Shown: in pieces, positions 1 to 64,000 of the stretch
How positions within the stretch are numbered: the first letter of the stretch is position 1
How the letters are laid out: each line of letters begins with the position of its first letter
Assembly (NCBI GenBank): GCA_025677605.1
Contig: GCA_025677605.1_4110.1
Source: a phage
Length of the DNA: 64,000 bases
Direction: 5' to 3' (one strand)
Notes under the pieces: generated by a model
What the model was told of the DNA's origin: nothing
What the model saw: the letters and a program-made list of their open reading frames with translations, nothing else
Databases searched by the model: none
Program-made: the position numbers and the translations under genes

Positions 1-161
1 CCATGTGAGTCAACAACAATTTTTTTAGGAATTGGTGTATCTTCTTCGCATCGTTCTAATAAGATTTCCTGGGTGATTATTGGTGACGCTTGAACTGGAA
101 CCTTATTAGAACACCCAGTGATAAACATAAAAGTAATCAAGAATGTTAATATGTATTTCAT
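1..161 (-). CDS. o-spanin-like outer-membrane lipoprotein (Rz1-type); C-terminus lies beyond window start
   Basis: Minus-strand ATG at 159-161, not in ORF track because truncated; translation MKYILTFLITFMFITGCSNK... has a signal peptide and lipobox ITGC; ATGA overlap with stop of the upstream ORF. Confidence 0.5.
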   Translation of the reverse strand, partial: MKYILTFLITFMFITGCSNKVPVQASPIITQEILLERCEEDTPIPKKIVVDSH

Positions 162-532
162 TTAAATTTCTCTCTAGCTGCAAGTGAATTTTGTTTTAGA
201 TCATTCAAAAGTTTTACCCCTTCTTCATCTAAACATACATTTCTATACACTTCACGCTCAATAATAACTGGTACTTTAGTTTCTATTACCTTTGCATTAT
301 TTTGCATTATCTGTTTAGTTTCTACATAGTTTTTAGTATTTTGGCTTTCAATTTTACTTAAAGCCGCATCTACTTTCTTCTCTATTTTTAATTCAATACT
401 TTCTTTATACCCAGTATAAAAAGTATTAGCCTTCCAGCCACCAAAAGTACATGATGCCATCAGGAGAACAAACGCAATTGGTTTCCAGAACGGTATCAGT
501 ACTTTTGAAACAATAATATCTAGTACACTCAT
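158..532 (-). CDS. i-spanin-like protein (Rz-type: N-terminal membrane anchor, helical periplasmic part)
   Basis: 124 aa; hydrophobic N-terminal segment, charged helical remainder; immediately followed by overlapping lipoprotein gene, the usual two-component spanin arrangement. Confidence 0.5.
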   Translation of the reverse strand: MSVLDIIVSKVLIPFWKPIAFVLLMASCTFGGWKANTFYTGYKESIELKIEKKVDAALSKIESQNTKNYVETKQIMQNNAKVIETKVPVIIEREVYRNVCLDEEGVKLLNDLKQNSLAAREKFK

Positions 533-577
533 AATAATATCTCCTATAGATGATGATATTATTTAGAGTGCTGAAAA

Positions 578-1003
578 TTATCGTTTATCGATCATTGTTT
601 GTACATGTGCTACGAGATGTACGATTCTGGTATCACCTGATTCATACTTATCTTCGATCTCAACCTTAAATTCATCTTCAAGTTCCATGATCATTTCTAC
701 CCAGTCCAGTGAATCAAATTTGAATTTTTCTTCAATTTCTAAGGAGGTTAAATGTAAATTCATCAGTACATCTTTCTCTGATACATCACTATAACGACCA
801 GAAATGAATTTTGCAATTGCTTTTTCAACGTCAGATGGTTCACGTGTACGGTATTCTGGTTCAAGGAACCATTCACCCTTATTGATAGCTTCTAATTCTA
901 GTTTAATTTCATGCATTACTTTATAACGATCAGTACTTTTATGGATGCGACTAACTTCGCGATTCAGTACACGTAGTGCGTCTTTGATTTGTTCGTTTAG
1001 CAT
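578..1003 (-). CDS. acyl-carrier-protein-like domain protein
   Basis: C-terminal FDSLDWVEMIMELEDEFKVEIED matches the ACP phosphopantetheine-attachment motif (DSLD..VEL.M.LEEEF); likely ATG at 1003 with AAGGTG RBS (track start at 1012 is GTG). Confidence 0.55.
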   Translation of the reverse strand: MLNEQIKDALRVLNREVSRIHKSTDRYKVMHEIKLELEAINKGEWFLEPEYRTREPSDVEKAIAKFISGRYSDVSEKDVLMNLHLTSLEIEEKFKFDSLDWVEMIMELEDEFKVEIEDKYESGDTRIVHLVAHVQTMIDKR

Positions 1004-1017
1004 TTTTTTCACCTTAT

Positions 1018-1047
1018 AAAAAAAGAGAACCTCTCATGAAGTTCTCT
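1018..1047 (-). terminator. rho-independent terminator-like hairpin
   Basis: 7-bp stem agagaac/gttctct (1024-1047) followed on minus strand by U7 (plus-strand A-run 1018-1024). Confidence 0.5.
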
Positions 1048-1078
1048 TAGTTTATATCACTGTTTGTTGGTTGTCAAC

Positions 1079-3862
1079 TTATAATTCACTATAACGATTG
1101 TGTGAGTTCAGTCTGTACATTGAGTACAAACCAAGACCACGCATGATTTCACCAGCCCAAAATCCAAAGAACATCCCATTGTCTGAATCTTCTCGAACTG
1201 CTGGACTCCATGAGCCGTTCATCGGTGAACCTGGTTTTGTTATTACATAGTTATTTTGCAATTCATCAACCAATCTGTCAACCATTTCTGGTAAGCGTTC
1301 AATCTTGCACCCAGCTAAGCCACATGCACTACCACCTGCCAACCACAATCCACACATATGTCCTGTGAAATCCCATGCTGGGCCTTCAACTGTTCCATCT
1401 TTATTAAAGATTGTTGGTGAACGACCTTCATTTTCATCCTGGAATTGAATTAAAAAGTTAATCCAGTTCTCACAGAACTCAACCAATTCAACTGGTGGTT
1501 CTTCACCACGCTCTGCTAATTCTTGCCAGCAACGAGCCGCCCCAAAGAATGCACGTGGTTCATATCCACTCCATGCTTCATCACCCCAGTGTAACATTGT
1601 AAACGTATCAGGTTCACCATATTTGAGGTTGTCCCAGCGGTTCCATACATATGCCTGTGCACAAGGACCAACTGTACCGAATTGGTTTGTAAACCATTCT
1701 TGTGAATCTTTCATAAAATCCAACATATTACCCATTCTTGTATGGTCTACTGGTTCGTCTTTAAAGCAGTAAATTACTGGGTATTGGTATCCAGGATATG
1801 GTAGTCCACGCCACCCACCGTACTGATTTGCATATGGGTCAGTAATATTTGAAAATGGAATAGTACCAGGAGTGTAACGTAACGAATTTAATTCATAATC
1901 TTTAATTACACAATCCCCCAAATACGCCGAATATGCTGCTGTTCCAGAAACAGTAATAGAGAATGTCATTGTATAGTCATCGCCATTTTCGGATGTATAT
2001 AGTGGTGGAATATCATTTATACAATACCATTGGATTTTAGCAGTCCCATTGATTGGTGTTGTATCGGGTAATAGAGTGAAATCTTCCAATTCACTATATA
2101 CTGGGGCTTCTGGGTCAGGATCATCGCTGTGATTTGGCTGATACCCAGAAAGATGTAAATCCTCTGGTTTCAATTCTATTGTGGTCCATTCGCCATGTGT
2201 AGCAGGAATCATCCACCACCAACGCCATCCATTATCATCTTCGATTCTGATATTAAAATCATCATCATATGAACGATATGTAAAAGAATTAATAGGTGCT
2301 TTTTCTGAATCCAGTAGCCAGAATCCAACAACTATACCACCATCTTCACCAGTACTGATATCGCATATAGTATCAACTCTGGAACCAAGAATATCAGTAC
2401 TATATTCCATTTTATATATAGCCCCACCATAATCCACTACTGAACGACTGTCAGCCATAATATAAGAGCTACCATCATCTTTCTTCTCACGGACAAAAAC
2501 ACTTAATGGAGTTTCAGAGTGTTTAATTTCAGTACTGGTACTCAGTGGTAAACCACAACGGTATCTTATAGCATCATTATCACTTTTTGTTTTTGATAAG
2601 TCAAGTACTGGCTTAAATGTTAATGGAGAACCATCATCACATATTCCACCATAATCAACAACCAATTTCGAATCAGAATTTAGTCTGAACCATATTGCTT
2701 GCTGTTCAAGAGTACTTTGTGCACTTTGTTCCTGGCGTATTCTGATATAACCATCAACGTTGCGGGAATATGTAGCAATCGCATCACTTGGATAAAAATA
2801 ATCATATGAAATACCATCAGTAAATGGCGTAGATACTTTAGTACTTTGTCTGAAGAATTTATCAAATGCATCAATGTCACCATATGCATAACAAGTAAGT
2901 AAAGAACATTTCCATCCAAGATAATGTTTTCTTTCCTTTGTTATTTTATATAACAAGTAAGAAGCATCACTGAACCATAATTCAGCATCAGATGCGTTAT
3001 CAGCAAAGTCAAGCGTAATAGGAACATGTAATGGACGGTTGTGTTGCATCTGATTACGTGCGATGTACGTACCACCAAATTCAACAGGTTGTCTATTAGC
3101 GAAGTTTAATTTATAAACACCATTTAATGTTCTGTCTTTTACCTGTACTGTTCCTTTTTCTGACTCATAGTGTCCAGTACTGATAATATCCCCATTATAA
3201 TCTACTTTACGTCCTAAGTAATCAATTACCCAATCAACATCATATTGTTCACCAGGGTTATCCCAGTCAGTACTACCATCTGGTAATATTGCCTGTACTG
3301 ACGCGTTAATCTGATTCCATGCAAGTGCACCTTTGAATGCAAAAGTAACTTTATCAAGGAATTGACCATAATACGGCTCATCATGTGGAATACGACATTG
3401 ACCATCTATGAAATTAAATTCTACGCCTTTGAATCCACCGTGAGTAGGCCAATCATCATCTGACAAAGGCCAGTTAGCAAGTATTGGTTCTTTAGCATTC
3501 ACAATCCAGTTACATTGTAATGGACGTGGTGGATCTGGAAACTGTCTATTAGCATAAAAATATTTGTGATATGCGTCCCAATAATACTTAGCTTTATCCA
3601 AAAACATTTCATCATTAGTTGCAAGATAAGCATAGATATAACCAATGATCAAAAGACTTTGACCCTCAGTTGTCCCGTCACCATTTGGTTGACCTTCCAT
3701 TGCACTGAAATTAATAAAATGACGGTTATTTGCTAATACACCTTGATCGTTTATTACGTAATGCTGTTTTGTTGGATCTACTGTATCACCTGTATTTCTT
3801 TCTAAAAATCTATGATGACCATAAAGTAATTGTATAACGTTATCTATGTTATATTTTGTCAT
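1079..3862 (-). CDS. large hypothetical protein, possibly virion-associated (glycan-hydrolase-like or fibre-associated); function unverified
   Basis: ~927 aa ORF, Trp/Tyr/Gly-rich; probable ATG at 3862 (MTKYNIDN) overlapping stop of upstream gene; located in the fibre module. Confidence 0.45.
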   Translation of the reverse strand: MTKYNIDNVIQLLYGHHRFLERNTGDTVDPTKQHYVINDQGVLANNRHFINFSAMEGQPNGDGTTEGQSLLIIGYIYAYLATNDEMFLDKAKYYWDAYHKYFYANRQFPDPPRPLQCNWIVNAKEPILANWPLSDDDWPTHGGFKGVEFNFIDGQCRIPHDEPYYGQFLDKVTFAFKGALAWNQINASVQAILPDGSTDWDNPGEQYDVDWVIDYLGRKVDYNGDIISTGHYESEKGTVQVKDRTLNGVYKLNFANRQPVEFGGTYIARNQMQHNRPLHVPITLDFADNASDAELWFSDASYLLYKITKERKHYLGWKCSLLTCYAYGDIDAFDKFFRQSTKVSTPFTDGISYDYFYPSDAIATYSRNVDGYIRIRQEQSAQSTLEQQAIWFRLNSDSKLVVDYGGICDDGSPLTFKPVLDLSKTKSDNDAIRYRCGLPLSTSTEIKHSETPLSVFVREKKDDGSSYIMADSRSVVDYGGAIYKMEYSTDILGSRVDTICDISTGEDGGIVVGFWLLDSEKAPINSFTYRSYDDDFNIRIEDDNGWRWWWMIPATHGEWTTIELKPEDLHLSGYQPNHSDDPDPEAPVYSELEDFTLLPDTTPINGTAKIQWYCINDIPPLYTSENGDDYTMTFSITVSGTAAYSAYLGDCVIKDYELNSLRYTPGTIPFSNITDPYANQYGGWRGLPYPGYQYPVIYCFKDEPVDHTRMGNMLDFMKDSQEWFTNQFGTVGPCAQAYVWNRWDNLKYGEPDTFTMLHWGDEAWSGYEPRAFFGAARCWQELAERGEEPPVELVEFCENWINFLIQFQDENEGRSPTIFNKDGTVEGPAWDFTGHMCGLWLAGGSACGLAGCKIERLPEMVDRLVDELQNNYVITKPGSPMNGSWSPAVREDSDNGMFFGFWAGEIMRGLGLYSMYRLNSHNRYSEL

Positions 3863-3863
3863 T

Positions 3864-4493
3864 TTATACCCCTGCTCGAATAAGAGCACCGTACCATGTA
3901 ATACCACCATCATAGGTTTCTAGGGAAATTATATCTTTTTGGGATTGTTCATATGAAAGAAGAACTTGACGATTGAATGACCATTTCACATTAGAACTCC
4001 AGCTTACAAGATTTGAACCTGTGCCTTGTTCTATGATAACAGTGCAATCATATACTTGAGTTTTAGCATTAGGAAGGATATTAATTGTAGTGTTTGGTTT
4101 GTTTAGAGTTAAATTAAAAACTTTATTACCAGTACTGGTATCTATATCGTAACTATCAGCTTGTGGTAATACTGTCACAGTACTGTTGGAGCTATCATAT
4201 AATGTAACCCATTCAGTACTGTTTGTGTCATTTGTTGTGCGTGCTTGTATTTTAACACCGTTATTAGTCTCTGTCATCCCAGCCCACGCAGCAATCTGTA
4301 ACGATTGGTTGCTATCTGTTCCTAGTGTTGTAATCACTGAATTACTTAAATGATTATCTGCACCAGAAATTTCGTGTGTTCTGATAATATTAAAAGACGA
4401 TGTATCAAATGTTAATATTGGTTTTTTAAATTCAGCTTTCGAGAATTTAACAACACCAGTAACTTCCATTGTGGTGTAAAAGGAAATAGCCAT
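3864..4493 (-). CDS. hypothetical structural (fibre-like) protein
   Basis: 209 aa, Ser/Thr/Asn-rich beta-like composition typical of fibre or baseplate proteins; tightly coupled to downstream large gene. Confidence 0.45.
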   Translation of the reverse strand: MAISFYTTMEVTGVVKFSKAEFKKPILTFDTSSFNIIRTHEISGADNHLSNSVITTLGTDSNQSLQIAAWAGMTETNNGVKIQARTTNDTNSTEWVTLYDSSNSTVTVLPQADSYDIDTSTGNKVFNLTLNKPNTTINILPNAKTQVYDCTVIIEQGTGSNLVSWSSNVKWSFNRQVLLSYEQSQKDIISLETYDGGITWYGALIRAGV

Positions 4494-4577
4494 AATCCAT
4501 CCTTAAATTAGTTATTATTGGGTATTTATTGGTCTAAGTGGATTTTTTAGACCCATTTAGACCAATATTCAATAATA

Positions 4578-5819
4578 CTATTTCTTACCGTACCACTGCA
4601 TTTCTCGAATATCGATTAGAACTTTTGCAGCTAGTTGAATGTTTGGTTTCTTTGGTAGAACTGACTTAGGATACACCACATTGCGGATATAGTCAACCTT
4701 TTCATTGAAATAATCCATGACTTCTTCATACTTCCATTTACCGTTGCGGATATCCATTAGCATATCAGCATCAGGACGTTTAACAAGGATAATACCGCTT
4801 TGTAATGCTTCTTCGGCACTATTTAGCAGCCTGATCGTATGCATAGCATGTTTTAGATCGAAGCCGTGCTGTGATTCCATAAGAGCACGTTTAGCATTAC
4901 GATTCTCTTTCCATTTGTGATAACTTTTACGGTTCTCACTGTTCTCACTGTATTCTTTTTCATTGAATTTGACAATGAGTTCAGGTCGTACTTTCAATTC
5001 TTCAGTACTGCGTTCTTTGTTGAAATAACGTAAAGAACCATCAGCGTTAATTGTACTTTCATTAGGATTGATAATAACACCAAAGATATTTTCACCGTAA
5101 TGAATTAATTCGTACCCATTGTTATAATCCAATAAGTTGAAATCACGGTCTAGTACTTTATCAGTACTGTAATTATGTACTAAACGTACAAAATGATACT
5201 GTTTCAACGGATGAGTTGAAACTAACTGCAATGAAGTATCACGCATGTATTTTTCAAAATCTATTTTCTTAGCATTAAATGGATGTAGTTTAGAAGTATC
5301 TAAACGTTCTACCAAATAGTGTGGGAAGTTTTCATACATCCATGCTAAAGTTTCATCTACTGGAAAATCTTCTAAGATTTCATTTAGACGTTTTTCAGCA
5401 ATACGCTCTTTATCCATCCACCCGTGGTGATTGGACATACGCTTAACCTGATTATATGCATAACCGGTATAAGAGAATGCAATCTTAGAACTAAGTAATT
5501 GTTGATTGAATGTACGTAGATAATCATAGATTTCAGTACTTTCTACGATGTGTTCAGGATCAACCCATAGTGATTCAAGGATATTTGGGTTAGCCTCTGT
5601 GTATAGTCTTAAGTACTGATTTAGTTCATAGAATTTAGTATCTTCTTCTCTTGAATCAGAAACTTCTTTTACATTATAAAAAGGTGTCAGAATGAACTCT
5701 TTGTTAGCAAGAAAAATACCACGATAATCCGTATCACTTTCAGGTGTACTGGTTCCATACGCTTGTGAACCTGCTAAGTGCTTCACAATTGTTTGTTCAA
5801 GAAATTTGTTATTATTCAT
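4578..5819 (-). CDS. Pol-beta-superfamily nucleotidyltransferase domain protein
   Basis: N-terminal GSQAYGTSTPESDTDYRGIF fits the GS-x(9-13)-DxD nucleotidyltransferase signature; 413 aa. Confidence 0.55.
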   Translation of the reverse strand: MNNNKFLEQTIVKHLAGSQAYGTSTPESDTDYRGIFLANKEFILTPFYNVKEVSDSREEDTKFYELNQYLRLYTEANPNILESLWVDPEHIVESTEIYDYLRTFNQQLLSSKIAFSYTGYAYNQVKRMSNHHGWMDKERIAEKRLNEILEDFPVDETLAWMYENFPHYLVERLDTSKLHPFNAKKIDFEKYMRDTSLQLVSTHPLKQYHFVRLVHNYSTDKVLDRDFNLLDYNNGYELIHYGENIFGVIINPNESTINADGSLRYFNKERSTEELKVRPELIVKFNEKEYSENSENRKSYHKWKENRNAKRALMESQHGFDLKHAMHTIRLLNSAEEALQSGIILVKRPDADMLMDIRNGKWKYEEVMDYFNEKVDYIRNVVYPKSVLPKKPNIQLAAKVLIDIREMQWYGKK

Positions 5820-6217
5820 AGATGTAATGTTAGCTCCTTAAGAAACCCATTATAGTACTTCATGAAATCTTTATGAAGAACTTTGTATTCTGATAAACTA
5901 AAACCTAGATTGATTATAGTATCTTCTTGAAAGAACTTTTCTTCTTCGGATAAATCCAGAGAAATAGATTGTTTGCCACCATTTAATATTTTAGTAAAGT
6001 GTAAACCATCATTATTGATTTCAACGTACATGAAGTTATTTTCACGGTCACGAGGGCAAACAATATTAATGGAACTTTCACCAGTATCATCGTATTCGAA
6101 TGATATTACATCATACTCCCCGATTCCATAAAATTGTTTATCACTCTTGTAACCACTATATACTTTTTTATACGAATCCATCTGTCTTATGGTGCTATAC
6201 ACATCATCAAGATCCAT
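5816..6217 (-). CDS. hypothetical protein
   Basis: 133 aa ORF, 4-nt overlap with downstream gene. Confidence 0.5.
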   Translation of the reverse strand: MDLDDVYSTIRQMDSYKKVYSGYKSDKQFYGIGEYDVISFEYDDTGESSINIVCPRDRENNFMYVEINNDGLHFTKILNGGKQSISLDLSEEEKFFQEDTIINLGFSLSEYKVLHKDFMKYYNGFLKELTLHL

Positions 6218-6220
6218 ATA

Positions 6221-6724
6221 TTAACTCCTGTAATATTGTAAGTATTCGTTCTTTGCATCATCCAATTCTTTTTGTTCCTGAATTTTATTGTCGATATCTT
6301 TCACGTTAGTAATACTGTTATATAGTGCGTGAAGTACAAGAAAATCAGATACAGAAGTTGAAAAATCCTTCCACCCAACCGATATTTTAATACGCACACG
6401 TATATCACGTCCGTCCATCCAGAACATGAACCCTCGATTCCCACGTAAATCATTAATCATATACACTTTAAAACAAGAATCTCGTGTGCTGCTTTCTAGT
6501 CTTTCAAAATCTACATGAATACTGAACAAGTTTTTTGAACAGTACTTACAAAATGCATAGATAACAGGATCACATTTTGAAAGAAGATATTTGTTTTGGA
6601 TAATTTCTCTGCGATCTTTGTCTGATTTAATATTAGGTACTAATAAAGTACTTTTGTTTAAAATCAACGCAACTAAGTACTGAATAATATCATTATCTTT
6701 TACTTTATGTTTACCGAAGATCAT
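6221..6724 (-). CDS. fibre-module paralogue 3 (possible fibre chaperone or adhesin accessory)
   Basis: 167 aa; shares a K..L..K...D..R..I..K motif with the 166-aa and 186-aa neighbours. Confidence 0.5.
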   Translation of the reverse strand: MIFGKHKVKDNDIIQYLVALILNKSTLLVPNIKSDKDRREIIQNKYLLSKCDPVIYAFCKYCSKNLFSIHVDFERLESSTRDSCFKVYMINDLRGNRGFMFWMDGRDIRVRIKISVGWKDFSTSVSDFLVLHALYNSITNVKDIDNKIQEQKELDDAKNEYLQYYRS

Positions 6725-7224
6725 TAGTATAATCCTTTTAGTTTATTAAATTCATTAAGTTTATGCTGCTCGTATTCTAACTTCTTGTACTTTGTTTCAA
6801 GCTCACGAAGTGCAACGAGTAAATGAAACAAAAACATTTGTTCATGTTTAGGTAGAATATTCGCATCTCCGTTAATATAAACAAATGTATGTTTTTCATC
6901 ATAATCTTTAGATGAATATGTTACTGCATTAAAATCAACCTTAGTTTCGGTATCAAACAATTTTACACGGTTGATATGATTACCATATATGAATACTGGT
7001 TCATATAACCAACGTTCACCGTATGGTTCTTTAACTAGGTCTGTGATTAGTTTCATTAGAGAATGAGAACTTAACATTTCTTTAATTTTAAGTATAGTTC
7101 TACGATCTTCATCAGTACGGATAATTTCTTTTAAAGAATAGCTTTTCATCAGTACTGGAAGAATTAATGTACACCACTCTACATTTTCTCTTTTGTGATC
7201 ATTATTTTTCTTTTTGAAAAACAT
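6724..7224 (-). CDS. fibre-module paralogue 2
   Basis: 166 aa; TLILPVLMKSYSLKEIIRTDEDRRTILKIK aligns with TLVVRLLCKSVTLKDFVKTDNERKSLIELK of the upstream paralogue. Confidence 0.5.
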   Translation of the reverse strand: MFFKKKNNDHKRENVEWCTLILPVLMKSYSLKEIIRTDEDRRTILKIKEMLSSHSLMKLITDLVKEPYGERWLYEPVFIYGNHINRVKLFDTETKVDFNAVTYSSKDYDEKHTFVYINGDANILPKHEQMFLFHLLVALRELETKYKKLEYEQHKLNEFNKLKGLY

Positions 7225-7233
7225 AGTAACCTC

Positions 7234-7794
7234 TTAATATAAATCAGTTATTCTCTTTTGGATTTTGAATTTACGCTGTTCTTCTTCAATTTGTGATAAC
7301 TTTTCTTTAATATCTTCAGCACCAATAATCACATGGAACAGGATCATTAACTCATCGTCATCAAGCATATCATAATGAACACCGAAGTTTGAAGAAACAA
7401 CACATGATAAATCTCTTGATTGAATGATAGTTTCTTCGGTTCTGTGTTCAATCCCTGCTGGTGTATAATCGACCTTAAACATGATTGCATTTTTTAAATC
7501 ACGTAGTGTGAATTCTTCATCACCACCCCACAGTTTTTTTTGAACCATAGACCAACGATCACTGAATGGATTTTGGGTGTATTCTGCCAGTAATCCATAT
7601 AGTTTATGCTTACTTAACTTGTACTTAAGTTCGATAAGTGATTTACGTTCATTATCGGTTTTCACAAAATCTTTAAGAGTTACACTTTTGCATAGCAAAC
7701 GAACTACTAGGGTATTCTGAAAGTGCTGCTCTTTTTCTTTTAAACGTTGTAACTGTGCTGGTGACAGCGGTGGTCTAAAACGTGATTGTACCAT
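7234..7794 (-). CDS. fibre-module paralogue 1
   Basis: 186 aa; ATG at 7794 with strong AGGAGG RBS; first of three tandem paralogues downstream of the fibre genes. Confidence 0.55.
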   Translation of the reverse strand: MVQSRFRPPLSPAQLQRLKEKEQHFQNTLVVRLLCKSVTLKDFVKTDNERKSLIELKYKLSKHKLYGLLAEYTQNPFSDRWSMVQKKLWGGDEEFTLRDLKNAIMFKVDYTPAGIEHRTEETIIQSRDLSCVVSSNFGVHYDMLDDDELMILFHVIIGAEDIKEKLSQIEEEQRKFKIQKRITDLY

Positions 7795-7835
7795 AGTTTC
7801 CTCCTAGTTTTTTAGCATTATACGGATAAAAGAAA

Positions 7836-7856
7836 AGCCTGTCAATAGACAGGCTT
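7836..7856. terminator. hairpin terminator (bidirectional context)
   Basis: 8-bp stem agcctgtc/gacaggct with loop aata, flanked by A-rich and T-rich runs; just downstream of fibre gene. Confidence 0.5.
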
Positions 7857-7863
7857 AATTTTT

Positions 7864-10605
7864 TTAACTCCAACGAGTACCAGATTGTGATGGTAACCCA
7901 GAACTAGCTGGGATAGCAGAACCACGATTGTAGGTACTTGGGCGGTATAGCAAGAATCTGGACACTTTTTCAGACTCGATTGATGCAATACCATTAGCAT
8001 CAGTTACTATCTTACCAATGTAGGTTGATGTCATAGTTTCTGATAATTGATATAGTGATATCTGATACGAAGCTGTAGATGTACCTCTATCCATAACCGC
8101 ATATATGTAGAATGTTGAATTATCTGGTGTAGTACTTATGGTAGATAAGTCTATCATAGTCGGTGGTATCTTTGCAAACTTTCCACCCAAGAAAACTGGT
8201 ACTTCTTGTGAAAAGTACACGTTGAACCCTTGTGCCACATCCTGTGAAGCAACAACTAAGTACTGTGATATCGTTTCATTACCAGATATTAGTTTATCCA
8301 TATCTGCTTCAGTAGTACCACATACAGCAAAAACTGATTTAGTTTGATAATCGTTTTTGTTCATTTGGTAATATCCAAACCCAATCCCTGGAATTGTACC
8401 TATATCAAATTGTGCGTTTGAAATATAAGTTGTTTCCATATATCGTTGACTTGAAATAATACCATTTTTCACTTTAGCAATCATGTTAGGATAACGAGTC
8501 CAACCTGGGGTATCAATGCCATATAAAATGTTCACACCTAAGTAGTTAAAACCACTAAACTTAGCAACAGTCATACCAGCCCAACGTTTGATCATTTCAT
8601 TTGGTGAAATTTGGAATGTATTCGTGATTGATGTATATCTTGCTGTATCAACACTAATACCACGTAAAATTATAGTACCACTTGTACCCAGTGCACTACA
8701 TGATATTTCGGAAAAAATAATATAACACACGTTGGTAGTACCGTTTAGTGCAGAAGTGACTGCAATAGATTTAGAATATGTAGTATCAGGTACATAATAA
8801 AAAACAGTTTTATGTTCAGTTATTCCAGTCAATCCGGCTTTAGCAACGGCATTATAACCTATACCTGATAATGTAGTTCCTGAAATTTCATATCTATCAC
8901 TGTTAAAGTCCATTGTAACAGGGTCGAATTTTCCATAAGCTGGTTTATCGATACCTTCTATTAAAGAAGATCCATAAGTGCTGACATTTCCATTGGCATC
9001 AACCAATGTTACCATACCTGCATATTTGTAATCAGTACTTAAATAGTGTCTATTACCTGATGGTGCAAAACCATTCATTGTGGTATTTTGTTCCAAGTTT
9101 TTATAACTATAAGTTGGATTCTCACCTATTTCAGTAAAAACTGTACTATCATAACCATAAGAAATTCCATCAGCAGTACCAGAACATGCAACAAGTATCT
9201 TACGTTTATCTACGAAACGAACACCTATTAAGTTTTCACCGACAGGGGAGCCATAAACTGGCATTACTTCTACACGTTTTAAATTACTACCAGTACGTGT
9301 TTTAGCAACCCAACTATCATAAGGTGTACCAGAAACTTTGTATGTTTGTACTGCATAGGTCGGCATGGATGACCATCTTGCTTTGGTAGTGAAAACAAAA
9401 CCATCAGAAGTTTGACAGATTGAACCATAGTTACCAAGTGCACCATCATAAAACCCTGTAAAGTTTTCCATATTGATTGAAAACGGGTTACTCACTGTTA
9501 TACTACCAGTTGATGTATTAGCTGATACTCTGATTGGACCACGTTCAGAACCGTCAAGTGTCATTGTTTTAGTACTGATATCATATGTAAAGCTGATACC
9601 AAGTGCATATACACCAGATGTTTTTGTTGCGGTAAAGACACGAAACCCTGGATATATCGCTACTCTTATTTTTGTACCATCAGGACTGATAACTGCTTGT
9701 GTATTAAATGCGTTATTTTCCCAATAATCTATTCTGGAAACACCATTATCATATGCTATTAGTGCATCACCACCTGAACCCAACACTGAATAACTATCAT
9801 AAACACGAATATTATTAGATGCAGTGTATGTTACATTTCTTATAGTTCTTCCTGAATAACCACTAATCTGTGTTACTGTCGAAACTGAACCAGTATTAAA
9901 TGCAGTTAAAGGTACTGTGTATATGATAAATGCACACCCGCGAACACTACTCAATACACTTGAATCCATACACCATATATAAACTGAATCATTTACGATG
10001 TGTGCATAGATTGGTTTATTTGTTATTGCTGTTTTTGGAATTCTGCAATGTTTGTGTGCTGATTCATTTAATGTTTCATTTGTTAATGTAAGGTAGTATG
10101 ATGCTCTATCAGTTGATTCCCAAAATAGTAATTCATATGCATTTGACCCATAAAATTCATAAATGTAATCAGTGCTTGGTAGCACAGAAGGTCTATACAT
10201 CGTGTTGGTTGTAATTATATTATCTTGAGTTAGTGTTTCTATATCTCTTATATTTTTAATATAAGCATAATAGTAACCATACGAACTTCCATTTGTACCT
10301 GCACGTAAAATTACACCAGTACCATCATTTTCAATGATACAAGGTTGCATTATTTTTGCAAATGAAAAGGAAGAAGCACCTTCAAATGTACCGTTAATAC
10401 TCATCGGTAGGTAATCTTGATCACCTACCCTTGAAACTGGAAGCATATCAAACATCTGATCTACTTCCGCTTTGTCATAATATTGGTAAGTGATTTTACC
10501 AGCAGAATCAGCAGGGAATCCATTAAAGGAACGTAATGCATACTTTCCATTAATTTTCAAATTCCCTAGTATTTCTGCGTTTCCTATAATTCGTCTCGAA
10601 GCCAT
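7864..10605 (-). CDS. tail fibre protein
   Basis: ~913 aa, Gly/Ser/Thr/Asn/Tyr-rich; C-terminal ~120 aa shared with the two upstream fibre ORFs; ATG at 10605 with AAGGA RBS (track start 10632 is upstream alternative). Confidence 0.7.
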   Translation of the reverse strand: MASRRIIGNAEILGNLKINGKYALRSFNGFPADSAGKITYQYYDKAEVDQMFDMLPVSRVGDQDYLPMSINGTFEGASSFSFAKIMQPCIIENDGTGVILRAGTNGSSYGYYYAYIKNIRDIETLTQDNIITTNTMYRPSVLPSTDYIYEFYGSNAYELLFWESTDRASYYLTLTNETLNESAHKHCRIPKTAITNKPIYAHIVNDSVYIWCMDSSVLSSVRGCAFIIYTVPLTAFNTGSVSTVTQISGYSGRTIRNVTYTASNNIRVYDSYSVLGSGGDALIAYDNGVSRIDYWENNAFNTQAVISPDGTKIRVAIYPGFRVFTATKTSGVYALGISFTYDISTKTMTLDGSERGPIRVSANTSTGSITVSNPFSINMENFTGFYDGALGNYGSICQTSDGFVFTTKARWSSMPTYAVQTYKVSGTPYDSWVAKTRTGSNLKRVEVMPVYGSPVGENLIGVRFVDKRKILVACSGTADGISYGYDSTVFTEIGENPTYSYKNLEQNTTMNGFAPSGNRHYLSTDYKYAGMVTLVDANGNVSTYGSSLIEGIDKPAYGKFDPVTMDFNSDRYEISGTTLSGIGYNAVAKAGLTGITEHKTVFYYVPDTTYSKSIAVTSALNGTTNVCYIIFSEISCSALGTSGTIILRGISVDTARYTSITNTFQISPNEMIKRWAGMTVAKFSGFNYLGVNILYGIDTPGWTRYPNMIAKVKNGIISSQRYMETTYISNAQFDIGTIPGIGFGYYQMNKNDYQTKSVFAVCGTTEADMDKLISGNETISQYLVVASQDVAQGFNVYFSQEVPVFLGGKFAKIPPTMIDLSTISTTPDNSTFYIYAVMDRGTSTASYQISLYQLSETMTSTYIGKIVTDANGIASIESEKVSRFLLYRPSTYNRGSAIPASSGLPSQSGTRWS

Positions 10606-10615
10606 ATATATTCCT

Positions 10616-11206
10616 TTACCATTCTGTCCCACTATTCACATCTGGTGTACCAGAACTGATAGGGATAGCTGAACCAATTTTTGTAGCACTTACTCTGAAG
10701 TCGTCAAATCTTGACACTTTATTTATACTGACCCCTGTAATGCCATCTGGGAAAACTGTCAGTTGTCCTATGTACATATTAACACTACTTTCAGGGCGTT
10801 GAGTTTTAGAAATGAGGTAGTCAGCTACCCCAACATCTAATATAACATATACATAATGTGTTTCAATATTAGTACCAGTAACTCCTGGGTCCGTTATTGT
10901 TTTAGCAGGGAGGGTATAAACCGCTCCCGCCATGAACAATGGTAATTCTTTACTGAAAGTCAATTTGAATCCAGCGGCAGTAATACCTAATGGTTCATTA
11001 CTGTAAAGTGAACCAAATTGTGATAACGGAAAGGAACTGGTAATGTAATTCACATCATCTGTACTCATGAGTGGTACATCAACATTCCCATTAGCATCAG
11101 CTTGATACACATTACCAGAACGATCAGTTATCGTGGTCCCAGTATTTTTTCCTTGTGATTTAACGGAAGCATACGCTTCCACATCAGATCTAAATTTATA
11201 AGCCAT
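10616..11206 (-). CDS. small tail-fibre-related protein
   Basis: 196 aa; C-terminus (...KVSRFDDFRVSATKIGSAIPISSGTPDVNSGTEW) is homologous to the C-termini of the flanking large fibre proteins. Confidence 0.6.
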   Translation of the reverse strand: MAYKFRSDVEAYASVKSQGKNTGTTITDRSGNVYQADANGNVDVPLMSTDDVNYITSSFPLSQFGSLYSNEPLGITAAGFKLTFSKELPLFMAGAVYTLPAKTITDPGVTGTNIETHYVYVILDVGVADYLISKTQRPESSVNMYIGQLTVFPDGITGVSINKVSRFDDFRVSATKIGSAIPISSGTPDVNSGTEW

Positions 11207-11216
11207 ATTATCTCCA

Positions 11217-13901
11217 TTACCAATTCACATTACCAGAACTTGAAGGGAACCCAGAACTAACTGGGAAGGAACTTCCGGCAGCGTCGAATGATGAACCAAA
11301 CAGGTCTAAACGCGAACGTTTTGCTATATTAATTTCGGTTATTTGTAAATTATCAGTTTTCACTGTACCAATCCAGAATATTGAATGAGTTTCAGCTAAT
11401 TCAGTTGTTGATATATGATAGTTTGCAATACCCTGTACTAATTTAATATACACATAAAATGTAGTATTGGCAGGATTTGCTTTCACAGTTGTTAAATCTA
11501 TATTTGATATTGGTAATGTATAGTGTTTACCGGATATCAGTACTGGTGTCTCTTCGGTGAAGTATATAATAAAACCTTGAGCAACATCTTGGGAAACAAG
11601 ACATATAAATGGATTTCCTTTATCAGTCCATGCATTATAATCCGCTAATGTTGTACCATATGTTCTAAAAATTGTTTTGTTATTATTATCTATACTTTGA
11701 AGAATACCAAACCCAATGTTAGGTAAAGCGAATGGTTGACCATCTAATGCATAGATCGGACGTGCACCAGCTATATGGAAATTATTAAATTGGGCTGTCG
11801 CTTTATCCACTGTAGCACGGAAAAATGGAGAGTTTGTATTACCAACTGTATTAAAGAAACCAGGAATACCACCACCAATGAAGTAGAAAGAACCCGCATC
11901 ATATATAGTAATACCAATACTTCCACTATCAAGATGATATGCGGTATCTGTTTTGTAATCCCCAGCTTGAACACTTTCATGTACTAAACGTTTGAACGAC
12001 CATGTTGTAATATCACCAGTTCTTGTATTGACATTCAATTCAACAACTCGAATATATAGACCACGGGCTGTAGTAGATGCTGCAAGAACACCAAAAACAG
12101 GAATATCAGTTTGTTGTGGAACAAATACAGATAATGTTTTTATTGATGCTGGTGATATATTCCATGAACTAGCAACTTTAGCAAATTCGGAATTTCTAAT
12201 GGAATTCATTATATCTTGTGACATACTGATTGTACCATTATTCAGTACATTACCTTTATAATCAAAACTAATTGGCGTTGATGTTCTATTATCAGCCACC
12301 AAAACACCACCATTAGTCGTTACCGTTGAACCAGAAATTGAACTTATAAAAATTCTAGATTCTGGTGTAGTTATAAACGCTCGGTCTGGTGTTGGTTCAT
12401 AGCCAAGAACATTACCATAGTCTAGAGACTTAAATGTAAAGTTCGGGGTAGCTTTATGTACAGCATAGGATGGATAAAAACGACCATCACCTGAACGTCT
12501 TGAATATTGCTTAGTACTGTTATTTGGTAATAACTCCACACCCACTTGGAATGAACCAACTGCTGAACCAAATCTTGGTGATACGACACCATTAATAAAA
12601 TCAGTTGCCGATACACTTCTAACATCCATTAAATCAAATAATGATTTGGGTGGGTATTTTGCATATGATATATTCAATGCTTCTGCAAGGTTTGGTGAAA
12701 ATGAGCAAAACGCATCCCCAGTTGATGGAACATAGCAATAATTACTGAAAATGTTACGTCCACCTGCGTGAAGATAAAACGGGTCAGTTGTTAAACATGG
12801 ACCAGATTCATTCATGCTTGTACCATTATCATAAACAGCAACTGGTGTAGTAGTTGTCATATTATCCAATGCACATTGCTTAGTAGCAATATCAAAAGTC
12901 ATACTAAAACTGTGTTGTGGTCGTATATCATATCTGCCGTTAGTCATCCACATATCGCCACATAATCTAAATTTAAATGTAGTTGTACCTGATTTCTGTG
13001 CAACATATAAATCTGGATCTGTCATATAAATACCAAACCCAATAATACCACTTGGAATTAAAACGTATGGATTATCATTGGTATTTGTTGAATTTATTTT
13101 CATAGTTGGAACAATATTGTCATCATATACCATTGCATTATAAAAAGTTCTTGTGGCCCAACCAGTAATTCTAGTAACACTATAAGTACCACCACCTGGG
13201 TTATTACTTGGACTAAAAGTAACTTTAACCACTGATATTTTAAGAGTATTGCTTGGTGTATCTAAACTGAAAAAGTATAATGCACCATCTTCTGCACGAA
13301 TAACAAATTGTACTTCACCAATTGGCCTAACTGAAGCATAGTCATCAATTAAAATTCCGGTATGCATTGCATCGTTCATTGTGCCATTATTAACGGATAC
13401 AAAAAGTTTATTAATTGAACCATTACTTGCCATACCACATGTAATATCATCACTACATGAATATAAATGGTATGCATAATAATCACCAAAATAATTTGGT
13501 TTATATGCACGAGTAGTATTAACCATACGACTTGTATTTGTTGTACCAACCGCCTGGGTCATATAACTATAATAAACCCCTTGTGTACTCCCATTTGTAC
13601 CAGGACGTAGCATTACTAAAGTGTTATCATCTTCCAAAAATAATTTTGTATTTCTGGATTTAGTATTTTCTGAAGAACCAACTGTTGTACCATTGACACC
13701 AGCAGGTAGATAGTTTTGTGTACCATAACGAGAAATGGGTAACATACCAACCATTTCCAGCATATCATCTTGTGTATATGCATCTATTGTGAGATTGCCA
13801 TTTTCATCAAATACGTTATCATTGATGCTCTGAACACTTCTCTTACCTTTGACTGTTACATTATGTGTAACATCAATGCCACCATATATTTTCTTTGCCA
13901 T
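11217..13901 (-). CDS. tail fibre protein
   Basis: 894 aa; fibre-like composition; C-terminal module QDVAQGF..YF..E.PV...GK...P......T homologous to the 913-aa fibre; ATG 13901 with AAGGGA RBS. Confidence 0.7.
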   Translation of the reverse strand: MAKKIYGGIDVTHNVTVKGKRSVQSINDNVFDENGNLTIDAYTQDDMLEMVGMLPISRYGTQNYLPAGVNGTTVGSSENTKSRNTKLFLEDDNTLVMLRPGTNGSTQGVYYSYMTQAVGTTNTSRMVNTTRAYKPNYFGDYYAYHLYSCSDDITCGMASNGSINKLFVSVNNGTMNDAMHTGILIDDYASVRPIGEVQFVIRAEDGALYFFSLDTPSNTLKISVVKVTFSPSNNPGGGTYSVTRITGWATRTFYNAMVYDDNIVPTMKINSTNTNDNPYVLIPSGIIGFGIYMTDPDLYVAQKSGTTTFKFRLCGDMWMTNGRYDIRPQHSFSMTFDIATKQCALDNMTTTTPVAVYDNGTSMNESGPCLTTDPFYLHAGGRNIFSNYCYVPSTGDAFCSFSPNLAEALNISYAKYPPKSLFDLMDVRSVSATDFINGVVSPRFGSAVGSFQVGVELLPNNSTKQYSRRSGDGRFYPSYAVHKATPNFTFKSLDYGNVLGYEPTPDRAFITTPESRIFISSISGSTVTTNGGVLVADNRTSTPISFDYKGNVLNNGTISMSQDIMNSIRNSEFAKVASSWNISPASIKTLSVFVPQQTDIPVFGVLAASTTARGLYIRVVELNVNTRTGDITTWSFKRLVHESVQAGDYKTDTAYHLDSGSIGITIYDAGSFYFIGGGIPGFFNTVGNTNSPFFRATVDKATAQFNNFHIAGARPIYALDGQPFALPNIGFGILQSIDNNNKTIFRTYGTTLADYNAWTDKGNPFICLVSQDVAQGFIIYFTEETPVLISGKHYTLPISNIDLTTVKANPANTTFYVYIKLVQGIANYHISTTELAETHSIFWIGTVKTDNLQITEINIAKRSRLDLFGSSFDAAGSSFPVSSGFPSSSGNVNW

Positions 13902-13932
13902 ATATATCCCTTTTATCTAGATATCCATAGTG

Positions 13933-13940
13933 TATTTATA
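13933..13940 (-). promoter_or_regulatory. T4-type late promoter motif TATAAATA
   Basis: plus-strand tatttata (minus strand TATAAATA) about 32 nt upstream of the fibre gene ATG. Confidence 0.45.
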
Positions 13941-13946
13941 ATAGTA

Positions 13947-13969
13947 TAAAAAAAGCACCCAAAGGGTGC
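13947..13969 (-). terminator. rho-independent terminator
   Basis: stem gcaccc/gggtgc with loop aaa followed on minus strand by U-run (plus A-run 13947-13954). Confidence 0.5.
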
Positions 13970-13978
13970 TTCTTCATA

Positions 13979-14137
13979 TTAACCGCCGTGTTTAGAAAAT
14001 TCAACTGCTCTTAATTGTTTAAGTGCTTCTTTTCTGGTTGGGTGACGACCGAGAACTTTCTTCCCTGTGTGGTCAGTAACAACCCACTCATTTCCACGTT
14101 TCTGTATCTTTTCAGAAATAATATCAAGATAACGCAT
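13979..14137 (-). CDS. small hypothetical protein (52 aa, below ORF-track cutoff)
   Basis: ATG 14137 preceded by AAAGGAG RBS; translation MRYLDIISEKIQKRGNEWVVTDHTGKKVLGRHPTRKEALKQLRAVEFSKHGG; overlaps nrdG stop by 14 nt. Confidence 0.4.
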   Translation of the reverse strand: MRYLDIISEKIQKRGNEWVVTDHTGKKVLGRHPTRKEALKQLRAVEFSKHGG

Positions 14138-14603
14138 AATCTACTCCTTTACGAAGAATACGTTGATTATTAGAGCCTCTAAATGGTAATTCTAAATTCT
14201 TTTCTTCAAGAATAAATTTACCATCAACTAATACATCAATGTACTCTAGTATTGCGGAGGCATGATTATTTATTATTTCCTCTAAAGTATAACCACTCCA
14301 GCACCAAATATCTTTATTTGGATATTTTTCTTTTACTACTTTACATAACTCAATAACAGTACTGATATTCTTTGGCATCAATGGATCACCACCTAAAAGG
14401 GATAATCCTTGTACATATGGCTTGTTAAGTTCATTCAGGATGATTTCAACTGTTTCAGTACTGAATACTTCCCCACTGCGATAATCCCATGCTTTTTCGT
14501 TGAAGCATTCTTCACATCCGTGGCTACACCCTGAAACAAAAAGGGAGCATCTAACTCCCTCCCCATTAACTAAATCATCCTTGATTATCGTTTGGTAATT
14601 CAT
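14124..14603 (-). CDS. nrdG: anaerobic ribonucleotide reductase activating protein (radical SAM)
   Basis: 159 aa with CSHGCEEC (C-x3-C-x2-C) iron-sulfur motif; adjacent to nrdD. Confidence 0.85.
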   Translation of the reverse strand: MNYQTIIKDDLVNGEGVRCSLFVSGCSHGCEECFNEKAWDYRSGEVFSTETVEIILNELNKPYVQGLSLLGGDPLMPKNISTVIELCKVVKEKYPNKDIWCWSGYTLEEIINNHASAILEYIDVLVDGKFILEEKNLELPFRGSNNQRILRKGVDYALS

Positions 14604-14910
14604 CTAATATTGCACTCACTATTTCCACAAGAACATCACCATGACATGATTTTGGCTTACAAAAGCACCCAAGACGCTTCCCAGCCAATTCAAGTAGTTC
14701 TTCGATAGTAACCTCACCATTTTCAATTCTTTGGATAAGATACTCTCTGAACTTCTCAATCGACTCTTCTCGTGTCGGAACTATAAACTCTGCCTTTGTT
14801 TGTTTGTCATTAATGTGGGTAAATGGATTTCCCCATTTGGACCCACGACCAATATACACATCATATGGTTCTTTATATTTGTTAACTACAATTGGTTTTA
14901 AGTCCATCAT
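14575..14910 (-). CDS. conserved hypothetical protein (GNPF motif)
   Basis: 111 aa, [12 protein letters not shown] motif, Cys pair [11 protein letters not shown]; family assignment not verified. Confidence 0.45.
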
Positions 14911-15269
14911 AGACCTTTAGTAAAAGTACGATTGATTACATCATCTTGTTGTTCTTTTGTTAGTGAATTGAAACGAACTGCATAACCACTAACACGAATT
15001 GTAAGTTGCGGATACTTTTCTGGATTATTTTGTGCATCAATGAGTTGTTCTTTAGATAGAACATTTACATTCAAGTGCTGACCACCTTCAATATTCGGTG
15101 CGTGTTGAATTTCCACATCACGCAGTACCTCGCCATCAAAAGTACTCAAAAGTACTTCATCATCTTCGGAAAAGGTCTTTGATACAATAATACGTGCAAT
15201 ATCATTTTCTATTAGCATGATAGTTCCACGGTGCTCACCTGACATGACTTGTTTACCTTGAATTGACAT
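14907..15269 (-). CDS. autonomous glycyl-radical cofactor (GrcA/YfiD-like; T4 Y06I-like)
   Basis: 120 aa; C-terminal [11 protein letters not shown]....[32 protein letters not shown] matches the GrcA glycyl-radical domain. Confidence 0.8.
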
Positions 15270-15278
15270 AATATCTCC

Positions 15279-17084
15279 TTACATGTGTTGTATACGTTGA
15301 ATAACTTCAGCTTGTTTACCTTTATTGAACGGGCGACTATTTGGTGCACTAAGATATCCTGATACTCTGCGAATAACCGACATTGTACGTTCATTGCGGT
15401 TGTCACATACCGGACAATGGAAACCATTTTTATCTACACTAAATTCACCCTCAAAATCACATTCAAAACACTTATCGACCTTCTGATTAATACCAAAATA
15501 TGGAATTTTAGTATAAGCAAAATTTATTAATGTTTCAAGTGCTTGTATATTATTAGCTAGATTTGGTGTTTCGACATAGCTAATATTACCACCATTGCTT
15601 AGATAAGCAAAGTTTTCCTCATAATCCCATTTAGCAAAAGGTGTACTTTCAACCCATACTGGTTGATGGAATGAGTTAGTGATAAAGTCACGTTTCAGTA
15701 CTGAAGGATGTTTTGCCTCAATACAACGTGCAAATTTATAACATAGTGATTCTGCTGGTGTACCGTAAAGACTAAATGCAATGTTACTCTCTTTTTTGAA
15801 TTCATCACATTTTGCTTTCATGTAGTTCAAAATACTCATACAGAACTCTTTACTAATTGAACCAGTGAGGATCTCTGAGCACTCAGATAACCCAACATAA
15901 CCAATACTGATACTAGCATAACCATTATAAAATAAATGGTCAATAGTGTCTTCAGGATCAAGACGTGCAATCGCACCTTCAGCGAAAAGTATAGGGTTTT
16001 GTTTTGCCTTTGTACCTTTTAAACGTTCTACACGGTTCATCTGTGCTCTGTAAGCAATATTCATGTGCTCGTCAATCTTATCAAAGAAATCACCATCAGA
16101 CTCACTCTCAAGAGCAATTAGTGGTAAGTTGATAGACACAACGCCAAGGTTGAATCTACCATTGTATTTTTCTTCTCCTTGTATATTTTCCCATTTCCCT
16201 AAGAAACTTCTGCATCCCATAGGAGTAACAGGAATAGTTGTGCTTCCAGTAACTTTTTGATTCAAAGGTACTGATACAAAATCAGGATAGATGCGTTTAG
16301 CTGCACAACGCATAGCTAATTGTTTTAAGTCATAATTACAATCAGTACTGTTCATATTAATTCCATCCTGAAGAAAGAATATTACTTTAGGGAATACTGG
16401 AGTAATCTTATCTTTACCTAGTCCATTTTCATGTACTTTCAAATATTGTTCAGTGATTAGTTTTTCAAATTTAGATGTACCTAATCCTAAACTCAAAGAA
16501 ATGAACGCAGCCTGACCATTAGTACTGATCATTGAGTTTGTTTGATATAGAATTGTTTGACAACCGTCATAAACTTCCTTACGCAACTCATCTTCGATGA
16601 ATTCAGTACTAAGATTGTATTTCTTTTGTTTTTCTAGAAGTTTATCCCATGACTTTTGTACATATGGTGCAAGGCCAGTGTCAATGTGAGCCAACGACTG
16701 ACCACCGTACTGTGAACTTGCCACAGCCTGAACAATCTGTGTTAGTACTGTACAAGCTACCCCAAAGCTTTTTGGTTCTTCAATCTTGGCACAACCAATC
16801 ATGAAGCCATTAGCAAGCATATCAGGATAATTAACTAAACAACAGTTTGTTAATGGGCTAATGTAATAGTCTAAATCATGAATATGACCGTAACCTTCAT
16901 TATGCCACTTCATCAATTCATCAGGAATCACATCTTGGGAATAATGTTTAGAAAGAATACCTGCCAATAAATCACGATGTGTATTAACACATTTAGCGTC
17001 TTTATTTGCATTTTCGTTTGTTAAATCAGCGTTACTCTGGTTGAGGAAGTTAGTTACGTCCGTATATAATTTATCTATTTGCAT
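15279..17084 (-). CDS. nrdD: anaerobic ribonucleoside-triphosphate reductase
   Basis: 601 aa; C-terminal Zn-ribbon cysteines (CFECDF...CPVCDN) and glycyl-radical motif RRVSGYL; co-located with nrdG. Confidence 0.9.
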   Translation of the reverse strand: MQIDKLYTDVTNFLNQSNADLTNENANKDAKCVNTHRDLLAGILSKHYSQDVIPDELMKWHNEGYGHIHDLDYYISPLTNCCLVNYPDMLANGFMIGCAKIEEPKSFGVACTVLTQIVQAVASSQYGGQSLAHIDTGLAPYVQKSWDKLLEKQKKYNLSTEFIEDELRKEVYDGCQTILYQTNSMISTNGQAAFISLSLGLGTSKFEKLITEQYLKVHENGLGKDKITPVFPKVIFFLQDGINMNSTDCNYDLKQLAMRCAAKRIYPDFVSVPLNQKVTGSTTIPVTPMGCRSFLGKWENIQGEEKYNGRFNLGVVSINLPLIALESESDGDFFDKIDEHMNIAYRAQMNRVERLKGTKAKQNPILFAEGAIARLDPEDTIDHLFYNGYASISIGYVGLSECSEILTGSISKEFCMSILNYMKAKCDEFKKESNIAFSLYGTPAESLCYKFARCIEAKHPSVLKRDFITNSFHQPVWVESTPFAKWDYEENFAYLSNGGNISYVETPNLANNIQALETLINFAYTKIPYFGINQKVDKCFECDFEGEFSVDKNGFHCPVCDNRNERTMSVIRRVSGYLSAPNSRPFNKGKQAEVIQRIQHM

Positions 17085-17222
17085 TTCACATTCCTTGTAT
17101 GTTATTCGTTTGGGTGAATTTATTTAACTTCAACAAAGAGCATTATAGCCTCATATTGGCCTTTTTCTCTTGACCTAAATCAAGGAAAAGTGCAATTGAT
17201 TAAGTACTGTACAAACACAAAA

Positions 17223-17239
17223 AGCACCACTTGGGTGCT
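17223..17239. terminator. hairpin terminator with A-run and T-run flanks
   Basis: stem agcacc/ggtgct with loop acttg, flanked by acacaaaa and ttta; downstream of nrdD operon start region. Confidence 0.4.
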
Positions 17240-17318
17240 TTTATAGAATAGACAAAATAACAACTGACCAGATTAGCATAACATATAAATTGCAATTGCA
17301 CTGCAACCAATGAATAGT

Positions 17319-17504
17319 TTAATTAGTCTCATCTGGACTCCATGTAATAGTTACAGTAAATGTACCTTCCTGGAATCCATACTCATCTTGTGGAATTTGA
17401 GCAACTAATGGATTGAATCTGGAATTAAACGCTTCATGTACATCACGTTGGATATCACAGATACTTTCACCATCATATTCTTTTTTAAAAATTTCAATCT
17501 GCAT
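17319..17504 (-). CDS. hypothetical protein
   Basis: 61 aa ORF. Confidence 0.4.
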   Translation of the reverse strand: MQIEIFKKEYDGESICDIQRDVHEAFNSRFNPLVAQIPQDEYGFQEGTFTVTITWSPDETN

Positions 17505-17904
17505 TTAAACGTAATGACCCTCGTATTGTCTCTGGATAACTGTCTAATAGATCGATTAGCCTATTAAACGCATGAGTACTGATGAATGGATGTTTCTTCG
17601 CGAGTTCGATGCGTTTCTCAAAATCCATTAATGTAATCTCGGTTCTATTGAAACTACCTTTACGTCTGTACGTTAGTAAACGCTCTTTGTGTCCATTAAG
17701 CTGGAAATCAAAATATGTTGTTGCAGTATAATCACTATCATCACTGATAGGCTTTGAAATATCCAGATTATACGTAGATCCAAATGCGAAAAAGAAACCA
17801 CCATCTTCCAATGGGATATCTTTATCGCTTAGATTGAAATCTGTTTCATCACCTAGTATATCAAATATCTTTCTACTTAATTTTAGAAACTCATCTTCTA
17901 ACAT
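17494..17904 (-). CDS. hypothetical protein
   Basis: 136 aa ORF. Confidence 0.5.
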   Translation of the reverse strand: MLEDEFLKLSRKIFDILGDETDFNLSDKDIPLEDGGFFFAFGSTYNLDISKPISDDSDYTATTYFDFQLNGHKERLLTYRRKGSFNRTEITLMDFEKRIELAKKHPFISTHAFNRLIDLLDSYPETIRGSLRLNAD

Positions 17905-17906
17905 AG

Positions 17907-18128
17907 TTATTCCTCGTTTTCATTTGGAATACAATATACAAATACTAAATGCTTAAAGTGATCAGTACTGGAATATAATGCCAATTCATGTAATGGGAAA
18001 TTGGTATCTTTAAATTTACCATTTTCGTATATAGTTATTTGTAACGAATGTTTTGGCTCAAAAATATAATAGTACATTATTGATTCACCAAACAGTACAG
18101 TATGGTGCTGATATCGTTCAATTTTCAT
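17907..18128 (-). CDS. hypothetical protein
   Basis: track ORF 17907-18176 trimmed to internal Met to avoid 52-nt overlap with upstream deaminase-like gene; start uncertain. Confidence 0.4.
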   Translation of the reverse strand: MKIERYQHHTVLFGESIMYYYIFEPKHSLQITIYENGKFKDTNFPLHELALYSSTDHFKHLVFVYCIPNENEE

Positions 18129-18493
18129 GTATGGATAATCTCTTTTACCCCGTACTCCTGAATTGCTAATGTACAAATCTCACAAGGTTTTGCTGAAACT
18201 GGAATTCCATCTTTACTTACACGAGCGATAAGAAGAGTATGTACTTCAGCACGAGCAGCAAGAAGACACGAAATTTCAGCGTGTAAAAATTCCCCTTGAG
18301 GGCGACCAGCACGAATTGCAAAGCCTTTCTGCTTAGGGTGAGTCTGTGTGTAAGAGTTGGTACGAGTAGCCAGTACTCGACCTTTCTTATCCAGTGCACG
18401 AGCAATTACTCTATACCGTTTGTAATTGCCAACTTGTTCAATCGGCGGCATCTCACGGAGTTCTTCTACCAGTTTAAGCAATTTCGGGTTCAT
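18125..18493 (-). CDS. CDA-fold zinc deaminase-like protein (second deaminase, distinct from cd)
   Basis: 122 aa with HAE...PCEIC zinc-binding signature of cytidine/deoxycytidylate deaminase superfamily. Confidence 0.55.
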   Translation of the reverse strand: MNPKLLKLVEELREMPPIEQVGNYKRYRVIARALDKKGRVLATRTNSYTQTHPKQKGFAIRAGRPQGEFLHAEISCLLAARAEVHTLLIARVSKDGIPVSAKPCEICTLAIQEYGVKEIIHT

Positions 18494-19107
18494 ATGTTGT
18501 AGTCTATGCCTTTTCTAAGTGATTCCTCAAGCACCCATAGTTTACATTCCTCGGATTGTAAATGTTTGTTTGCCTCTTCTTGTTCTTCTATTGTACAAGT
18601 TTTGAGGAATTCTTTCAAGGCTTTTATTGTACCTTTAATGTTTTCAATATCACCTGGAATATAATCAAGTTCAATTTCAGATAATTTTGAGTTCTCCCAT
18701 GTGTTACGAAGTTCTGCTGGTTGGAACATTGATGAAGGAAAAGCACTTTTCGTCACTACACGCTGATGTACAGCATCATACTTAGCTTCCGCTTCTTCTT
18801 GTGTGTAATCACCGTACTTTTCTAGGATCTTGGTGTATAAATTATCAATTGCTTCTTCATATGTATCACCACCACAATCCAACTCGTACTCATGTCCACG
18901 AACGAACTTCCCTTCGTCTTCATCGAAAAACGGAGTTAGCATTTCGATCCAGTACTGTGTTTTTGTATTCAGTGCCGGATAATCTTCAATACGATTGGTG
19001 ATAGGACATACATCGTGTGGCTCAACATCAATGCGAGCATCAACGTAGTCTTTATTGATAAATTCAGGGTGTCCCAAAATCCACCAGTACTTTTGTGATG
19101 TTGTCAT
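18490..19107 (-). CDS. hypothetical protein
   Basis: 205 aa ORF, coupled to neighbours. Confidence 0.5.
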   Translation of the reverse strand: MTTSQKYWWILGHPEFINKDYVDARIDVEPHDVCPITNRIEDYPALNTKTQYWIEMLTPFFDEDEGKFVRGHEYELDCGGDTYEEAIDNLYTKILEKYGDYTQEEAEAKYDAVHQRVVTKSAFPSSMFQPAELRNTWENSKLSEIELDYIPGDIENIKGTIKALKEFLKTCTIEEQEEANKHLQSEECKLWVLEESLRKGIDYNI

Positions 19108-19114
19108 GATATCC

Positions 19115-19474
19115 TCAAATGTAACGTTTCTTTTTATAATCGTACCCTATTGCTTTGTAAAAGTCAAATAACGAAGCATGTTCAAACGTAGGTAATAGAT
19201 CATATGGGTGCTGATAGTTTGCAATGCCAACAATTTTAAGCATTGATACCGCAGTTCTTGCATTCTCTTCATCCCATTCGTCTAAACGCCAAAGGGAACA
19301 AAGTACTGCTCGTTCATGTTGCTTACCGAGAAAGAATTCAGCTTCACGGTCACGGAATGCACCTACGCTGATAGTACTTTTGTACCAGTCTTTCTCACCA
19401 TAAGCTGGTAGACGAATGATGTGCTTTTCTTCAGCTTTACCAAAACGATGTAGGAATGCAACATAATCACTCAT
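19115..19474 (-). CDS. hypothetical protein
   Basis: 119 aa ORF. Confidence 0.5.
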   Translation of the reverse strand: MSDYVAFLHRFGKAEEKHIIRLPAYGEKDWYKSTISVGAFRDREAEFFLGKQHERAVLCSLWRLDEWDEENARTAVSMLKIVGIANYQHPYDLLPTFEHASLFDFYKAIGYDYKKKRYI

Positions 19475-19496
19475 AGTTTATATCCCATTACGTCTT

Positions 19497-19730
19497 TCAT
19501 TGAGCATCCTTTGGGACTGTTGTTAAGCGTTTGCGGTTAACAATTTTGCGACACATAAGATTTAGATCCTGTCCGTGACGCATCTCATGACAGGCATAGA
19601 GTGTGCCATTATGATTCAGTTTAGTTAAGTCCTTACGGATCATTTCTGCATCCATCTCGTTAACTTTAGGTGCACAGCCTACGAGTAAGGTTGCCCCAGC
19701 AACTAAACAAGAAATGATAATCTTTTTCAT
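19497..19730 (-). CDS. small lipoprotein
   Basis: 77 aa; signal peptide MKKIIISCLVAGATLLVGC with lipobox LVGC. Confidence 0.55.
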   Translation of the reverse strand: MKKIIISCLVAGATLLVGCAPKVNEMDAEMIRKDLTKLNHNGTLYACHEMRHGQDLNLMCRKIVNRKRLTTVPKDAQ

Positions 19731-19733
19731 GAA

Positions 19734-19919
19734 TTAATCCTCTTTGCAAATGTATTGTAATTTTGTTTCACCATTAATGACATACATCTGATTACTTTCT
19801 AGTAAACAGTTATCTGGTGCTTCTTCAAACACTGAATAGTATTGTGTACTGTATTTAAAGTCCATTAGTGAACAAGATGATATTAACATTAATACTAATA
19901 CATATGCAAGTCTTTTCAT
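19734..19919 (-). CDS. small lipoprotein
   Basis: 61 aa; MKRLAYVLVLMLISSCS signal peptide with lipobox-like ISSC. Confidence 0.5.
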   Translation of the reverse strand: MKRLAYVLVLMLISSCSLMDFKYSTQYYSVFEEAPDNCLLESNQMYVINGETKLQYICKED

Positions 19920-19937
19920 GATTATTTTCCAATGTTT

Positions 19938-20588
19938 TTAAGTTTTGGTCTTAGCTAATGCAATCTGGATTCGTGTAATGAACTCACGCTCAATTTCATC
20001 GGCATTTGTACCTTGGTATTGCGTCTTGAATAGTTCCATAGCTTTAAGTGCCATTTGTACTGAAATGTCAGCAATGCTCTCAGTACTGGAATTGTCAAAT
20101 ACACATTTGAGGCTTAGTTCACCGTCACTTACATCATCTACTAAAATTGGCGTTTTGTTCTGTTCATCAATGTAACGCAACGCTTTGAACTCTGCTTTGG
20201 TTAGATTTTCATACCAACGTGGATGGTTGAACAAATCATACATTGTAACTTTCGCTGATTCCATGAGAAGCAATAGCTCTTCATTTCTGCGAATATGTTT
20301 TTCTTCACCTTTGTGATTTTTGTAAGCATATGCACAACGCATAATGGCTAAACGAACTTCACCTGCTTTGGTGATAGTATATGAATGTGTTGCATTATCA
20401 TAATCACTTTCCCATTGCTGTCCAGCGTATTCATACCAAAGAACATTAGTTTCCCATTTCAGGAAATCAAATTCCAATAAATTATCAATCAACTTAGCCA
20501 TATGACCAACGTATTCTCGGCTAATAATATTGAAAGAACCGTTATGTTTAGCGTGATACAGAATCTTTTCTTGAGTTACATTTTTCAT
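19938..20588 (-). CDS. hypothetical protein
   Basis: 216 aa ORF. Confidence 0.5.
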   Translation of the reverse strand: MKNVTQEKILYHAKHNGSFNIISREYVGHMAKLIDNLLEFDFLKWETNVLWYEYAGQQWESDYDNATHSYTITKAGEVRLAIMRCAYAYKNHKGEEKHIRRNEELLLLMESAKVTMYDLFNHPRWYENLTKAEFKALRYIDEQNKTPILVDDVSDGELSLKCVFDNSSTESIADISVQMALKAMELFKTQYQGTNADEIEREFITRIQIALAKTKT

Positions 20589-20916
20589 TACATGTAATCC
20601 TTGATATATTTTAGAAGTTTAGATTTCTCTTCAGTACTTAATGATTTCTTGTTCATTAAATGTTTCATTTCTTGACGTTCAATTTCTTCGCGACGTTGTG
20701 ATTCTAACTGCAAACGGATATTGTATTCTTCATCCGTTTCTTCTCGTGTCCAAATTACATTGTATCCATCGAAACCGCCGTAACCACCGTCTGGTGAAAG
20801 ACTAATGTGTCCCTTGTACTCTGCACGGTACTTATTAAGAGTGTCAATCAATGTATCAATACAACACTGTTCAATTTCAATATAGCCAATAACTACATCA
20901 ACATCAACTTTGCTCA
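20588..20916 (-). CDS. hypothetical protein
   Basis: track ORF 20588-21079 trimmed to ATG at 20916 (MSKVDVDV...), because the upstream part runs through a terminator hairpin and the preceding gene. Confidence 0.45.
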
Positions 20917-20931
20917 TAACGTTTAACCTAT

Positions 20932-20955
20932 AAAAATAGGGAGCATTAGCTCCCT
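20932..20955 (-). terminator. rho-independent terminator
   Basis: stem gggagc/gctccc with loop atta (stop codon of upstream gene in loop) followed on minus strand by U5. Confidence 0.5.
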
Positions 20956-21503
20956 TTGTATTGTTTTTTACGCTTAGTACTGTATTTCCAGCCAGTACTG
21001 TGTCTTGTTCTAAAATCGTCCCAATATGTCGGTAGTGAACGCATCTTGCGTTTTCCACGAATATCAGGTTCACCATCATCCTTCAGTACTACACACGCCA
21101 TACGACGCTCTTGTTGGGTCTTAGGACGTTTGTAGCGAGAATGGTTATGCTTGTACATGTAAGAGCGTTTGTGTCGCCATTCGGTGTCACGGGCCTTACG
21201 TTTATGTTCCCAGTACTCATTATAGAGAACCATGTATTCACCCATAAGTAAATCAGGCGATACTAATAAACCTTTTTCAGTACAGAGATAATAACCGACA
21301 AACTTTTCAGGATACATTTCGTAATAGAAACGATTTTTCCAGAATGATTCACGATTCTTCTTGTTGAACTCGGATAAATCAAATTTCATTTTGCTGTGAA
21401 ATAGTTCAACCCCTTCGTGGTCAGCAATATATTGTAGAAGATTATCAACAATCTCTACTTTTCCAGAATCATGGTACAACGTAAATGTTTGGTCAAAGAA
21501 CAT
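20946..21503 (-). CDS. hypothetical basic protein
   Basis: 185 aa; Lys/Arg-rich C-terminal third suggests nucleic-acid binding. Confidence 0.5.
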   Translation of the reverse strand: MFFDQTFTLYHDSGKVEIVDNLLQYIADHEGVELFHSKMKFDLSEFNKKNRESFWKNRFYYEMYPEKFVGYYLCTEKGLLVSPDLLMGEYMVLYNEYWEHKRKARDTEWRHKRSYMYKHNHSRYKRPKTQQERRMACVVLKDDGEPDIRGKRKMRSLPTYWDDFRTRHSTGWKYSTKRKKQYKGS

Positions 21504-21511
21504 ATTATTTT

Positions 21512-21539
21512 CTCCATTAAGTTAAAGTTCCTTAATGGA
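21512..21539 (-). promoter_or_regulatory. stem-loop overlapping the ribosome-binding site of the 185-aa gene
   Basis: 9-bp stem tccattaag/cttaatgga; the GGAG Shine-Dalgarno (plus 21512-21515) lies at the base of the stem. Confidence 0.35.
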
Positions 21540-21566
21540 AAGTCATGCGACCTCTGAAAGTATCTT

Positions 21567-22313
21567 TCATACATCCTCCTTGGGGTATAATTTTCTAAAT
21601 TCAGTCATCAGTTTGTTACGAATCGGTTTCGCATAATCAATAACAGCTTGTGCTTTTACATGATAATCACCATATGTTTCATCATATATCTTATAGATGT
21701 TGTCGCGAATGTTCAGCATTTCAAGCACATCAAACTCTTGTTTCATTGACGCAATATTCATTTCATGTTCAGTATTGGATCTGTACAGATTGTAATAATG
21801 CGTAATGATATAGATGAAGTGAATGCTATGCCAGATGTTCTTCAGTCCTAACATCTTATCGTAATCTTCCAGTACTGTCAACTTCTTTTTTCCTTTATTA
21901 AAGGCTTTATCTGATGCAGTACTGCAAATTTTACGAATCTCACTGTTACGGCGTGTCATCATAACCGAACCGATATGACCAAGGTACATCAAAAGATGAT
22001 TTGCACATTTCGGTACAATAGTACCAAAACCGATGGTATAGTATTTAACATCACCACGCATTAATTCGACACGAAGATGATTGAGAGTCATACATTCAAT
22101 ATTGACAGGTATATCAATACAATCTAATTTTACAGAGAACTCACCTTCTTCAAACTCTTCTGGTACTATATTAATAACATCAATATCATTTGGTAATTTG
22201 TCATCATACTTATACAAACAAAAAGTATTCCACGAACCATAGATAAATGGGCATTTATAACCAATTTTGATTAGTTCGGTGATGATTGCTTCGGTTTGTT
22301 TTTCAAGATCCAT
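21567..22313 (-). CDS. hypothetical protein, possible minimal nucleotidyltransferase
   Basis: 248 aa; IYGSWNTFCLYKYDDKLPNDIDV loosely fits GS...DxD; weak. Confidence 0.45.
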   Translation of the reverse strand: MDLEKQTEAIITELIKIGYKCPFIYGSWNTFCLYKYDDKLPNDIDVINIVPEEFEEGEFSVKLDCIDIPVNIECMTLNHLRVELMRGDVKYYTIGFGTIVPKCANHLLMYLGHIGSVMMTRRNSEIRKICSTASDKAFNKGKKKLTVLEDYDKMLGLKNIWHSIHFIYIITHYYNLYRSNTEHEMNIASMKQEFDVLEMLNIRDNIYKIYDETYGDYHVKAQAVIDYAKPIRNKLMTEFRKLYPKEDV

Positions 22314-22325
22314 AGTTTACCACCA

Positions 22326-22353
22326 ATAAAAAATCCCTGCCAATTGACAGGGA
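22326..22353 (-). terminator. rho-independent terminator
   Basis: stem tccctg/caggga with 8-nt loop, followed on minus strand by U-run (plus A-run 22326-22333). Confidence 0.5.
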
Positions 22354-22457
22354 TGAAAAACTTACTGAAATAACACATGGAGTTCTTTTTAAATTCATAA
22401 AAAGTATTATTATTCTTATGAAAGTATTTATTAAGAACTCCAAAAAAACGCGTTAAA

Positions 22458-22646
22458 TCAAAAACCTTTTTGTGCAACCAGTTCACGATATTGTGCACGT
22501 GTTAGTACACCTTGCTTACGTAGAGACTGAAGCCCACTTAAAGTTTCAGCTTTACGTAGCTCATAAGTGCGTTGTTCTTTGGATTGAATAACTTTCACTT
22601 TTTTAACTTTAACTTCTGGTTCTTTTTTCTTAGGTTGTTTAGCCAT
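22458..22646 (-). CDS. small basic protein
   Basis: 62 aa, Lys-rich N-terminus (MAKQPKKKEPEVKVKKVK). Confidence 0.45.
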   Translation of the reverse strand: MAKQPKKKEPEVKVKKVKVIQSKEQRTYELRKAETLSGLQSLRKQGVLTRAQYRELVAQKGF

Positions 22647-22714
22647 GATTTACTTCCTTCTTCGATAATGGTGTGTTCATTATAGCAATGAACACATTTA
22701 ATGTCAATAATAGA

Positions 22715-24154
22715 TTACATATTTTCTTCTGCAAACTCTGCAAGTGCAGAACGTACAACACCTTCCAATTCAATGATACGACACCCTTCCCAATCTTTGA
22801 ATTTTTCAGTTACATATGTCAAACCACTATTAACTGGACTAATAAACTTACTATCAATCTGTGCTAAGTTACCCATAATGATAACCTTACAGTTTTGACC
22901 TGCACGGGTAAGAATAGTTTTTGCCTGTGCAGGGGTGATGTTCTGGAATTCATCAACAATTAGAATTGTATTAGTAAAAGAACGACCACGAATAAAGTTC
23001 AATGCTTTAAACTGCATTACGTTACGTTTGAGAATCTCTTCAATGCTACCTTGTGGGTTAGCATCATCTTTGTGTAGATACTCTAGAGCATCGATTGCAG
23101 CCCCACAGAATGGGATGACCTTTTCAGCTTCAGAACCGGGTAAGAAACCAATTTCTTCAAATTGTGAATCTTGTGTTTTGGAGAAGATGATACGATCGTA
23201 TTTACGCTTCTCTAGTACTAATTCGAGTGAAGTAGCAACAGTAATCAATGTTTTACCAGTACCTGCTGAACCAAGTAGTACTGTCAAATGTACATCAGGG
23301 TCAAGAATACTGTTAATTGCTAGTGCCTGTTGAATATTCTTTGCTTTAATATCCCAAACTTTAGCACGAAGAGCGATACTTTGACCAATATCCTGGAATA
23401 CCAAAATATCTTCAGGTGTTAGTGAACCGTCTTCTTCTTCGATAGCAGATTGACCTTCGTATACGAATAGTACATCAGCATTATCATATAGATAATCACC
23501 AATACATAGATTATCTGGAAGAACATCTTGAATCAATGCGGTTGGAATATAGTGATATAGACGGCGACCTTCTTGTTGGGATTTAATTTCAGCATTGTTA
23601 ACTTCACTGAATGTTTTCCAGAAATCAATATCAAGGTGGTGCTGCCCAATATGAATCAACTCACTATCTTCGATTGCAACGTCATGACGGTAATCTTGTA
23701 CCTCAACACCGTAGCTCATTGCTTTGATACGCATGTTAATGTCGCGAGTTACCAGTACTGATTGTGATGCCAAAGCCACTAGAATGATTTTGTCATCTGG
23801 TACAGTACTTTTAAGTAGAGTTTCTACTTTATCTTCACTGCCGCCCATACGAATAAGTGCTTCAGCTTCTTCATTCGTCATAACGAATAGCTTACTGGAT
23901 GCATCCATATTTTTGTGGATATTGGCAATATTAACACCAGTACTGCTGATTTCTTCATGAGTAGCATCTTTCAAAATTGCATCGATGTTACGGATTGCGA
24001 AACGTGCATCACGTGATACGTCAACATTACGGCTCTTGATTGAATCAAGTTCTTCAAGAACAGTGAATGGTAGAATCACTGCTGCCCCATCAAATGCTAC
24101 GGTTGCATTTGGATCGGATAGTAGTACGTTTGTGTCAATTGTGTATTTTTTCAT
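22715..24154 (-). CDS. phoH: PhoH-family ATPase with N-terminal PIN domain (YlaK-like)
   Basis: Walker A GSAGTGKT; N-terminal PIN-like region; likely ATG at 24154 (MKKYTIDTN) with AGGA RBS. Confidence 0.75.
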   Translation of the reverse strand: MKKYTIDTNVLLSDPNATVAFDGAAVILPFTVLEELDSIKSRNVDVSRDARFAIRNIDAILKDATHEEISSTGVNIANIHKNMDASSKLFVMTNEEAEALIRMGGSEDKVETLLKSTVPDDKIILVALASQSVLVTRDINMRIKAMSYGVEVQDYRHDVAIEDSELIHIGQHHLDIDFWKTFSEVNNAEIKSQQEGRRLYHYIPTALIQDVLPDNLCIGDYLYDNADVLFVYEGQSAIEEEDGSLTPEDILVFQDIGQSIALRAKVWDIKAKNIQQALAINSILDPDVHLTVLLGSAGTGKTLITVATSLELVLEKRKYDRIIFSKTQDSQFEEIGFLPGSEAEKVIPFCGAAIDALEYLHKDDANPQGSIEEILKRNVMQFKALNFIRGRSFTNTILIVDEFQNITPAQAKTILTRAGQNCKVIIMGNLAQIDSKFISPVNSGLTYVTEKFKDWEGCRIIELEGVVRSALAEFAEENM

Positions 24155-24218
24155 AAAACATCCTTGAGTTATGAGCACATCCTTGTGCTCTACGGTAGAT
24201 TATAGACTCAGACACTTC

Positions 24219-24518
24219 TTATTGTGGCTCATAGTCAACGTAGCAGCGGTGACCGCGAGCCTTTTCTGTCCAGCATTCATTGTAAACAATTTGCCCAACT
24301 GAAACTGGTTTCCTTGATGCTCCATACTTAATAGACCCATCTTCAGTCTTATAAGTAAATGAACATGTATTTTCTTCACACTGCCCTATGTCAGTAACAA
24401 CAGCAGTACGGTAGTATATATCTCTGTGTTTGGTTTGATCTTGATGATAAAAGAACCAAAACCCAATAAGAAATATAATACTTGTGATTATAAAGCTTTG
24501 TATATGATGTTTTGTCAA
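24219..24518 (-). CDS. small membrane-anchored protein
   Basis: 99 aa with N-terminal hydrophobic segment IITSIIFLIGFWFFY and Cys-containing extracytoplasmic part. Confidence 0.5.
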   Translation of the reverse strand: MTKHHIQSFIITSIIFLIGFWFFYHQDQTKHRDIYYRTAVVTDIGQCEENTCSFTYKTEDGSIKYGASRKPVSVGQIVYNECWTEKARGHRCYVDYEPQ

Positions 24519-24847
24519 TTGTCCCCTCTCAAAAATCTAAAACCATTCTGTAAGTACGTGTCAATGTTGACCTTCCCTACAGGATTACTGCTATGGATGA
24601 TATAATCGAATTCAGTACTGATATTGTTTTCGACCATATAATCAATTAGAAATTTTGCAAATGAATACCCTGTCTTTTCATCCTCCCCAACATCACCTAA
24701 GTCATGATCGAAGCTAATAAATTGTGGTAAACCATGTTCATTTACATAAGCACATGCACTTTCATAATCACGACATAAAACCATGTTTTGATTTGGATAA
24801 TACTTTTCAGGATCACGAATATCATCCAGAAACATTGAGTAAGACAT
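24515..24847 (-). CDS. hypothetical protein
   Basis: 110 aa ORF, 4-nt overlap with downstream gene. Confidence 0.5.
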   Translation of the reverse strand: MSYSMFLDDIRDPEKYYPNQNMVLCRDYESACAYVNEHGLPQFISFDHDLGDVGEDEKTGYSFAKFLIDYMVENNISTEFDYIIHSSNPVGKVNIDTYLQNGFRFLRGDN

Positions 24848-24858
24848 TATAATTCACC

Positions 24859-25407
24859 TTATAAGTAACTAATCAGTAAATTCTCGGATTGAACAAGATG
24901 TTCTAATTCCATTTTAGCAGTTCCTATGAAGTTTTGTGTCATAAGATTATTATATCCTGCTTCTCGGTTTTGTCCCTTTGAATAACGAGAAATGTGACAT
25001 AAATTAACACCAGCCACTTCTGCACTTGCATGTTTAGCAGTACTGTATCCATCGCGAATCGCTTTCAATTCTTCGTAAGTAACTTCATAACTATAGCTAT
25101 GGGTATGTGCTCCTAGATATAGTTCGTAAGTTTTCAATGGTTTCAATTGTTCGATGAAAATATTATAATTCATCTCTTCCTGAATTTCACGGAATAGTGC
25201 ATCTTCTAAGGTGGCATCGGTATCTTCGACTGTTCCACCACAACCACCCAGTAAACCATCCCAACGAAGCTGGAGTAATACCAGATTCACAACAGGGATA
25301 TCATTTAATTCATAACCTTTATATGGGTTACAATTTCGAGCAAAGAAGTAACAGAATACAAAGTTTGCTCGTTTACCATACTCACCTAGAGGTACTTCTC
25401 GAATCAT
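24859..25407 (-). CDS. Nudix-like hydrolase (divergent Nudix box)
   Basis: GGCGGTVEDTDATLEDALFREIQEEMN resembles Nudix box G-x5-E-x7-REUxEExGU with a short insertion. Confidence 0.5.
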   Translation of the reverse strand: MIREVPLGEYGKRANFVFCYFFARNCNPYKGYELNDIPVVNLVLLQLRWDGLLGGCGGTVEDTDATLEDALFREIQEEMNYNIFIEQLKPLKTYELYLGAHTHSYSYEVTYEELKAIRDGYSTAKHASAEVAGVNLCHISRYSKGQNREAGYNNLMTQNFIGTAKMELEHLVQSENLLISYL

Positions 25408-26156
25408 TTCATTCTATCCTTAATGATAGTTTCCAGTACTGGAATCGCTTTTGTAGCTGGTTTTATAATTTTTTCATTGAACATGAAATCGTTATCATTT
25501 TTTCTGATGTTGATATTAATACTAAAGCATGGCAAACAAGCAACCAGATGTGACCATTTCAGTACTGTGTCACTGCTACCAATGACTACAACTGTATCAT
25601 CTTCTGTTAAGGATTGCAATACTAAATTACGCTCATCGTATATTGGGAGTTTTTCACCATCAACATAACGATAATATTCACCAATGAACACTACGTTTGG
25701 TTTCGCAAAGACACCTTCTTTCGGAATGTACGGTTCATAACCACAATCCACAATACTATAATCGTCACCACCAATTGTAAAATTCTCAATAACTTCTTTT
25801 AAATTACCATGTAACTTTAATTCATTGCCACCAATACGAGTATAGAGATCATCCATATTCGAAGTCATATGTAAAAAGTTATCACCGTATGTATCTTCTA
25901 GAGATTTGATATAATAATGCATATCATTAGGAACACAATCTTTCATTTTAACACGTAATGTGTTATAGAAAGTATGCACTAAATGGTACTTAGTACTAAG
26001 ACGTGCAATGTTACATACATCATTTATTTGAAATTGATCCCATAGGCCATCGTCCATGCGAAACGGTTCCATCCCACTTTCAACGGATAGACCTGCACCG
26101 GAAATAACCAATACACGTTTATTACCTTTATTTTTTATAAAAGAGTCAGAAATCAT
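25404..26156 (-). CDS. Sir2-family (sirtuin-like) NAD-dependent enzyme, no zinc-ribbon module
   Basis: GAGLSVESGMEPFR matches sirtuin NAD-binding motif GAG(I/L)S.ESGIP.FR; LHG catalytic-His motif; 4-nt stop/start overlap with Nudix gene. Confidence 0.75.
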   Translation of the reverse strand: MISDSFIKNKGNKRVLVISGAGLSVESGMEPFRMDDGLWDQFQINDVCNIARLSTKYHLVHTFYNTLRVKMKDCVPNDMHYYIKSLEDTYGDNFLHMTSNMDDLYTRIGGNELKLHGNLKEVIENFTIGGDDYSIVDCGYEPYIPKEGVFAKPNVVFIGEYYRYVDGEKLPIYDERNLVLQSLTEDDTVVVIGSSDTVLKWSHLVACLPCFSININIRKNDNDFMFNEKIIKPATKAIPVLETIIKDRMK

Positions 26157-26365
26157 AGCTTACCTACTGTACCTAATGAACTCAAATCGTATACAAATAA
26201 GATACACACAACCGAGATGACAATGTGATATATCATCCATCCATTGAATTTCTCTTTGTTTTTGATAATTTTATATATACATTTAATATTATTGTACGCT
26301 ACAACTGCTAGAAATACAACAACAAAATAAACAAAGCATAGTGAAAAGTAATTGATAGTTATCAT
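26153..26365 (-). CDS. small membrane protein (two predicted TM helices)
   Basis: 70 aa, two hydrophobic stretches. Confidence 0.45.
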   Translation of the reverse strand: MITINYFSLCFVYFVVVFLAVVAYNNIKCIYKIIKNKEKFNGWMIYHIVISVVCILFVYDLSSLGTVGKL

Positions 26366-26397
26366 AGTTATAATACTCTCCTTATTAAATTAATATA

Positions 26398-26422
26398 GGG
26401 GATTATAAGAATCCCCTTTTTT
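26398..26422. terminator. hairpin with T-run
   Basis: 7-bp stem ggggatt/aatcccc with loop ataag followed by T6 on the plus strand; A/T-rich on the other side. Confidence 0.35.
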
Positions 26423-26425
26423 GTA

Positions 26426-27028
26426 TTACAGCTTAGGATAGCTTAGTAAATCATACTCAGCACTAACGCTGGTAACATTATCACTTACAATTTTGAAGAT
26501 AGAATCGGTGCGATCAACCATCTTAACACCTGTTTCTTTTTGAACTTCAATATATGCTTGCATAGCTGCAATTGCATGATATGTACCACTACCAACAGAT
26601 GTAATTTGTGTCTTAGGTTGGAGTACTGAAAAATCCTCTTGAACTTCATAAATTGTATGATTATGAAGAATAATAAACTGTCCACCACCAACGTCTTGAG
26701 TTGTATCACGAGCACCCCATTCTTCTTTAAATAGTGTGCGAATACGTGGGATTACCTCAAGTACTAAGTACTGTGAGAATGTTTGGTTTGATTGCTGTTC
26801 AGGTAAATCAAGTTTATACGTCAGCAATTGTCCCATGCGGAAGCTCGACGTGTATCCCATTGCCATAACTTCTTTGGTGCGATTCAATCCACTTTCATCG
26901 ATTTTGATGAATTCTTTTTCAAACACTTTTGGTTCAGTTTGAATTGCTTTAGTGAAACCATTACTACCCAGTTTGTCACCCGCGATAAAAGATGTGTTAC
27001 CATCAGTGTAAGCAATAATACAAGTCAT
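26426..27028 (-). CDS. HslV/proteasome-beta-like Ntn-hydrolase
   Basis: N-terminus MTCIIAYTDGNTSFIAGD aligns with HslV TTIVSVRRNGHVVIAGD (Thr1 nucleophile); later SVGSGTYHAIAAMQA resembles the GSG...A motif. Confidence 0.6.
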   Translation of the reverse strand: MTCIIAYTDGNTSFIAGDKLGSNGFTKAIQTEPKVFEKEFIKIDESGLNRTKEVMAMGYTSSFRMGQLLTYKLDLPEQQSNQTFSQYLVLEVIPRIRTLFKEEWGARDTTQDVGGGQFIILHNHTIYEVQEDFSVLQPKTQITSVGSGTYHAIAAMQAYIEVQKETGVKMVDRTDSIFKIVSDNVTSVSAEYDLLSYPKL

Positions 27029-27039
27029 TGATATCTCCG

Positions 27040-27336
27040 TTATAAAAGATGCATTACATCTAAGATTGTGTACATGAAATACAATAGTAAACCCAAAATT
27101 ATGAGTAAAATTGTATACGAAATTTTAAAGAAATAATAAAAGTACTTTTCAGTTTTAGAAGAAAACTCACCATTTTCTTCAAGAAAACCACTCTTGAAAT
27201 CACTTGCCATAATCACTGATAAAAGAACAATGATTCCATATGTAACTATAGTAGCATAGAAGATGAACTCTGTCCAGCCTTGAAGATGTGATAATTCTGT
27301 CATTTTTTGTTTCCTTGGTTGATAATGTACAACCAT
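27040..27336 (-). CDS. small membrane protein
   Basis: 98 aa with several hydrophobic segments. Confidence 0.5.
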   Translation of the reverse strand: MVVHYQPRKQKMTELSHLQGWTEFIFYATIVTYGIIVLLSVIMASDFKSGFLEENGEFSSKTEKYFYYFFKISYTILLIILGLLLYFMYTILDVMHLL

Positions 27337-27430
27337 TATATCTTAAAATCGGGTGGCAGTACACCACCCTTAACCAAAATCATGAATTAGTATTAGGATT
27401 ATATCATTGCTTCATAAAAAATACAACTTT

Positions 27431-28036
27431 TTATTGAATGATTCCCCATTTAACGAGATCTGATCTTCGTAATACAACGATATCCTCACCATGTTTAGTA
27501 CTGATATCAATGAGTGTTTCAGCGGGGATACCGTTATGTGCGTACAGTGTAAAAAGATACCCAACTTTAGTTGAGACTTGATGTGTAAACTCCATCAACT
27601 GTCTAACTGAAACGAATGTCGTATCTGGATCTGCACCATTCGTAGATACTAGTGAGATGTTATGTAAACCCATCACTGCGGTATCACTCATATCCCTACG
27701 TTCAGATGATGCAGAGAAAAAAACCAGACTACAAGACGAATTACATTGCTTTGGGACATAAACAGTTAACTTTTTAGCAGCCACAAAAAATCCCAAATCT
27801 AATCCTGCATCAAAATCTCCACCAGGTGATGTTATTGTTATAATTTTAAATCTTGTTTCTTTCCACAACTTCTTCACTTCTTGTACAGTTTCATCATTTA
27901 GTTCACCATCAATTGACACAACATGTTCATTTAATAGAAAAACAGATGATTTTTTTGAAACTTCTGCCGCTGCCGGAAAGTTTAATGCAGCGATTAAAAC
28001 AACGGTTTGTACAATCTCTTTCAAGATTCGTTTCAT
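27431..28036 (-). CDS. secreted ClpP/S49-like serine-protease-fold protein
   Basis: N-terminal signal peptide ending AAAEV; ITSPGGDFDAGLDL resembles the ClpP INSPGG..AGLAIYD motif. Confidence 0.45.
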   Translation of the reverse strand: MKRILKEIVQTVVLIAALNFPAAAEVSKKSSVFLLNEHVVSIDGELNDETVQEVKKLWKETRFKIITITSPGGDFDAGLDLGFFVAAKKLTVYVPKQCNSSCSLVFFSASSERRDMSDTAVMGLHNISLVSTNGADPDTTFVSVRQLMEFTHQVSTKVGYLFTLYAHNGIPAETLIDISTKHGEDIVVLRRSDLVKWGIIQ

Positions 28037-28234
28037 TGATTACCTCGGATTTGAGTTAAGGAACATAAATAATAGTACAATAATTGATCAATTATGTCAA
28101 GTGCAAAACTGAACAATTATGACTGTAGTATCAAGTGTTTTTGTTAAGTTCATTGATTTACCAATTGACCATTTGAACTATGGTATCATATTGGGAGGCA
28201 GTTTACAATCCCATTTTTAAGGTAAGGAGATGTT
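28037..28234. promoter_or_regulatory. divergent intergenic control region
   Basis: 198-bp AT-rich gap between divergent genes; TTGACC and TATCAT hexamers, GTTTAC at 28201, duplicated CAATTATG and palindrome TTGATCAA; AAGGAG RBS before ATG 28235. Confidence 0.35.
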
Positions 28235-28750
28235 ATGAAACCAATAGCTGGCTTAGATCAATTTCCATTTGTTATAGGTGGATTGCAGGTTACTGCTGCA
28301 AAGATAGAAGGGCAAGTATTTGTTAAAGAATTGTATGTTATAAAACAAAGAACATTCGATTCATATGATTTAATATCTGAAAATTTCAAGATTTACAAAG
28401 ATATAAAAATCACAGGTAGAAATAAAGATAAATCAACATTGTTGTATGATGATGACGATGCTGAAATTGCTAAATCTTTAGCAAATAATACATTTTGCAT
28501 AAAAGAAGCTGATGCTATTAATAATAAGTATGGTTTTGGTATTCAATATCAAAGTAATAAAATAAAATTACATAATGGTGAAATAATTTTCAGAAGAACG
28601 AACGTGGAGCCAAATTCGTTGTCTAAAGTTATAATAAAGCCAGATGATTTTGTTCTTTATTCAAATGATAAAATGCAATTCACTGCTTACTTCTCTCCGA
28701 AAGATTGGCCTGACCAAACCAGATTTCCACCGTATGCTCGTTTCCAATAA
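28235..28750 (+). CDS. island paralogue A (shared N-terminal domain only)
   Basis: 171 aa; AAGGAG RBS; N-terminal ~130 aa homologous to N-termini of the two following plus-strand ORFs. Confidence 0.8.
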   Translation: MKPIAGLDQFPFVIGGLQVTAAKIEGQVFVKELYVIKQRTFDSYDLISENFKIYKDIKITGRNKDKSTLLYDDDDAEIAKSLANNTFCIKEADAINNKYGFGIQYQSNKIKLHNGEIIFRRTNVEPNSLSKVIIKPDDFVLYSNDKMQFTAYFSPKDWPDQTRFPPYARFQ

Positions 28751-28761
28751 CTTTATATTTT

Positions 28762-28788
28762 AAGGAGTCTTCGGACTCCTTTTTTTAA
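28762..28788 (+). terminator. rho-independent terminator
   Basis: stem ggagtc/gactcc with TTCG tetraloop (28764-28779) followed by T8. Confidence 0.7.
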
Positions 28789-28810
28789 TCCTAAAATACT
28801 TTTGGTATAA

Positions 28811-28818
28811 TATAAATA
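28811..28818 (+). promoter_or_regulatory. T4-type late promoter motif TATAAATA
   Basis: tataaata located 37 nt upstream of ATG 28855, after the terminator. Confidence 0.4.
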
Positions 28819-28854
28819 ATATAACACTACAATACAATTTATAAAGGAAAGTAT

Positions 28855-31023
28855 ATGAAAGCAATATCTAGTGAAGGTAAATTGCCTTTTGGTATTGGTG
28901 GTATTAAAGTTTCTGTCGCTAAAATCGATGGTAAGGTGTTAACCGAAACTTTATATATTAACCGTCAACGTTCCGGTAACGTGTATGATCTCATCAATGA
29001 TAATGGTGATATCTATTACAAAGTTTCCATGCGTTGGTATGATACTCGTGGTATCGACATTCCAAATTCTGTTGAACCAGCAGACGCAATTAATATGGTT
29101 CAAGACAATTCATTCATGATCTATGTTGATGATGGTATTAGCATGGGATATACTATGCTTTATATGGGTCGTGTTATTAAATTAAATAATGGTCGCATCG
29201 TAAAACGCGATTATGTTAATGCTGATATCCCCGTAACTGGTGTTGTAATTACACCCAAAGATGCATCTCTTAAAGTTGGTGCAACAAAACAACTATCAGC
29301 CCAAGTAGTTCCATCTAATGCAAAAGACAAGGCAGTAACCTACTCTTCATCTGCTCCTACAATCGTTGAAGTTGATGCTCAAACAGGTCTAGCAACTGCA
29401 CTTGCAAATGGCAATGCTGATGTAACCGTAACAACTCACGATGGTGATTTCACAGATGTGTGTTCTATCGTTGTCAGTACTGGTGTTACAGGTGTTACTG
29501 TTTCTCCTAAAACTGCAACGGTGAATGTTGGAGAAACTCAACAATTGTTAGCTGAAGTTTCTCCTGCATCTGCAACTGATAAGAAAGTTACATGGGCTTC
29601 ATCTGCTCCATCCGTTGCAACAGTTGATAAAGATTCTGGGTTGGTAACAGGTGTATCCAATGGTGATGTTACTATTACTGCAACAACTGAAGATGGTTCA
29701 TTGACTGATACTTCTTCTATTAAAGTTCAAACAGCAGTAACTGGTGTTACGTTAACACCTGAAACATATACATTCACTACTATTGGTGCAAATGAACCAT
29801 TAACAGCAACGGTACTACCAAGAACTGCATCAAATCAGGAAGTTCGTTATGAATCTTCTGCACCTACAGTAGCAGAAGTTGATGATGACGGTTTAGTAAC
29901 TTCTGTTAATAATGGTACTGCCACTATTACCGTAACAACTATTGATGGTGAAAAAACCGCACAATCAATTATTGATGTGACGATCCCAGTAACTGGTATT
30001 AACCTAACACCTGCAACCGCTTCATTAACTTCTGTTGGTGCAACACAGCAATTAACTGCAACTGTTCTACCAGCTAATGCTCGTAACAAAGCAGTAACAT
30101 ACGCAACTTCTGCTGCTGGTGTTGCAACCGTTAGTACAAGTGGTTTAATCACTGCGGTAGCGAATGGCACTGCTAATATCACGGCTACTACTGCTGATGG
30201 TGGCTTTAGTAAAGTTTGTGCAGTAACTGTAGCAATTCCAGTTCCAGTAACAACTATTAATGTTACTCCAGCAACTAAAACATTGACTGCTGTTAACGCA
30301 ACTCAAGCAATGGCTGCTGAAGTTCTTCCAGCTAACGCAACTAATAAAGCTGTAACATGGTCTTCTAGTGCACCTGCTGTAGCGAAAGTTGATGCTAGTA
30401 CTGGTGTTGTAACTGCGTTAACTAACGGTACTGCAAACATTATCGCAACTGCCGCTGATGGAAGTGGTAAAACAGGTCAAGGTGTCATTACTGTGTCAAT
30501 CCCAGTTCCTGTAGCTAGTGTTTCTGTTTCTCCAACAACAGCAACATTAACATCTGTTGGTGCAACTCAACAACTAACACCAACTGTACTACCAGCTAAT
30601 GCTACTAACAAAGCAGTAACTTATAGTACTTCTGCTGCTGGGGTCGCAACTGTTAGTGCAAGTGGTTTAATCACTGCTGTTGCAAACGGTACTGCTGATA
30701 TCACTGTAAAAACTACTGATGGTGCAAAAACTGCAAAATGTGCTGTAACTGTTAATATTCCAGTACCAGTATCCAGCGTTGGTTTAACACCTAAAGCCAC
30801 TGATCTTTCACTATCAGGTACTAAAACAGTTCAACTAGTTCCAGAAGTTCTTCCAGCTAACGCAACTAACAAATCAGTAACTTATAGTGCAGATGAACCT
30901 ACTAAAGTATCTATTAGTGATGATGGATTAGTAACTGCTCTAGAAGAAGGTACTGTAGTCATTACAGTGACTACTGTGAATGGCAATAAAACTGATACTG
31001 CAACTGTAACAATCAGTGCTTAA
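28855..31023 (+). CDS. island paralogue B: shared N-terminal domain fused to seven tandem Big_2 (bacterial Ig-like) domains
   Basis: 722 aa; N-terminal domain paralogous to A and C; then seven ~85-aa repeats of pattern VTGV.. P.tat..vG.tqqL.a.VLPanAtnK.VT..SS.p.vAtV...GlvTav.nGTa.ITa.T.DG. Confidence 0.85.
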   Translation: MKAISSEGKLPFGIGGIKVSVAKIDGKVLTETLYINRQRSGNVYDLINDNGDIYYKVSMRWYDTRGIDIPNSVEPADAINMVQDNSFMIYVDDGISMGYTMLYMGRVIKLNNGRIVKRDYVNADIPVTGVVITPKDASLKVGATKQLSAQVVPSNAKDKAVTYSSSAPTIVEVDAQTGLATALANGNADVTVTTHDGDFTDVCSIVVSTGVTGVTVSPKTATVNVGETQQLLAEVSPASATDKKVTWASSAPSVATVDKDSGLVTGVSNGDVTITATTEDGSLTDTSSIKVQTAVTGVTLTPETYTFTTIGANEPLTATVLPRTASNQEVRYESSAPTVAEVDDDGLVTSVNNGTATITVTTIDGEKTAQSIIDVTIPVTGINLTPATASLTSVGATQQLTATVLPANARNKAVTYATSAAGVATVSTSGLITAVANGTANITATTADGGFSKVCAVTVAIPVPVTTINVTPATKTLTAVNATQAMAAEVLPANATNKAVTWSSSAPAVAKVDASTGVVTALTNGTANIIATAADGSGKTGQGVITVSIPVPVASVSVSPTTATLTSVGATQQLTPTVLPANATNKAVTYSTSAAGVATVSASGLITAVANGTADITVKTTDGAKTAKCAVTVNIPVPVSSVGLTPKATDLSLSGTKTVQLVPEVLPANATNKSVTYSADEPTKVSISDDGLVTALEEGTVVITVTTVNGNKTDTATVTISA
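29236..31020 (+). repeat. tandem array of seven Big_2-coding repeats (~255 bp each)
   Basis: repeat units 4 and 6 (about 30010-30180 and 30550-30720) are roughly 85 percent identical at DNA level by eye. Confidence 0.7.
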
Positions 31024-31038
31024 TTTTTAATAATATAG

Positions 31039-31060
31039 TGCATGAAAATTATCATGCACT
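31039..31060 (+). promoter_or_regulatory. inverted repeat between island genes B and C
   Basis: gtgcatg-aaaattat-catgcac perfect 7-bp inverted repeat without a T-run. Confidence 0.3.
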
Positions 31061-31080
31061 TTACTTGGAGAAGTATAATA

Positions 31081-31455
31081 ATGGGTAAACCAATTGCATT
31101 AACCGGAAGACTTCCTTTTTCTATTAATGGTATCGAAATTACTGGTGCTAAAATTAATGGAGCAGCTATTCTTGGTAAACTATATATTTTAAAACAACGT
31201 TCAGCACATACTTATGATCTAATCGATGAAAGCGGTAAGGTTTATGAATATGTTCAGATGGTGTATAGAAATAAAGATTCATATATCATGAATTTCGAAG
31301 ATTCAGATGAAAGCCTTGTAGAAAGCCTAAGAGATAATACTTTCTTCATTAAATTGAAAGATGAAGAAGCAGGTATTGAAGGGTTTTGCACTATGTACAT
31401 GATTCACAAAATTAAATTACATAATGGACAATACATCCTACGTAAAAAAGCATAA
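31081..31455 (+). CDS. island paralogue C (shared N-terminal domain only)
   Basis: likely ATG 31081 (MGKPIALTG...) with GGAGAAG RBS; 124 aa homologous to N-termini of A and B. Confidence 0.75.
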   Translation: MGKPIALTGRLPFSINGIEITGAKINGAAILGKLYILKQRSAHTYDLIDESGKVYEYVQMVYRNKDSYIMNFEDSDESLVESLRDNTFFIKLKDEEAGIEGFCTMYMIHKIKLHNGQYILRKKA

Positions 31456-31482
31456 TAAAAAAGGAGCCATAGGCTCCTTTTC
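31456..31482. terminator. bidirectional rho-independent terminator
   Basis: stem ggagcc/ggctcc with loop ata, flanked by A7 upstream and T4 downstream; sits between convergent genes. Confidence 0.6.
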
Positions 31483-31743
31483 TCATTTATTTAACTTTTC
31501 AACAACATAATCAACATCAATTTGGTTATCATAGTAAATTGTAAAGCCAAATCTACCAGTTACTTTCATTTCACGACCAGTAGTGTGGCTAACATTCACA
31601 ATGTAGTACTTGTTATTATGCGGGGAAAAACGTACTTGATAATTCTTATTACCACGCATTGAATAATCAGTATCAACTAAACAATAGATAGCAAACAATA
31701 CAAATATAACAATACAACCTAGAAACAAATATACCATTGTCAT
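31483..31743 (-). CDS. small membrane protein
   Basis: 86 aa with N-terminal TM segment VYLFLGCIVIFVLFAIYCLV. Confidence 0.5.
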   Translation of the reverse strand: MTMVYLFLGCIVIFVLFAIYCLVDTDYSMRGNKNYQVRFSPHNNKYYIVNVSHTTGREMKVTGRFGFTIYYDNQIDVDYVVEKLNK

Positions 31744-32222
31744 TTATTGAGTCCATTATCATAGATACAATTTACAATAATCCCAGCATCTTCCAGTACT
31801 TTAATAGCTTCTGGTGGAGTGCGAGGATACGATTTTTCGTAAATTACACGAGAAATACCACTACCAGCGATTAACTTAGAACAAGTATAGCACGGTTGGA
31901 GTGTGGTGTAAAGTGTTGCACCCTGACGTTCTTGTGGTGAACTATATAGTAATGCATTCATTTCCGCATGGATCTCATGAATGTTGCTCCACTCGTGATG
32001 TAAGTGTTTTGCATCTTCATCAATCCAATCCTGAAACTGACCATTGTTTACGAGATGTTTATTAACATCACAACAGTTAGGTTGCTTTGATGGTGTACCG
32101 TTATATCCAGTACTCAATACTCGGTTATTCTTTACAATAACACAACCTACTTTCTGGGAAAGACACTTACTTTCCTCAGCAACGACACTGGCTATCTTCA
32201 ACCACGTTGTATGTTTCATCAT
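31740..32222 (-). CDS. cd: dCMP deaminase
   Basis: HAEMNAL and PCYTCSKLI zinc-binding motifs; overall collinear with T4 Cd. Confidence 0.85.
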   Translation of the reverse strand: MMKHTTWLKIASVVAEESKCLSQKVGCVIVKNNRVLSTGYNGTPSKQPNCCDVNKHLVNNGQFQDWIDEDAKHLHHEWSNIHEIHAEMNALLYSSPQERQGATLYTTLQPCYTCSKLIAGSGISRVIYEKSYPRTPPEAIKVLEDAGIIVNCIYDNGLNK

Positions 32223-32697
32223 ATGTCCCTAAATTGGTTAATAGTTCTTTACAGATCTGATGTGTACGTAAAATACGCATATAGTCTACTATATCTTTCT
32301 GTGTAATGTCAAATGGTTTTGAGCTATAAACATTCCAGCAACGAACGATTTCCAGAATGAAATCCACTTCCTTATTCATAATCTTATCAACTGCCACGAT
32401 AACATCTTTTTCGTTTTGTTCTAATGTACGACCAGTATCTGAAAAAATCCCACCTAATGTGAACATCGCCCCACTATACAACCCAATAAAAATATCAGAT
32501 GGTTTGTACATATTATACATAGTAAGTGCATAAATTTTCATGAAGATATTACGGTGAAAGTGTTTGTATGTTTTTTCTTTAGCTTCGTCTGATACACGGT
32601 CAGCTTCCGAAATACATTGTCGCACAAGTTCCAACGTATTGTTTACGTTCTTTAGCCAAATATCAGTATCTTCTTGTGATAATTGATTATAGTTCAT
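32176..32697 (-). CDS. hypothetical protein
   Basis: 173 aa ORF; 3-prime end overlaps cd start region, exact boundaries uncertain. Confidence 0.45.
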   Translation of the reverse strand: MNYNQLSQEDTDIWLKNVNNTLELVRQCISEADRVSDEAKEKTYKHFHRNIFMKIYALTMYNMYKPSDIFIGLYSGAMFTLGGIFSDTGRTLEQNEKDVIVAVDKIMNKEVDFILEIVRCWNVYSSKPFDITQKDIVDYMRILRTHQICKELLTNLGTYDETYNVVEDSQCRC

Positions 32698-32698
32698 A

Positions 32699-33208
32699 TC
32701 ACTCCTTTAATTTTAAAGATTCAACCATCTCTTCACACATTTTCATGTGATGATATTGTTTTTCATCTAAAGTATATGGGATATTACGACCTTGTAAATC
32801 CATACTAATATCATAATTTCTATACATAAATGACGAGTGCTTAATCATAAATGTTACAGCTTCCCAAACTTTACCCGATTCTTCATATATTTCCTTAGTA
32901 TTGATTGATGTTAATTTTCTAATTTTTTTAATATCCATACCAACAATTGTTGAATTGAAATCAAGTCCAATGTAATTAAAATTCATACAATTATATCTTA
33001 ATACTAGTCCATCTCCCTCAGTTATAGTAGTAAGAAACCACTGGTAATCATTAATTTTATGATACCATTTTCTTGTATTCAAATAATTATCGTACCATTT
33101 CTTGGTTATTTCTATTGCTTCAGTACTGATATTTTTTGCGTACTCATTTATTAAAAACATATTTTTTGAGAACTCAATACTGCTTTCTTTAGTGATTTTA
33201 AAGATCAT
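32699..33208 (-). CDS. hypothetical protein
   Basis: 169 aa ORF. Confidence 0.5.
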   Translation of the reverse strand: MIFKITKESSIEFSKNMFLINEYAKNISTEAIEITKKWYDNYLNTRKWYHKINDYQWFLTTITEGDGLVLRYNCMNFNYIGLDFNSTIVGMDIKKIRKLTSINTKEIYEESGKVWEAVTFMIKHSSFMYRNYDISMDLQGRNIPYTLDEKQYHHMKMCEEMVESLKLKE

Positions 33209-33561
33209 TAAAGTATTACCTCCTTCCTAGTGTTACTTGCGTCGCACCAATAAAAGACGTGCCAGTCAGGAAACTCCTTCTTTATTTGTACTGCACAAGC
33301 TTGACTTAATATATGTGATGCTTGTTGGATCATAAACATCCCAGGTGCTTCCACATTTATCATATCCGATGGTGACAGATATGAACTCCAATTGGATGCC
33401 TCCCAAATTTGCTGGTAAACATACAAGCTATGCATTAAACCTGCACTAAAAAGTTTTTTGTATCCATCAAGATCATCATTAATCCAATAGTCTCCTGTTT
33501 CAGAAGTCCATATAGGATCAGATGAATAATCCATATCAACAGAAATGTAAACTTTACTCAT
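33208..33561 (-). CDS. hypothetical protein
   Basis: 117 aa ORF. Confidence 0.5.
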   Translation of the reverse strand: MSKVYISVDMDYSSDPIWTSETGDYWINDDLDGYKKLFSAGLMHSLYVYQQIWEASNWSSYLSPSDMINVEAPGMFMIQQASHILSQACAVQIKKEFPDWHVFYWCDASNTRKEVIL

Positions 33562-33581
33562 ATAATTTACCTATGCGAAAA

Positions 33582-33599
33582 GGGAGTACAATGACTCCC
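33582..33599 (-). terminator. terminator-like hairpin
   Basis: stem gggagt/actccc with loop acaatg followed on minus strand by uuuucg. Confidence 0.4.
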
Positions 33600-33609
33600 A
33601 TTTATTTAA

Positions 33610-34056
33610 TCACTTTTCGGTCGGTGTATAGTTATATTGTTGACAATCTTCAACAGTTAATACACCTTCATCGTAGCCGTACTGAAGTACAATATCAAAT
33701 GCTTCATCTACCATAGTAACAACATCACGATAACGGACAATAGTATGTGCACGTTTTTCAACAGCTTTCATGATACCCATTAGCAGCCATTTACCTTCGT
33801 CGGTATGTAGTTTTGCAAAACGTGGTCGTTTAGTTGCTGCCATAATATCAGTCCAATCAGCCTTAAAGACTTCAGGACGTTTAGGTATATCAAACAATGT
33901 AGTTGGGAAGGTTACATTGTTTTTCTTCATTGCGTCAGCTTGTGCAGCACGATAGCCTTGACGGAAAATTGGATGCTGCATTTTAAGTTGTTCTGGTGAC
34001 AATACTAGTTTATTTTTAAACGCATCATAACCATCTTTGTATTGTTCATTAGCCAT
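33610..34056 (-). CDS. hypothetical protein
   Basis: track ORF trimmed to internal ATG (MANEQYKDGY) to remove overlap with upstream gene; start uncertain. Confidence 0.45.
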   Translation of the reverse strand: MANEQYKDGYDAFKNKLVLSPEQLKMQHPIFRQGYRAAQADAMKKNNVTFPTTLFDIPKRPEVFKADWTDIMAATKRPRFAKLHTDEGKWLLMGIMKAVEKRAHTIVRYRDVVTMVDEAFDIVLQYGYDEGVLTVEDCQQYNYTPTEK

Positions 34057-34060
34057 TGTA

Positions 34061-34354
34061 TTATTCCTTATCTTCTGTGCTGACAGCTTTTTTCTCGTTG
34101 AATGAACCGTGTTCGGCTCGCAAATTTGCAGCATATTGCACCGCATCAATTGGTTTAATATTGTTCTTCATAAGAACTTCTTGCATCAATTCAAGAATTT
34201 CAGCCATACCAACCAGTAGGTCTTCTGATTCTTTAATGTCTTTTAGTGCTAACGCTTGAGTACTGATCTGCTCTAGTGCAGTACTGATGAATTCCGAATC
34301 ATCAAGAATTTCAACTTCTTCAGTGCTAGAGTTTCGTACAAGTTTCTTTGACAT
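34061..34354 (-). CDS. small acidic protein immediately downstream of clpP
   Basis: 97 aa, Glu/Asp-rich, helical composition. Confidence 0.5.
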   Translation of the reverse strand: MSKKLVRNSSTEEVEILDDSEFISTALEQISTQALALKDIKESEDLLVGMAEILELMQEVLMKNNIKPIDAVQYAANLRAEHGSFNEKKAVSTEDKE

Positions 34355-34417
34355 TTTAACTCCTTAGAAAATGCCCCACAAAGTGAGGCATAATATATTT
34401 TAAGTTTTAGTACTGAA

Positions 34418-35113
34418 TTATACCCACTCTTCCACGCCACCGCGACGTTTAACTAGGTATTGACCTTTTTCATTACGTGGACCAAGGATAATACCATCGA
34501 TAAATCCAAGTTCACCATACTCAAGTGCTTCATCTGCACTCAACCACAAATCGCGGTCCGCATCTTCTAGTAGTTTTTCATGAGAAACACCTACAGCTTC
34601 AGCGATTTCTTTCGTCAGCAATGTGTTCAATGCATCAGAGTGTTTTAGTGCAATTTTCTGATCAGTGATCAGACCTTGTGTACCAGAACTTACTTGGTGA
34701 CACATAAAGTACGAGCGTTTACCACCAAGACGATAACCTTTAGTACCAACTACTGATTGTGTGTAGCAACCCATTGATGCTGCATAACCCATCACTACTG
34801 TGCGGATTGGTGATACACAAGATTTAGCAATATCAGAAATACCCAAACCTGCATGAACACTACCACCCGGCGAGGAAATATAAAGAGTAATTGGTTCAGA
34901 ACCTTGAGAATCCAACCACACCAATTGTTGCTTGATGATATGTGCCATCTGGTCGTTGAAATCAGTATCAAGGAAAATGATACGGTCTTGCATCATACGA
35001 GATGCTAGATCATAAGTACGTTCGTTGCCATTAACTTTTTCAACTACATATGGAATTGAAATGTTAGTTGTTTCACCATTCGCATAACCACCAAACATAA
35101 ATTGTTGAGTCAT
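34418..35113 (-). CDS. clpP: ATP-dependent Clp protease proteolytic subunit-like serine peptidase
   Basis: ISSPGGSVHAGLGI, catalytic GYAASMG, HQ and DRD motifs collinear with ClpP. Confidence 0.85.
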   Translation of the reverse strand: MTQQFMFGGYANGETTNISIPYVVEKVNGNERTYDLASRMMQDRIIFLDTDFNDQMAHIIKQQLVWLDSQGSEPITLYISSPGGSVHAGLGISDIAKSCVSPIRTVVMGYAASMGCYTQSVVGTKGYRLGGKRSYFMCHQVSSGTQGLITDQKIALKHSDALNTLLTKEIAEAVGVSHEKLLEDADRDLWLSADEALEYGELGFIDGIILGPRNEKGQYLVKRRGGVEEWV

Positions 35114-35145
35114 TGTATATTTTCCTCTATTGTTTCATTGATGTG

Positions 35146-35157
35146 AGTATTATATCA
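35146..35157 (-). promoter_or_regulatory. extended -10 promoter-like element upstream of clpP
   Basis: minus-strand TGATATAAT (TGnTATAAT) about 40 nt upstream of the clpP ATG. Confidence 0.3.
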
Positions 35158-35173
35158 CAGTGTTCGTATTTGT

Positions 35174-35557
35174 CTACAATTTTCTTGTAAAATCTAGTAA
35201 ACCGTAAATTGTTTCTTTGTTGTACAGAGTTGGGTCTATCTTCAGTAACCTAACCATACCTGTATCATACACAGAAGTGTTGGTAATGTCAAACAAAGAA
35301 TGCGTATAATATTGGTCAGTACTGACATAAATGAAGAATTCGTTCGATTTATCTAAATCTTCAAAGAAAACTGCATCATAGTATTCAGCACGACCATCAA
35401 TATACACTTCAACTGAATCATCATCCAGCCAGTAGTGAGAGATTTCAGTACTGTTCTGTTGTAACTTTGTTTCACCTCTAGTGTGGTGTAAGTTTGCATT
35501 TAACACGTACTTGATTTCGTTATTATATACAATTGTGTACACAGTAATAATTTTCAT
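35174..35557 (-). CDS. hypothetical protein
   Basis: 127 aa ORF. Confidence 0.5.
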   Translation of the reverse strand: MKIITVYTIVYNNEIKYVLNANLHHTRGETKLQQNSTEISHYWLDDDSVEVYIDGRAEYYDAVFFEDLDKSNEFFIYVSTDQYYTHSLFDITNTSVYDTGMVRLLKIDPTLYNKETIYGLLDFTRKL

Positions 35558-35952
35558 CAGTACTCCCTAATTGATACCAGTGCGTTAAGAAATTCTAAAC
35601 GAATTCCACATGGTATGGTATCAAAATCAACCTCAATCATTCTTAATGAATCAGGGATTTCATTTCTAAAGAACATATTACATGCAAAAGTACTGAAAGG
35701 TAACACATCACCTTTACTATCATCACAAACAACAACGTACACTTTACCACTAAAAGAATCCAAATCATCTGCTCTCTGGATATCACGACTATAGTGATAC
35801 CTATCTTTCAGTACTGAGTTGATTCCTTTCTTATCATCATAGAATTGAACTTTATCACAATATGTCACCAGACGCATACCATATCTTTGGAACATACGAG
35901 CACTTCCATTGATTACGATCATTTTGTCTTTTGTATGCAATGTATATATCAT
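35557..35952 (-). CDS. hypothetical protein
   Basis: 131 aa ORF. Confidence 0.5.
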   Translation of the reverse strand: MIYTLHTKDKMIVINGSARMFQRYGMRLVTYCDKVQFYDDKKGINSVLKDRYHYSRDIQRADDLDSFSGKVYVVVCDDSKGDVLPFSTFACNMFFRNEIPDSLRMIEVDFDTIPCGIRLEFLNALVSIREY

Positions 35953-35961
35953 AGTAATCCC

Positions 35962-36753
35962 TTAGATTTCGAATACCAATTTAGGATTGTAATCGAAATT
36001 CTCACAAGCTCCACTATAAGATTCGTAACCTCTTGGATTACAAATGATACGTGTCTTACCGATGTGGTAATCAAAGCTACTATGAACATGACCATGAATC
36101 CAAACATCAGCACCCAAATCTTCAATGTACTGATCCATGTCTGAACAGTAACAACCATTCAGTGAATCGTTTTTATATTTTGGTGAAACACTTTGAAAAC
36201 TCGGTGCGTGATGGGTAATCACGATGACCTTGAAATCATTATCCTGCATTAAGCGTACTGTGTCAACTGAATTTTTGATAAATTGTTTATCTTTGTGATG
36301 CATGAACTCAGTATCTTCTGGTGTCAGTTTCTTACGCCAAGGCTCGGATGTTGTTCCATGACGGATGTGTTTATAATCGTTCATCTTCTGACGAGCATCA
36401 AACTTCGTCATGGAATTACCTTTGTCAAAGTCTGTCCACAGAGTACTACCAACGAGCAAAACACCATCCAGCCATACAAATTTGTTTTGCAAAAAGATGA
36501 AATTAGGAAACTCATCTTGTATATCGGACAGTACTTGATGCGTTTTGTAAATGTTCGAACCGTAGTACTCGTGGTTGCCAGGAACCAGTACTACATTCTT
36601 GAACTGCTTACACAGTGATTCGATGCCAGTACGATAACGGCTGCGTTTAACTTCATCGAAATCCCCTGCAATGATCAGTACTGTGTCACTGTAATCACCA
36701 CTGTGGAGGTAATCAGTGCCACCGTGCACATCAGATGTTACGACAAATTTCAT
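35962..36753 (-). CDS. calcineurin-like metallophosphoesterase
   Basis: motifs SDVHGG, AGDF, PGNHEY, GHVH; probable ATG 36753 with GGAGG RBS (track start further upstream overlaps ligase gene). Confidence 0.7.
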   Translation of the reverse strand: MKFVVTSDVHGGTDYLHSGDYSDTVLIIAGDFDEVKRSRYRTGIESLCKQFKNVVLVPGNHEYYGSNIYKTHQVLSDIQDEFPNFIFLQNKFVWLDGVLLVGSTLWTDFDKGNSMTKFDARQKMNDYKHIRHGTTSEPWRKKLTPEDTEFMHHKDKQFIKNSVDTVRLMQDNDFKVIVITHHAPSFQSVSPKYKNDSLNGCYCSDMDQYIEDLGADVWIHGHVHSSFDYHIGKTRIICNPRGYESYSGACENFDYNPKLVFEI

Positions 36754-36772
36754 AATTACCTCCAATAAATGT

Positions 36773-38191
36773 TTAGCCAAGTGATTCAATAATACTGTTT
36801 GAGAAGACCTCAACTGCACTATCACGAATTTCTAAGATACGAGTATAATCGTCACAAGTGTTTTTGTCAAATCTAAATTCAATAAACACTGGTAAGAATA
36901 GTGATGGTTCACCAGTACGCTTATCATATACTACGTCATTGCACTCAATTGTAACAACTTTGCCAATGAGTTCTTGCATTCTTTCCCAAATGGTTTTAAA
37001 TGTCCATTCAGCATCTTTCTCTTTAATGCCTGTTCCTACGCTTACTTTTAGTGTACCACAAGCACTTTCCAGTTGTAAAGAACCAAGCATACCTTTACGC
37101 TTACCTTCACCTTCATTGAAACCAACAATACGCAAGTCCAGTTGCATTTTCAATTTCATTTTCAACTGCTTAGGAGAAGTATGAGATTTCCAGATACCAT
37201 CTTCACATTTCAGTACTGAACCTTCTTCACCTGAACTCATGAGTTCAGAGTTGTAAGCAAAGGCTTCTTTGAGATCCTTCACCTTACGATATCCAACCAT
37301 ACGCACGAATTCACTACCTAATGCATTGATTGCACCTTCAAGAATCTCGCGACGTTCCTTACGTTTCACATCCCAGATACCAGCACAATAAGCATCATAT
37401 GGCACTACATCCCAGAGAACGAATACAGTACGCATTGCTTCGTTTTGGGTGATAGTATCCTTACCAGCTTTCTGAATGATGCCGTTACCAGTTGTACGTG
37501 GAAGAATAGTTTCCCCATCAGTATCCAGTACTAAACCCTCGCCCATAAAGACTACACCACTACTGAAACGTTCATCTGTACTTTGAATATGATGAGCAAG
37601 TCCAGCCATTTCAGCATCACGACAACCGAGGAAGTCATAAATCTTACCATTACGGGAAGTGGATGTTAATGATGCATTGATAACAACGTGGTTCAAGTAC
37701 TGACCATCCATCTTAACTTCAGCAACGGCATAACCATAATCTTTGAAGTTGATGTTCTTAGCAGTTTTCTTGTCAATCAATGAACAACGCATATAAGGTT
37801 CATCTTTAATAAAGCCTTTACCGAATACATCATTACAGTTCTTTTCCTGAATACCACAATCAAGGTTCTTCGTGAGCATTTTACGGAGAACTTCCTGATC
37901 ATCTTCAGATACGGAACCCAGTACTGAAGCAATGAAATCACGCCCCGTATTACCCGTCACACCACGCTTATAGATGCATTCTAGCTTATCAATAGCTTCA
38001 TCTAACGTCATATGTTGATACACGTCAGCAGCGTCTGGTAGCTTCTTATAGCCACTTACGATAGTAGGGTCTAGCGTATATTTCAGTACTTTTTTGAGTG
38101 TTTCATTGTTTTTGTTTTCTTCAAGGATTGCTTTCTTACCAAGTGTACTTGAAGTCTTTTTGATTTGTTCCAGAATTGCTAAAATGCTCAT
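36773..38191 (-). CDS. ATP-dependent DNA ligase (T4 gp30-like)
   Basis: 472 aa; adenylation motif EVKMDGQ (KxDG); size close to T4 DNA ligase. Confidence 0.8.
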   Translation of the reverse strand: MSILAILEQIKKTSSTLGKKAILEENKNNETLKKVLKYTLDPTIVSGYKKLPDAADVYQHMTLDEAIDKLECIYKRGVTGNTGRDFIASVLGSVSEDDQEVLRKMLTKNLDCGIQEKNCNDVFGKGFIKDEPYMRCSLIDKKTAKNINFKDYGYAVAEVKMDGQYLNHVVINASLTSTSRNGKIYDFLGCRDAEMAGLAHHIQSTDERFSSGVVFMGEGLVLDTDGETILPRTTGNGIIQKAGKDTITQNEAMRTVFVLWDVVPYDAYCAGIWDVKRKERREILEGAINALGSEFVRMVGYRKVKDLKEAFAYNSELMSSGEEGSVLKCEDGIWKSHTSPKQLKMKLKMQLDLRIVGFNEGEGKRKGMLGSLQLESACGTLKVSVGTGIKEKDAEWTFKTIWERMQELIGKVVTIECNDVVYDKRTGEPSLFLPVFIEFRFDKNTCDDYTRILEIRDSAVEVFSNSIIESLG

Positions 38192-38200
38192 TATATTCCC

Positions 38201-39397
38201 TTATAGATAATAGGTTCCATAAAAAATAGGACAGTCAGTGCTAATATGAACCATAGTTTTTTTATTAGATTCTGATGAATTATTACTATATCGTTTGGTC
38301 GGTGGATAGAAAGGTGAATTATAACCACGCCATGTATTGAAAGATGTATGTTCATCGATATCAACATCCATTGACATTACACCATTCGCATCAACTTCTA
38401 CTGGGTATCCGCAGTATTTTTCAAAATCACCCTTGTACGCTATAGAATAATCATGGCGATAATATCCATAGGAATTTCTGCTGTTGTTATCTGAAATACC
38501 AAAGAATACACGATATTTTTGACCATTCTGTTCAGTCATGAATAATACGTTTTCATTGAAACGACCATTAACAAGAACGTCTTTAGTGATTTCAGTGTAT
38601 TTTACTTTCATATCAGTACTTTTAAATGATTTAGTACTGATCAGTACTGGCCTATTACATTCACCTAATGCGTTCTCAGTTCGCATTCGGTACGTATTGA
38701 AATATGCATTTGCTTTAACAATTTCAGCTTCCATTGTTGTTTTAACGTTATGGAGTGCTCTGGGTGTTAATTCGTATCGGTCAAGGCTTGCACATACACC
38801 ATATGTACCATCAGCGATACAATACACCATATGATAGAAAGAACTTTTGTTAGGTAAAGAGAATTCTTTAGTTTTCTTCAAACAAAGAGCATGAACGCGA
38901 CCACAATAGTAGTACTCTTTTTTGTTATAAAGGAATCCATCACCAACTTTCAACTCACCAACAACGCTTTTACGTTCTTCAGCTTTTTCTTGCTTCTCTT
39001 GCATCTTAGCAAATGTTTTTGTATTACCATTGATGAGTTCAAGATTATTATTAAAGAACATAGCATCTTGGAATACACCATTAACGATATCATTGTGTGT
39101 GATTAAGTCCAGCATATTGTTTGCAGTGATATTGAACTCAAATCCTTCTGGGTGACGACAAACAAAATAGGTATCACGCCCACTGTGAATCAATTTTTGA
39201 ACAATAGCAAAACCTTTTTTCGGTTCATTGTCGAGTATAAGTGACGGCATATTATTGGTTCTTGCCCAGTACTCAACACGTTCTTTCTTAGTTTCAAATG
39301 CTTTAGTGTGCATTTTAGTTGCGTCGATAATATATCCGTCAACCTGATCCCCACTAACAAAACGTCTTGCGACGAAAATCTTTTCAGGAAAATTCAT
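38201..39397 (-). CDS. hypothetical protein
   Basis: ~399 aa from internal ATG (MNFPEK...) giving a one-base overlap with upstream gene; track start 39460. Confidence 0.5.
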   Translation of the reverse strand: MNFPEKIFVARRFVSGDQVDGYIIDATKMHTKAFETKKERVEYWARTNNMPSLILDNEPKKGFAIVQKLIHSGRDTYFVCRHPEGFEFNITANNMLDLITHNDIVNGVFQDAMFFNNNLELINGNTKTFAKMQEKQEKAEERKSVVGELKVGDGFLYNKKEYYYCGRVHALCLKKTKEFSLPNKSSFYHMVYCIADGTYGVCASLDRYELTPRALHNVKTTMEAEIVKANAYFNTYRMRTENALGECNRPVLISTKSFKSTDMKVKYTEITKDVLVNGRFNENVLFMTEQNGQKYRVFFGISDNNSRNSYGYYRHDYSIAYKGDFEKYCGYPVEVDANGVMSMDVDIDEHTSFNTWRGYNSPFYPPTKRYSNNSSESNKKTMVHISTDCPIFYGTYYL

Positions 39398-39816
39398 CAA
39401 ATAGTCCTCATTGTACTCATAGCTTTTAGTGTTTCGTACATATGACCGTATTTGTGACATAGCTGTAAATCAGTCATTGGGTCGTTAGTACGCATCAGTG
39501 CCATGTCATCAATCATTTCTTCAGTGCATAGTACTGCTACACTAGTGAGGGTATCGTTCAAACCTGGTTCATTGAATTTAGCAAATGGAACCTTGCCCTG
39601 TTTGGATAGATTCTCGTAATGAGTGGTTAATTTATCTTGGTTGCCAGCATTGAGAATTACAATAGTTTCGTGCTCATTATACCATTTATCGATTAGAGTA
39701 CTGAATACTGAACCTTCATAATCTTTGACGAGTTTAATACCAGCATGAAATGCCTGAATGCCAGCCTGAACACCCTGACAGTACATGTTTGTTAAGCAAT
39801 ATAGTTTCACTTCCAT
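39397..39816 (-). CDS. hypothetical protein
   Basis: 139 aa ORF. Confidence 0.5.
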   Translation of the reverse strand: MEVKLYCLTNMYCQGVQAGIQAFHAGIKLVKDYEGSVFSTLIDKWYNEHETIVILNAGNQDKLTTHYENLSKQGKVPFAKFNEPGLNDTLTSVAVLCTEEMIDDMALMRTNDPMTDLQLCHKYGHMYETLKAMSTMRTI

Positions 39817-40034
39817 ACCTCTTGTTTTTCTACATATCCTTTACCATCACAATCTGGACATGCATAATATCGACGAAATTCTTCATCGGGAACTTGTTGT
39901 GTTCCGTTACATTTAGGACAAATGCGACGAACACCAGAAATAATACGTTCATGATGCTCAGCTTGTTTAGCTGAATCAAAAATGCGACCATCTTCAGTTT
40001 GATATTTTTCAACCTGAACATAAATTACTTTCAT
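39807..40034 (-). CDS. zinc-ribbon protein
   Basis: 75 aa with CPKCNG ... CPDCDG paired CxxC motifs. Confidence 0.5.
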   Translation of the reverse strand: MKVIYVQVEKYQTEDGRIFDSAKQAEHHERIISGVRRICPKCNGTQQVPDEEFRRYYACPDCDGKGYVEKQEVWK

Positions 40035-40321
40035 TTTATATCCTTATAAAAAGTTAAATCTTCAGTGCTTAATTGTACAAAACATTTGTTAGTTTCATTG
40101 TCAACCAGAATTTCAACATACACCTTCACTTCATGAATTGTTACAATTCTATGAATCACACCAATAGTAGTTCCATCTATATATGGTAGCTCAACCCAAC
40201 GACCAACCAATTTATCACTTAAATGGTCTTTCATTTGTTGGTTGGTATCATTGATTATTGCATCGAGTGATTTTTTAAAAAAGTTAAATTCGGTTAATGC
40301 ACTATCAATCATGTCATGCAT
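40031..40321 (-). CDS. small protein, member of dispersed ~90-aa paralogue family
   Basis: 96 aa; K.LVGRWVEL motif at the family-typical position. Confidence 0.45.
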   Translation of the reverse strand: MHDMIDSALTEFNFFKKSLDAIINDTNQQMKDHLSDKLVGRWVELPYIDGTTIGVIHRIVTIHEVKVYVEILVDNETNKCFVQLSTEDLTFYKDIK

Positions 40322-40326
40322 AATAA

Positions 40327-41070
40327 TTACCTTTTGAATCGACTAAATGAATATTCGTCTTTTTCTTTACGCAAATAACGCATCTTACCACCTTGTGGGG
40401 TAGCAATAGTCAAATCACCAGTAAGAAACTGACTGTCAATCCAGATACGGTTACCATAAATGAGGGGATCAAACACGGCAGTATGCCCACTAAGTACATA
40501 ATCTACGTTGGTAATACGTGATGCATTAAAGACGTTGTTGGCTTTACAGAAATCAAATGTCTTTCTGTCCCATAGGCATGACTCAATTGTATCACTGGAC
40601 ATTGATTTTGTCCCAGTAATGAACTTATTCCAGTCAGTGTGCTTAAGGTCTACACTTGCATGTACGAGGCCAATCTTGAGTCCTCTGTGATTGATTTGGA
40701 TAATCATAGGTAGCTGGTTCAAGTACTGACGGAAGAATTCCACTCCTGATACACCAACTTCTTCCAGGAACTTATCGCCCCCATTCTGTGTCCAGCAATG
40801 ATACCAGTCACGATGAGTTGCAGAATCAATACACATCGATTCATGATTGCCCATGATCATATATCGATTCTCAGCGAATAAAAACTCAAACAAAAGGTGA
40901 GCACTTTGCTCACCTCTGTCAATTAAATCGCCTAAACTGAATACATAATCTTCAGGAGTAATACCAAATTCTTTCTTGGTATGTTCCCATAGTTTTGCAT
41001 TACCGTGAATGTCTCCTACTATATACAAATCTTTTTCATCAGGAACTGTTACTTCTAAGAAATGTTTCAT
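40327..41070 (-). CDS. Ser/Thr protein phosphatase (PPP-family metallophosphatase, lambda-phosphatase-like)
   Basis: GDIHG, GDLIDRG and GNHE motifs in canonical order. Confidence 0.75.
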   Translation of the reverse strand: MKHFLEVTVPDEKDLYIVGDIHGNAKLWEHTKKEFGITPEDYVFSLGDLIDRGEQSAHLLFEFLFAENRYMIMGNHESMCIDSATHRDWYHCWTQNGGDKFLEEVGVSGVEFFRQYLNQLPMIIQINHRGLKIGLVHASVDLKHTDWNKFITGTKSMSSDTIESCLWDRKTFDFCKANNVFNASRITNVDYVLSGHTAVFDPLIYGNRIWIDSQFLTGDLTIATPQGGKMRYLRKEKDEYSFSRFKR

Positions 41071-41321
41071 TGTTCTTTAATCCATATAATTTTATCATAG
41101 GTGACAACTTGAGTATTGGCAATTTGGTCATTAACATAGCAATCTACGTAATATCGCACATCACCATAATATGTTCCCATATCTCTTATGCATATTTTTT
41201 GCCAACCTCTGGAGTGTTTAAGAAGAATTTCTTGACCAATATATTTGTGCTTAGCACGTTGGACAAAATCATCAGATAACGATTGTAACATCTTTAACTG
41301 TTCAATTTCCGTCTTTGTCAT
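41067..41321 (-). CDS. small paralogue-family protein
   Basis: 84 aa; HKYIGQEILL motif. Confidence 0.45.
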   Translation of the reverse strand: MTKTEIEQLKMLQSLSDDFVQRAKHKYIGQEILLKHSRGWQKICIRDMGTYYGDVRYYVDCYVNDQIANTQVVTYDKIIWIKEQ

Positions 41322-41544
41322 GTTTCTTCTTCTTGAATTTTGTTAGTGTATCGTAAAAATCTTTACAGATTGAAATGAAAAGATACACCAACGACACAGG
41401 CCACAGTACTGATAACATAGAGCAGGTACTAATATTAATCATTGTGGTAGGGGTATCTTTAAAAGAACCCCAATTGATGATAAGAAAAGTACTGATAAAT
41501 GTACTCAGTACTCCTACACCATACAAAGCAAAAAATAAAATCAT
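41302..41544 (-). CDS. small membrane protein
   Basis: 80 aa, two hydrophobic segments. Confidence 0.45.
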   Translation of the reverse strand: MILFFALYGVGVLSTFISTFLIINWGSFKDTPTTMINISTCSMLSVLWPVSLVYLFISICKDFYDTLTKFKKKKHDKDGN

Positions 41545-41889
41545 TTATTCCTCTTCTATTAGTTCTAAACGATCTAAACGGTAAGTGAATCCGTACCATT
41601 CAGAACTTTTTGGATTTTCATATTCAACATCAACATAGATTGATGAATTCTTTACTCGCAACAAAGTAATAAACATAACTGTATTTTCGTTGATATGAGA
41701 AGCTTCATCATCACAATAAATCCAGTCAGAATCTACTTCATCCTCCTTAGCCTTATTGATGTGGTCAATATACTCTTGAGTGAATTTTACTTTTTTGCCT
41801 ATTAATTTATTTTTTAAGGTACTAACGAATTCTGATTGAAGATCAAGGAGAGATTCGAAGTACCTTAGTTCAGATGATAACGGAACCAT
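41545..41889 (-). CDS. small paralogue-family protein
   Basis: 114 aa; NKLIGKKVKF motif. Confidence 0.45.
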   Translation of the reverse strand: MVPLSSELRYFESLLDLQSEFVSTLKNKLIGKKVKFTQEYIDHINKAKEDEVDSDWIYCDDEASHINENTVMFITLLRVKNSSIYVDVEYENPKSSEWYGFTYRLDRLELIEEE

Positions 41890-42506
41890 TAATCACAGCT
41901 TCCTGAACTTGAGCTTGAACTATCACAAGAGCCACTGTCATAAGAGGAAGATGAGTCGCTATAGGATGAAGTACTGATAATTGCGGCAGTTGTTGCTGCT
42001 GTCAGTAGAACAGTGCTTGTACCATCATCAGTACTGGTAGTACTGGAAGATGCTTCCTTATCAGTTTTAGTGCTTTTGCGAGTTGTACTGGTTTTTTTGG
42101 TATTTTTAGTGCTAGTCTTGCGACCTTTTGTTTTCTTAGAAGTTTTTGCTTTTGTTTTAGTTGTTGATGCTTTTGGTTGTGGTTCTTCTTTTACTGGAAC
42201 TTCTTCAACTTCTTCCTGAACTGATTTAACTTCTTCAGCCGCACCATCAATGTAAACGTCATCAACAGTTAAAGTTGGCGTATATCCTTCAAAAACTGGT
42301 ACATCATGTACTGCTTTATCACGATTATCGTCAATGACTGGTGTCATGTCACGGCGACCCATAATAATTAGTAAACCTAGTTCTAGTACTGGCGTAAAAA
42401 TAATACCAAATACTGTGTATGCCAGTGCATTACGGTTGTAAGATTTTGCCAAAAACCAACCAATAACCAGACCAAGTACGTATAGTACGTATAGTGCATA
42501 AATCAT
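41889..42506 (-). CDS. membrane-anchored low-complexity protein
   Basis: 205 aa: N-terminal TM helices, Lys/Thr-rich basic tract and Ser/Cys-rich acidic tail (SSSYDSGSCDSSSSSSGSCD). Confidence 0.5.
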   Translation of the reverse strand: MIYALYVLYVLGLVIGWFLAKSYNRNALAYTVFGIIFTPVLELGLLIIMGRRDMTPVIDDNRDKAVHDVPVFEGYTPTLTVDDVYIDGAAEEVKSVQEEVEEVPVKEEPQPKASTTKTKAKTSKKTKGRKTSTKNTKKTSTTRKSTKTDKEASSSTTSTDDGTSTVLLTAATTAAIISTSSYSDSSSSYDSGSCDSSSSSSGSCD

Positions 42507-42802
42507 AGTATGACTCCTTTAATTACAATTATTTTACCGATATCTTCGATATAATTAGAAAAGTGATAGTTGTCTTGGTATATCAACCACGCACCAAACC
42601 CATCTACTATTTCGATTATATTAATTTCTTCAATTGGATTATTTTTACATTCAGCAACTAACGGACAAAAATAATCATTTAAAATTTGAAGATATATTTT
42701 ACTTACCTCTAACCATTCAGTTCTATTATAGTATTTGTCAAAAGTAAAAGTTTCCCACAGAAGTTTATATGTTTCTTCTGCTTCATATAATATTTTAATC
42801 AT
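42503..42802 (-). CDS. hypothetical protein
   Basis: 99 aa ORF. Confidence 0.45.
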   Translation of the reverse strand: MIKILYEAEETYKLLWETFTFDKYYNRTEWLEVSKIYLQILNDYFCPLVAECKNNPIEEINIIEIVDGFGAWLIYQDNYHFSNYIEDIGKIIVIKGVIL

Positions 42803-43101
42803 ATACTAATAATTTCGTTAGTGGATACTACTCTTCCGTACATCAATGGGATTACGTACACATTTGGAACCGAAATCCCCACTGATTTAATTGTATCACA
42901 TAGCTCATTATTTGTCCTGGCATTTTTGAACTTTATTTCTCTACCTTCAAATGCATCAATAACAGATTGTGAATATGAATCCATTAACACCCTGAAGTTA
43001 ATCATCATAGTTGGGTAGTCTAGTATCCCCTCAAGTCGCATATCATGGCACGTTCTGAATAGCATAATGTATGTTTTATGACAAAGTAATAGTTCATTCA
43101 T
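42799..43101 (-). CDS. hypothetical protein
   Basis: 100 aa ORF. Confidence 0.45.
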   Translation of the reverse strand: MNELLLCHKTYIMLFRTCHDMRLEGILDYPTMMINFRVLMDSYSQSVIDAFEGREIKFKNARTNNELCDTIKSVGISVPNVYVIPLMYGRVVSTNEIISI

Positions 43102-43415
43102 ATGAAAATCTCATCCAGATACAATGTAGTACTGGGTCTGTCTGTATTAACATCAGTACTGCAATCAATCATCAGACCGTAGTCAGTACCCCATATTTGC
43201 TTGATATAAAGGTCATAATCACGACTGGTATTTGCTTCATATACTACATTATTATAAAAAAGATCAGTCAATTCGTAATAGAAATCTTTAACACGTTTAT
43301 TCACCTCTTTTCTGTACATATCCATCTCAACGTTATCAATGTACAATAACCATTTCAGACAATAATTAAAATGATTCTCGTACATTATTAATTTATTATA
43401 TTCTTCTTGTGTCAT
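43098..43415 (-). CDS. hypothetical protein
   Basis: 105 aa ORF. Confidence 0.45.
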   Translation of the reverse strand: MTQEEYNKLIMYENHFNYCLKWLLYIDNVEMDMYRKEVNKRVKDFYYELTDLFYNNVVYEANTSRDYDLYIKQIWGTDYGLMIDCSTDVNTDRPSTTLYLDEIFI

Positions 43416-43735
43416 AGTTCAATCTCTTCTATGTACATACTATTTTCTATGTACGGATCAAATGGGTGTATTTTATAATCAACGAATATTCCATATCCTG
43501 TACCAAAAACACCATGAATATATACAATATCATCTTCGCACTTAATAGTTCTGTACTTAAATCTCTTTTCCAATGATTCATATATTTCACTAATTATACA
43601 GTTAATATAGTTATATAACTGATGGTTTGATTTAGTGCATTGTTCTTCAAGAAGTATATTATATAGAATCAGAAAGTATCTGTTTATATAATTCAAATAA
43701 TCTAATTCACTTTTTGTTATTAACGTGTTGGTCAT
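43412..43735 (-). CDS. hypothetical protein
   Basis: 107 aa ORF. Confidence 0.45.
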   Translation of the reverse strand: MTNTLITKSELDYLNYINRYFLILYNILLEEQCTKSNHQLYNYINCIISEIYESLEKRFKYRTIKCEDDIVYIHGVFGTGYGIFVDYKIHPFDPYIENSMYIEEIEL

Positions 43736-44123
43736 ATATAATCTCTATCTCATTTGAATCGTAATATGCTTTATGGGTTCTTGTTTTATTTTGGTATTTT
43801 ATTTTGGTTTTGATAAAATATATAACCTTTTTCCATTCATAATACACGTACTCAATTTTACCATAGTCACCAGTACTAAGTAATACTTTTTTACCTTTGT
43901 ACAGTTCTTGTAATTGTGTTTTATAATCCTCAAGAAATCTACTTTCAAAAATTTTTACATCACTTTCCATCACAAGGTCGATAAGAATAGCAAGATGCCT
44001 ATCCAATAATAGTAAGTTCTCTTGATCGTATTGCATAATATCTTTGTCCATTATCAGATTTTGCCGTATACATGTATGCCCCATAAGAATATGATATGTT
44101 GGTAATTTCAACTTCTCTTCCAA
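43707..44123 (-). CDS. hypothetical protein (start uncertain)
   Basis: 138 aa track ORF overlapping upstream ORF by ~125 nt; true start probably an internal Met. Confidence 0.35.
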   Translation of the reverse strand: MEEKLKLPTYHILMGHTCIRQNLIMDKDIMQYDQENLLLLDRHLAILIDLVMESDVKIFESRFLEDYKTQLQELYKGKKVLLSTGDYGKIEYVYYEWKKVIYFIKTKIKYQNKTRTHKAYYDSNEIEIIYDQHVNNKK

Positions 44124-44370
44124 GATATATAGCTTTTGTTCCTACGTATTTTTTAAGCAGTGGTGTAGTTAGATCAAGGAGATAGGTTTCAAGGAAATCG
44201 GAAATATCATAACATGGGTCTACTAATTGAGTATGAAAGAAACGACGAGTATCTCTTATCAATTTCACTTGCCTGTCATACAATTCTAATCTCGTCATAT
44301 GTTGCATCCCATAAAAAACCTGCTCGTTCGCACCTGTACAAAATATTACCATTCCAGGTCGCCACTTCAA
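43999..44370 (-). CDS. small paralogue-family protein (start uncertain)
   Basis: KKYVGTKAIYL motif; track start is TTG, probable internal ATG. Confidence 0.35.
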   Translation of the reverse strand: MKWRPGMVIFCTGANEQVFYGMQHMTRLELYDRQVKLIRDTRRFFHTQLVDPCYDISDFLETYLLDLTTPLLKKYVGTKAIYLGREVEITNISYSYGAYMYTAKSDNGQRYYAIRSRELTIIG

Positions 44371-44557
44371 TAATTGTCCATGTTAAATCGGTATCATCTA
44401 GAACATTGACACCAAAAACCACTTTTGATAATTCGTTCTCGTAATTATCCATCAGTACTGATAATGATGTTAGTAATCTTTCATCGGATTCTGAAAAATA
44501 TAAACTACGTAAAATACGATAATGATAATAAAAAAACTTCAATGAATCATTATTCAT
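44276..44557 (-). CDS. hypothetical protein
   Basis: 93 aa, ATG 44557. Confidence 0.45.
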   Translation of the reverse strand: MNNDSLKFFYYHYRILRSLYFSESDERLLTSLSVLMDNYENELSKVVFGVNVLDDTDLTWTIIEVATWNGNILYRCERAGFLWDATYDEIRIV

Positions 44558-44859
44558 GAAAAAATAAACCTCGAATATATTCTTGAGCGAAATGTTATAT
44601 TACTTGGGATATATTTGCAACAAAGGTATGGATATCCGTAAGTGCTGGATTCGATTTTGGTAATAATAACATCACTACCTCGATATTTGCACTGAACATT
44701 TGAGTATTTTTTATTCAAAAAGTCAAGATATTCATCATGAAAATGAATGAGTTGTTCTTCAAACTTGTATTGTTTTTCATTATACATTGCAAGAGATTCT
44801 TCTTTAAGAAGATATAATGTTTTCAATAATGCTTGGAATTCATTCGTATTCATATCCAT
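44554..44859 (-). CDS. hypothetical protein
   Basis: 101 aa ORF. Confidence 0.45.
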   Translation of the reverse strand: MDMNTNEFQALLKTLYLLKEESLAMYNEKQYKFEEQLIHFHDEYLDFLNKKYSNVQCKYRGSDVIITKIESSTYGYPYLCCKYIPSNITFRSRIYSRFIFS

Positions 44860-45106
44860 CCACAGTAGTTATTGTTGCTCGCGTTGTGAATTGGTATCTA
44901 TGCCCATACATATCAACGCCAGATACAACTATATTATTGTTAGTATCAAGATATACTGAATCAATTTTAATAATGCGTTCCCAGTCACTTGTATCATAGA
45001 CACATTTAACATATGTATCTTTATATTTTTCTGATAGTTGCTTTACTAAATTTTTCAGTACTTGAATATGTGAATTAACAAATTGGAAATCTATATTAAT
45101 ATTCAT
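44840..45106 (-). CDS. hypothetical protein
   Basis: 88 aa ORF. Confidence 0.45.
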   Translation of the reverse strand: MNINIDFQFVNSHIQVLKNLVKQLSEKYKDTYVKCVYDTSDWERIIKIDSVYLDTNNNIVVSGVDMYGHRYQFTTRATITTVDGYEYE

Positions 45107-45108
45107 GT

Positions 45109-45369
45109 TTATTCATCCGTTATAGATAATTCAGAGATAATTTTTACCATATGTTCACCCAAGAAATTGTTAGATCCAGTTAGGAATATTTTAGCTTTTA
45201 TTTTAATTTCATCACTAAGTGGAGAATAATAAATCTCTACAATTTGTCCACGTCTCCCAGTTGATAAACATGTAGCAATTTTGCCTATGTACTTGATTCG
45301 CAACTCTTCCATTAGGGAGTGCAAAACCAACTGACATTGTTTGAAATGTACATCATAACTATTATCCAT
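45109..45369 (-). CDS. small paralogue-family protein
   Basis: 86 aa; IKYIGKIATC motif. Confidence 0.45.
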   Translation of the reverse strand: MDNSYDVHFKQCQLVLHSLMEELRIKYIGKIATCLSTGRRGQIVEIYYSPLSDEIKIKAKIFLTGSNNFLGEHMVKIISELSITDE

Positions 45370-45393
45370 TATATCACCTAAATTAAAAGAAAA

Positions 45394-45411
45394 GGGATCA
45401 GTACTGATCCC
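45394..45411 (-). terminator. palindromic terminator hairpin centred on CAGTACTG
   Basis: perfect 18-nt palindrome gggatcagtactgatccc flanked by A-rich run; minus-strand U-rich tail; downstream of pseT. Confidence 0.5.
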
Positions 45412-45421
45412 TTTGTAATAA

Positions 45422-46354
45422 TCAAAATAGTCCAGGTTCCACCTGAAATACTTTCAAGCCTAGTAGCTTACGCCACATGAATACAACGGCGGCCCTGTCA
45501 TCAAATACTTTCTTAACATCGTAATGATTAACAACGTTATTCATATACAACTCGAATTTGACAACATCATCAGGACGTTTATCATCGATAGCTCGCATTA
45601 ACAATACATCGTAGGGAATGCCCCAATTCTTAAGCCACTGTTCAGTATCAGCACGACACCCTTCAGTACGCCCACTCATGACGATTACCTTACGCTTATG
45701 GAAAACAGCCTCAGCAATGACAGACAGAATTACTTCTTCATCTGGTGTATCCTGAAGGACAGTACTTTCATCAAACGGGTTACGTCCCCACTTATGAGCA
45801 AGAGTACCGTCGATATCAACAATGATAGCAGCTTCACGTGCATTACCATAGTAACCAATGTGTAATGCCTTTCTATAATAGTACGTATCTGCCATTGTGT
45901 CAATGATATCATATTGAACTGAACGCTCACGCTGGAGGTTATATTTCTTACAAAGTTTTACGAACTCTTTAATCTTAAAGAATTCATGAACATCTGCACC
46001 ACGGTCTTCATTAGGCACAAAATCATCATAGAAGTTCTTTTCTTTGTAATCATAACCATTATCTTTAGCCCAACGTTTCCATTCATCACGAAAACCTTGT
46101 TTCAGGTTCGTATCGGACACAATAATATTCCATCCATTCGCTGCTGCGGCGTTTGCTGCACTGAACTGTTGATTAGTTACGTACTTCTCGTTCGCATCAG
46201 TGAATTTATAAGCATCATGTGACCCAGCCATAGACTCTCGAATATCATCACGGTTGATGTTGATAGTCTTGGACTTTGCTTTTTTAATTTCTTGCACTGC
46301 CCACGTGGTTTTACCACATCCTGGCAATCCAACTGTTAGTGTAATAGTTGGCAT
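45422..46354 (-). CDS. pseT: polynucleotide 5-prime kinase / 3-prime phosphatase
   Basis: N-terminal P-loop GLPGCGKTT and C-terminal HAD-phosphatase motif IVDIDGTLA; 310 aa, near T4 Pnk size. Confidence 0.85.
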   Translation of the reverse strand: MPTITLTVGLPGCGKTTWAVQEIKKAKSKTININRDDIRESMAGSHDAYKFTDANEKYVTNQQFSAANAAAANGWNIIVSDTNLKQGFRDEWKRWAKDNGYDYKEKNFYDDFVPNEDRGADVHEFFKIKEFVKLCKKYNLQRERSVQYDIIDTMADTYYYRKALHIGYYGNAREAAIIVDIDGTLAHKWGRNPFDESTVLQDTPDEEVILSVIAEAVFHKRKVIVMSGRTEGCRADTEQWLKNWGIPYDVLLMRAIDDKRPDDVVKFELYMNNVVNHYDVKKVFDDRAAVVFMWRKLLGLKVFQVEPGLF

Positions 46355-46666
46355 TTAATCCTCAATAAATTTCACATTCTTTAGATTGTACCACGAAAAA
46401 CGTTCATGTCGTGTGTTGTGTCCTATAGTTACTTCTACATAGCACTCGTCAGAAATGTGATGAGTAACTACATGAAATTTAACATTAACATCACTAATGA
46501 TAGTTTCGAACCATGTTTTAGTGTTGTAATCCCAGCATTCAACTTTCTTACCAATGAGTGATTTCTTGTATTGTGTAATCATATCATGAACAATTTCAGA
46601 AATAGTATTAGTTAATTCAATTTCTGCATTCATTAAATTATTAAGTTCTTTTAATGCTTTATTCAT
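46355..46666 (-). CDS. small paralogue-family protein
   Basis: 103 aa; KKSLIGKKVECW motif. Confidence 0.45.
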   Translation of the reverse strand: MNKALKELNNLMNAEIELTNTISEIVHDMITQYKKSLIGKKVECWDYNTKTWFETIISDVNVKFHVVTHHISDECYVEVTIGHNTRHERFSWYNLKNVKFIED

Positions 46667-46920
46667 TAGATTACCTCAATAATATCATCAATTGAGATAC
46701 CAATACAATTATCGACAGTGATATTCAATGTAAAATCATCATCTACATATACATTAGTGATTTTACCATAAACATTCATCCCATCATAAGATGATTTATA
46801 ACGTACTCTTTTGTTAATATATTTTGCACGTAGAGTATTACTCTCACGGTACAATATATCCGTCAAACATTCTGATAGTACTTTATAATATAACAAATCA
46901 CTTGAATGATTGTTTTTCAT
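46666..46920 (-). CDS. small paralogue-family protein
   Basis: likely ATG 46920 (MKNNHSS...; track start is TTG); AKYINKRVRY motif. Confidence 0.45.
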   Translation of the reverse strand: MKNNHSSDLLYYKVLSECLTDILYRESNTLRAKYINKRVRYKSSYDGMNVYGKITNVYVDDDFTLNITVDNCIGISIDDIIEVI

Positions 46921-47134
46921 TGTATTTCCCAACTCCAAATCGCTTGGAGATTTTTACAAGTACAGCTTCATCACAACGAATACTAGCAGTGTCATTGGAT
47001 GAACTGTACTTTAAGGGGGTCCACTGTAATTGAGATTCTTCAAGGAACTTGATACATCTGAAGTAATCTTTCAGAGAAAGAAACTTAACCACTGACATAT
47101 CCTGAACAATACTATGCTGAACTTCAACTTTCAT
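46898..47134 (-). CDS. hypothetical protein
   Basis: 78 aa ORF. Confidence 0.4.
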   Translation of the reverse strand: MKVEVQHSIVQDMSVVKFLSLKDYFRCIKFLEESQLQWTPLKYSSSNDTASIRCDEAVLVKISKRFGVGKYNEKQSFK

Positions 47135-47143
47135 ATGAACTCC

Positions 47144-47401
47144 TTATAGTGGATCGAATTTATTTTCACGTTTTGATGTATAGCGAGTTACATCATGTAT
47201 TCTCGGCTTAACATCCTTTGGTTTCCTTTTCTTCTTATATTCAGTACTACTACACCCAAAAGTATTCTCGATTCGCTTCTTACTAATCTTCACACCTTTC
47301 ATTGAGCGTTTGTGCTGTAAATCATCGATTTCTTGTTGTATTTTCCTGAACTCAGTAGGAGAAAGGGAACCATCATTTTTATACTTAGGTTTAGCCATCA
47401 C
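47144..47401 (-). CDS. small basic protein
   Basis: 85 aa, Lys/Arg-rich. Confidence 0.45.
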   Translation of the reverse strand: MMAKPKYKNDGSLSPTEFRKIQQEIDDLQHKRSMKGVKISKKRIENTFGCSSTEYKKKRKPKDVKPRIHDVTRYTSKRENKFDPL

Positions 47402-47427
47402 TTCTCCTTGTGCTGGGCTAGTTAGTA

Positions 47428-48573
47428 CTAAAAATCCTTTAGTACATCTTTGTAGTACTTTAGTAAAGTCTCTTTATAATCGACACTTTTGCCATTGTAC
47501 AACGCAAAGGCCAAGCCTTGTCGGTTCAATACATTAGGTAAATCTTGCTGAACCTTTTGAGCGAATTCCTTTCGCTCTAAGTGCTTGTATGCATGGACGA
47601 AGCTTTCTACCTCATCTTGTAAAGCATTATAGCACGAAAATACCAATTGTTCCATTCTTAATATCTTATCCATAGCATATGTATCAGTACTGAACAATTG
47701 TTTTAAGTCATCACTTGCACCAGTCAGTACAGCTTCATATAAATGGGAATCAATAAGAATGGAATCTTTTGTTAAATGCAAAGAGCAATACCAGTCAGTT
47801 TTGATTTTGCACATTGTACCATCTTTCATTATACACACAAAACCTTCAATGTCAAGCATAGAACGTACTTTATCGATTGACTCTTTAAATGTAGGCATAA
47901 TCGGGAATGTATGATGAATGTCATTACCTGTCATATTAGTACTGTACTGTGAAAGGCATGGAAACTTATCACGTAGTGCTTTACCGCATAACAACTCACC
48001 ACTAATACGATGACGAACGTTAAGAACAAATAACTGTTCCACCTGATATGGTAACACAATTCGATACTCTGGGCTTGTGTATTCCAGATTCACAGTATAG
48101 CCCAAACGGTCTGCTTCATCAATGTATTGATAGAGATTTTGGTTCTCGTTCAAAAGTCGAGTACTGTTAATAGCATGGTCAGAAGATAACGAAGTGTGTG
48201 ATTTGCAACGGATTTCACCATCATTATCACGGAATGTGCTGATGATAGATCCATCTAGCTTAGGCATTACAACCGCAATATCATCACAGGTAGTATCAGC
48301 ACTGAACATTGTGTACGGGTTTTCATATGCATTGAAGAACTTTTTCATTGTACGTGCTGCACAACGAATCATAATTCCGTTGGAATCAATTTCCCACATA
48401 GAACCACGAGTTTCTAGTGCATTTTTATTTGTGAAATCGGTATAAGATGCCAGACGATAGGTGAATACACGGTATAAACCACCACCAGGGCTTGTGTGAT
48501 CTATATAGAAAAATGCATCATTAGATTCACATAGTTCCATTAAATCATTGTATATTTCTCGTAAATTACTCAT
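47428..48573 (-). CDS. rnlA: RNA ligase 1
   Basis: 381 aa; adenylation motif VMPKLDGS (KxDG); size and context match T4 RnlA. Confidence 0.85.
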   Translation of the reverse strand: MSNLREIYNDLMELCESNDAFFYIDHTSPGGGLYRVFTYRLASYTDFTNKNALETRGSMWEIDSNGIMIRCAARTMKKFFNAYENPYTMFSADTTCDDIAVVMPKLDGSIISTFRDNDGEIRCKSHTSLSSDHAINSTRLLNENQNLYQYIDEADRLGYTVNLEYTSPEYRIVLPYQVEQLFVLNVRHRISGELLCGKALRDKFPCLSQYSTNMTGNDIHHTFPIMPTFKESIDKVRSMLDIEGFVCIMKDGTMCKIKTDWYCSLHLTKDSILIDSHLYEAVLTGASDDLKQLFSTDTYAMDKILRMEQLVFSCYNALQDEVESFVHAYKHLERKEFAQKVQQDLPNVLNRQGLAFALYNGKSVDYKETLLKYYKDVLKDF

Positions 48574-48833
48574 CTAATTACCTCTATATCTACATCTGTG
48601 CCATAGTAGGAAACGTAACCATTATCTGACTTACATTGAATTGATAACTCTGATTCATAGTATGTTACTTTGATCACTGTTAGAACTTTTTCTTCAATTT
48701 CTCCCGTTAAATAATCCATTTCACGAACACGAATGTTGGTTCCTTTTGGGAGTTCTTGTGCAATTTTATTAACAAGTTCAAAAGCAGCTTCTTCAAGTGT
48801 GTGCAACAATTGCAATCTATCTTGGATATTCAT
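48570..48833 (-). CDS. small paralogue-family protein
   Basis: likely ATG 48833 (MNIQDRL...) one base after stop of upstream gene; track start 48878. Confidence 0.45.
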   Translation of the reverse strand: MNIQDRLQLLHTLEEAAFELVNKIAQELPKGTNIRVREMDYLTGEIEEKVLTVIKVTYYESELSIQCKSDNGYVSYYGTDVDIEVIR

Positions 48834-48834
48834 A

Positions 48835-49524
48835 TTATTTCCACCAACTGGTATCACGTCCATTAGATAAAGACTCATTGTACTGATGCCTGAAATTTGT
48901 ATCAGGATTATTAATCATAGTACTAATAAAATCAAATTTAGTGTTCTCTTGGATATATTCAATAACACTATCTTTAAACTTGATAGTACTGAAATCTAAA
49001 TCCAAATGTTCATACGATACTGGATGACAAAACTCATGTGTACGCAATGATCTCATCGTATCCTTAATGTATTGTACGGTGTTAATCATTGCTTCATAGT
49101 CTGGCATTGCACGCATCATCATAAGCTGGAAGTGTTCTTCCTCTGTCATTGATTCATCTAAATCAATAACAACTTCTTCATTCTTAGAGTCATATACTTT
49201 AATCTTACTATTCGTAGGGTCAAGCATAGCCCAATCAGGGTACAGGCATGTTTTCCAGAAAGGATTATTACACTGAAACATACTGACCAGTACTTGATTT
49301 TTATCGAAGATTGCAAAACCAAGATCATTACTGGGCTGTACTTCACACACATATATATCATATGCAGAGTCTTCAGAGCAGAATGATCCAACTACATTTG
49401 ATATATGTGAATATGGAGTTTCTCTTGATTTTAATTCAAAGGCTCTCTCCATGCGGTTAATCTGTGGTTGTAAAGTAATTACACCCCTTAGTACATATAA
49501 AATTCTATCTAAATCTTTAATCAA
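48835..49524 (-). CDS. hypothetical protein
   Basis: 229 aa ORF. Confidence 0.5.
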   Translation of the reverse strand: MIKDLDRILYVLRGVITLQPQINRMERAFELKSRETPYSHISNVVGSFCSEDSAYDIYVCEVQPSNDLGFAIFDKNQVLVSMFQCNNPFWKTCLYPDWAMLDPTNSKIKVYDSKNEEVVIDLDESMTEEEHFQLMMMRAMPDYEAMINTVQYIKDTMRSLRTHEFCHPVSYEHLDLDFSTIKFKDSVIEYIQENTKFDFISTMINNPDTNFRHQYNESLSNGRDTSWWK

Positions 49525-50099
49525 AATTCTATCCCCGTGTCGGTTAATTTTGCCCCGTCCATGTACCTGACAGTTATTTCAATACGACTCTCGGCACTCA
49601 ATTTCTGAAGCTCACTGTAGTACAATTTAAATTCTTCAAAAAACTCAAACGGTGGAATATCGAATAGAGTACTCATCTGGAAGTGCTCAGGTAAGCCAAA
49701 ATCTAATATATTAATCTTAGGAATAAGACCATCTGATGCTGCACCTTCAGGTGTACTGCTGTCTGCTATATAAAACATAGAATCACCATGACGCTGAATG
49801 ACGAATATACAATCATCTTCAGTTACATAAATTATATTTCCTAGGTATGGATCATTATCACACCACTCATCATGGACGAGTTCTTCAACTTGAAGTAAAT
49901 CTTTTATAATTCCCTGACCACTATCATCAACTCGAATATGTAAACCAGAATCATCTTTACTCAACCAGCGGTATCTTGAATCACATCCTGATTCCATAAA
50001 TGGATATTTTGAAAAATCCATGTCAGTACCGTTATAATACCAATTGTACCACTCGTTACGCATAGTAATCAGCTTAGTACTTAATTCTACAATATTCAT
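49521..50099 (-). CDS. hypothetical protein
   Basis: 192 aa ORF. Confidence 0.5.
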   Translation of the reverse strand: MNIVELSTKLITMRNEWYNWYYNGTDMDFSKYPFMESGCDSRYRWLSKDDSGLHIRVDDSGQGIIKDLLQVEELVHDEWCDNDPYLGNIIYVTEDDCIFVIQRHGDSMFYIADSSTPEGAASDGLIPKINILDFGLPEHFQMSTLFDIPPFEFFEEFKLYYSELQKLSAESRIEITVRYMDGAKLTDTGIEF

Positions 50100-50395
50100 T
50101 TTAGTTTTAACCTTTTAGCAACATATTCTCTTAATTTTCCATCTGGAAGTTCTACTACAAAATATGGATGATATGTTAGTCTCAGAGTAACCCTTTTTAT
50201 TACACCTCGGTCATATGATATGGGAATTCCATAGGGATCATCAATTTCAACCTCCTTACCATATAACATTGCATTGCATGTATAGGTGTATTGCGTGAGT
50301 ATACCGAGCATAGTACTAACGGAACCACCACTGCTCCATCTGGCAACATCAGCAAGCATTGTTATAGTACTACTAACTAATTGTATTTTGTCCAT
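50096..50395 (-). CDS. hypothetical protein
   Basis: 99 aa ORF. Confidence 0.45.
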   Translation of the reverse strand: MDKIQLVSSTITMLADVARWSSGGSVSTMLGILTQYTYTCNAMLYGKEVEIDDPYGIPISYDRGVIKRVTLRLTYHPYFVVELPDGKLREYVAKRLKLK

Positions 50396-50406
50396 AATGT
50401 ACCTAC

Positions 50407-50432
50407 AAAAAAGACCAGCAATCCATGCTGGC
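50407..50432 (-). terminator. rho-independent terminator
   Basis: stem ccagca/tgctgg with 6-nt loop followed on minus strand by U6. Confidence 0.5.
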
Positions 50433-50438
50433 CTGTAC

Positions 50439-50717
50439 TTATTTTAATTCTTTATACGTGTATATACCAACAGTATCATTGGAGAAAATAATATAAAAAT
50501 ACACACCATGTGTATCAAAATCAATTTCATCAATGATACCTGATTTATTCATTGATTTATGTGTAACTTCTTTATTAGTATAAAGTGGAATAAACTCAGA
50601 AGAAAAATCATCTATCATAGCCCTTATATCGTCTATGTATGGTTTATTTTTAATATACATATCACCATAAAGTTCTAAAAGATATTCATATGTCCACACA
50701 TCTCTTTGTAAATTCAT
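50439..50717 (-). CDS. hypothetical protein
   Basis: 92 aa ORF. Confidence 0.45.
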   Translation of the reverse strand: MNLQRDVWTYEYLLELYGDMYIKNKPYIDDIRAMIDDFSSEFIPLYTNKEVTHKSMNKSGIIDEIDFDTHGVYFYIIFSNDTVGIYTYKELK

Positions 50718-50725
50718 AACTTACC

Positions 50726-51454
50726 TTAGAAGTAAATCATACCAAGTAATTCAGAATCGTCTGGTCTGTTATAATCTTGCTTCTTAACTTTGAAGTAGAA
50801 AGACTCATGTTCTTCTAAATTATATCTCTTTTTAAGGCAACGTGTGTAAGTCTGACAGTTCGGATGTACCCATTCATAAATGTGTACACCATTCTCATCA
50901 TAACCATTTACACTACAACGATTGCCTTCGTGCTTTTTGTAGTTTTTACTCTTTTCAGTAAATTCACGAGCACATGTGGTATGAGGCTTTTTATAATCAA
51001 AAGGTACTTCAGTTATACGGAAATAATAGAAAAATTCGTCTTCATCATATCCCAAGAGCACTGTGTTAGTTTCACGTACATTGTAATGATTCTTACTTTT
51101 TGCTTCATTTTCGTATATATCTTTCAGTACTTCATCAAATACTACATCACTTGCAGCATTCGGGTTTGACACACCTGATACACGGCGTTCAATAATAAAA
51201 TCGGTAAACTTACGTTCTTCTTCAATATCGCCGTTCATATACAGACTAACAAACTTATCCTTGTATGTTTTGACTGAATATTGTTTACCTTGCACTTCAC
51301 TGTATACATCAGCTAGTAAATTCTCTTGTCCGCATTGGACACCACTTACTGAATATGCAGTTGCATGTTCTGCCATTACGGATGTTAGCATTTGGAAATT
51401 TGCAATGTTTAATTGGTTTGCTAACTCGCTGGCAAATCTGATACGGTCAATCAC
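50726..51454 (-). CDS. hypothetical protein
   Basis: 242 aa ORF. Confidence 0.5.
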   Translation of the reverse strand: MIDRIRFASELANQLNIANFQMLTSVMAEHATAYSVSGVQCGQENLLADVYSEVQGKQYSVKTYKDKFVSLYMNGDIEEERKFTDFIIERRVSGVSNPNAASDVVFDEVLKDIYENEAKSKNHYNVRETNTVLLGYDEDEFFYYFRITEVPFDYKKPHTTCAREFTEKSKNYKKHEGNRCSVNGYDENGVHIYEWVHPNCQTYTRCLKKRYNLEEHESFYFKVKKQDYNRPDDSELLGMIYF

Positions 51455-51512
51455 TCTACACGCTCCTTGTGTTAGTTATTATTCCATACCAACAATTATA
51501 TCACTACTTATA

Positions 51513-51815
51513 CTACTGTCCCGCTTTATAACAATAAAGATTCTCTAATTTGAAGTCCGCAAGGTCACATTCAGAACGTACTCGGTTCTTGTTCCAGTAC
51601 AAAATACGAATCCTTTCATAATCACGATAAACACTAATAATGCTTTTGTGCTTGGATTTATAGTATTCCTGCACAGTCACAAGATACACGGTCCTCAATA
51701 AAGACTTAATGGGATAGGGCATATTCTGTGCTGTAGTAATACTATAAATCATCTTCATTGTTTCAGCAATAAGTACTTCATTTGTTTGATTTGTCATTGA
51801 AATCCTTACATACAC
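51513..51815 (-). CDS. hypothetical protein
   Basis: 100 aa ORF. Confidence 0.45.
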   Translation of the reverse strand: MYVRISMTNQTNEVLIAETMKMIYSITTAQNMPYPIKSLLRTVYLVTVQEYYKSKHKSIISVYRDYERIRILYWNKNRVRSECDLADFKLENLYCYKAGQ

Positions 51816-51960
51816 TATGTAAAGTAAATCCTAAACCTACACCGACAATTGGAAATAGTAAATTGATATACCATGTATTCATTGTTGAAAATGAATAAGC
51901 ACCTGCAACTGTCAGTACTGCAAGAGAAAAAAGACTCCAGATAAAAAATAATGTTCTCAT
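51778..51960 (-). CDS. small membrane protein
   Basis: 60 aa, two hydrophobic helices. Confidence 0.4.
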   Translation of the reverse strand: MRTLFFIWSLFSLAVLTVAGAYSFSTMNTWYINLLFPIVGVGLGFTLHSVCKDFNDKSNK

Positions 51961-52247
51961 AAAAAGGTTACCTCATCGAATGAAAAGTTTAAGTACGTTG
52001 GTGAATTTTGGTCTAAACTATGAATAGTAATATGACCATTGAAATAAAAAGAAACATCCTCTGCTTGAAGTTTTGGATATTTTCTAGTACTGAAATATCT
52101 TCCTACTACTAAGTCAGAAAACATATTTCTGTATTCTTGTGATACGTTTTTGTATAGGTTATGTAGAGCACTTTCTTGTGAATCGAAAGTAATGGAATAA
52201 TCTTTCACCAATATAGCATATGTTTTCTGTATTAAAATGATATTCAT
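51957..52247 (-). CDS. tandem-array paralogue
   Basis: 96 aa; DLVVGRYFS motif; last unit of the tandem array. Confidence 0.45.
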   Translation of the reverse strand: MNIILIQKTYAILVKDYSITFDSQESALHNLYKNVSQEYRNMFSDLVVGRYFSTRKYPKLQAEDVSFYFNGHITIHSLDQNSPTYLNFSFDEVTFL

Positions 52248-52507
52248 AAATCACCTAATACCTCAAAAATTATTGTTATTGGGTATACTGGGTTATCAGA
52301 TGAAGTAACACATACTATTAGTACGTTTTTTCCAGGTGCTACATCCTTTACAGTGAAATTAATATTATTAAGAATCAGTGATTTACCAATATAATGTTCT
52401 TTCAAAGATTCTATAAAATAGTCCAGTACTGGATTATCTACACTATAGGATAACTCAGTACTGGCTATCATTTTATATGTATGAACTATTAGTTCAGCTT
52501 TAGTCAT
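52244..52507 (-). CDS. tandem-array paralogue
   Basis: probable ATG 52507 (MTKAEL...); EHYIGKSLIL motif; track ORF extended to 52630. Confidence 0.4.
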   Translation of the reverse strand: MTKAELIVHTYKMIASTELSYSVDNPVLDYFIESLKEHYIGKSLILNNINFTVKDVAPGKNVLIVCVTSSDNPVYPITIIFEVLGDL

Positions 52508-52700
52508 GTACACGCTCACAATTAAGGCAATAAATGCACTCAATGTCTGGTCGCCATGATTTATCAAAATCTTTGTGCTGTTCTTCAGTGTATTCCGCAT
52601 CATCATTGATGGGAAAGAAATCCCCAGCACCAGTGGCCCAGTCTGAATCTAAGCGGAAACGAGCTAATTGAGTACTGTTACAGTATGGACATTTATTCAA
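52500..52700 (-). CDS. zinc-ribbon protein
   Basis: 66 aa with CPYCN ... CLNCERV Cys pairs. Confidence 0.45.
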   Translation of the reverse strand: MNKCPYCNSTQLARFRLDSDWATGAGDFFPINDDAEYTEEQHKDFDKSWRPDIECIYCLNCERVHD

Positions 52701-52980
52701 AATTTATTCCTTCTAACTGATATACGTTTAATGAAAATGACCCACTATTATTATCGCATCTGAAACACAGTGTTAAAGAACCATTAAAACTAACGACATC
52801 AGTACAGGTACATTTTTCACCATTGGATATGATAGATTTTCCTATATATAAATCTCTTACTATAGTACGGTAATGTTGCCATAAAAAATAATACACACTT
52901 TCATAGTACTCATCTGTTACATATGACAAGTATAAGAAGCTATAAAATACTTGTATTTCCTTTAAGTTGTTTTTCATCAT
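52693..52980 (-). CDS. tandem-array paralogue
   Basis: 95 aa; DLYIGKSIIS motif. Confidence 0.45.
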   Translation of the reverse strand: MMKNNLKEIQVFYSFLYLSYVTDEYYESVYYFLWQHYRTIVRDLYIGKSIISNGEKCTCTDVVSFNGSLTLCFRCDNNSGSFSLNVYQLEGINFE

Positions 52981-53240
52981 TTAAAATCCAGTAAATTTAT
53001 ACCAATGAAGTCCCCGTCTCTGCGGTAGAATTCTAAACGCAACCTACCTCTATGACTTACTACATCAGTACAACGATAGTTTTTATTATTTCTACGTATT
53101 GGAAGTCCTATAAAATGATGTTGTATCTCAGATAGATAATTTGACCATATTTTATTACGTACTTCATAGTAGAAACCTAATTCGTTATTCATATCATCAT
53201 ATAAAAGTTGATATGTGAATTGTAAATCATGATAGTTCAT
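52977..53240 (-). CDS. tandem-array paralogue
   Basis: 87 aa; starts MNYHDLQFTYQ; HHFIGLPIRR motif. Confidence 0.5.
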   Translation of the reverse strand: MNYHDLQFTYQLLYDDMNNELGFYYEVRNKIWSNYLSEIQHHFIGLPIRRNNKNYRCTDVVSHRGRLRLEFYRRDGDFIGINLLDFK

Positions 53241-53512
53241 AGGTACTCCAAATCAACAAATCCGCTTTTCGACTCTTCATTGTTATAGTAAATTCCAACA
53301 AGACTTCCATTATAACTTTTAATTCTGATAATACGTACAGTCATGTCGTCAATCATATATTCTTTATCAACAAAAATCTCGTTAATCATTGCCAAATATT
53401 CACACCACAATGTAAGAAAAAAATCTCGTTCATCGTAAGTTAATATTCCTTCACCACGTTCATATTGTTCATGAAGAATTTTGTACGTGAATTGTAAATC
53501 CTTATAATTCAT
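53237..53512 (-). CDS. tandem-array paralogue
   Basis: ATG 53512 gives MNYKDLQFTYK like its neighbours; track ORF starts further upstream. Confidence 0.5.
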   Translation of the reverse strand: MNYKDLQFTYKILHEQYERGEGILTYDERDFFLTLWCEYLAMINEIFVDKEYMIDDMTVRIIRIKSYNGSLVGIYYNNEESKSGFVDLEYL

Positions 53513-53768
53513 AGATATAAATCTCATGTAATCCATCACTAGAATCTCTACCCCTGAAGCATAGATCCCCGTTGTAACTATCAACTTGAAATATTTTTAC
53601 TGTTTTACCTTCGTATTGAATTATAGTACCTATAAAATGTTCACGTAAAGATTTTATATAATCACTCCACAAACGATGATAAAATGCATTATCCATGCAG
53701 TTGTTATCAGCGTAACGATACATATAAAATGTTAGTTTATAGGTGAAATGTAAATCCTTATAATTCAT
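53502..53768 (-). CDS. tandem-array paralogue
   Basis: 88 aa; MNYKDLHFTYK; EHFIGTIIQY motif. Confidence 0.5.
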   Translation of the reverse strand: MNYKDLHFTYKLTFYMYRYADNNCMDNAFYHRLWSDYIKSLREHFIGTIIQYEGKTVKIFQVDSYNGDLCFRGRDSSDGLHEIYIYEL

Positions 53769-54040
53769 TATAATATCTCTAAATTTATAGATTGTTGTCC
53801 AATAATAGAATCAGTATAGAATAACACAATTTCACCACCTATACTATCAACGCGTGTTAGCTTACGCATTTCACCATCTATAAAGATTTCGTTAGCGTAA
53901 AAGTAATTTTGAATCATTGTAAAATATTCATTCCATATAATATAAACTGGATTTTTATAAATGATAGGATTATGTACTTTACTTTCAATATATGTTTTGT
54001 ATAAAGCTTTATATGTTCTATTCAGTACTCGATAATCCAT
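53768..54040 (-). CDS. tandem-array paralogue
   Basis: 90 aa; MDYRVLNRTYK. Confidence 0.5.
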   Translation of the reverse strand: MDYRVLNRTYKALYKTYIESKVHNPIIYKNPVYIIWNEYFTMIQNYFYANEIFIDGEMRKLTRVDSIGGEIVLFYTDSIIGQQSINLEIL

Positions 54041-54058
54041 TTACTTTTCCTTAAAAAG

Positions 54059-54080
54059 ATGCCCGAACTAAGTCGGGCAT
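54059..54080 (-). terminator. rho-independent terminator
   Basis: 8-bp stem atgcccga/tcgggcat with loop actaag followed on minus strand by cuuuuu. Confidence 0.5.
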
Positions 54081-54085
54081 AATTA

Positions 54086-54700
54086 TTATTCATCGTCGTC
54101 ATCATCATCCAGTTCGATGTAGATTTCACCATCATCATCATCAAAGCTTTCAACGATAACACCTGGAATGTTTAGAGTACTGAATAATACGTCATATTTT
54201 TCATCTGAAGGAATTAAGACAAATTCTTCAATATCTTGAATATCTGGCATCTTATCTTCAGGGATACCCATCTGAAGAAGTGATTGAACCATCTTTGCTT
54301 TGAATTCTTCAAATTTCTCTTTAGATGCAAAATCCATGATAAGTTGTGCTACATATCCATCTTCATTACCAAAAGCAATTGCCATTTGTGGATCTGTACC
54401 TACTAAACACCATGTAGTTTTTGCTGTGTTAGTTTCAATAAATTTATGAATTTCTTTGATTACATCATGTCTTGAACTGTTTACGATGCAATCTAGATTC
54501 TCAATGCCGTCCATAATACCAGTACTGTCATTGGTTTCTTCAAACTCACCGAAGTCACCCAGAACATACTGTACACCATCATCATAAATGGAATATGCAT
54601 AATCTAAATCAGCAAGAGAATCACATTTACCTCGAATTGGACGAAGGGATAGCCCAAGGCGTAGATAACGAAAATAAGTATTACTGTTTGTATTTGTCAA
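54086..54700 (-). CDS. acidic hypothetical protein (poly-Asp C-terminus)
   Basis: track ORF uses TTG at 54742; possible TTG at 54700 preceded by AAGGAG; C-terminus IELDDDDDDE; start uncertain. Confidence 0.4.
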   Translation of the reverse strand: MTNTNSNTYFRYLRLGLSLRPIRGKCDSLADLDYAYSIYDDGVQYVLGDFGEFEETNDSTGIMDGIENLDCIVNSSRHDVIKEIHKFIETNTAKTTWCLVGTDPQMAIAFGNEDGYVAQLIMDFASKEKFEEFKAKMVQSLLQMGIPEDKMPDIQDIEEFVLIPSDEKYDVLFSTLNIPGVIVESFDDDDGEIYIELDDDDDDE

Positions 54701-54971
54701 AATAGTTCTCCTTGGTGAGATAGAATAAATGATCACTTCCAAGATAAATTATATATCCAGTATATGAAAGACTCGGTGATGACCTCACTGTACACAGTTT
54801 ACCTTCAGTACTGCACGAAGTCAAGAGTTTTTTGCATTCAGTACTGAAGCCATTGATACCACGGCATTTAATGTGCCATAGTTCTATACCGTCTAGTACT
54901 GAAAATGTTTCGTATGATCCTAAAATACACTCATCCAATATGATAGAAGTGATATCATTTATTTCAGACAT
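54681..54971 (-). CDS. hypothetical Cys-rich protein
   Basis: 96 aa ORF. Confidence 0.45.
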   Translation of the reverse strand: MSEINDITSIILDECILGSYETFSVLDGIELWHIKCRGINGFSTECKKLLTSCSTEGKLCTVRSSPSLSYTGYIIYLGSDHLFYLTKENYFDKYKQ

Positions 54972-55257
54972 GTAAATTGTCCAGTAAGTTGATTACATCA
55001 TCGTGTGTAAGATCAGTATCAGTACAAAGGAAGTTCATAATGAACTGCATTTGTGAATAAAGATTAGCGAGAAATTCAACTTCATCCAGACGATATGAAT
55101 AACCCATTGGAACCACTTGACATGTCCATTCACCTAGGGTTTTGTTCGCAACAACCGATACAATAGTGTTACCTTTGTATTCTACTTGGATATTACGATA
55201 TCCTGAACTTTCATTTTGTTCCCATAGTACTGGGTTAGTTTTGAAGAGTACTGTCAT
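54964..55257 (-). CDS. hypothetical protein
   Basis: 97 aa ORF. Confidence 0.45.
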   Translation of the reverse strand: MTVLFKTNPVLWEQNESSGYRNIQVEYKGNTIVSVVANKTLGEWTCQVVPMGYSYRLDEVEFLANLYSQMQFIMNFLCTDTDLTHDDVINLLDNLHV

Positions 55258-55793
55258 GGTTCTTTCCTCATGTATTTTATTACATCTTTAAAAAGTTTTA
55301 TTTTCAAGTCATTATCATCACCTGGTAGATAAGAACTGAAGCTTTCAAAATCATCACGCTTAGCAAAAGAACGCATTTCAGTTGAACTGTACTTGCTAAC
55401 GGTTCGGTCTATACCAGCTTGGATTGCTTTTATATTACGAAAATTATACAAGTTTCCATTGTATCTGTCAAGTACATTTTGAAAGTTTTCTATCCTGTCT
55501 GAACCACATATGAAAAGAACATCACTGTACTTACCATTCAATTCCTGCATAATATCAAAAAGATTATCTTCAGTACTGATGTTGTGTTGAATTCTTGGAT
55601 AGAAACCCTCAGTGTAATACATTTTCAATTCAGGTGGTAATGGATTCTTAATACAATCTTGTGTAGTACTAAGGTATATTTTTAAATCAGCATTGTATTG
55701 TTCTTTCATCGATACGGCTTTATCAAAAATTAACCCATGTCCCAAATGCACTGGATTTATACGTCCATACGTTACTATACAAGTGTCTTTCAT
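55254..55793 (-). CDS. HxGH-family nucleotidyltransferase, NMNAT-like (PPAT-like not excluded)
   Basis: TYGRINPVHLGH (T/HxGH motif) and C-terminal SKYSSTEMR (ISSTxxR-type motif). Confidence 0.6.
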   Translation of the reverse strand: MKDTCIVTYGRINPVHLGHGLIFDKAVSMKEQYNADLKIYLSTTQDCIKNPLPPELKMYYTEGFYPRIQHNISTEDNLFDIMQELNGKYSDVLFICGSDRIENFQNVLDRYNGNLYNFRNIKAIQAGIDRTVSKYSSTEMRSFAKRDDFESFSSYLPGDDNDLKIKLFKDVIKYMRKEP

Positions 55794-56311
55794 ATATTCT
55801 TCATCACCTGACCGATAGATTTAAGATGGTTGATTTTAGCTGGTGTTAAGTACTTATCCAGTACTATTAAACAGCTAGGGAATGGAGCACTATCAGTCTT
55901 TTTATCTGGTTCTTCAGGGATGCCAAATTTTAAACGTCCTTTAATAAAACAAATACAGTCACAAAGCTTAGATGCATATTCCTGAAATGCAATTGTATCA
56001 GTACGTGATGGAACAAGTATCAGTACTGTTGCACCATTATTATAAGCATCAACTGCCTTAGATAGCCAAGGTTTCAGGTCGCTGTATGGTGGGTTAAGAA
56101 AGACGATATTGTTTCCCCAATCCTGTGAAAGACTATCATCTTCCGGTGTAAAAAACTTGTCACATAATGCAGTTTCTTTAACACATGCTGCATCAAGTGT
56201 GAATCCCCAGACTTCATCCAAATCTTCAAAGAATTCCTTTGGAGTAGTCCAGTTATCTTTTCCAGTACTGAAGTGTACCGAATGTTTTTTCGAAGCATCC
56301 TTCTTCGACAT
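55790..56311 (-). CDS. DNA N6-adenine methyltransferase (small phage Dam-like family)
   Basis: 173 aa with catalytic NPPY motif (VFLNPPYS) and upstream FTLDAAC segment. Confidence 0.65.
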   Translation of the reverse strand: MSKKDASKKHSVHFSTGKDNWTTPKEFFEDLDEVWGFTLDAACVKETALCDKFFTPEDDSLSQDWGNNIVFLNPPYSDLKPWLSKAVDAYNNGATVLILVPSRTDTIAFQEYASKLCDCICFIKGRLKFGIPEEPDKKTDSAPFPSCLIVLDKYLTPAKINHLKSIGQVMKNI

Positions 56312-56327
56312 AATACTTTCTCCATTA

Positions 56328-56942
56328 TTAAATTTTACTTATTGTTTCTGTTATCAAACCATTATCTAAATCATATTGTAAAATATCTATTCTACGCTTT
56401 ATTCCATTAATAACTCTTAAATCGACAACAGAACTGTATTTTTCTATGATTTCATATAGATATTTTATTTTCTCCCTTTGCCATACTTGATGAGCTTCTT
56501 CAGGTGTGTGAAATAACCCAAAGTTTCGTATTTGTTTTCCAAATTTACATATTGCAGGTCTATATTTTTTGGAACACCTATCATCATTGAAATACGACAC
56601 ACCAATATAATTATTACCTCTATTTCCGTCAATTATACAACTGTTAATTAAACCAGGTATAAAGGCACACGTTTCAGGTGAGTAAATATCTTTATCTCCC
56701 CCAATTATATCTTTATCTAATTGATATCCCTCAATATAGTGAAGTTTAAACCATTTTTTGAAATTGGAATAATATTTCCATTCATCACAAACTGTTGTGT
56801 TTATGTATGATAAATTCTTATCAGTTCTTTTAAGACTATAGCAACGCCTAATTATTCCAGTCCATTTATCATATATATGATAATCCAAACTTGATGGTAT
56901 GGAGTCGCCAGGAATGTCATTAATACCAAAATTATATATCAC
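56328..56942 (-). CDS. hypothetical Cys-rich protein
   Basis: 204 aa ORF. Confidence 0.5.
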   Translation of the reverse strand: MIYNFGINDIPGDSIPSSLDYHIYDKWTGIIRRCYSLKRTDKNLSYINTTVCDEWKYYSNFKKWFKLHYIEGYQLDKDIIGGDKDIYSPETCAFIPGLINSCIIDGNRGNNYIGVSYFNDDRCSKKYRPAICKFGKQIRNFGLFHTPEEAHQVWQREKIKYLYEIIEKYSSVVDLRVINGIKRRIDILQYDLDNGLITETISKI

Positions 56943-56956
56943 TGATTTTCCTTTAA

Positions 56957-57499
56957 TTATAGACAGTTCTGTAAGATATTATCGAACAGTTTACTGTCCA
57001 GGTTGTACTCATATAAAAATTTAAATCTAGAACCGTACTTCATCATTATATTGAATGCTTCATCTTCTGCTAATACATAGAAGTTGAAGTCATCTACTGT
57101 ACCATTGAACCCAATAAAATCCATAATTTCAATAGTAACATCATGTCCTTGATGGAAGTACTTCACTGACAAAGGAAGTCCAAGAACACTATATTGTCTG
57201 GATTCCCCTTCTAATTTCCCATCTACAACATGGAATTTCCTTGATACTGTATTAGAATTATATCGCTCTTCTCCGTAATGTCCATAGCGAACAGAAAAAA
57301 TTACTGGGTTTTTTGTAGGTCTACAAGTGATTTTTGCTAGTTCTACACCTCCCATGTACTCAACAATATGATTGATAGTTCCTTTTTCTTTTACTATTTT
57401 ATATCCATCAAATGAATCTCTATCAAATTCTTCTAGTACTTCAAATTCTTTTGATTTATAAATGATCTCTGTTGTTTTGTTCTTTGAAAATACAGGCAT
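56957..57499 (-). CDS. hypothetical protein
   Basis: 180 aa ORF. Confidence 0.5.
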   Translation of the reverse strand: MPVFSKNKTTEIIYKSKEFEVLEEFDRDSFDGYKIVKEKGTINHIVEYMGGVELAKITCRPTKNPVIFSVRYGHYGEERYNSNTVSRKFHVVDGKLEGESRQYSVLGLPLSVKYFHQGHDVTIEIMDFIGFNGTVDDFNFYVLAEDEAFNIMMKYGSRFKFLYEYNLDSKLFDNILQNCL

Positions 57500-58192
57500 T
57501 ATTATTCCTTTTTAGGAAACATCAAATAATGTACTCGATGTTGATTTCGTTTGCACTCAATCAACATCAGTAGAATTAATTCATCGCTACGCTCTGAATA
57601 ATTCTAATAGTACTAAATGGTTTTAATTAATATTGACGAGGTTTGGAAGAGCATATTTCATCCCCCCACTGGGGGAAAGAATTAAAATTTGACGCTGGTG
57701 GTCTTCACATATTTCATATCACGAATTCTCTTAACGAGGCGAAAGCGGGTTGCTCTGTTTCTCTCTATCGCGGTTCTTGTAGCAACGGTCGTCGGTCTTA
57801 AACATCCCGACACATAATACGAGTACCATATGAACAGTACTGGTATTTGATTTCACCAAATTTTGGACGCAACTATCTTGTACAAATAGTTGACCGCAAT
57901 TTCTAATGAAATCTCCCTTAGCAAATCTGGTAAGGTGCGATCCTTATATGTCTATCTAGGAACTCTCTGTGTGCTTATCGGAGTTCTTTATACAGCCGCA
58001 TTGCCGTGAGGGGTTCATAATATGCCCACATCTGACGGGTTTCATCTGCTGTTCGTACTGAAAGGACTACTCATCTACCCTCTACATTTTCGAGTGGATT
58101 AGGCTCTTAATCATTTCCATATGGAACCTTTCAGGATTAAAAAAAAAGAGTGACAAAGATATATTGCCACTCATCATTATATCACCAAGAAT
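57500..58192. other. ORF-free, GC-richer intergenic region; candidate structured non-coding RNA or decayed element
   Basis: no ORF of 60 aa or more in any frame; visibly more G+C than flanking DNA; G/C hairpin cccccc-act-ggggg at about 57662-57675. Confidence 0.4.
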
Positions 58193-59032
58193 TTATTTGT
58201 CCTGGGTATTTTCAGTAAATTTCTTCCACAGTAGTAATGTATTTTGACGAATTATTTCAATATGTCTTGAACTAAATTGTCTTTCATTATCGTCCCATAG
58301 TGCATCTGAATTCAAAAATGCCAGAAATACAAATGCAACATCTTCTCGTGGGACATTGAATACTGTATTGTTCGTACATACACGATCCATTGGTACAGGC
58401 ATACCACCAGTACGATCACTGTACTGTAAGTCACGTGCCACCAGATTTACATCTTTGACGAATTTATGATTGATATAAGGCTTCAGAACGTTAAGGAAGT
58501 CATTATATCCATTATTGTGGTCAATTTCAAACATTACATGTTCAGTATTGTCCGCGTCTTCACAGTCGTTATTATTGCTATTTTTGAAATCAAAAAACCT
58601 TTCACTCATTCTACTGGAGTTTGAAGATGAACAATTACGTATACCACCAGAACGGCGTTTAATATTTTCTAAATCTTCATCAGTACTGGAATAATAAGTA
58701 AGATCATATGAATCATTACCAATCATAATACGCTTAGTATAATGGTTATAAACTATAAAGTCATAATCTTTAATACCAAGTAACATGAACTGGAATACTA
58801 ATTCATCCGGTACATCAACGAGTGCATGTTCAAAGTCTTCATATCTGGAACGGAATACAACATCCTTAAATCCACGGTAGATAATAAAATTACCAAAGTC
58901 GAAATAATTTTCATGCATATGGACATTTTCATTTCTGATGTATTCAGACGAAGCTGGTGCAACACGGTCATCTTCTGATGCGTAATGATCGGTTTCTTTA
59001 ACATTAAAGTTGATAATAAAATTTAATTTCAT
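58193..59032 (-). CDS. hypothetical protein
   Basis: 279 aa ORF. Confidence 0.5.
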   Translation of the reverse strand: MKLNFIINFNVKETDHYASEDDRVAPASSEYIRNENVHMHENYFDFGNFIIYRGFKDVVFRSRYEDFEHALVDVPDELVFQFMLLGIKDYDFIVYNHYTKRIMIGNDSYDLTYYSSTDEDLENIKRRSGGIRNCSSSNSSRMSERFFDFKNSNNNDCEDADNTEHVMFEIDHNNGYNDFLNVLKPYINHKFVKDVNLVARDLQYSDRTGGMPVPMDRVCTNNTVFNVPREDVAFVFLAFLNSDALWDDNERQFSSRHIEIIRQNTLLLWKKFTENTQDK

Positions 59033-59046
59033 AGTGCCTCATAGAC

Positions 59047-59078
59047 AAAAAGGCCGAGAATATTCCCGACCTTTTTTT
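59047..59078. terminator. imperfect hairpin flanked by A-run and T-run
   Basis: ggccgagaat/attcccgacc stem with two mismatches, A4 upstream and T7 downstream. Confidence 0.4.
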
Positions 59079-59086
59079 ATTATGTA

Positions 59087-59395
59087 TTAGTTTGAGGTTC
59101 CCCAGCAGTAGACTGGTTTCAAATTCTCAAGAGGATTAACTTCAGGTTTCAGTACTGTAACGCGAACTTCATAAGTACTTCCATCTGCACGAGTCATTGT
59201 TTCATAATGAATACTTTCAATGAACGTTTCATATTCTTCTTGTGAACGAGCACGAACTGCTGAAGAGTATTTCTTCTTAGTATCCGATTTTAAGGTAACA
59301 CTTACGAGTTCTGCTTCTTCGCCATTTTCAAGCTTGTTGAAATCAAACTCTGGTACACCTTCAAACATATCAAATTTCATTCCGTTGTCTTCCAT
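59087..59395 (-). CDS. hypothetical protein
   Basis: 102 aa ORF. Confidence 0.5.
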   Translation of the reverse strand: MEDNGMKFDMFEGVPEFDFNKLENGEEAELVSVTLKSDTKKKYSSAVRARSQEEYETFIESIHYETMTRADGSTYEVRVTVLKPEVNPLENLKPVYCWGTSN

Positions 59396-59448
59396 TTTAA
59401 ATTCCTTTTATATAATGTTTAATTAGTTTGTTTTAATAATCGGAGATA

Positions 59449-59835
59449 TTACAGTACTTCGTATTGTAGTGTTCCGTGACGGAACTTCTCTAGTTGTGAT
59501 AGTACTTCTTTACGTTCAACAATCTCTGGTACTTCTTCTTGAAGTTGATTACACACTTCAACAATGAAATCCCAATCTGAATCACAATTCTGACGAACAG
59601 CTTCAATTGTTTTCCAGTCAGTACTGATTTCACCTTCGTCATTGCGATAGTTAGGCCATGCACGACCGTAGTCACCTACTGTTTTATCATTCAAAACACG
59701 AATTGCATTGAAAATCTGACCAGTACCAAAGAATTTAGTTTGTTTCATATCTTCTAAACAACATAGTTTTGGTTCACCTTGTACCTCGATGAGAAGTACA
59801 CCACCAATTGCTTTTAGAATAGAACTTGTATTCAT
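59449..59835 (-). CDS. hypothetical protein
   Basis: 128 aa ORF. Confidence 0.5.
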   Translation of the reverse strand: MNTSSILKAIGGVLLIEVQGEPKLCCLEDMKQTKFFGTGQIFNAIRVLNDKTVGDYGRAWPNYRNDEGEISTDWKTIEAVRQNCDSDWDFIVEVCNQLQEEVPEIVERKEVLSQLEKFRHGTLQYEVL

Positions 59836-59901
59836 CTTTATCTCCGTTTATCAAAAAGATGCGAACATTATATCATTGAATTGTCATATGTCCAGATGAT
59901 T

Positions 59902-60204
59902 TTAGACAATATTTTCAATCCAATTTTCAAAGTCTTGAATTGCAAGGATGAACATATTCTCGTCTTGGAAGTCGAGGATGTGCTCGCTATATAGATAACT
60001 GATGTACTTACTGTCCTCTGTCTTTGTATTGTGCTTACAGTTCATGATAAGCATTTCAACAGCACGCTCATATGAACATGGATTCAAATACAATTTAGTA
60101 CCATCAGGGTGAACAACCTCTACTGCTCCTTCAGGAATAAAACGTTTCCCAGTATTAGGAGTATATGGTTGTGTCAAGAATTTAATTTCAAATTTAGTAT
60201 CCAT
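59902..60204 (-). CDS. hypothetical protein
   Basis: 100 aa ORF. Confidence 0.5.
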   Translation of the reverse strand: MDTKFEIKFLTQPYTPNTGKRFIPEGAVEVVHPDGTKLYLNPCSYERAVEMLIMNCKHNTKTEDSKYISYLYSEHILDFQDENMFILAIQDFENWIENIV

Positions 60205-60224
60205 ACTAAATCTATCTCCATGTA

Positions 60225-61061
60225 TTAACTTACTCTTTCAATATTTTCGAGAATAGTATTAACTATACTCATCTTACCACCTAACTGTTGGTAAGTTTTC
60301 AACTTATTAACTATGCCTTTACGTAAGATATCAAGAATCTCGTACTGCTTAGGGTTCAGTACTAACTCTGCTTGAAATGCTGCCAGCGGATCAAAAATAC
60401 CAAGTAATGATGCATCAGGTACATCCAGTTCTAATGTAAACGAATGTCGGTATCCAGAGGTTATAGTGGCGATTGTTTTATCACCTGTACGAGTGATATC
60501 CAAATCACACATCACTGGACGCCCATCTTCGGTGTTATATCTGAAAAAAGCAACACTACGCATAATAATCCCGTCTGATGACAAACGTTCTTGGAGTGTG
60601 ATGTTGCTTTCTTCTGTACCTTGTGTTAGACGGAAAGTTGTTTCAAATGATCGTACATTATTTTCGACAGTATATTTTGCAAATCTATCAGTACTACGAA
60701 CTGAAACTATACCACTGGCATTAATTCTACGATTAAAAACTATATCATTAATCGTGGTATCTCGGTAACGAATTGTATCTTCTGACTTGTAATAATGGAC
60801 TGATGGTGTGTTGAATATTTCAGACTTAAGATCTGAATCATATTCGTATGATAGTGAAGTTTCATAAGTCTCATTATTACGAATATTAATATCTAGTGTC
60901 GAAGGACGGATATTGTTTTTTACAGAAACAGTATGTCCTGTAATGTTATAAACATCATAAGATTCTCCATTTGCTGTTTTTACTGCACCAAATGTTTCAG
61001 GATTCTCAGATAGAATCTTGATATGATCAAGTACTGAATACTCTTTGAAGTTTAAGAACAT
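60225..61061 (-). CDS. hypothetical protein
   Basis: 278 aa ORF. Confidence 0.5.
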   Translation of the reverse strand: MFLNFKEYSVLDHIKILSENPETFGAVKTANGESYDVYNITGHTVSVKNNIRPSTLDINIRNNETYETSLSYEYDSDLKSEIFNTPSVHYYKSEDTIRYRDTTINDIVFNRRINASGIVSVRSTDRFAKYTVENNVRSFETTFRLTQGTEESNITLQERLSSDGIIMRSVAFFRYNTEDGRPVMCDLDITRTGDKTIATITSGYRHSFTLELDVPDASLLGIFDPLAAFQAELVLNPKQYEILDILRKGIVNKLKTYQQLGGKMSIVNTILENIERVS

Positions 61062-61069
61062 TTACATTT

Positions 61070-61106
61070 CCTCGGACAAAAAATTAGTCGAGATAAAATC
61101 TCGACT
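61070..61106 (-). terminator. rho-independent terminator
   Basis: 9-bp stem agtcgagat/atctcgact with loop aaa followed on minus strand by U-rich run. Confidence 0.5.
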
Positions 61107-61221
61107 GGTGTTTAATTTTTCCATTTTTTGCAGCTTTCTTGCGGTCCACGTGCACTTGAGCCTTATTAAACTCATTACAGTGCTTTGCAACAAAGTTGTT
61201 TACTTTAGATTTCTTAGCCAT
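61084..61221 (-). CDS. small basic protein (45 aa, below ORF-track cutoff)
   Basis: ATG 61221 with GGAG RBS; translation MAKKSKVNNFVAKHCNEFNKAQVHVDRKKAAKNGKIKHQSRFYLD. Confidence 0.4.
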   Translation of the reverse strand: MAKKSKVNNFVAKHCNEFNKAQVHVDRKKAAKNGKIKHQSRFYLD

Positions 61222-61223
61222 AA

Positions 61224-61697
61224 TTACTCCAGGTCTGGATCTTTCACTGTAAGGCTCTCGATATCACTTGCATATAGAACTACGTTGACTTGCTTCTCAG
61301 ATACTTTAAAGTCATGATAACTATCTTTGATTATGAAGTTGTCAAGTAGAAAACCCTTGGTAACGCACATCATAATTTTATCGTCTTTAATAGTATATGT
61401 ATTTTTCTTCTTATGCACTTCACTCTGTGGTGTGATAGAAGGATCATTACGAACAACACAATCAATATATTCTTCATTCGTATTCATTGGTATACCCATT
61501 ATAAATGAGTTTTCAGTACTGATAGTTAGTATAAAAATATTAGTACGTGGGCAATGGAAATGTTCATACATTGACTTGCTGCACAAGAAAAGGCATTGGA
61601 TAATGTCTCTTACGTTAAACATTATATCATGCACTTTGAAAGCGTCCAACTCTAAAATGTCATCAATCTTTCCGTTTTCAACAGTTTTAATCTCCAT
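61224..61697 (-). CDS. hypothetical protein
   Basis: 157 aa ORF. Confidence 0.5.
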   Translation of the reverse strand: MEIKTVENGKIDDILELDAFKVHDIMFNVRDIIQCLFLCSKSMYEHFHCPRTNIFILTISTENSFIMGIPMNTNEEYIDCVVRNDPSITPQSEVHKKKNTYTIKDDKIMMCVTKGFLLDNFIIKDSYHDFKVSEKQVNVVLYASDIESLTVKDPDLE

Positions 61698-61737
61698 GAT
61701 CTATCCTTGATCGTCATCGCACATCCATGTGCTGGTG

Positions 61738-62238
61738 TTACGACACAGCGTTTTCGTAATATTCTATTGCTTCCGAGATATTTTGAATTGCCTGTGCCTT
61801 TAATGATTTGTTATAGCGACCAGTAAATGAACCTAAATTCTTAATGAGATCAAGAAATAATGGAAGTACTTCAGATGTATCAGTAAAATCACACTGATAT
61901 AAAGTTCCCATCTGGAACAATTCACCGCCGTCTACGCACAACGTGTTAAAGTCTTTTTGTACTCCCTTTTCTTCATTGAAAATGAAATACGAAGTCCCCA
62001 TGTGGTGAAGATAAACACCATGTTCATCCTGAACGTGGCAGGGGGTAATACACATCGCCGTATTGTCAATATTATTTACTATCGTCAAACGGAGGCTATG
62101 TAATCCGAAAACTACAGTACTATTGAGTGTACTGCATTGTAAATGGTCATTGGTGATAGTAACTTTACTTGTCCTTTTGTCATCGAATGAACGCATAATC
62201 AAAGAAATGCAAAGTTTCATATCAGTTGTTAGTTTCAT
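61738..62238 (-). CDS. hypothetical protein
   Basis: 166 aa ORF. Confidence 0.5.
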   Translation of the reverse strand: MKLTTDMKLCISLIMRSFDDKRTSKVTITNDHLQCSTLNSTVVFGLHSLRLTIVNNIDNTAMCITPCHVQDEHGVYLHHMGTSYFIFNEEKGVQKDFNTLCVDGGELFQMGTLYQCDFTDTSEVLPLFLDLIKNLGSFTGRYNKSLKAQAIQNISEAIEYYENAVS

Positions 62239-62680
62239 CTAAAATACCCTTAATATGTTTGATTAAATTGACTAGTACTGATTTATCAAATGGATTATTT
62301 AGACCAATACACTCGTACTGGAATAAGTCACCATCAAGAATAACATCTAAATCAATATCTAACTTCTTATTGTTGGTATCAAACATAGTAACATTATCAG
62401 AAGAAACTGTCAACACTTTTTGTGAATTTTTAATCTTATTACTGATATAAACATCAATAAGTAATTTACTGTTCACTGTAACCGTTTCAAAGATGATTTG
62501 ACTAGTACCGTAAATGTATTTTACTGAATTATGTATTCGTGAATATTTTAATTTGTATAAATTAATACCATTGTACTTACATTTGGTATCAATTTTTAAT
62601 TTGCATGATAAGATAGCATTAACTAATTCATTTATATTAGTTAATCTTGTTTCGGCTATCGATAAAGTTGGTAAATTCAT
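62222..62680 (-). CDS. hypothetical protein
   Basis: 152 aa ORF. Confidence 0.5.
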   Translation of the reverse strand: MNLPTLSIAETRLTNINELVNAILSCKLKIDTKCKYNGINLYKLKYSRIHNSVKYIYGTSQIIFETVTVNSKLLIDVYISNKIKNSQKVLTVSSDNVTMFDTNNKKLDIDLDVILDGDLFQYECIGLNNPFDKSVLVNLIKHIKGILDETNN

Positions 62681-63101
62681 TATGTAATACCTTTAGGCAT
62701 TGTAATGTTTCTGACATGATATTTGAATCGAACTCAATACTATCAAATTTGATAAATGTACTTTGTGTGAAGAAGGTAGATTCCACATCGGTTGAATAAA
62801 ATGATTCATCAAAGAGATTAGTACTGAACATACCAGTTTTCTTTTTAAAGAACATCATGAATTTTGAATTATAACGAATGACGGCTTCATCTTTATTGAT
62901 GATGATACGAGAAATCTGTGTTCTCGTTTGTGTGAGAATATTGATTTGGAAAACATTTTTCTTAACTTCAACAATATCAACCATATAACCATCCCCACTA
63001 TAAAAGTTACTTCTAACTTGGATTGGCTTTGATGTGATATTGATAATTGCGTCTTGAATAAAAAAGTTTACCGTATCAATGTTTCCTAAAATGTCTAACA
63101 T
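62637..63101 (-). CDS. hypothetical protein
   Basis: 154 aa ORF; start may be internal because of 44-nt overlap. Confidence 0.45.
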   Translation of the reverse strand: MLDILGNIDTVNFFIQDAIINITSKPIQVRSNFYSGDGYMVDIVEVKKNVFQINILTQTRTQISRIIINKDEAVIRYNSKFMMFFKKKTGMFSTNLFDESFYSTDVESTFFTQSTFIKFDSIEFDSNIMSETLQCLKVLHNEFTNFIDSRNKIN

Positions 63102-63619
63102 AAATTCTCCTTAATAGCTGTCATATTTACGAGAAATTCTTCAAGTACTTCCTCTGTAATACGCTCTGTATACCAGAATATCACAATATCTTTTGAAAGA
63201 CGAACATTCATAAAAATATCTACTAACTCTCTGTAGTACTCTAGAGTTTCTATATCTTTTAGAATTAGTGAGTACTGAAACATAGATTCTTCAGTTAACT
63301 TAAATTCTGGATATAGTAATTCGTTAAATTCAATTGATTCAATCTGTACTTTTATTCCTTTGAAGTTATTGGTTATACAACCTGAATAATTATTTCGGTA
63401 CAACGCGGCATAATCCATGAATTTTGCTTTGTGATTAAAATCAAGAACAGTTTCACCTTTATATGACAATCGGTGGAACGCCGAGAACCTTGTAATTTCC
63501 CACGGTTGCTTAATATCTAGTTCTGTAATATCAATTTGATTGTGCATAAGATCTGTGAAAATCTCACCAATCTTCAATAGTAACTTAGTACGTACCAGTA
63601 CTGTCATTGAATCAGTCAT
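63095..63619 (-). CDS. hypothetical protein
   Basis: 174 aa ORF. Confidence 0.5.
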   Translation of the reverse strand: MTDSMTVLVRTKLLLKIGEIFTDLMHNQIDITELDIKQPWEITRFSAFHRLSYKGETVLDFNHKAKFMDYAALYRNNYSGCITNNFKGIKVQIESIEFNELLYPEFKLTEESMFQYSLILKDIETLEYYRELVDIFMNVRLSKDIVIFWYTERITEEVLEEFLVNMTAIKENLC

Positions 63620-63966
63620 TATACACCTTCATATTCATCAAGAAAATCTTCGATAATCATTTCAGCTTCATCCATATGCATAGCATCAACTTCAACAATA
63701 CGAACTTTAGATGTATCCCAAATCATATAACTAGGAACATTGTCCGGCTCGTATTCATTTTTGTACTGAACTGCATCGTAACCTTCAGTATCACAATACT
63801 CAATAAGTGATCGCCATTCGTCATCACTACCCATATCCTCACACAGAAGCACGTTATCAACGTCAACTTCTAAGGTATGCAAGTACACCGTGTCAGCATC
63901 AACAACGTTCAGTGGGCTTCTCAGCTTGCGTAACGCAGCCTCAAGAGCACTATGCTTCCCTCCCAT
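63619..63966 (-). CDS. acidic hypothetical protein
   Basis: 115 aa, Asp/Glu-rich. Confidence 0.5.
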   Translation of the reverse strand: MGGKHSALEAALRKLRSPLNVVDADTVYLHTLEVDVDNVLLCEDMGSDDEWRSLIEYCDTEGYDAVQYKNEYEPDNVPSYMIWDTSKVRIVEVDAMHMDEAEMIIEDFLDEYEGV

Positions 63967-64000
63967 ATGTAAACCACCATAAGGAATGTAGAAGTTGTCA

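Follow-up and report, generated by a model that had tools for sequence, protein, structure and literature searches.

The window, that is, the whole stretch of 64,000 bp that we analysed, belongs to an Asteriusvirus jumbo phage of E. coli and is 98.7% identical to phage A4. The analysis concerned the hexamer palindrome AGTACT, and the features that bear on it are listed here with their coordinates and strand.

1..64000, no strand assigned: AGTACT population, 174 copies including 57 of CAGTACTG, in a uniform, Poisson-like scatter across the window (counts and null models)
7864..13901, minus strand: three genes (913, 196 and 894 aa) with the lowest AGTACT density in the window (per-gene table)
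15279..17084, minus strand: nrdD, with five AGTACT at 15697, 16344, 16521, 16605 and 16744 (codon alignment)
45391..45414, minus strand: intrinsic-terminator-like hairpin with CAGTACTG at the stem centre (10-pair stem, T-run)
46877..46894, plus strand: AGTACT directly abutting a TATAAT hexamer (AGTACTTTATAAT), the sole such place in the window
55790..56311, minus strand: Dam-family DNA N6-adenine methyltransferase, 173 aa (PF05869, E=4e-32)

The AGTACT excess in the window

A sequence-only reading of this DNA had described AGTACT as strongly over-represented, and the exact count bore this out, with 2.72 copies/kb and a total 8.1x above the 21.6 copies expected from base composition. The longer word CAGTACTG exceeded its expectation of 0.65 by 88x, and GTAC was present in 489 copies vs 203 expected (2.4x). 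No other palindrome of this length was strongly enriched, the second being CATATG at only 2.5x, and about 20 hexamer palindromes had zero copies; Chi (GCTGGTGG), with one copy, was not enriched either. Each of the five positions that the reading had listed (2351, 2531, 16344, 16521 and 45400) held a genuine copy; between 17.0 and 20.0 kb there were 8 copies and not the 9 it had claimed. The spacing between copies had a CV of 1.00, as in a Poisson process, and the widest gap, 1979 bp after position 27497, was not unusual (P=0.55). The per-gene table of the window gave no bias in the position of AGTACT along genes. In the 913- and 894-aa genes the density was 0.7-1.5 per kb vs a window average of 2.8 per kb; the Erwinia phage homologues of these two genes and of the 196-aa one are annotated as structural proteins.

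For the codon-aware nulls we used 99 greedily picked ORFs, 96 of which lie on the minus strand. These contained 155 AGTACT, vs 39.2+/-6.0 under synonymous shuffling (z=19) and 22.0+/-4.9 under codon permutation (z=27), and 50 CAGTACTG, vs 3.3 and 0.9, respectively. The other 19 AGTACT fell outside the ORF calls, several of them probably in uncalled genes. The copies were distributed over the three codon phases as 78 / 23 / 54, in agreement with the differing phases claimed before. The claim had been said to fail if the count lay within two-fold of the codon-shuffled expectation or if all copies shared one codon phase, and both were clearly far from what was found.

The bias in the flanks, proposed as C on the 5′ side and G or T on the 3′ side, was also present: the base at -1 was C at 53% of the sites and the base at +1 was G at 57% and T at 22%, a symmetric preference of the form (T)C-AGTACT-G(A). 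Moreover, the half-sites were cooperative, since given GTAC they would predict 32 copies of CAGTACTG and 57 were present. The word left an imprint on the proteins of the window, in which Ser-Thr was over-represented (1.61x) and Thr-Ser was not (0.82x), an asymmetry from which we conclude that the DNA word drives the protein and not the reverse. Precisely, AGT-ACT encoded 78 of the 141 Ser-Thr pairs vs 19 expected; the dipeptides Val-Leu (1.53x) and Gln-Tyr (1.55x) were over-represented as well.

The perfect 18-nt palindrome at 45394-45411, previously taken for a terminator, is the centre of the terminator-like hairpin, which reads AAAGGGATCAGTACTGATCCCTTT from 45414 to 45391 and is followed by TCTTTT (TCTTTTAATT). 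The junction between AGTACT and TATAAT at 46877..46894 is probably fortuitous, because it lies on the plus strand amid minus-strand genes.

Distribution among phages and retention of sites

Comparison with related phages and with the host, which had been suggested as a check, showed the excess to be clade-wide: 8.4x in 121Q, 6.9x in RaK2, 8.7x in the Erwinia Eneladusvirus, 6.3x in GAP32, 9x in Erwinia phage Hallingskeid (57 copies in 20 kb) and 7.6x in Erwinia phage Kaldavass (50 in 20 kb). Pooled DNA of related jumbo phages held 785 copies in 271 kb (8.7x). No excess was found in PA5oct (0.1x), Atu_ph07 (0.4x), T4 (0.6x) or phAPEC8 (0.3x), nor in RB49 (0 vs 7.8 expected), and E. coli itself was depleted (0.26x). 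Among jumbo phages, the excess was shown to be restricted to the enterobacterial RaK2-like ones. In terms of density, AGTACT occurs about once per 370 bp on the phage DNA vs about once per 16 kb on the host chromosome, a difference of about 45-fold.

Individual sites are under purifying retention within the genus and turn over between genera. Of 100 AGTACT compared with 121Q, 63 were kept at orthologous positions vs 29 expected from local identity, and this retention was about twice that of same-phase flanking hexamers (31%). In the codon alignment of nrdD, the five copies of the window and the seven of 121Q shared three identical columns, the Erwinia phage had three copies at other columns and phAPEC8 had none. 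At most lost or gained sites 2-3 positions differed, and no type of substitution predominated. The three codon phases, the symmetric flanks, the 4x excess over the synonymous shuffle, the orthologous retention and the clade-wide sharing support an origin of the excess in selection on the DNA itself, as opposed to codon or dipeptide usage.

Three further observations lay beyond the sequence-only reading: the same signature in an unrelated prophage family, the loss of GCGC, and the motif within early promoters. AT-rich lambda-like enterobacterial prophages, unrelated to the jumbo phages, contained, in 377 kb, 1339 AGTACT where 120 were expected, and only 3 GCGC vs 591 expected. GCGC was almost entirely lacking in both lineages, and in host DNA it occurs about every 150 bp. 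The tetranucleotide profiles of the two lineages were correlated (r=0.86). In the prophage family the AGTACT density ranged from 2x to 10x among close relatives, and the high-density members also retained their sites above background. The excess was shown to have arisen convergently in this family. When we compared a near-complete genome of the prophage lineage with sampled jumbo-phage DNA, which covers part of the jumbo pan-genome, the only ORFs in common were a mobile HNH protein, absent from the window, and a lysozyme. No plausible AGTACT reader gene common to both lineages was found in this comparison, and we therefore lean to a host factor or to independent readers.

In the early region of 121Q, AGTACT was present at 12.3 sites/kb in non-coding vs 3.9/kb in coding DNA, and in its early sigma-70-type promoters it stood in fixed register with the -35 and the -10. 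Of two copies about 20 bp apart, one overlaps the -35 hexamer and the other abuts the -10 hexamer; RaK2 early promoters are built alike, and 11 kb of this phage contained 22 sites in promoter context. The register was absent from the copies of the window, 1 of 174 of which abuts TATAAT. The promoter copies are paralogous cassettes, at positions whose sequence is of no consequence for promoter function; the pressure that acts across the genome may therefore have filled these free positions, with no promoter function involved.

State of the DNA and known systems

The Dam-like methyltransferase previously recognised at 55790-56311 is a genuine member of PF05869, and homologues at least 60% identical to it occurred in only about 52 phage records. 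Enzymes of PF05869 are typically GATC methylases, a specificity that fits the GATC signal of the relatives; the gene is probably unlinked to AGTACT. An N4-cytosine methyltransferase of the Erwinia phage was confined to Eneladusvirus and so does not explain a clade-wide excess. A methyltransferase of the prophage lineage had 61% homologues in RB49, a phage without any AGTACT, and no methyltransferase co-occurring with the excess was found across the enriched lineages.

Native vs whole-genome-amplified nanopore sequencing of Hallingskeid and Kaldavass, for both of which we confirmed the AGTACT excess, reported GATC and CCWGG, with TGCAT in addition in Kaldavass, as the only modified motifs, these being data on relatives obtained with Tombo and manual inspection, in which weak signals could be missed (PMC11780129). 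Nick-associated drops of coverage were reported in the same work for an unrelated Pseudomonas phage only, and for neither of these two jumbo phages (PMC11780129). The DNA of Asteriusvirus fEgEco12 was cut normally by ten restriction enzymes (PMC13070987). AGTACT thus appears to be unmodified in relatives, and of the interpretation advanced before, the part on selection at the DNA level was supported and the part on a target of the phage Dam-like enzyme was not.

Among known systems, AGTACT is best read, by analogy, as a phage counterpart of the cyanobacterial HIP1 (GCGATCGC). Both are short perfect palindromes found roughly once per 0.4-1 kb, in all coding frames and in non-coding DNA, with an inner hexamer core and preferred outer bases; both are lineage-specific and retained beyond chance. 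The genome-wide excess, the presence in all frames and outside genes and the above-background retention were all found for AGTACT; a cognate methyltransferase or methylation was not, either in the nanopore data of relatives or in the comparison of lineages. Elhai reportedly described in 2015 the methylation of HIP1 inner sequences by orphan methyltransferases, and we know of no promoter role for HIP1. HIP1 differs in belonging to cellular genomes and in being GC-rich, whereas AGTACT is found in phages and runs opposite to host usage; also, HIP1 inner sequences are methylated by orphan methyltransferases (PMC6604393).

The uptake sequences of Pasteurellaceae and Neisseriaceae (USS/DUS) resemble AGTACT in occurring roughly once per kb and in all frames, in their imprint on peptide composition and in the turnover of copies, and their frequent inverted pairs in terminators may be compared with the terminator at 45391-45414. 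They differ in being non-palindromic 9-12-mers, read by a competence receptor and spread via uptake and recombination. To our knowledge, phage DNA has no equivalent uptake step or word-recognising biased transmission. Chi is likewise a short word, several-fold enriched, which marks self from foreign DNA by density and is effective at any position, but it is asymmetric, strongly strand-oriented and read single-stranded by RecBCD; such asymmetry is absent from AGTACT, a palindrome with symmetric flanks. The nick-associated motifs of phages (T5, phiKMV-like, and WACTRTGAC of the Pseudomonas tf/Rembedalsseter group) share with it conservation and a family-wide enrichment beyond sequence similarity, but they are asymmetric, lie on one strand in about 10-13 copies per genome and are physically nicked (PMC11780129), whereas AGTACT has about 1000 palindromic copies and no reported nick signal in relatives. 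Finally, as a type II site (ScaI), AGTACT is of the same sequence class as the restriction palindromes that phages avoid, and these very genomes shun GCGC and the hexamers with zero copies; the sign is opposite, AGTACT being enriched 8-11x and the related sites GGTACC and CGTACG absent.

Candidate explanations

Among the alternatives to a functional binding site, we considered first a molecular drive, in which biased repair, recombination or packaging creates or preserves AGTACT wherever it is tolerated, without function; we consider it unlikely. Elhai is said to have advanced a methyl-directed repair model for HIP1, and molecular drive has been proposed for DNA uptake sequences. The Poisson-like spacing, the turnover between genera, the greater density in non-coding DNA, the imprint on the proteome and the spread of densities among close prophage relatives all agree with a drive, and these phages carry a fingerprint of host very-short-patch repair (CTAG about 0.45x, CCAG/CTGG about 1.9x). 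An excess of 8-11x, however, far exceeds the effect of that repair on CCWGG, and the one-mismatch neighbours are not depleted (AGTATT 0.96x, AATACT 1.07x, AGCACT 1.07x, AGTGCT 2.3x). Also against it are the 2-3 differences, of no dominant type, at most lost or gained sites, the different replication machinery of the two lineages and the lack of detected AGTACT methylation, in two relatives, that could direct repair.

Action of a nuclease or topoisomerase in the infected cell, with breaks sealed before packaging, seems to us quite unlikely. It could take the form of clamp-loading nicks as in T4-type late transcription, of starts of recombination-dependent replication, or of a type II topoisomerase that preferentially cleaves A|GTAC|T, staggered by 4 bases. 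Palindromic hexamers are what type II-like enzymes typically recognise, and the jumbo phages encode a ligase and a gp55-like late sigma as well as a T4-like topoisomerase II and several HNH proteins (annotation; CBB paper); moreover, conserved and enriched nick motifs are known in phage families, WACTRTGAC in Pseudomonas phages being an example (PMC11780129). The virion DNA of relatives had no reported nicks (PMC11780129), and the motif of E. coli gyrase is not a hexamer but a degenerate pattern extending over 130 bp (PMC6379681). The small lambda-like prophages that make up the second lineage lack such machinery, and a cut site tends to vanish by gene conversion and not to accumulate.

That a phage methyltransferase modifies AGTACT or GTAC, lifting restriction pressure and adding an epigenetic function, is improbable. 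Other coliphages avoid AGTACT/GTAC (as RB49 and phAPEC8 do), so that a phage with about 1000 sites seems to need protection, and two to three methyltransferases are encoded by these phages; in cyanobacteria, as Elhai reportedly noted in 2015, HIP1 abundance tracks the methyltransferases for its inner sequence, which we counted in favour. The nanopore signals of two excess-carrying relatives were nonetheless limited to the motifs given above (PMC11780129). No methyltransferase is common to all enriched lineages, and protection accounts for tolerance but not for an 8-fold excess or for retention.

We are just as doubtful that the copies titrate or hijack a host protein whose site has AGTACT at its core, an example being SlmA, a nucleoid-occlusion factor that binds GTGAGTACTCAC. 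The signature is confined to Enterobacterales phages and recurs in two unrelated lineages, between which no common reader gene was found; this and the depletion of the host genome would fit such a protein. The flanks are however opposite to those of the SlmA site, with G at -1 and C at +1 depleted to 0.4x; each locus had 0-1 copies of GAGTACTC, and none had the full 12-mer GTGAGTACTCAC. Besides SlmA, we know of no host protein with AGTACT specificity.

That the excess follows from the usage of codons, dipeptides or oligonucleotides, or from the avoidance of other palindromes, was refuted and retains a negligible probability: the window favours the codons AGT, ACT and GTA and many other palindromes are avoided, but the codon-aware nulls, the presence in all three phases, the symmetric flanks, a non-coding density equal or higher, the dipeptide asymmetry and the retention above matched flanks all oppose it.

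Our tentative preference is that positive selection accounts for AGTACT as a highly iterated palindrome, which most likely serves, unmodified, as the dyad-symmetric recognition site of a putative dimeric DNA-binding factor. A protein would read AGTACT, whose two-fold symmetry and cooperative half-sites are as expected under binding by a homodimer, and the benefit would scale with the density of sites and not with their position. At early promoters the factor could act as an operator-type regulator of the host RNA polymerase, and the about 1000 intragenic copies might concentrate it on phage DNA, or let it distinguish phage from host DNA. Against this preferred reading, no reader protein was identified. 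Intragenic copies in the thousands would titrate a classical low-copy regulator, and a molecular drive would lead just as well to Poisson spacing, turnover and an imprint on the proteome.

A broader possibility, to which we give a low probability, is that AGTACT is a sequence-encoded identity tag separating unmodified phage DNA from host DNA. A dimeric reader bound to it would steer resources for transcription, protection or replication towards the phage, and a partner activity would destroy or silence GCGC-bearing DNA. If this were true, the tag would be an equivalent, free of base modification, of the discrimination by hydroxymethylcytosine in T4, and the system would be convergent or shared between giant lytic and small temperate enterobacterial phages.

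Excess of AGTACT in the window and its relation to coding

The window has a G+C content of 34.8% and carries 96 of its 99 long ORFs on the - strand. Identity is 98.7% to Escherichia phage A4 and about 83% to 121Q; both phages belong to Asteriusvirus, whose members are RaK2-like jumbo myoviruses of about 350 kb. By comparison with annotated relatives, this region carries nrdD/nrdG, dCMP deaminases, DNA and RNA ligases and polynucleotide kinase, as well as PhoH, Sir2, ClpP-like proteases and tail genes.

The palindrome AGTACT (the ScaI site) occurs 174 times in the window (2.72/kb) against 21.6 copies expected from base composition, an exact count that bears out the window-wide over-representation claimed by the sequence-only reading. 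All the coordinates cited there were correct; the stretch 17.0-20.0 kb, credited with 9 copies, actually has 8. The core GTAC is present 489 times (203 expected) and the octamer CAGTACTG 57 times (0.65 expected), and the second-ranked enriched 6-mer palindrome reaches only 2.5x. Proceeding outward from the GTAC core the enrichment grows stepwise (2.4x, 4x, 8x, 22x, 88x), the logo is symmetric, (T)C-A-GTAC-T-G(A), and the two half-sites co-occur above independence (57 vs 32). Regular spacing or clustering was ruled out by a Poisson-like placement, with a spacing CV of 1.00, a largest gap of ordinary size and no along-gene bias. In large, perhaps structural, genes at 7864-13901 and 28855-31023 the density is 2-4 times below the window average, possibly because of a more recent acquisition or a stronger protein constraint.

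Window genes were called as greedily chosen ORFs, and some of the 19 "intergenic" AGTACT copies probably lie inside uncalled genes. Within genes there were 155 copies, against 39.2 ± 6.0 when synonymous codons were shuffled per gene and 22.0 ± 4.9 when codons were permuted; for the octamer the corresponding values were 50, 3.3 and 0.9. Three codon phases are used, precisely 78 AGT-ACT (Ser-Thr), 54 nnA-GTA-CTn (Val-Leu) and 23 nAG-TAC-Tnn (x-Tyr-x), and together with the synonymous null these confirm the earlier statement that no single dipeptide or codon effect is responsible. At the protein level Ser-Thr is over-represented 1.61x and Thr-Ser stands at 0.82x, with 1.53x against 0.98x for Val-Leu and Leu-Val, and 1.55x against 0.92x for Gln-Tyr and Tyr-Gln. 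As many as 55% of Ser-Thr pairs are encoded AGT-ACT (78 vs 19 expected by codon usage), and the pair ACT-AGT (Thr-Ser, making a SpeI site) has 0 copies in window genes, where 9.8 were expected. Since forward and reversed dipeptides are asymmetric, protein composition is shaped by the AGTACT DNA word and not the reverse; both codon nulls, the use of three phases and the Ser-Thr/Thr-Ser asymmetry exclude a codon or dipeptide artefact.

Two further biases were observed. In window genes ACTAGT stands overall at 0.3x, CTAG at 0.42x and CCAG/CTGG at about 1.9x, a pattern that resembles the fingerprint of very-short-patch repair in E. coli. The Chi-like fragments CTGGTG, CACCAG, CCACCA and TGGTGG are enriched 4-8x on both strands (in the window, the jumbo-phage locus L005 and the prophage locus L129); enrichment of Chi itself was rejected, the full site GCTGGTGG having just 1 copy in the window, and the fragments probably reflect GGT/GCT Gly-Ala codon strings.

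Distribution in jumbo phages and in a second lineage

Relatives were sampled as stretches of 15-50 kb, and 50 kb of E. coli K-12 served as control. The excess was found in all the enterobacterial RaK2-like genera sampled: 8.4x in 121Q, 6.9x in the replication module of RaK2, 8.7x in Erwinia pEa_SNUABM_12, 6.3x in Cronobacter GAP32, 9x in Erwinia Hallingskeid and 7.6x in Kaldavass, or 785 copies in 271 kb (8.7x) when the jumbo phages were pooled. Two jumbo relatives at a greater distance, Pseudomonas PA5oct (1 copy, 8.4 expected) and Agrobacterium Atu_ph07 (2 copies, 5.0 expected), showed no excess, and neither did T4 (4 vs 6.3), RB49 (0 vs 7.8), phAPEC8 (4 vs 14) or the E. coli K-12 control (3 vs 11.6). 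AGTACT is low in the host and in other coliphages, therefore the bias of the jumbo phages is opposite to both. Full-text searches of the literature, including the reports on RaK2, CBB, 121Q, Sharanji and fEgEco12 and comparisons of jumbo phages, showed that neither the AGTACT excess nor the absence of GCGC is mentioned there.

GCGC is in fact missing from the window (0 vs about 57 expected) and from all sampled DNA of six jumbo relatives (including loci L003, L004, L005, L007 and L135-L137); E. coli (1.6x), T4, RB49, phAPEC8, PA5oct and Atu_ph07 have it at the expected frequency or higher. Avoidance of CCGG, GGCC and CGCG (0.3-0.8x) is far weaker. The window lacks about 20 six-base palindromes altogether, among them CTGCAG, GAGCTC, GTCGAC, CTCGAG, GCATGC, CAGCTG, TCCGGA and TGGCCA, and also GGTACC and CGTACG despite the 2.4x enrichment of their GTAC core. 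Classical restriction avoidance is thus found alongside the AGTACT excess in the same window. A conversion of GCGC/AGCGCT into GTAC/AGTACT by double deamination of methylated sites was rejected, as 64 kb should hold only about 6 copies of AGCGCT, whereas the excess is about 150.

By scanning IMG/VR for clustered AGTACT we recovered the jumbo phages and many contigs of about 30-34 kb with 36-45% G+C. These belong to a large family of AT-rich, lambda-like enterobacterial prophages about 33 kb in size (L017, L018, L024, L124, L129, L131, L132, L211-L217 and others) encoding a serine recombinase, a GpA-type terminase, a lambda-type portal, a protease-capsid fusion, a J-like tail fibre and a CI-like repressor. 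Their terminase has homologues in Salmonella, Klebsiella, Erwinia, Enterobacter and E. coli genomes, in some cases integrated beside host genes; the GenBank phage collection gave no near match. In 37 loci of this second lineage (377 kb) there were 1339 copies of AGTACT against 120 expected (11.1x) and 3 of GCGC against 591. Among relatives the AGTACT density varied from 2x (Salmonella) and 5x (Klebsiella) to 8-10x in others and up to >15x, and only the dense members retained sites above background. In both lineages GTAC is the top over-represented and GCGC the top under-represented tetranucleotide, and the tetranucleotide correlation between them is r=0.86, against 0.1-0.4 for control phages.

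A gene shared by the two lineages for a hypothetical dimeric factor reading AGTACT was sought by comparing the second-lineage ORFs, with BLAST, to the whole of the jumbo-phage DNA sampled, and rejected, the only ORFs in common being a small HNH protein and a lysozyme; Pfam searches of the early second-lineage proteins were uninformative on this point. The mobile HNH protein is in A4 and missing from the window. The window features near this position are:

58193-59032 and 60225-61061, - strand: paralogous pair, each about 279 aa, without Pfam match, with small ORFs interleaved
59087-59395: homologue of a putative HNH endonuclease according to the A4 annotation; Pfam gave no family

Between about 61061 and 61224 the window lacks the genes A4_396-398, one of which encodes an HNH protein that GAP32 and the prophage family also carry.

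Immunity operators of the prophages were also rejected as AGTACT sites: they hold TGATCA repeats without AGTACT. The element (A/T)TGATCATTTT is repeated in divergent promoter regions beside the CI-like repressor genes, and it is probably an operator containing a Dam site. The repeats lie in three prophage loci:

L132:7681-7841
L017:7655-7750
L124:8972-9132

Site retention, candidate mechanisms and promoter context

Retention was evaluated against 121Q over 33.9 kb of alignable sequence (79% identity). AGTACT was intact at the orthologous position for 63 of 100 sites, against 30% for all hexamers, 30% for composition-matched ones and 31% for hexamers in the same phase no more than 30 bp away; stratification by local identity gave an expectation of 29, and together with the same-phase flanking control it excludes location bias. 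The outer C/G pair had no special retention (9/28 octamers). For nrdD, 5 sites are found in the window and 7 in 121Q, 3 of them in common; an Erwinia phage has 3 at other positions, and the gene of the unrelated phAPEC8 has none. Individual sites are thus constrained, but their positions turn over between genera while the density persists.

The non-matching sites mostly differ at 2-3 positions without a dominant substitution. Very-short-patch-type conversion was rejected, as one-mismatch neighbours were not depleted and no substitution type dominated. A drive-type origin of the motif is considered unlikely. We consider it quite unlikely that AGTACT is the site of an intracellular nuclease or topoisomerase; for gyrase, the published motif is a diffuse, degenerate 130-bp pattern.

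That AGTACT is a target of phage DNA modification, as proposed from the sequence, now seems improbable, on published evidence from relatives. In Hallingskeid and Kaldavass, which have the AGTACT excess and lack GCGC in our own counts, nanopore sequencing of native versus amplified DNA was reported to give GATC, CCWGG and TGCAT as the only modified motifs, and the motif-linked nicks detected in that study were in a different phage but not in these two (PMC11780129). The Dam-like methyltransferase of the window, previously suggested to act on AGTACT, fits the GATC signal instead. Global base substitution is likewise improbable: ten restriction enzymes give the predicted cuts in DNA of the Asteriusvirus fEgEco12 (PMC13070987). 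None of the candidate methyltransferases follows the distribution of the signature: the N4-cytosine methyltransferase of Erwinia phages is confined to Eneladusvirus, and the second-lineage enzyme phrog_3820 has 61% homologues in RB49-like phages, RB49 itself having no AGTACT.

Titration of a host protein by AGTACT copies is given a similarly low probability; SlmA was rejected, the AGTACT flanks being opposite to those of its site. The SlmA site, the HIP1 model, T5 and primase entered this reasoning as general background.

In the early region of 121Q (137-156 kb), a series of ORFs of 45-110 codons, each with its own sigma-70-type promoter, AGTACT density is 12.3/kb in non-coding against 3.9/kb in coding DNA. 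The motif stands in a fixed register, in the arrangements AAAGTACTTGCAAA...TATAAT, TTGACA-N-AGTACTGTATAAT and AGTACTATTGACA; in the variant AGTACTGGCATAAT the TG after the motif would occupy the extended -10 position. RaK2 has the equivalent design AAGTACTTGACA-N10-C-AGTACT-G(T/G)(A/C)TAAT, where one AGTACT of the pair overlaps the -35 and the other abuts the -10, about 20 bp apart, with 22 promoter-context sites in 11 kb. Both early regions (L135:1-20000, or 136-156 kb of 121Q; L184 of RaK2) hold dozens of tiny ORFs, each with its own sigma-70-type promoter bearing AGTACT beside the -35 and -10, and with a conserved G+C-rich hairpin in the 5' leader (e.g. GGGGAATAGTTCCCC), downstream of the -10 hexamer and ahead of the ribosome-binding site. 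The promoters form a set of paralogous cassettes in which the motif sits at tolerated positions, and the association may be functional or one more symptom of a genome-wide pressure. In the window only 1 of the 174 copies has a promoter-type context, therefore promoters cannot account for the excess there.

Proposed role of AGTACT and its meaning

We tentatively propose, at somewhat less than even confidence, that AGTACT is a selected protein recognition site, the equivalent in phages of the highly iterated palindromes known from cyanobacteria. It would be a dyad-symmetric site under positive selection that depends on its density. This reading is suggested by the symmetry, the cooperative half-sites, the protein-altering selection, the retention, the random placement and the turnover, as well as by the reverse bias of the host, the embedding in early promoters and the convergent appearance in a second lineage that shares these hosts. 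A more speculative and rather doubtful extension is that AGTACT-rich, GCGC-free sequence acts as a modification-free code by which phage DNA is told from host DNA.

Short palindromes are usually purged from phages under restriction pressure. In the present genomes, which have GCGC and some twenty hexamers driven to zero, a type II site is instead raised about ten-fold, under a pressure strong enough to alter dipeptide usage across hundreds of proteins. Both extremes recur in unrelated and widespread enterobacterial prophages, a recurrence that suggests a general and so far undescribed way in which the sequence of phage DNA interacts with the enterobacterial cell. AGTACT offers a direct experimental approach to the question of how a phage with ordinary bases might tell its own DNA from that of the host, and high AGTACT with absent GCGC is a simple signature for finding such phages in sequence data. 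For RaK2-like jumbo phages, which are in therapeutic development, about 1000 ScaI-type sites without protection would be a foreseeable weakness in host range.

Follow-up and report, generated by a model that had tools for sequence, protein, structure and literature searches.

The ACP-like gene and its genomic neighborhood

The gene analyzed here occupies positions 578..1003 on the minus strand (ATG at 1003, stop codon at 578-580) of the window, that is, the entire 64,000-nucleotide stretch of phage DNA under study. The first-pass annotation had assumed a T4-like setting; the window comes instead from a Rak2-like jumbo phage of the genus Asteriusvirus, and over its first 6 kb it matches Escherichia phage A4, an Asteriusvirus of 355 kb, at 98.2% identity. 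The encoded protein does not differ from A4_505 (100% identity), which is annotated as "hypothetical protein", and belongs to the PHROG family phrog_18343. A longer alternative start, GTG at 1012, lies inside the Shine-Dalgarno sequence AAGGTG (1010..1015, minus strand), which is located 6 nt before the ATG at 1003; it is the ATG start (MLN...) that is common to all orthologs and to the phage A4 annotation.

All genes neighboring the ACP-like gene are encoded on the minus strand. In the order of transcription, the farthest upstream are three tail-fiber-like genes (894, 196 and 922 aa), followed by four small ORFs, three of them paralogous (phrog_18641 / phrog_7868), the gene for an RlaP-like nucleotidyltransferase (4578..5819, minus strand; PF10127, 2e-17), a 209-aa tail fiber gene and, immediately upstream of the ACP-like gene, the gene for a 944-aa tail protein (1079..3913, minus strand; phrog_2871). 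Downstream are the genes for an Rz-like i-spanin (158..532, minus strand; phrog_1152) and an o-spanin lipoprotein with the lipobox ITGC (1..161, minus strand), the latter cut by the edge of the window. The spanin pair directly follows the ACP-like gene in 12 of the 12 lineages compared. The upstream neighbor varies: it is the tail-fiber cassette in A4, 121Q and Turkey5, whereas TH47-type Asteriusviruses and one metagenomic contig have the RlaP-like nucleotidyltransferase gene in that place, and another contig has an unrelated 287-aa ORF. The window conforms to the position typical of the family, after the RlaP-like nucleotidyltransferase block and before the spanin pair; a tblastn search of the window with the ORFs found upstream in RaK2/CBB detected no homologs.

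An ACP-fold domain behind an N-terminal helical hairpin

The gene product consists of 141 amino acids (16.8 kDa, net charge about -10) and has two dissimilar parts. The first-pass annotation had predicted an extension of about 60 residues at the N-terminus and, in the C-terminal half, an ACP-like segment with a canonical DSLD; both predictions held up. The extension is real and comprises about 57 residues (residues 1-57; 833..1003, minus strand), is near-neutral (pI 6.7) and is modeled as a helical hairpin (H2-19 and H25-41), with the family-conserved motif K-S-T-D-R-Y at the turn. Within this motif, Y27 is nearly invariant, and S23 is invariant in what we denote the D-x-x-D-W clade, to which the window phage belongs, but is replaced by T in some members outside the clade. 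The C-terminal 84 residues (residues 58-141; 581..832, minus strand) are acidic (pI 4.6) and comprise an ACP four-helix bundle, in which helix II (98-112) is the counterpart of the AcpP recognition helix. The canonical phosphopantetheine-site motif D97-S98-L99-D100 (704..715, minus strand; Ser98 codon at 710-712) is part of the segment FDSLDWVEMIMELEDEFKVEIED (residues 96-118), which is identical to helix II of Escherichia coli AcpP in 13 of 20 positions.

The assignment of the ACP fold is based on several independent comparisons. Among the PHROG families annotated as acyl carrier protein, phrog_5934 (3.8e-11) and phrog_4154 (4.6e-6) match the protein, in addition to the full-length match of phrog_18343 itself (8.2e-42). 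A dozen NCBIfam ACP models also produce matches, the best one at 1.4e-7, all of them far below the respective cut-offs (for example, 28.5 against 70.45 for TIGR00517). When a profile built from 13 orthologs was compared with the PDB, 90 distinct sequences were matched, every one of them an ACP, with the best match, at 2e-5, to the ACP of Bacillus subtilis. The search for a PP-binding domain, suggested in the first-pass annotation as a check, yielded a hit to Pfam PF00550 (E=0.0012), albeit one that at 19.5 bits is just under the gathering score of 20.8. The AlphaFold2 model (pLDDT 85, pTM 0.68) consists of the helical hairpin followed by a four-helix bundle. Judged by the features that define the PP-binding superfamily, the protein has the four-helix-bundle fold, scores below the curated threshold, and belongs to a family in which the serine is not conserved throughout. 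We conclude that the ACP fold of the C-terminal half, which follows an N-terminal extension, is genuine.

Like AcpP (PF00550, TIGR00517), the phage protein has an acidic domain and retains, in helix II, the equivalents of D35, S36, L37, D38, E41, E47, E48 and F50. It differs from AcpP in the presence of the hairpin of about 57 residues, in the sub-cut-off scores, in the variability of the serine across orthologs and in the lack of a fatty acid synthesis gene context; furthermore, the phage protein has a Trp, nearly invariant in its clade, in place of T39, and a conserved [YF]-E pair in the helix III region. Other phage ACPs, those of the phrog_5934 and phrog_4154 families (for example, in phiCbK, PhiW-14 and Achromobacter phage Motura), share the ACP fold (BFVD Foldseek matches), but are single domains of about 80 aa that, unlike the window protein, lack the N-terminal hairpin.

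Distribution of the family among Rak2-like jumbo phages

A tblastn search with the window protein showed that the full-length ORF is kept in 45 phage records, and more distant queries identified orthologs in Asteriusvirus, Alcyoneusvirus (RaK2, K64-1), Eneladusvirus (Serratia phage BF, Erwinia pEa_SNUABM phages and Yersinia phage fHe-Yen9-04), Mimasvirus (CBB, XbC2) and the Salmonella Munch/7t3 group. A profile search of a representative library of 1.84 billion proteins retrieved 22 proteins at E<=0.001, about 10 of which have the full architecture, the rest being ordinary ACPs; a scan of viral contigs for further members yielded three loci, one of which is 121Q itself. Within the reach of these searches, the family is specific to Rak2-like jumbo phages and is present in every lineage sampled there. 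The members are about 130-142 aa long and combine a hairpin turn of the form S/T-x-D/E-R-Y/F with an ACP domain containing D-x-x-D. The window protein shares this architecture, its length (131-142 aa) and the gene position with the Rak2-like "acyl carrier proteins" CBB_163, GAP32, BF, fHe-Yen9-04 g153, XbC2_157, pEa_SNUABM_47_157 and phAPEC6 gp313c.

The annotation "acyl carrier protein" is already attached to the orthologs in phAPEC6, CBB, BF, fHe-Yen9-04, XbC2 and others, and "D-alanyl carrier protein 1" is also in use. Given that several GenBank records and one paper already name an ACP, the existence of an ACP-like gene at this locus is not new. A phage ACP that feeds fatty-acid or polyketide machinery, as the gene was first framed, would be ordinary and already annotated; our literature search on phage ACP function found no mechanistic study.

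The phosphopantetheine-attachment site is variable but the protein is under purifying selection

To characterize the attachment site across the D-x-x-D-W clade, we examined 21 cluster representatives including the window phage. The residue equivalent to Ser98 is S in 5 of these, W in 8, T in 2, D in 2, and R, N, E and K in 1 each. Among the 13 close orthologs (64-99% identical), Ser is found in four clusters as well as in the window, Trp in eight and Thr in one; the more distant members carry Asn (Turkey5), Arg, Glu, Asp (twice), Lys and Thr (RaK2). The surrounding residues behave differently: D97, L99, D100, W101, E103, M104, M106, L108, E109 and F112 are invariant in the 13 close orthologs, D97 and D100 are invariant across the family, and W101 is nearly invariant in the D-x-x-D-W clade. 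Most of the cultured Asteriusvirus records fall into identity classes whose sequenced members carry Trp, which was directly confirmed for 121Q and phAPEC6, and among the Asteriusvirus types sampled, the A4/window type is the only one that bears serine. Outside the clade, the canonical L-D-S-L-D is kept in six of six members (CBB, XbC2, pEa_SNUABM_47, fHe-Yen9-04, Munch and a metagenomic protein of the P0033 branch).

The ACP-like gene is under purifying selection: comparison of the window Ser-type with the 121Q/phAPEC6 Trp-type gives dN/dS of 0.16 at dS of about 1.4, and the 121Q-type (Trp) phages have the same flanking genes as the window. The alignment shows that the phosphopantetheine-attachment serine is dispensable in the D-x-x-D-W clade. 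Because the serine is replaced while purifying selection persists, a phosphopantetheine-dependent carrier role is unlikely to be what selection preserves in this clade. The retention of serine in all six relatives outside the clade implies that the ancestral protein probably was a true holo-ACP and that Ser98 of the window copy could still matter.

These observations bear directly on the possibility that in this phage the protein is a true carrier, with host AcpS attaching phosphopantetheine to Ser98 and the holo-protein delivering an acyl or aminoacyl group, either to a modification directed by the phage or to host lipid synthesis. Recognition by AcpS requires D35, E41 and E47/E48 of ACP (bioRxiv 10.1101/2025.01.28.635281), and the equivalents, D97, E103 and E109/D110, are all present in the window protein. 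Thus, the canonical D-S-L-D comes with every AcpS-recognition residue, and, together with the serine conservation outside the clade, this argues for a carrier. Against it, orthologs from the same genus that are 64-71% identical carry Trp, with the flanking genes unchanged in the 121Q type and purifying selection maintained; the Pfam PP-binding score remains below the gathering threshold; no loading enzyme, transferase, synthase or phosphopantetheinyl transferase (PPTase) is found among the window proteins scanned or annotated in the matching region of phage A4; and the dioxygenase that accompanies the gene in other genera (see below) is absent from all Escherichia phages. On balance, we consider the carrier role unlikely. 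Given that Ser98 and the AcpS-recognition residues are retained, incidental modification of the window copy by host AcpS is plausible, but the function of the family would be independent of any such modification.

A search for partners points in the same direction. The annotation of the 64 kb of phage A4 that match the window lists no FAS, PKS, NRPS or PPTase that could serve as a partner, and two A4 proteins considered as candidate ACP partners, annotated as "ClpP/crotonase-like" and "protease", were discarded because they have no supporting Pfam matches. With the serine variable in the clade, no partner enzyme annotated in the A4 region and the dioxygenase missing, the idea put forward in the first-pass annotation, that the protein hijacks host fatty-acid or polyketide machinery, is not supported. 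The same annotation raised a potential connection to the HxGH nucleotidyltransferase encoded at 55254..55793 (minus strand) as a PPAT-like enzyme; this protein shows weak sub-threshold matches to FAD_syn, CTP_transf_like and NadD and no PPAT signal, and is encoded 54 kb away from the ACP-like gene; the connection was rejected.

A putative dioxygenase partner in sister genera

In Alcyoneusvirus, Eneladusvirus, Mimasvirus, the Munch group and three metagenomic lineages, a gene for a protein of about 187 aa (phrog_21561) is located upstream of the ACP-like gene, usually overlapping its start codon. The phrog_21561 protein has no Pfam, NCBIfam or PDB sequence match; its identification as an Fe(II)/2OG-dioxygenase comes from the fold search only, and its alignment contains an invariant H-x-D...H plus Arg. 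Neither the window nor any Escherichia phage in the collection has this gene. Several differences separate two groups within the family: the Mimasvirus, Eneladusvirus and Munch-like members have the canonical DSLD, the overlapping dioxygenase gene and a terminator after the ACP-like gene, whereas the Asteriusvirus members, including the window, have neither the dioxygenase gene nor the terminator and, as part of the D-x-x-D-W clade, vary at the serine site. The existence of a dioxygenase partner in sister genera and its loss in coliphages is a new point.

The dioxygenase gene persists where the serine site of the ACP-like protein is Thr (RaK2) or Asp (the P0019 contig), so that the link between the two proteins does not obligatorily involve a thioester-tethered substrate. 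The window also differs from the carrier-dependent Fe(II)/2OG oxygenase systems SyrB2 and CurA-Hal in that it encodes no adjacent oxygenase. The loss of the partner dioxygenase along with the constraint on the serine could be taken to mean that, in Asteriusviruses, the gene is a functionless, decaying remnant of an ancestral dioxygenase-plus-ACP module. We regard this as very improbable in view of the dN/dS of 0.16 at dS of about 1.4, the presence of a full-length ORF in the 45 phage records, and the conservation of the promoter and the Shine-Dalgarno site along with many conserved or invariant residues.

Transcription signals and virion proteomics

A putative sigma70-type promoter, TTGACA-17-TAAACT, assigned by its resemblance to the consensus, precedes the ACP-like gene at 1049..1077 (minus strand); phAPEC6 and Turkey5 have a perfect TTGACA-17-TATAAT at the corresponding site. 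The gene for the 944-aa tail protein ends in an intrinsic-terminator hairpin with a T-run (1023..1048, minus strand) that overlaps the expected start region of this promoter (predicted start near 1042); a transcript from the promoter would begin inside the 5' arm of the hairpin and so would not be stopped by the terminator, which acts on the tail-protein transcript. The arrangement of promoter and terminator is conserved in A4, phAPEC6 and Turkey5, and the same architecture precedes a 186-aa ORF at 7794. A general sigma70 scan of the window gave no more sites than a scan of shuffled sequence; perfect TTGACA-N16-18-TANAAT sites number four in the window, all on the coding strand, against 0.75 expected. 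On the other side of the gene, the motif TCTAAATA (560..567, minus strand), which resembles a T4 late promoter and may function as one, is located upstream of the i-spanin gene; its TAAATA core occupies the same position in each of 13 lineages, and TATAAATA-like motifs precede the tail-fiber genes and the i-spanin. A strong intrinsic terminator directly follows the stop codon of the ACP-like gene in 7 of the 13 lineages, with none in Asteriusvirus. Given these separate signals, the ACP-like gene looks like a transcription unit of its own, predicted to be read by the host RNA polymerase and located between two late units, which weakens the readings that tie the protein to the spanins or to the tail fibers.

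The former of these readings casts the protein as an accessory of a lysis or envelope module that works with the spanin pair. The pair is found downstream of the gene in all 12 lineages although the upstream neighbor has changed several times, and in Asteriusvirus no terminator separates the ACP-like gene from the i-spanin gene. In most lineages, co-transcription with the spanins is rendered doubtful by the terminators and the separate late-type motif: the strong terminator after the ACP-like stop codon in 7 of the 13 lineages and the TAAATA before the i-spanin in all 13 argue for distinct transcription units. Moreover, spanins act in the periplasm, whereas the ACP-like protein has neither a signal peptide nor a transmembrane segment, and the acylation of lipoproteins by Lgt and Lnt uses phospholipids rather than acyl-ACP. 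A link to the spanins has been suggested in one paper because the o-spanin is a lipoprotein, and the adjacency of the ACP and spanin genes has been remarked upon for Eneladusvirus, where the ACP was found in virion preparations by LC-MS/MS (PMC7760394). Weighing these points, we find a spanin accessory decidedly unlikely.

The other reading, in which the protein serves the adjacent tail-fiber protein as an assembly chaperone or a minor component, would fit a small, acidic protein whose gene, in the lineages of A4, 121Q and Turkey5, directly follows that of the 944-aa virion tail protein. However, the tail-fiber cassette is not adjacent in TH47-type Asteriusviruses, in a metagenomic relative or in any of the other genera, and a terminator lies between the two genes. 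In phAPEC6, the ortholog gp313c is not among the 62 virion proteins detected by mass spectrometry, whereas its neighbor gp314c, the tail protein, is (PMC7247149). This reading therefore appears scarcely probable, and the absence of the protein from the phAPEC6 virion proteome also led us to reject a role as a virion component in general. In CBB, the genes in the spanin position are annotated "structural protein"; this annotation, taken together with the detection in Eneladusvirus, suggests co-purifying non-virion proteins.

A proposed phosphopantetheine-independent adaptor or decoy as the best reading

The best reading of the combined evidence, to which we assign somewhat less than an even chance, is that the protein could be a phosphopantetheine-independent ACP-fold adaptor or decoy. 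It would be a two-domain cytoplasmic protein, composed of the N-terminal helical hairpin and the ACP-fold domain, that needs no prosthetic group for its function, which would be to interact with other proteins. Through its AcpP-like helix II, with D97, D100, E103 and E109/D110, the protein would bind a partner of ACP; the most plausible candidate is a host enzyme or complex whose usual ligand is AcpP. The phage protein would then behave as an apo-ACP-like decoy or modulator, and the hairpin may serve as an oligomerization or docking element. Transcription would be carried out by the host RNA polymerase from the gene's own sigma70-type promoter, apart from the late tail-fiber and spanin genes.

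The D-x-x-D-W clade preserves the ACP fold, the acidic face of helix II, the clade-specific Trp beside the former attachment site and the S-x-D-R-Y hairpin, but not the residue on which the carrier function of an ACP depends. The acidic face of helix II is the surface with which all ACPs dock on their partner enzymes; the helix II residues are also structurally important, so that their conservation is no proof of partner binding. The analogy behind the proposed decoy is the apo-ACP of E. coli, which has the ACP fold and an intact recognition helix and lacks the prosthetic group; its effect on the cell is reportedly an inhibition of PlsB, described in connection with the S36T mutant. Keating, Carey and Cronan (1995, J Biol Chem 270:22229) reportedly found that apo-ACP left unmodified potently inhibits the growth of E. 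coli. The parallel has a limit: apo-ACP growth inhibition is a laboratory observation on the host AcpP, whereas the phage protein is known here from its sequence.

A further step would be to view the proteins of the D-x-x-D-W clade as viral mimics of AcpP that, without a prosthetic group, occupy or inhibit an ACP-dependent host hub early in infection, the candidate hubs being phospholipid or lipid A acyltransferases, SpoT, MukBEF and IscS. We give this proposal a low probability; if true, it would be, to our knowledge, the first ACP decoy described in a virus.

Implications

Beyond the ACP-like gene as such, three points appear to be new, namely the dispensability of the serine, the dioxygenase partner in sister genera and the apparent independent transcription unit. 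The names "acyl carrier protein" and "D-alanyl carrier protein" suggest a carrier chemistry of which most of the orthologs from Escherichia and Klebsiella phages are incapable. For experimenters, the conserved pair of dioxygenase and ACP-like genes in the related genera represents a concrete two-gene module. ACP is among the most connected proteins of E. coli, and a cofactor-free copy of the ACP docking helix would, if the preferred reading is true, be a new tool of host takeover and a natural probe of ACP-client interactions.

Gene block headed by the RlaP-like nucleotidyltransferase

In most of the lineages examined, an RlaP-like nucleotidyltransferase is encoded upstream of the ACP-like gene and heads a block in which the ACP-like gene is the last member. 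In the window, this nucleotidyltransferase is a protein of 413 aa encoded on the minus strand (4578-5819; PF10127, 'RNA repair pathway DNA polymerase beta family'); elsewhere in the window, on the basis of the phage A4 annotation, there are genes for an RNA ligase and a polynucleotide kinase/phosphatase. Where other genes separate the nucleotidyltransferase from the ACP-like gene, namely, in Mimasvirus, Eneladusvirus, Alcyoneusvirus and Munch, these genes overlap or abut one another, suggesting that in these phages the block is a single operon. In Escherichia phage CMSTMSU (MH494197), the ACP-like protein comprises the C-terminal part of a 432-aa CDS (L021:1631-2929, in the locus extracted from this genome; BFVD entry A0A2Z5HFQ2), and the approximately 290 residues that precede it probably derive from the nucleotidyltransferase. 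Given that MH494197 carries the UNVERIFIED_ORG flag and that the genes adjoining this CDS are fragmented, it is probably a frameshift artefact rather than a natural fusion.

Upstream of the nucleotidyltransferase of the window, three small paralogous ORFs are arranged in tandem (167, 166 and 186 aa; 6221-7794, minus strand; phrog_7868 / phrog_18641); the motif K-x-D-x-(D/E)-R-(R/K) is common to all three, close to the N-terminus. A second family of small paralogous proteins, represented by RaK2 ORF006/007 (L004:3113-4028) and CBB_160/161 (L010:2047-2967), is encoded in other genera between the nucleotidyltransferase and the Fe(II)/2OG-dioxygenase; these proteins contain the motif G-Y-x-P-x-(W/F)-N-D-G-(D/E)-x-C and a C-terminal (E/Y)-D-Y-x-C-G-Y, have no Pfam match, and have no homologue in the window.

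On the 3' side of the CBB ACP-like gene, the genes in the spanin position, CBB_164/165 (L010:3990-4669), are annotated 'structural protein', and the Eneladusvirus ACP has been reported from virion LC-MS/MS (PMC7760394). Probably, these signals reflect either membrane or cytoplasmic contaminants in the virion preparations or association of these proteins with the particle.

Putative promoters and the variable site preceding the ACP-like gene

At two places in the window (1023-1077 and 7817-7860, both on the minus strand), a putative sigma70-type promoter (TTGACA-17-TAxAxT) for the following unit overlaps the intrinsic terminator that ends a late tail-fibre gene. This design is also retained in phAPEC6 and Turkey5; transcripts from the overlapping promoter would start within the terminator hairpin and so would not be terminated. 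A perfect TTGACA-17-TATAAT match at 55443-55471 (minus strand) falls inside the HxGH nucleotidyltransferase-like ORF (55254..55793) and could be an internal promoter serving downstream genes.

A tail-fibre cassette encoding proteins of 209 aa and 944 aa (window 1079-4493, minus strand) is present in A4, 121Q and Turkey5, whereas the TH47-type Asteriusviruses lack it; in the latter, the nucleotidyltransferase gene is followed immediately by the ACP-like gene. The position just 5' of the ACP-like gene is a hot spot for insertions and deletions.

What the first reader, a model, noticed from the sequence alone, without database searches (positions are those of the whole stretch)
4578..5819. Pol-beta-type nucleotidyltransferase in the fibre-proximal accessory block
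The N-terminus has a GS-x-DxD nucleotidyltransferase signature followed by a ~300-aa uncharacterised C-terminal region. Enzymes of this fold include tRNA or RNA-repair nucleotidyltransferases and signal-nucleotide synthases, so its role (RNA repair alongside pseT and rnlA, or anti-defence) is undetermined. A weaker GS...DID candidate is at 21567-22313.
Basis: partly seen in the sequence, partly recalled or inferred. Interest (0 to 1): 0.45.

Follow-up and report, generated by a model that had tools for sequence, protein, structure and literature searches.

The report
Phage RlaP-type RNA-repair nucleotidyltransferase, long form
This gene of a giant E. coli phage encodes a member of the known RlaP family, enzymes that add one or two nucleotides to broken RNA ends before ligation; it is ordinary apart from a large extra module inserted between its two standard domains.

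Summary
The ORF is real: window 4578-5819, minus strand, 413 aa. The signature is real: G17-S18-x10-D29-x-D31 plus D60, all invariant in 29 homologs. It is not an orphan Pol-beta enzyme. It passes Pfam's RlaP model (PF10127; 64 bits against a cutoff of 23). A canonical 280-aa phage RlaP that covers the whole Pfam profile aligns to both ends of it (hhalign probability 99.35%). Residues 11-130 are the RlaP transferase half and 309-406 the RlaP C-terminal helical half. Residues 131-308 are an insert; 140-200 occur only in the Rak2/121Q jumbo-phage clade. The window comes from an Asteriusvirus (94% nt identity to phage A4). It also encodes a PseT-type kinase/phosphatase and an Rnl1 RNA ligase about 40 kb away, the same trio as phage T4 (NrdC.11, PseT, Rnl1). 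Pseudomonas RlaPs were shown in 2025 to add 1-2 NMPs to RNA 3'-OH ends, preferring cleaved tRNA. The likely role is therefore nucleotide restoration during tRNA repair. This is inferred, and gene neighbourhoods of close relatives are mixed. The second candidate (21567-22313) is a plausible divergent minimal Pol-beta-fold protein, unconfirmed. Verdict: new member of a known kind, low-to-moderate interest.

The parts
4578..5819 (-). Gene for a 413-aa long-form RlaP-family (PF10127) nucleotidyltransferase
   Evidence: ORF. Pfam RlaP at 64.1 bits against a cutoff of 23. phrog_388 at E 1.3e-73. 100% identical to database protein P0001, and nearly all listed homologs carry PF10127. dN/dS 0.07-0.10.
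5430..5819 (-). N-terminal Pol-beta nucleotidyltransferase domain (aa 1-130)
   Evidence: Pfam RlaP profile positions 25-144 match aa 15-132. hhalign to canonical RlaP gp123 covers aa 11-130. The AF2 model has pLDDT 92 and the expected helix-strand order.
5727..5771 (-). Catalytic motif G17-S18-x10-D29-T-D31
   Evidence: All four residues invariant in 29 of 29 sequences.
5640..5642 (-). Third catalytic carboxylate, D60
   Evidence: Invariant in 29 of 29 sequences. Aligns with an Asp of T4-type NrdC.11.
4896..5429 (-). Insert module (aa 131-308) between the two canonical RlaP domains: a long helix, a helical sub-insert and a four-stranded beta unit
   Evidence: hhalign to the 280-aa canonical RlaP leaves this stretch unaligned. 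Secondary structure comes from the AF2 model. No Pfam hit.
5220..5402 (-). Clade-specific 61-aa insertion (aa 140-200), present only in Rak2/121Q-type jumbo phages
   Evidence: Absent from all 16 short-form (~350 aa) homologs in alignment A1. Modelled as short helices at pLDDT about 86-96.
4581..4895 (-). C-terminal helical domain (aa 309-413), homologous to the canonical RlaP C-terminal domain; a HEPN-like bundle
5816..6217 (-). 133-aa ORF of unknown function, overlapping the RlaP start by ATGA (possible translational coupling)
   Evidence: phrog_22376 at E 2.4e-60 and no Pfam hit. Conserved directly upstream of the RlaP gene in loci L007-L011 at 44-65% identity. Overlap read directly.
7817..7856 (-). 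Terminator-like hairpin (7856-7835) overlapping a perfect sigma-70 consensus promoter (TTGACA-17-TATAAT, 7845-7817), at the head of the five-gene block 7794->4578 that ends with the RlaP gene
   Evidence: 4 perfect consensus sites in the window against 0.23 expected. The hairpin and promoter are conserved, with compensatory stem changes, in L001, L007, L009 and L011.
45422..46354 (-). PseT-type polynucleotide kinase/3'-phosphatase, the presumed end-healing partner
   Evidence: PF25109 at E 5.1e-42 plus PF13671. phrog_505 at E 7e-94.
47428..48573 (-). T4 Rnl1-type RNA ligase, the presumed sealing partner
   Evidence: PF09511 at E 1.8e-15 plus PF20819 at E 7e-15. phrog_562 at E 1.8e-106.
21567..22313 (-).
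   Evidence: G26, S27, D43 and D45 invariant in 28 homologs. Weak Pfam hits among members: DUF6932 in 14 of 28, Polbeta in 8 of 28, NTP_transf_2 in 3 of 28. The AF2 model has pLDDT 91 and the order helix-strand-[GS]helix-strand[DxD]-strand-strand followed by five long helices. No relationship to RlaP by hhalign.

Best explanation
The gene encodes a long-form member of the RlaP family (PF10127) of Pol-beta nucleotidyltransferases.

Proposed mechanism: two metal ions, probably Mn2+, are held by D29, D31 and D60. They activate the 3'-OH of a broken RNA, which attacks the alpha-phosphate of an NTP bound in the cleft between the transferase domain and the basic C-terminal helical domain. One or two nucleotides are added.

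Proposed role in infection: this restores nucleotides removed from host or phage tRNAs by nucleases that both cut and trim, such as RloC-type anticodon nucleases. It would act after the phage PseT kinase/phosphatase has produced a 3'-OH and a 5'-phosphate, and before the phage Rnl1 ligase seals the break.

Shown here: family membership of both domains, the intact catalytic residues, purifying selection, and presence of PseT and Rnl1 in the same genome window.

Inferred: the activity (from Pseudomonas RlaPs), the tRNA substrate, and the order of steps. The role of the 178-aa insert is unknown; it may take part in substrate recognition.
For: Family and catalytic site:
- Pfam RlaP at 64.1 bits against a cutoff of 23.
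- Bacillus phage Emiliahah gp123 matches the full RlaP profile (positions 4-248 of 249, 75 bits). It aligns to our aa 11-130 and 309-406 at hhalign probability 99.35%, E 6.6e-21.
- T4-type NrdC.11, placed in the RlaP family by PMC12776372, aligns over 274 columns at probability 97.7%.
- G17, S18, D29, D31 and D60 are invariant. Many invariant basic residues lie in the C-terminal domain.
- Fold searches return only Pol-beta nucleotidyltransferases and HEPN-like bundles.

Repair partners:
- PseT (45422-46354) and Rnl1 (47428-48573) are in the window. A CCA-adding enzyme is annotated in the closest genome, phage A4.
- In Vibrio phage D69 the homolog (33% identity over 95% of the query) sits within 6 kb of a CCA-adding enzyme, Thg1, Rnl1 and a polynucleotide kinase.
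- A CCA-adding enzyme lies within 10 kb in 17 of 33 full-flank viral loci outside the jumbo clade.

Literature:
- PfRlaP and PaRlaP add 1-2 NMP to RNA 3'-OH ends. They prefer a cleaved-tRNA mimic, prefer Mn2+ and do not act on DNA (PMC12776372).
- RlaP is the most prevalent nucleotidyltransferase in jumbo phages, and its distribution mirrors that of RNA ligases (PMC7824862).

Expression and selection:
- A consensus sigma-70 promoter heads the block.
- dN/dS is 0.07-0.10.
Against: - No activity has been measured for this protein or for any long-form or phage RlaP. The characterised enzymes belong to a different sequence cluster (1a; T4 NrdC.11 is in cluster 5).
- The gene is not next to repair genes here. 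Rnl1 and PseT lie about 40 kb away, and no Rnl1, PseT or CCA enzyme lies within 10 kb in ten jumbo-clade loci.
- In about 45 of 80 viral loci the homolog sits in a replication/recombination module: gp32-like SSB, RecA/UvsX-like recombinase, UvsW-like helicase and clamp loader.
- In cyanobacterial chromosomes the neighbours are housekeeping genes.
- The 178-aa insert between the domains could change substrate choice.
- The proposed in vivo role of RlaP is still a hypothesis even for the Pseudomonas enzymes.
Confidence: 0.6

Rival explanations
1. It works on tRNA 3' ends rather than anticodon loops. In this reading it partners the phage CCA-adding enzyme, restoring or tailing acceptor-end nucleotides after host attack on tRNA 3' termini, or it marks RNAs by short tailing.
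For: The only recurrent tRNA-related neighbour of the long-form homologs is a CCA-adding enzyme, usually 1-4 kb upstream on the same strand. It occurs in 17 of 43 full-flank viral loci across lineages at 29-52% identity, and also in phages D69 and EspYZU14. RlaP also labels full-length tRNAs and rRNAs in total RNA.
Against: In this phage clade the CCA enzyme is about 17 kb away and outside the window. PfRlaP preferred the 5' half of a cleaved tRNA mimic over the 3' acceptor end. Linkage may partly reflect shared ancestry of the loci.
Confidence: 0.15
2. It acts on DNA or replication intermediates, for example as a terminal transferase on DNA or primer ends during recombination-dependent replication.
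For: In a large uncultured phage lineage (about 45 of 80 loci, 33-41% identity) the homolog lies between gp32-like and RecA/UvsX-like genes on one side and a UvsW-like helicase, clamp loader and PolIII-alpha fragment on the other. In Bacillus phage Emiliahah the canonical RlaP sits between ribonucleotide reductase genes and the DNA polymerase gene. PfRlaP accepts dATP as donor.
Against: PfRlaP and PaRlaP did not extend DNA 3'-OH ends in any combination tested. Phage early-gene modules mix unrelated functions. This phage places the gene among fibre genes, not replication genes.
Confidence: 0.07
3. It synthesises a nucleotide or oligonucleotide signal or decoy for anti-defence, in the manner of a CD-NTase or the Hailong HalB oligo-dA synthase.
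Against: The scores are weak (TM 0.19-0.32, 14-18% identity). PADLOC gave no hit. CdnE and CdnC matches have probability 0.11 or less. Sequence places both domains firmly in RlaP, whose characterised members add only 1-2 nucleotides to RNA.
Confidence: 0.04
4. It is a small-molecule nucleotidyltransferase of the kanamycin/lincosamide (KNTase, LinB, ANT) type, or it has a moonlighting role in tail-fibre assembly suggested by its position among fibre genes (compare T4 Rnl1 = gp63).
For: Fold-level resemblance to KNTase/ANT(4'), LinB and AAD(9). The position between fibre-like genes is conserved across the jumbo clade. PHROGs names the Rnl1 family 'RNA ligase and tail fiber protein attachment catalyst'.
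Confidence: 0.04

Closest known systems
RlaP family (Pfam PF10127): PfRlaP and PaRlaP of Pseudomonas (Carruthers, Fatma & Huang 2025, PMC12776372)
   Same: Same Pfam family above threshold. Same three conserved aspartates. The same two domains, an N-terminal transferase domain and a C-terminal helical domain, shown through a canonical phage RlaP as bridge. The genome also encodes RNA-repair enzymes.
   Different: Ours carries a 178-aa insert between the two domains, 61 aa of it specific to the jumbo clade. Pfam's profile matches only the N-terminal half directly. The gene is not in an RtcB or RNA-ligase operon. It probably falls in a different sequence cluster from the characterised enzymes. 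Its activity is untested.
Phage T4 NrdC.11, the T4 member of RlaP (function unknown)
   Same: A phage-encoded long form (337 aa in phage AR1) that aligns from the transferase motif to the C-terminal G-x-D-x-K...H..R helix (hhalign probability 97.7%). T4 likewise encodes PseT and Rnl1 at separate loci.
   Different: Only about 27% identity, confined to the N-terminal domain by BLAST. The middle region differs. It lacks the 61-aa jumbo-clade insertion.
Jumbo-phage RlaP as catalogued by Iyer et al. 2021 (PMC7824862)
   Same: That survey describes RlaP as the most prevalent nucleotidyltransferase of jumbo phages, tracking RNA ligases, and predicts that it restores nucleotides before ligation. This gene fits that description.
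   Different: The paper's supplementary tables were not available, so I could not check whether 121Q-type phages were listed individually. The insert architecture is not described in the text I could read.
Hailong HalB and KNTase/ANT-type nucleotidyltransferases (closest solved structures)
   Different: The resemblance is at fold level only, with 9-18% identity. The acceptor substrates differ: a protein-primed oligo-dA for HalB, antibiotics for the ANT type. There is no sequence-family match.

Membership tests
RlaP (PF10127) | Match to the Pfam model above its gathering score | tested here: met
   64.1 bits against a cutoff of 23, E 2.1e-17, aa 15-132 on profile positions 25-144 of 249. PF10127 is precomputed for nearly all homologs.
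RlaP (PF10127) | Pol-beta catalytic signature: G[GS], DxD and a third strictly conserved aspartate | tested here: met
   G17, S18, D29, D31 and D60 are invariant in 29 of 29 sequences. D60 aligns with an Asp of NrdC.11.
RlaP (PF10127) | C-terminal helical domain homologous to that of canonical RlaP | tested here: met
   The Pfam profile does not detect it directly. However, Emiliahah gp123 matches profile positions 4-248, and its residues 175-272 align to our aa 309-406 within one hhalign hit of probability 99.35%.
RlaP (PF10127) | Contiguous two-domain architecture of about 250-280 aa | tested here: not met
   A 178-aa insert (aa 131-308) separates the domains. This is a variation of architecture; the homologous parts are all present.
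RlaP (PF10127) | Gene next to an RNA ligase gene (the origin of the family name) | tested here: not met
   Rnl1 and PseT lie about 40 kb away in the window, and none lies within 10 kb in ten jumbo-clade loci. Co-occurrence holds only at the level of the genome.
RlaP (PF10127) | Adds 1-2 NMP to RNA 3'-OH ends, prefers Mn2+, does not act on DNA | not testable with these tools
   Biochemistry is known only for PfRlaP and PaRlaP (PMC12776372).
CD-NTase / CBASS signal synthases | Sequence or fold match to CD-NTases | tested here: not met
   No PADLOC hit at E up to 0.1. Foldseek matches to CdnE and CdnC have probability 0.03-0.11.
MNT-HEPN toxin-antitoxin / HEPN RNases | Conserved Rx4-6H motif in the helical bundle | tested here: not met
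Class II CCA-adding enzymes | Match to the tRNA nucleotidyltransferase/poly(A) polymerase head domain | tested here: not met
   Pfam returned no family other than RlaP for this protein. A separate CCA-adding enzyme is annotated in the closest genome (A4_536).
Pol-beta nucleotidyltransferase superfamily (second candidate, 21567-22313) | GS and DxD motifs, a third carboxylate, and the fold | tested here: inconclusive
   G26, S27, D43 and D45 are invariant, but no third acidic residue is invariant. All Pfam hits are below threshold: DUF6932 at 14.3 bits against 27 for our protein, with a best member E of 1.1e-5. The secondary-structure order fits the fold.

The most novel reading that the evidence does not exclude
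The 178-aa module inserted between the two RlaP domains is shared in shorter form with T4 NrdC.11, many phages and cyanobacterial chromosomes, and is enlarged in Rak2/121Q jumbo phages. It may retarget the enzyme to a substrate other than cleaved anticodon loops. Candidates include tRNA acceptor ends handled together with the CCA enzyme, or nucleic-acid ends in replication and recombination. It may act with the translationally coupled 133-aa protein. In that case long-form RlaPs would be a functionally distinct subfamily that the Pseudomonas biochemistry does not describe.
Probability: 0.2. Interest if true: 0.5.

Novelty: new member of a known kind. Interest (0 to 1): 0.2.

Why it matters
The finding gives a generically annotated 'nucleotidyltransferase' of 121Q/Rak2-type jumbo phages a specific family and a testable activity. 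With it, these phages appear to carry the same tRNA-repair set as T4: an end healer, a nucleotide restorer and a ligase.

The practical value is modest. It yields a candidate counter-measure to trimming anticodon nucleases such as RloC, and a natural long-form RlaP in which to test what the inserted module does. It does not open a new kind of system.

Tried and rejected
- Sequence searches of the PDB with the protein and with the family profile found nothing. The PfRlaP crystal structure is apparently not in the copy searched.
- The AlphaFold-database fold library was unavailable, so no full-length comparison with cellular RlaP models was possible. BFVD returned only phage 'nucleotidyltransferases'.
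- NCBIfam and PADLOC gave no hits.
- I guessed that ORF165 of Cronobacter phage EspYZU14 might be an Rnl1. BLASTP showed no similarity.
- hhalign of the second candidate's family against the RlaP alignment showed no relationship (probability 0.1%). Its profile found nothing meaningful in the PDB.
- A Pfam scan of the C-terminal 140 aa alone gave no RlaP hit. Homology of that region had to be shown through a bridging sequence.
- There are no tRNA genes in the window.
- The Burroughs & Aravind 2016 paper that named RlaP is not held. The supplements of Iyer et al. 2021 are not held.
- The RaK2 genome paper lists a CCA enzyme, a polynucleotide kinase and an RNA ligase, but does not mention this gene.
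- A terminator-like site inside the gene (5222-5201) was set aside as chance: 3 sites found against 1.3 expected, with a weak stem.

Full report
**What is there**

Window 4578-5819 on the minus strand is a 413-aa ORF. An AAGGAG ribosome-binding site lies 13 nt upstream of its ATG. The start overlaps the stop of the upstream 133-aa ORF in the form ATGA.

The window is AT-rich (about 35% GC), and almost all genes are on the minus strand. By megablast the gene is 94% identical to Escherichia phage A4 and about 82% identical to 121Q, PBECO4 and related phages. These are 350-kb jumbo phages of the genus Asteriusvirus, in which the gene is annotated 'nucleotidyltransferase' or 'hypothetical protein'. 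An identical protein is already in public databases as 'nucleotidyltransferase domain-containing protein' (P0001).

- The N-terminus reads ...HLAG17S18QAYGTSTPESD29TD31YRGIF..., followed by ...EED60TKFYE....
- In an alignment of 29 homologs reaching down to about 45% identity, G17, S18, D29, D31 and D60 are invariant.
- dN/dS is 0.10 against A4 and 0.065 against a 121Q-like phage.

**Which family**

[quoted passage not shown] Only aa 15-132 match, on profile positions 25-144 of 249. PHROGs places the whole length in phrog_388, 'nucleotidyltransferase' (E 1.3e-73). NCBIfam and PADLOC return nothing.

T4-type NrdC.11 is counted as the T4 member of RlaP in the 2025 RlaP study (PMC12776372). It aligns with our family from the GS motif to the C-terminal helices (hhalign probability 97.7%, E 1.9e-12, 274 columns). 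It too matches the Pfam profile only in its N-terminal half.

**The '~300-aa uncharacterised' part**

A tblastn hit to the C-terminal 100 residues led to Bacillus phage Emiliahah gp123, a 280-aa protein.

- gp123 matches the whole RlaP profile (positions 4-248 of 249, 75 bits).
- It aligns to our family at hhalign probability 99.35%, E 6.6e-21.
- gp123 residues 47-174 correspond to our aa 11-130, and residues 175-272 to our aa 309-406. Nothing aligns in between.

The protein is therefore a canonical RlaP in both halves, interrupted by a 178-aa insert (aa 131-308). Within that insert, aa 140-200 are present only in the jumbo-phage clade and are absent from all ~350-aa relatives.

**Predicted structure**

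An AlphaFold2 model built on the alignment is confident (pLDDT 92, pTM 0.83). It shows:

- the transferase domain;
- a very long helix (aa 113-151);
- short helices formed by the clade-specific piece;
- a four-stranded beta unit (aa 211-285);
- a terminal helical bundle (aa 287-410).

Solved structures match only weakly, and all at fold level:

No Rx4-6H motif is conserved in the bundle, so a HEPN RNase activity is not expected. In BFVD the matches are phage 'nucleotidyltransferases'.

**What RlaP does, from the literature**

Carruthers, Fatma and Huang (bioRxiv, December 2025, PMC12776372) characterised two Pseudomonas RlaPs.

- They label only RNA among E. coli macromolecules.
- They add one or two NMPs to a 3'-OH and accept all four NTPs as well as dATP.
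- They do not extend DNA. They prefer Mn2+ or Co2+.
- They prefer the 5' half of a cleaved-tRNA mimic.
- They raise aminoacylation of a tRNA that had lost one anticodon-loop nucleotide before ligation.
- The crystal structure has a transferase domain, a C-terminal helical domain and a basic cleft.
- The authors propose RlaP as the antidote to nucleases that cut and then trim, such as RloC.

Iyer et al. 2021 (PMC7824862) had already described RlaP as the most prevalent nucleotidyltransferase of jumbo phages. They noted that its distribution mirrors that of RNA ligases, and predicted that it restores lost nucleotides before ligation.

**Context in this phage**

The window encodes a PseT-type kinase/phosphatase at 45422-46354 (PF25109 at E 5e-42, phrog_505). 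It also encodes a T4 Rnl1-type ligase at 47428-48573 (PF09511 and PF20819, phrog_562). Phage A4 in addition annotates a CCA-adding enzyme about 17 kb on the other side of the gene, outside the window. The RlaP product, a 3'-OH end, is what an Rnl1-type ligase needs. The trio is thus chemically coherent and parallels T4.

The gene is not adjacent to these partners. It closes a tightly packed five-gene block (7794->4578) lying between fibre-type genes. The block holds three paralogous small ORFs, a 133-aa ORF and the RlaP gene. It starts just after a terminator-like hairpin that overlaps a perfect sigma-70 consensus promoter (TTGACA-17-TATAAT, 7845-7817). Four such perfect sites occur in the window, all on the coding strand, against 0.23 expected. 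The hairpin-promoter unit is conserved, with compensatory stem changes, in A4, a 121Q-like contig and two contigs at about 60% protein identity. This suggests host-polymerase (early) expression. That reading would fit a repair or counter-defence enzyme better than a structural one, but it is an inference.

**Context in relatives is mixed**

- In ten jumbo-clade loci the arrangement 'fibre paralogs, then small ORFs, then RlaP' is conserved, and no Rnl1, PseT or CCA enzyme lies within 10 kb.
- Outside that clade, a CCA-adding enzyme lies within 10 kb in 17 of 33 full-flank viral loci.
- In Vibrio phage D69 the homolog sits within 6 kb of a CCA enzyme, Thg1, Rnl1 and a polynucleotide kinase.
- An unbiased clustering of neighbours showed that about 45 of 80 viral loci place the homolog in a replication/recombination module: gp32-like, RecA/UvsX-like, UvsW-like, clamp loader.
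- Full-length ~355-aa homologs in cyanobacterial and other bacterial chromosomes have housekeeping neighbours.

The 'RNA ligase-associating' property is therefore not seen at operon level for this long-form branch. For that reason I put 0.6, not more, on the tRNA-repair mechanism. Family membership itself is close to certain.

**Second candidate (21567-22313, minus strand)**

This is a real 248-aa ORF. Its 28 detectable homologs appear confined to Rak2-type jumbo phages, for example GAP32_124.

- G26, S27, D43 and D45 are invariant, but no third acidic residue is.
- Our protein has only a sub-threshold hit to DUF6932. Across the family, 14 members hit DUF6932 (best E 1.1e-5), 8 hit Polbeta and 3 hit NTP_transf_2.
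- The AF2 model (pLDDT 91) has the order helix, strand, [GS] helix, strand [DxD], strand, strand, followed by five long helices. This fits a minimal nucleotidyltransferase with a helical partner domain.
- It is unrelated to RlaP by profile comparison.

**Verdict**

The finding is correct and can be filed precisely: a long-form RlaP-family RNA 3'-end nucleotidyltransferase of an Asteriusvirus jumbo phage. The family, its presence in jumbo phages and its activity are all published, so novelty is low. What I did not find described in the papers available here is:

- the insert architecture, and its enlargement in this clade;
- the lack of operon-level linkage to repair genes in this branch;
- the conserved fibre-block position behind a terminator-promoter unit.

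Interest 0.2.

Noticed in passing
window 7817-7856 (-); also L001 17960-18003, L007 ~7935-7975, L009 7555-7597: A terminator-like hairpin has the -35 TTGACA hexamer in its loop and 3' arm. A TATAAT hexamer follows 17 nt downstream, then AGGAGG and the first gene of the accessory block. The unit is conserved across jumbo phages at 56-87% protein identity, with compensatory stem changes (AAGCCTGTC/GACAGGCTT against GAGGTTGTC/GACAGCCTC).
   Followed up: partly
window 7817-7845, 22679-22707, 47828-47855, 55443-55471 (all -): Four perfect sigma-70 consensus promoters lie on the coding strand, against 0.23 expected by chance. The one at 47828-47855 lies inside the Rnl1 coding sequence, upstream of the region that leads to pseT. 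The one at 22679-22707 lies upstream of the second nucleotidyltransferase candidate.
   Followed up: partly
window 6221-7794 (-): Three tandem paralogous ORFs of 186, 166 and 167 aa (phrog_18641 / phrog_7868, unknown function, no Pfam hit) lie directly upstream of the 133-aa ORF and the RlaP gene. They diverge quickly between related phages (25-38% identity in the 121Q-like locus).
   Followed up: partly
window 5816-6217 (-): A 133-aa ORF (phrog_22376, no Pfam hit) shares an ATGA overlap with the RlaP start. It is conserved immediately upstream of the RlaP gene in loci L007-L011 (44-65% identity) and could be a functional partner.
   Followed up: partly
L019-L072 (viral contigs), e.g. L057 8783-11990: In a large uncultured phage lineage the long-form RlaP homolog sits between gp32-like and RecA/UvsX-like genes on one side and a UvsW-like helicase, clamp loader and PolIII-alpha fragment on the other. 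This is a replication/recombination module, not an RNA-repair cluster.
   Followed up: partly
L092-L166 (bacterial genome contigs), e.g. L110 6001-7065 (Chlorogloeopsis fritschii PCC 6912 chromosome): Full-length ~355-aa long-form RlaP homologs (26-40% identity) are widespread in cyanobacteria, Abditibacteriota and Planctomycetes. Their neighbours are housekeeping genes (aminotransferase, GNAT, ChlI-like AAA, L11/L1/NusG, L21), and no RNA-repair genes lie within 6 kb.
   Followed up: partly
window 22715-24178 (-): A 487-aa protein fuses an N-terminal PIN domain (PF13638, E 1e-21) to a PhoH-like ATPase (PF02562, E 1e-43). This is a PIN nuclease-type domain joined to an ATPase, encoded by the phage itself.
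   Followed up: no
window 7864-10632 (-) and L001 11908-17954: The 922-aa fibre-like protein has no Pfam hit. It belongs to a set of tandem paralogs (26-40% identity) upstream in the related genomes. The set varies in copy number and length between jumbo phages.
   Followed up: no
BFVD entries A0A2Z5HJ75 (134 aa) and A0A2Z5HFQ2 (432 aa): In one close relative (84-86% identity) the gene appears to be annotated as two proteins: an N-terminal 134-aa piece and a 432-aa piece. This suggests a split, a frameshift or an insertion in that phage. Phage CMSTMSU showed two matching places in the megablast.
   Followed up: no
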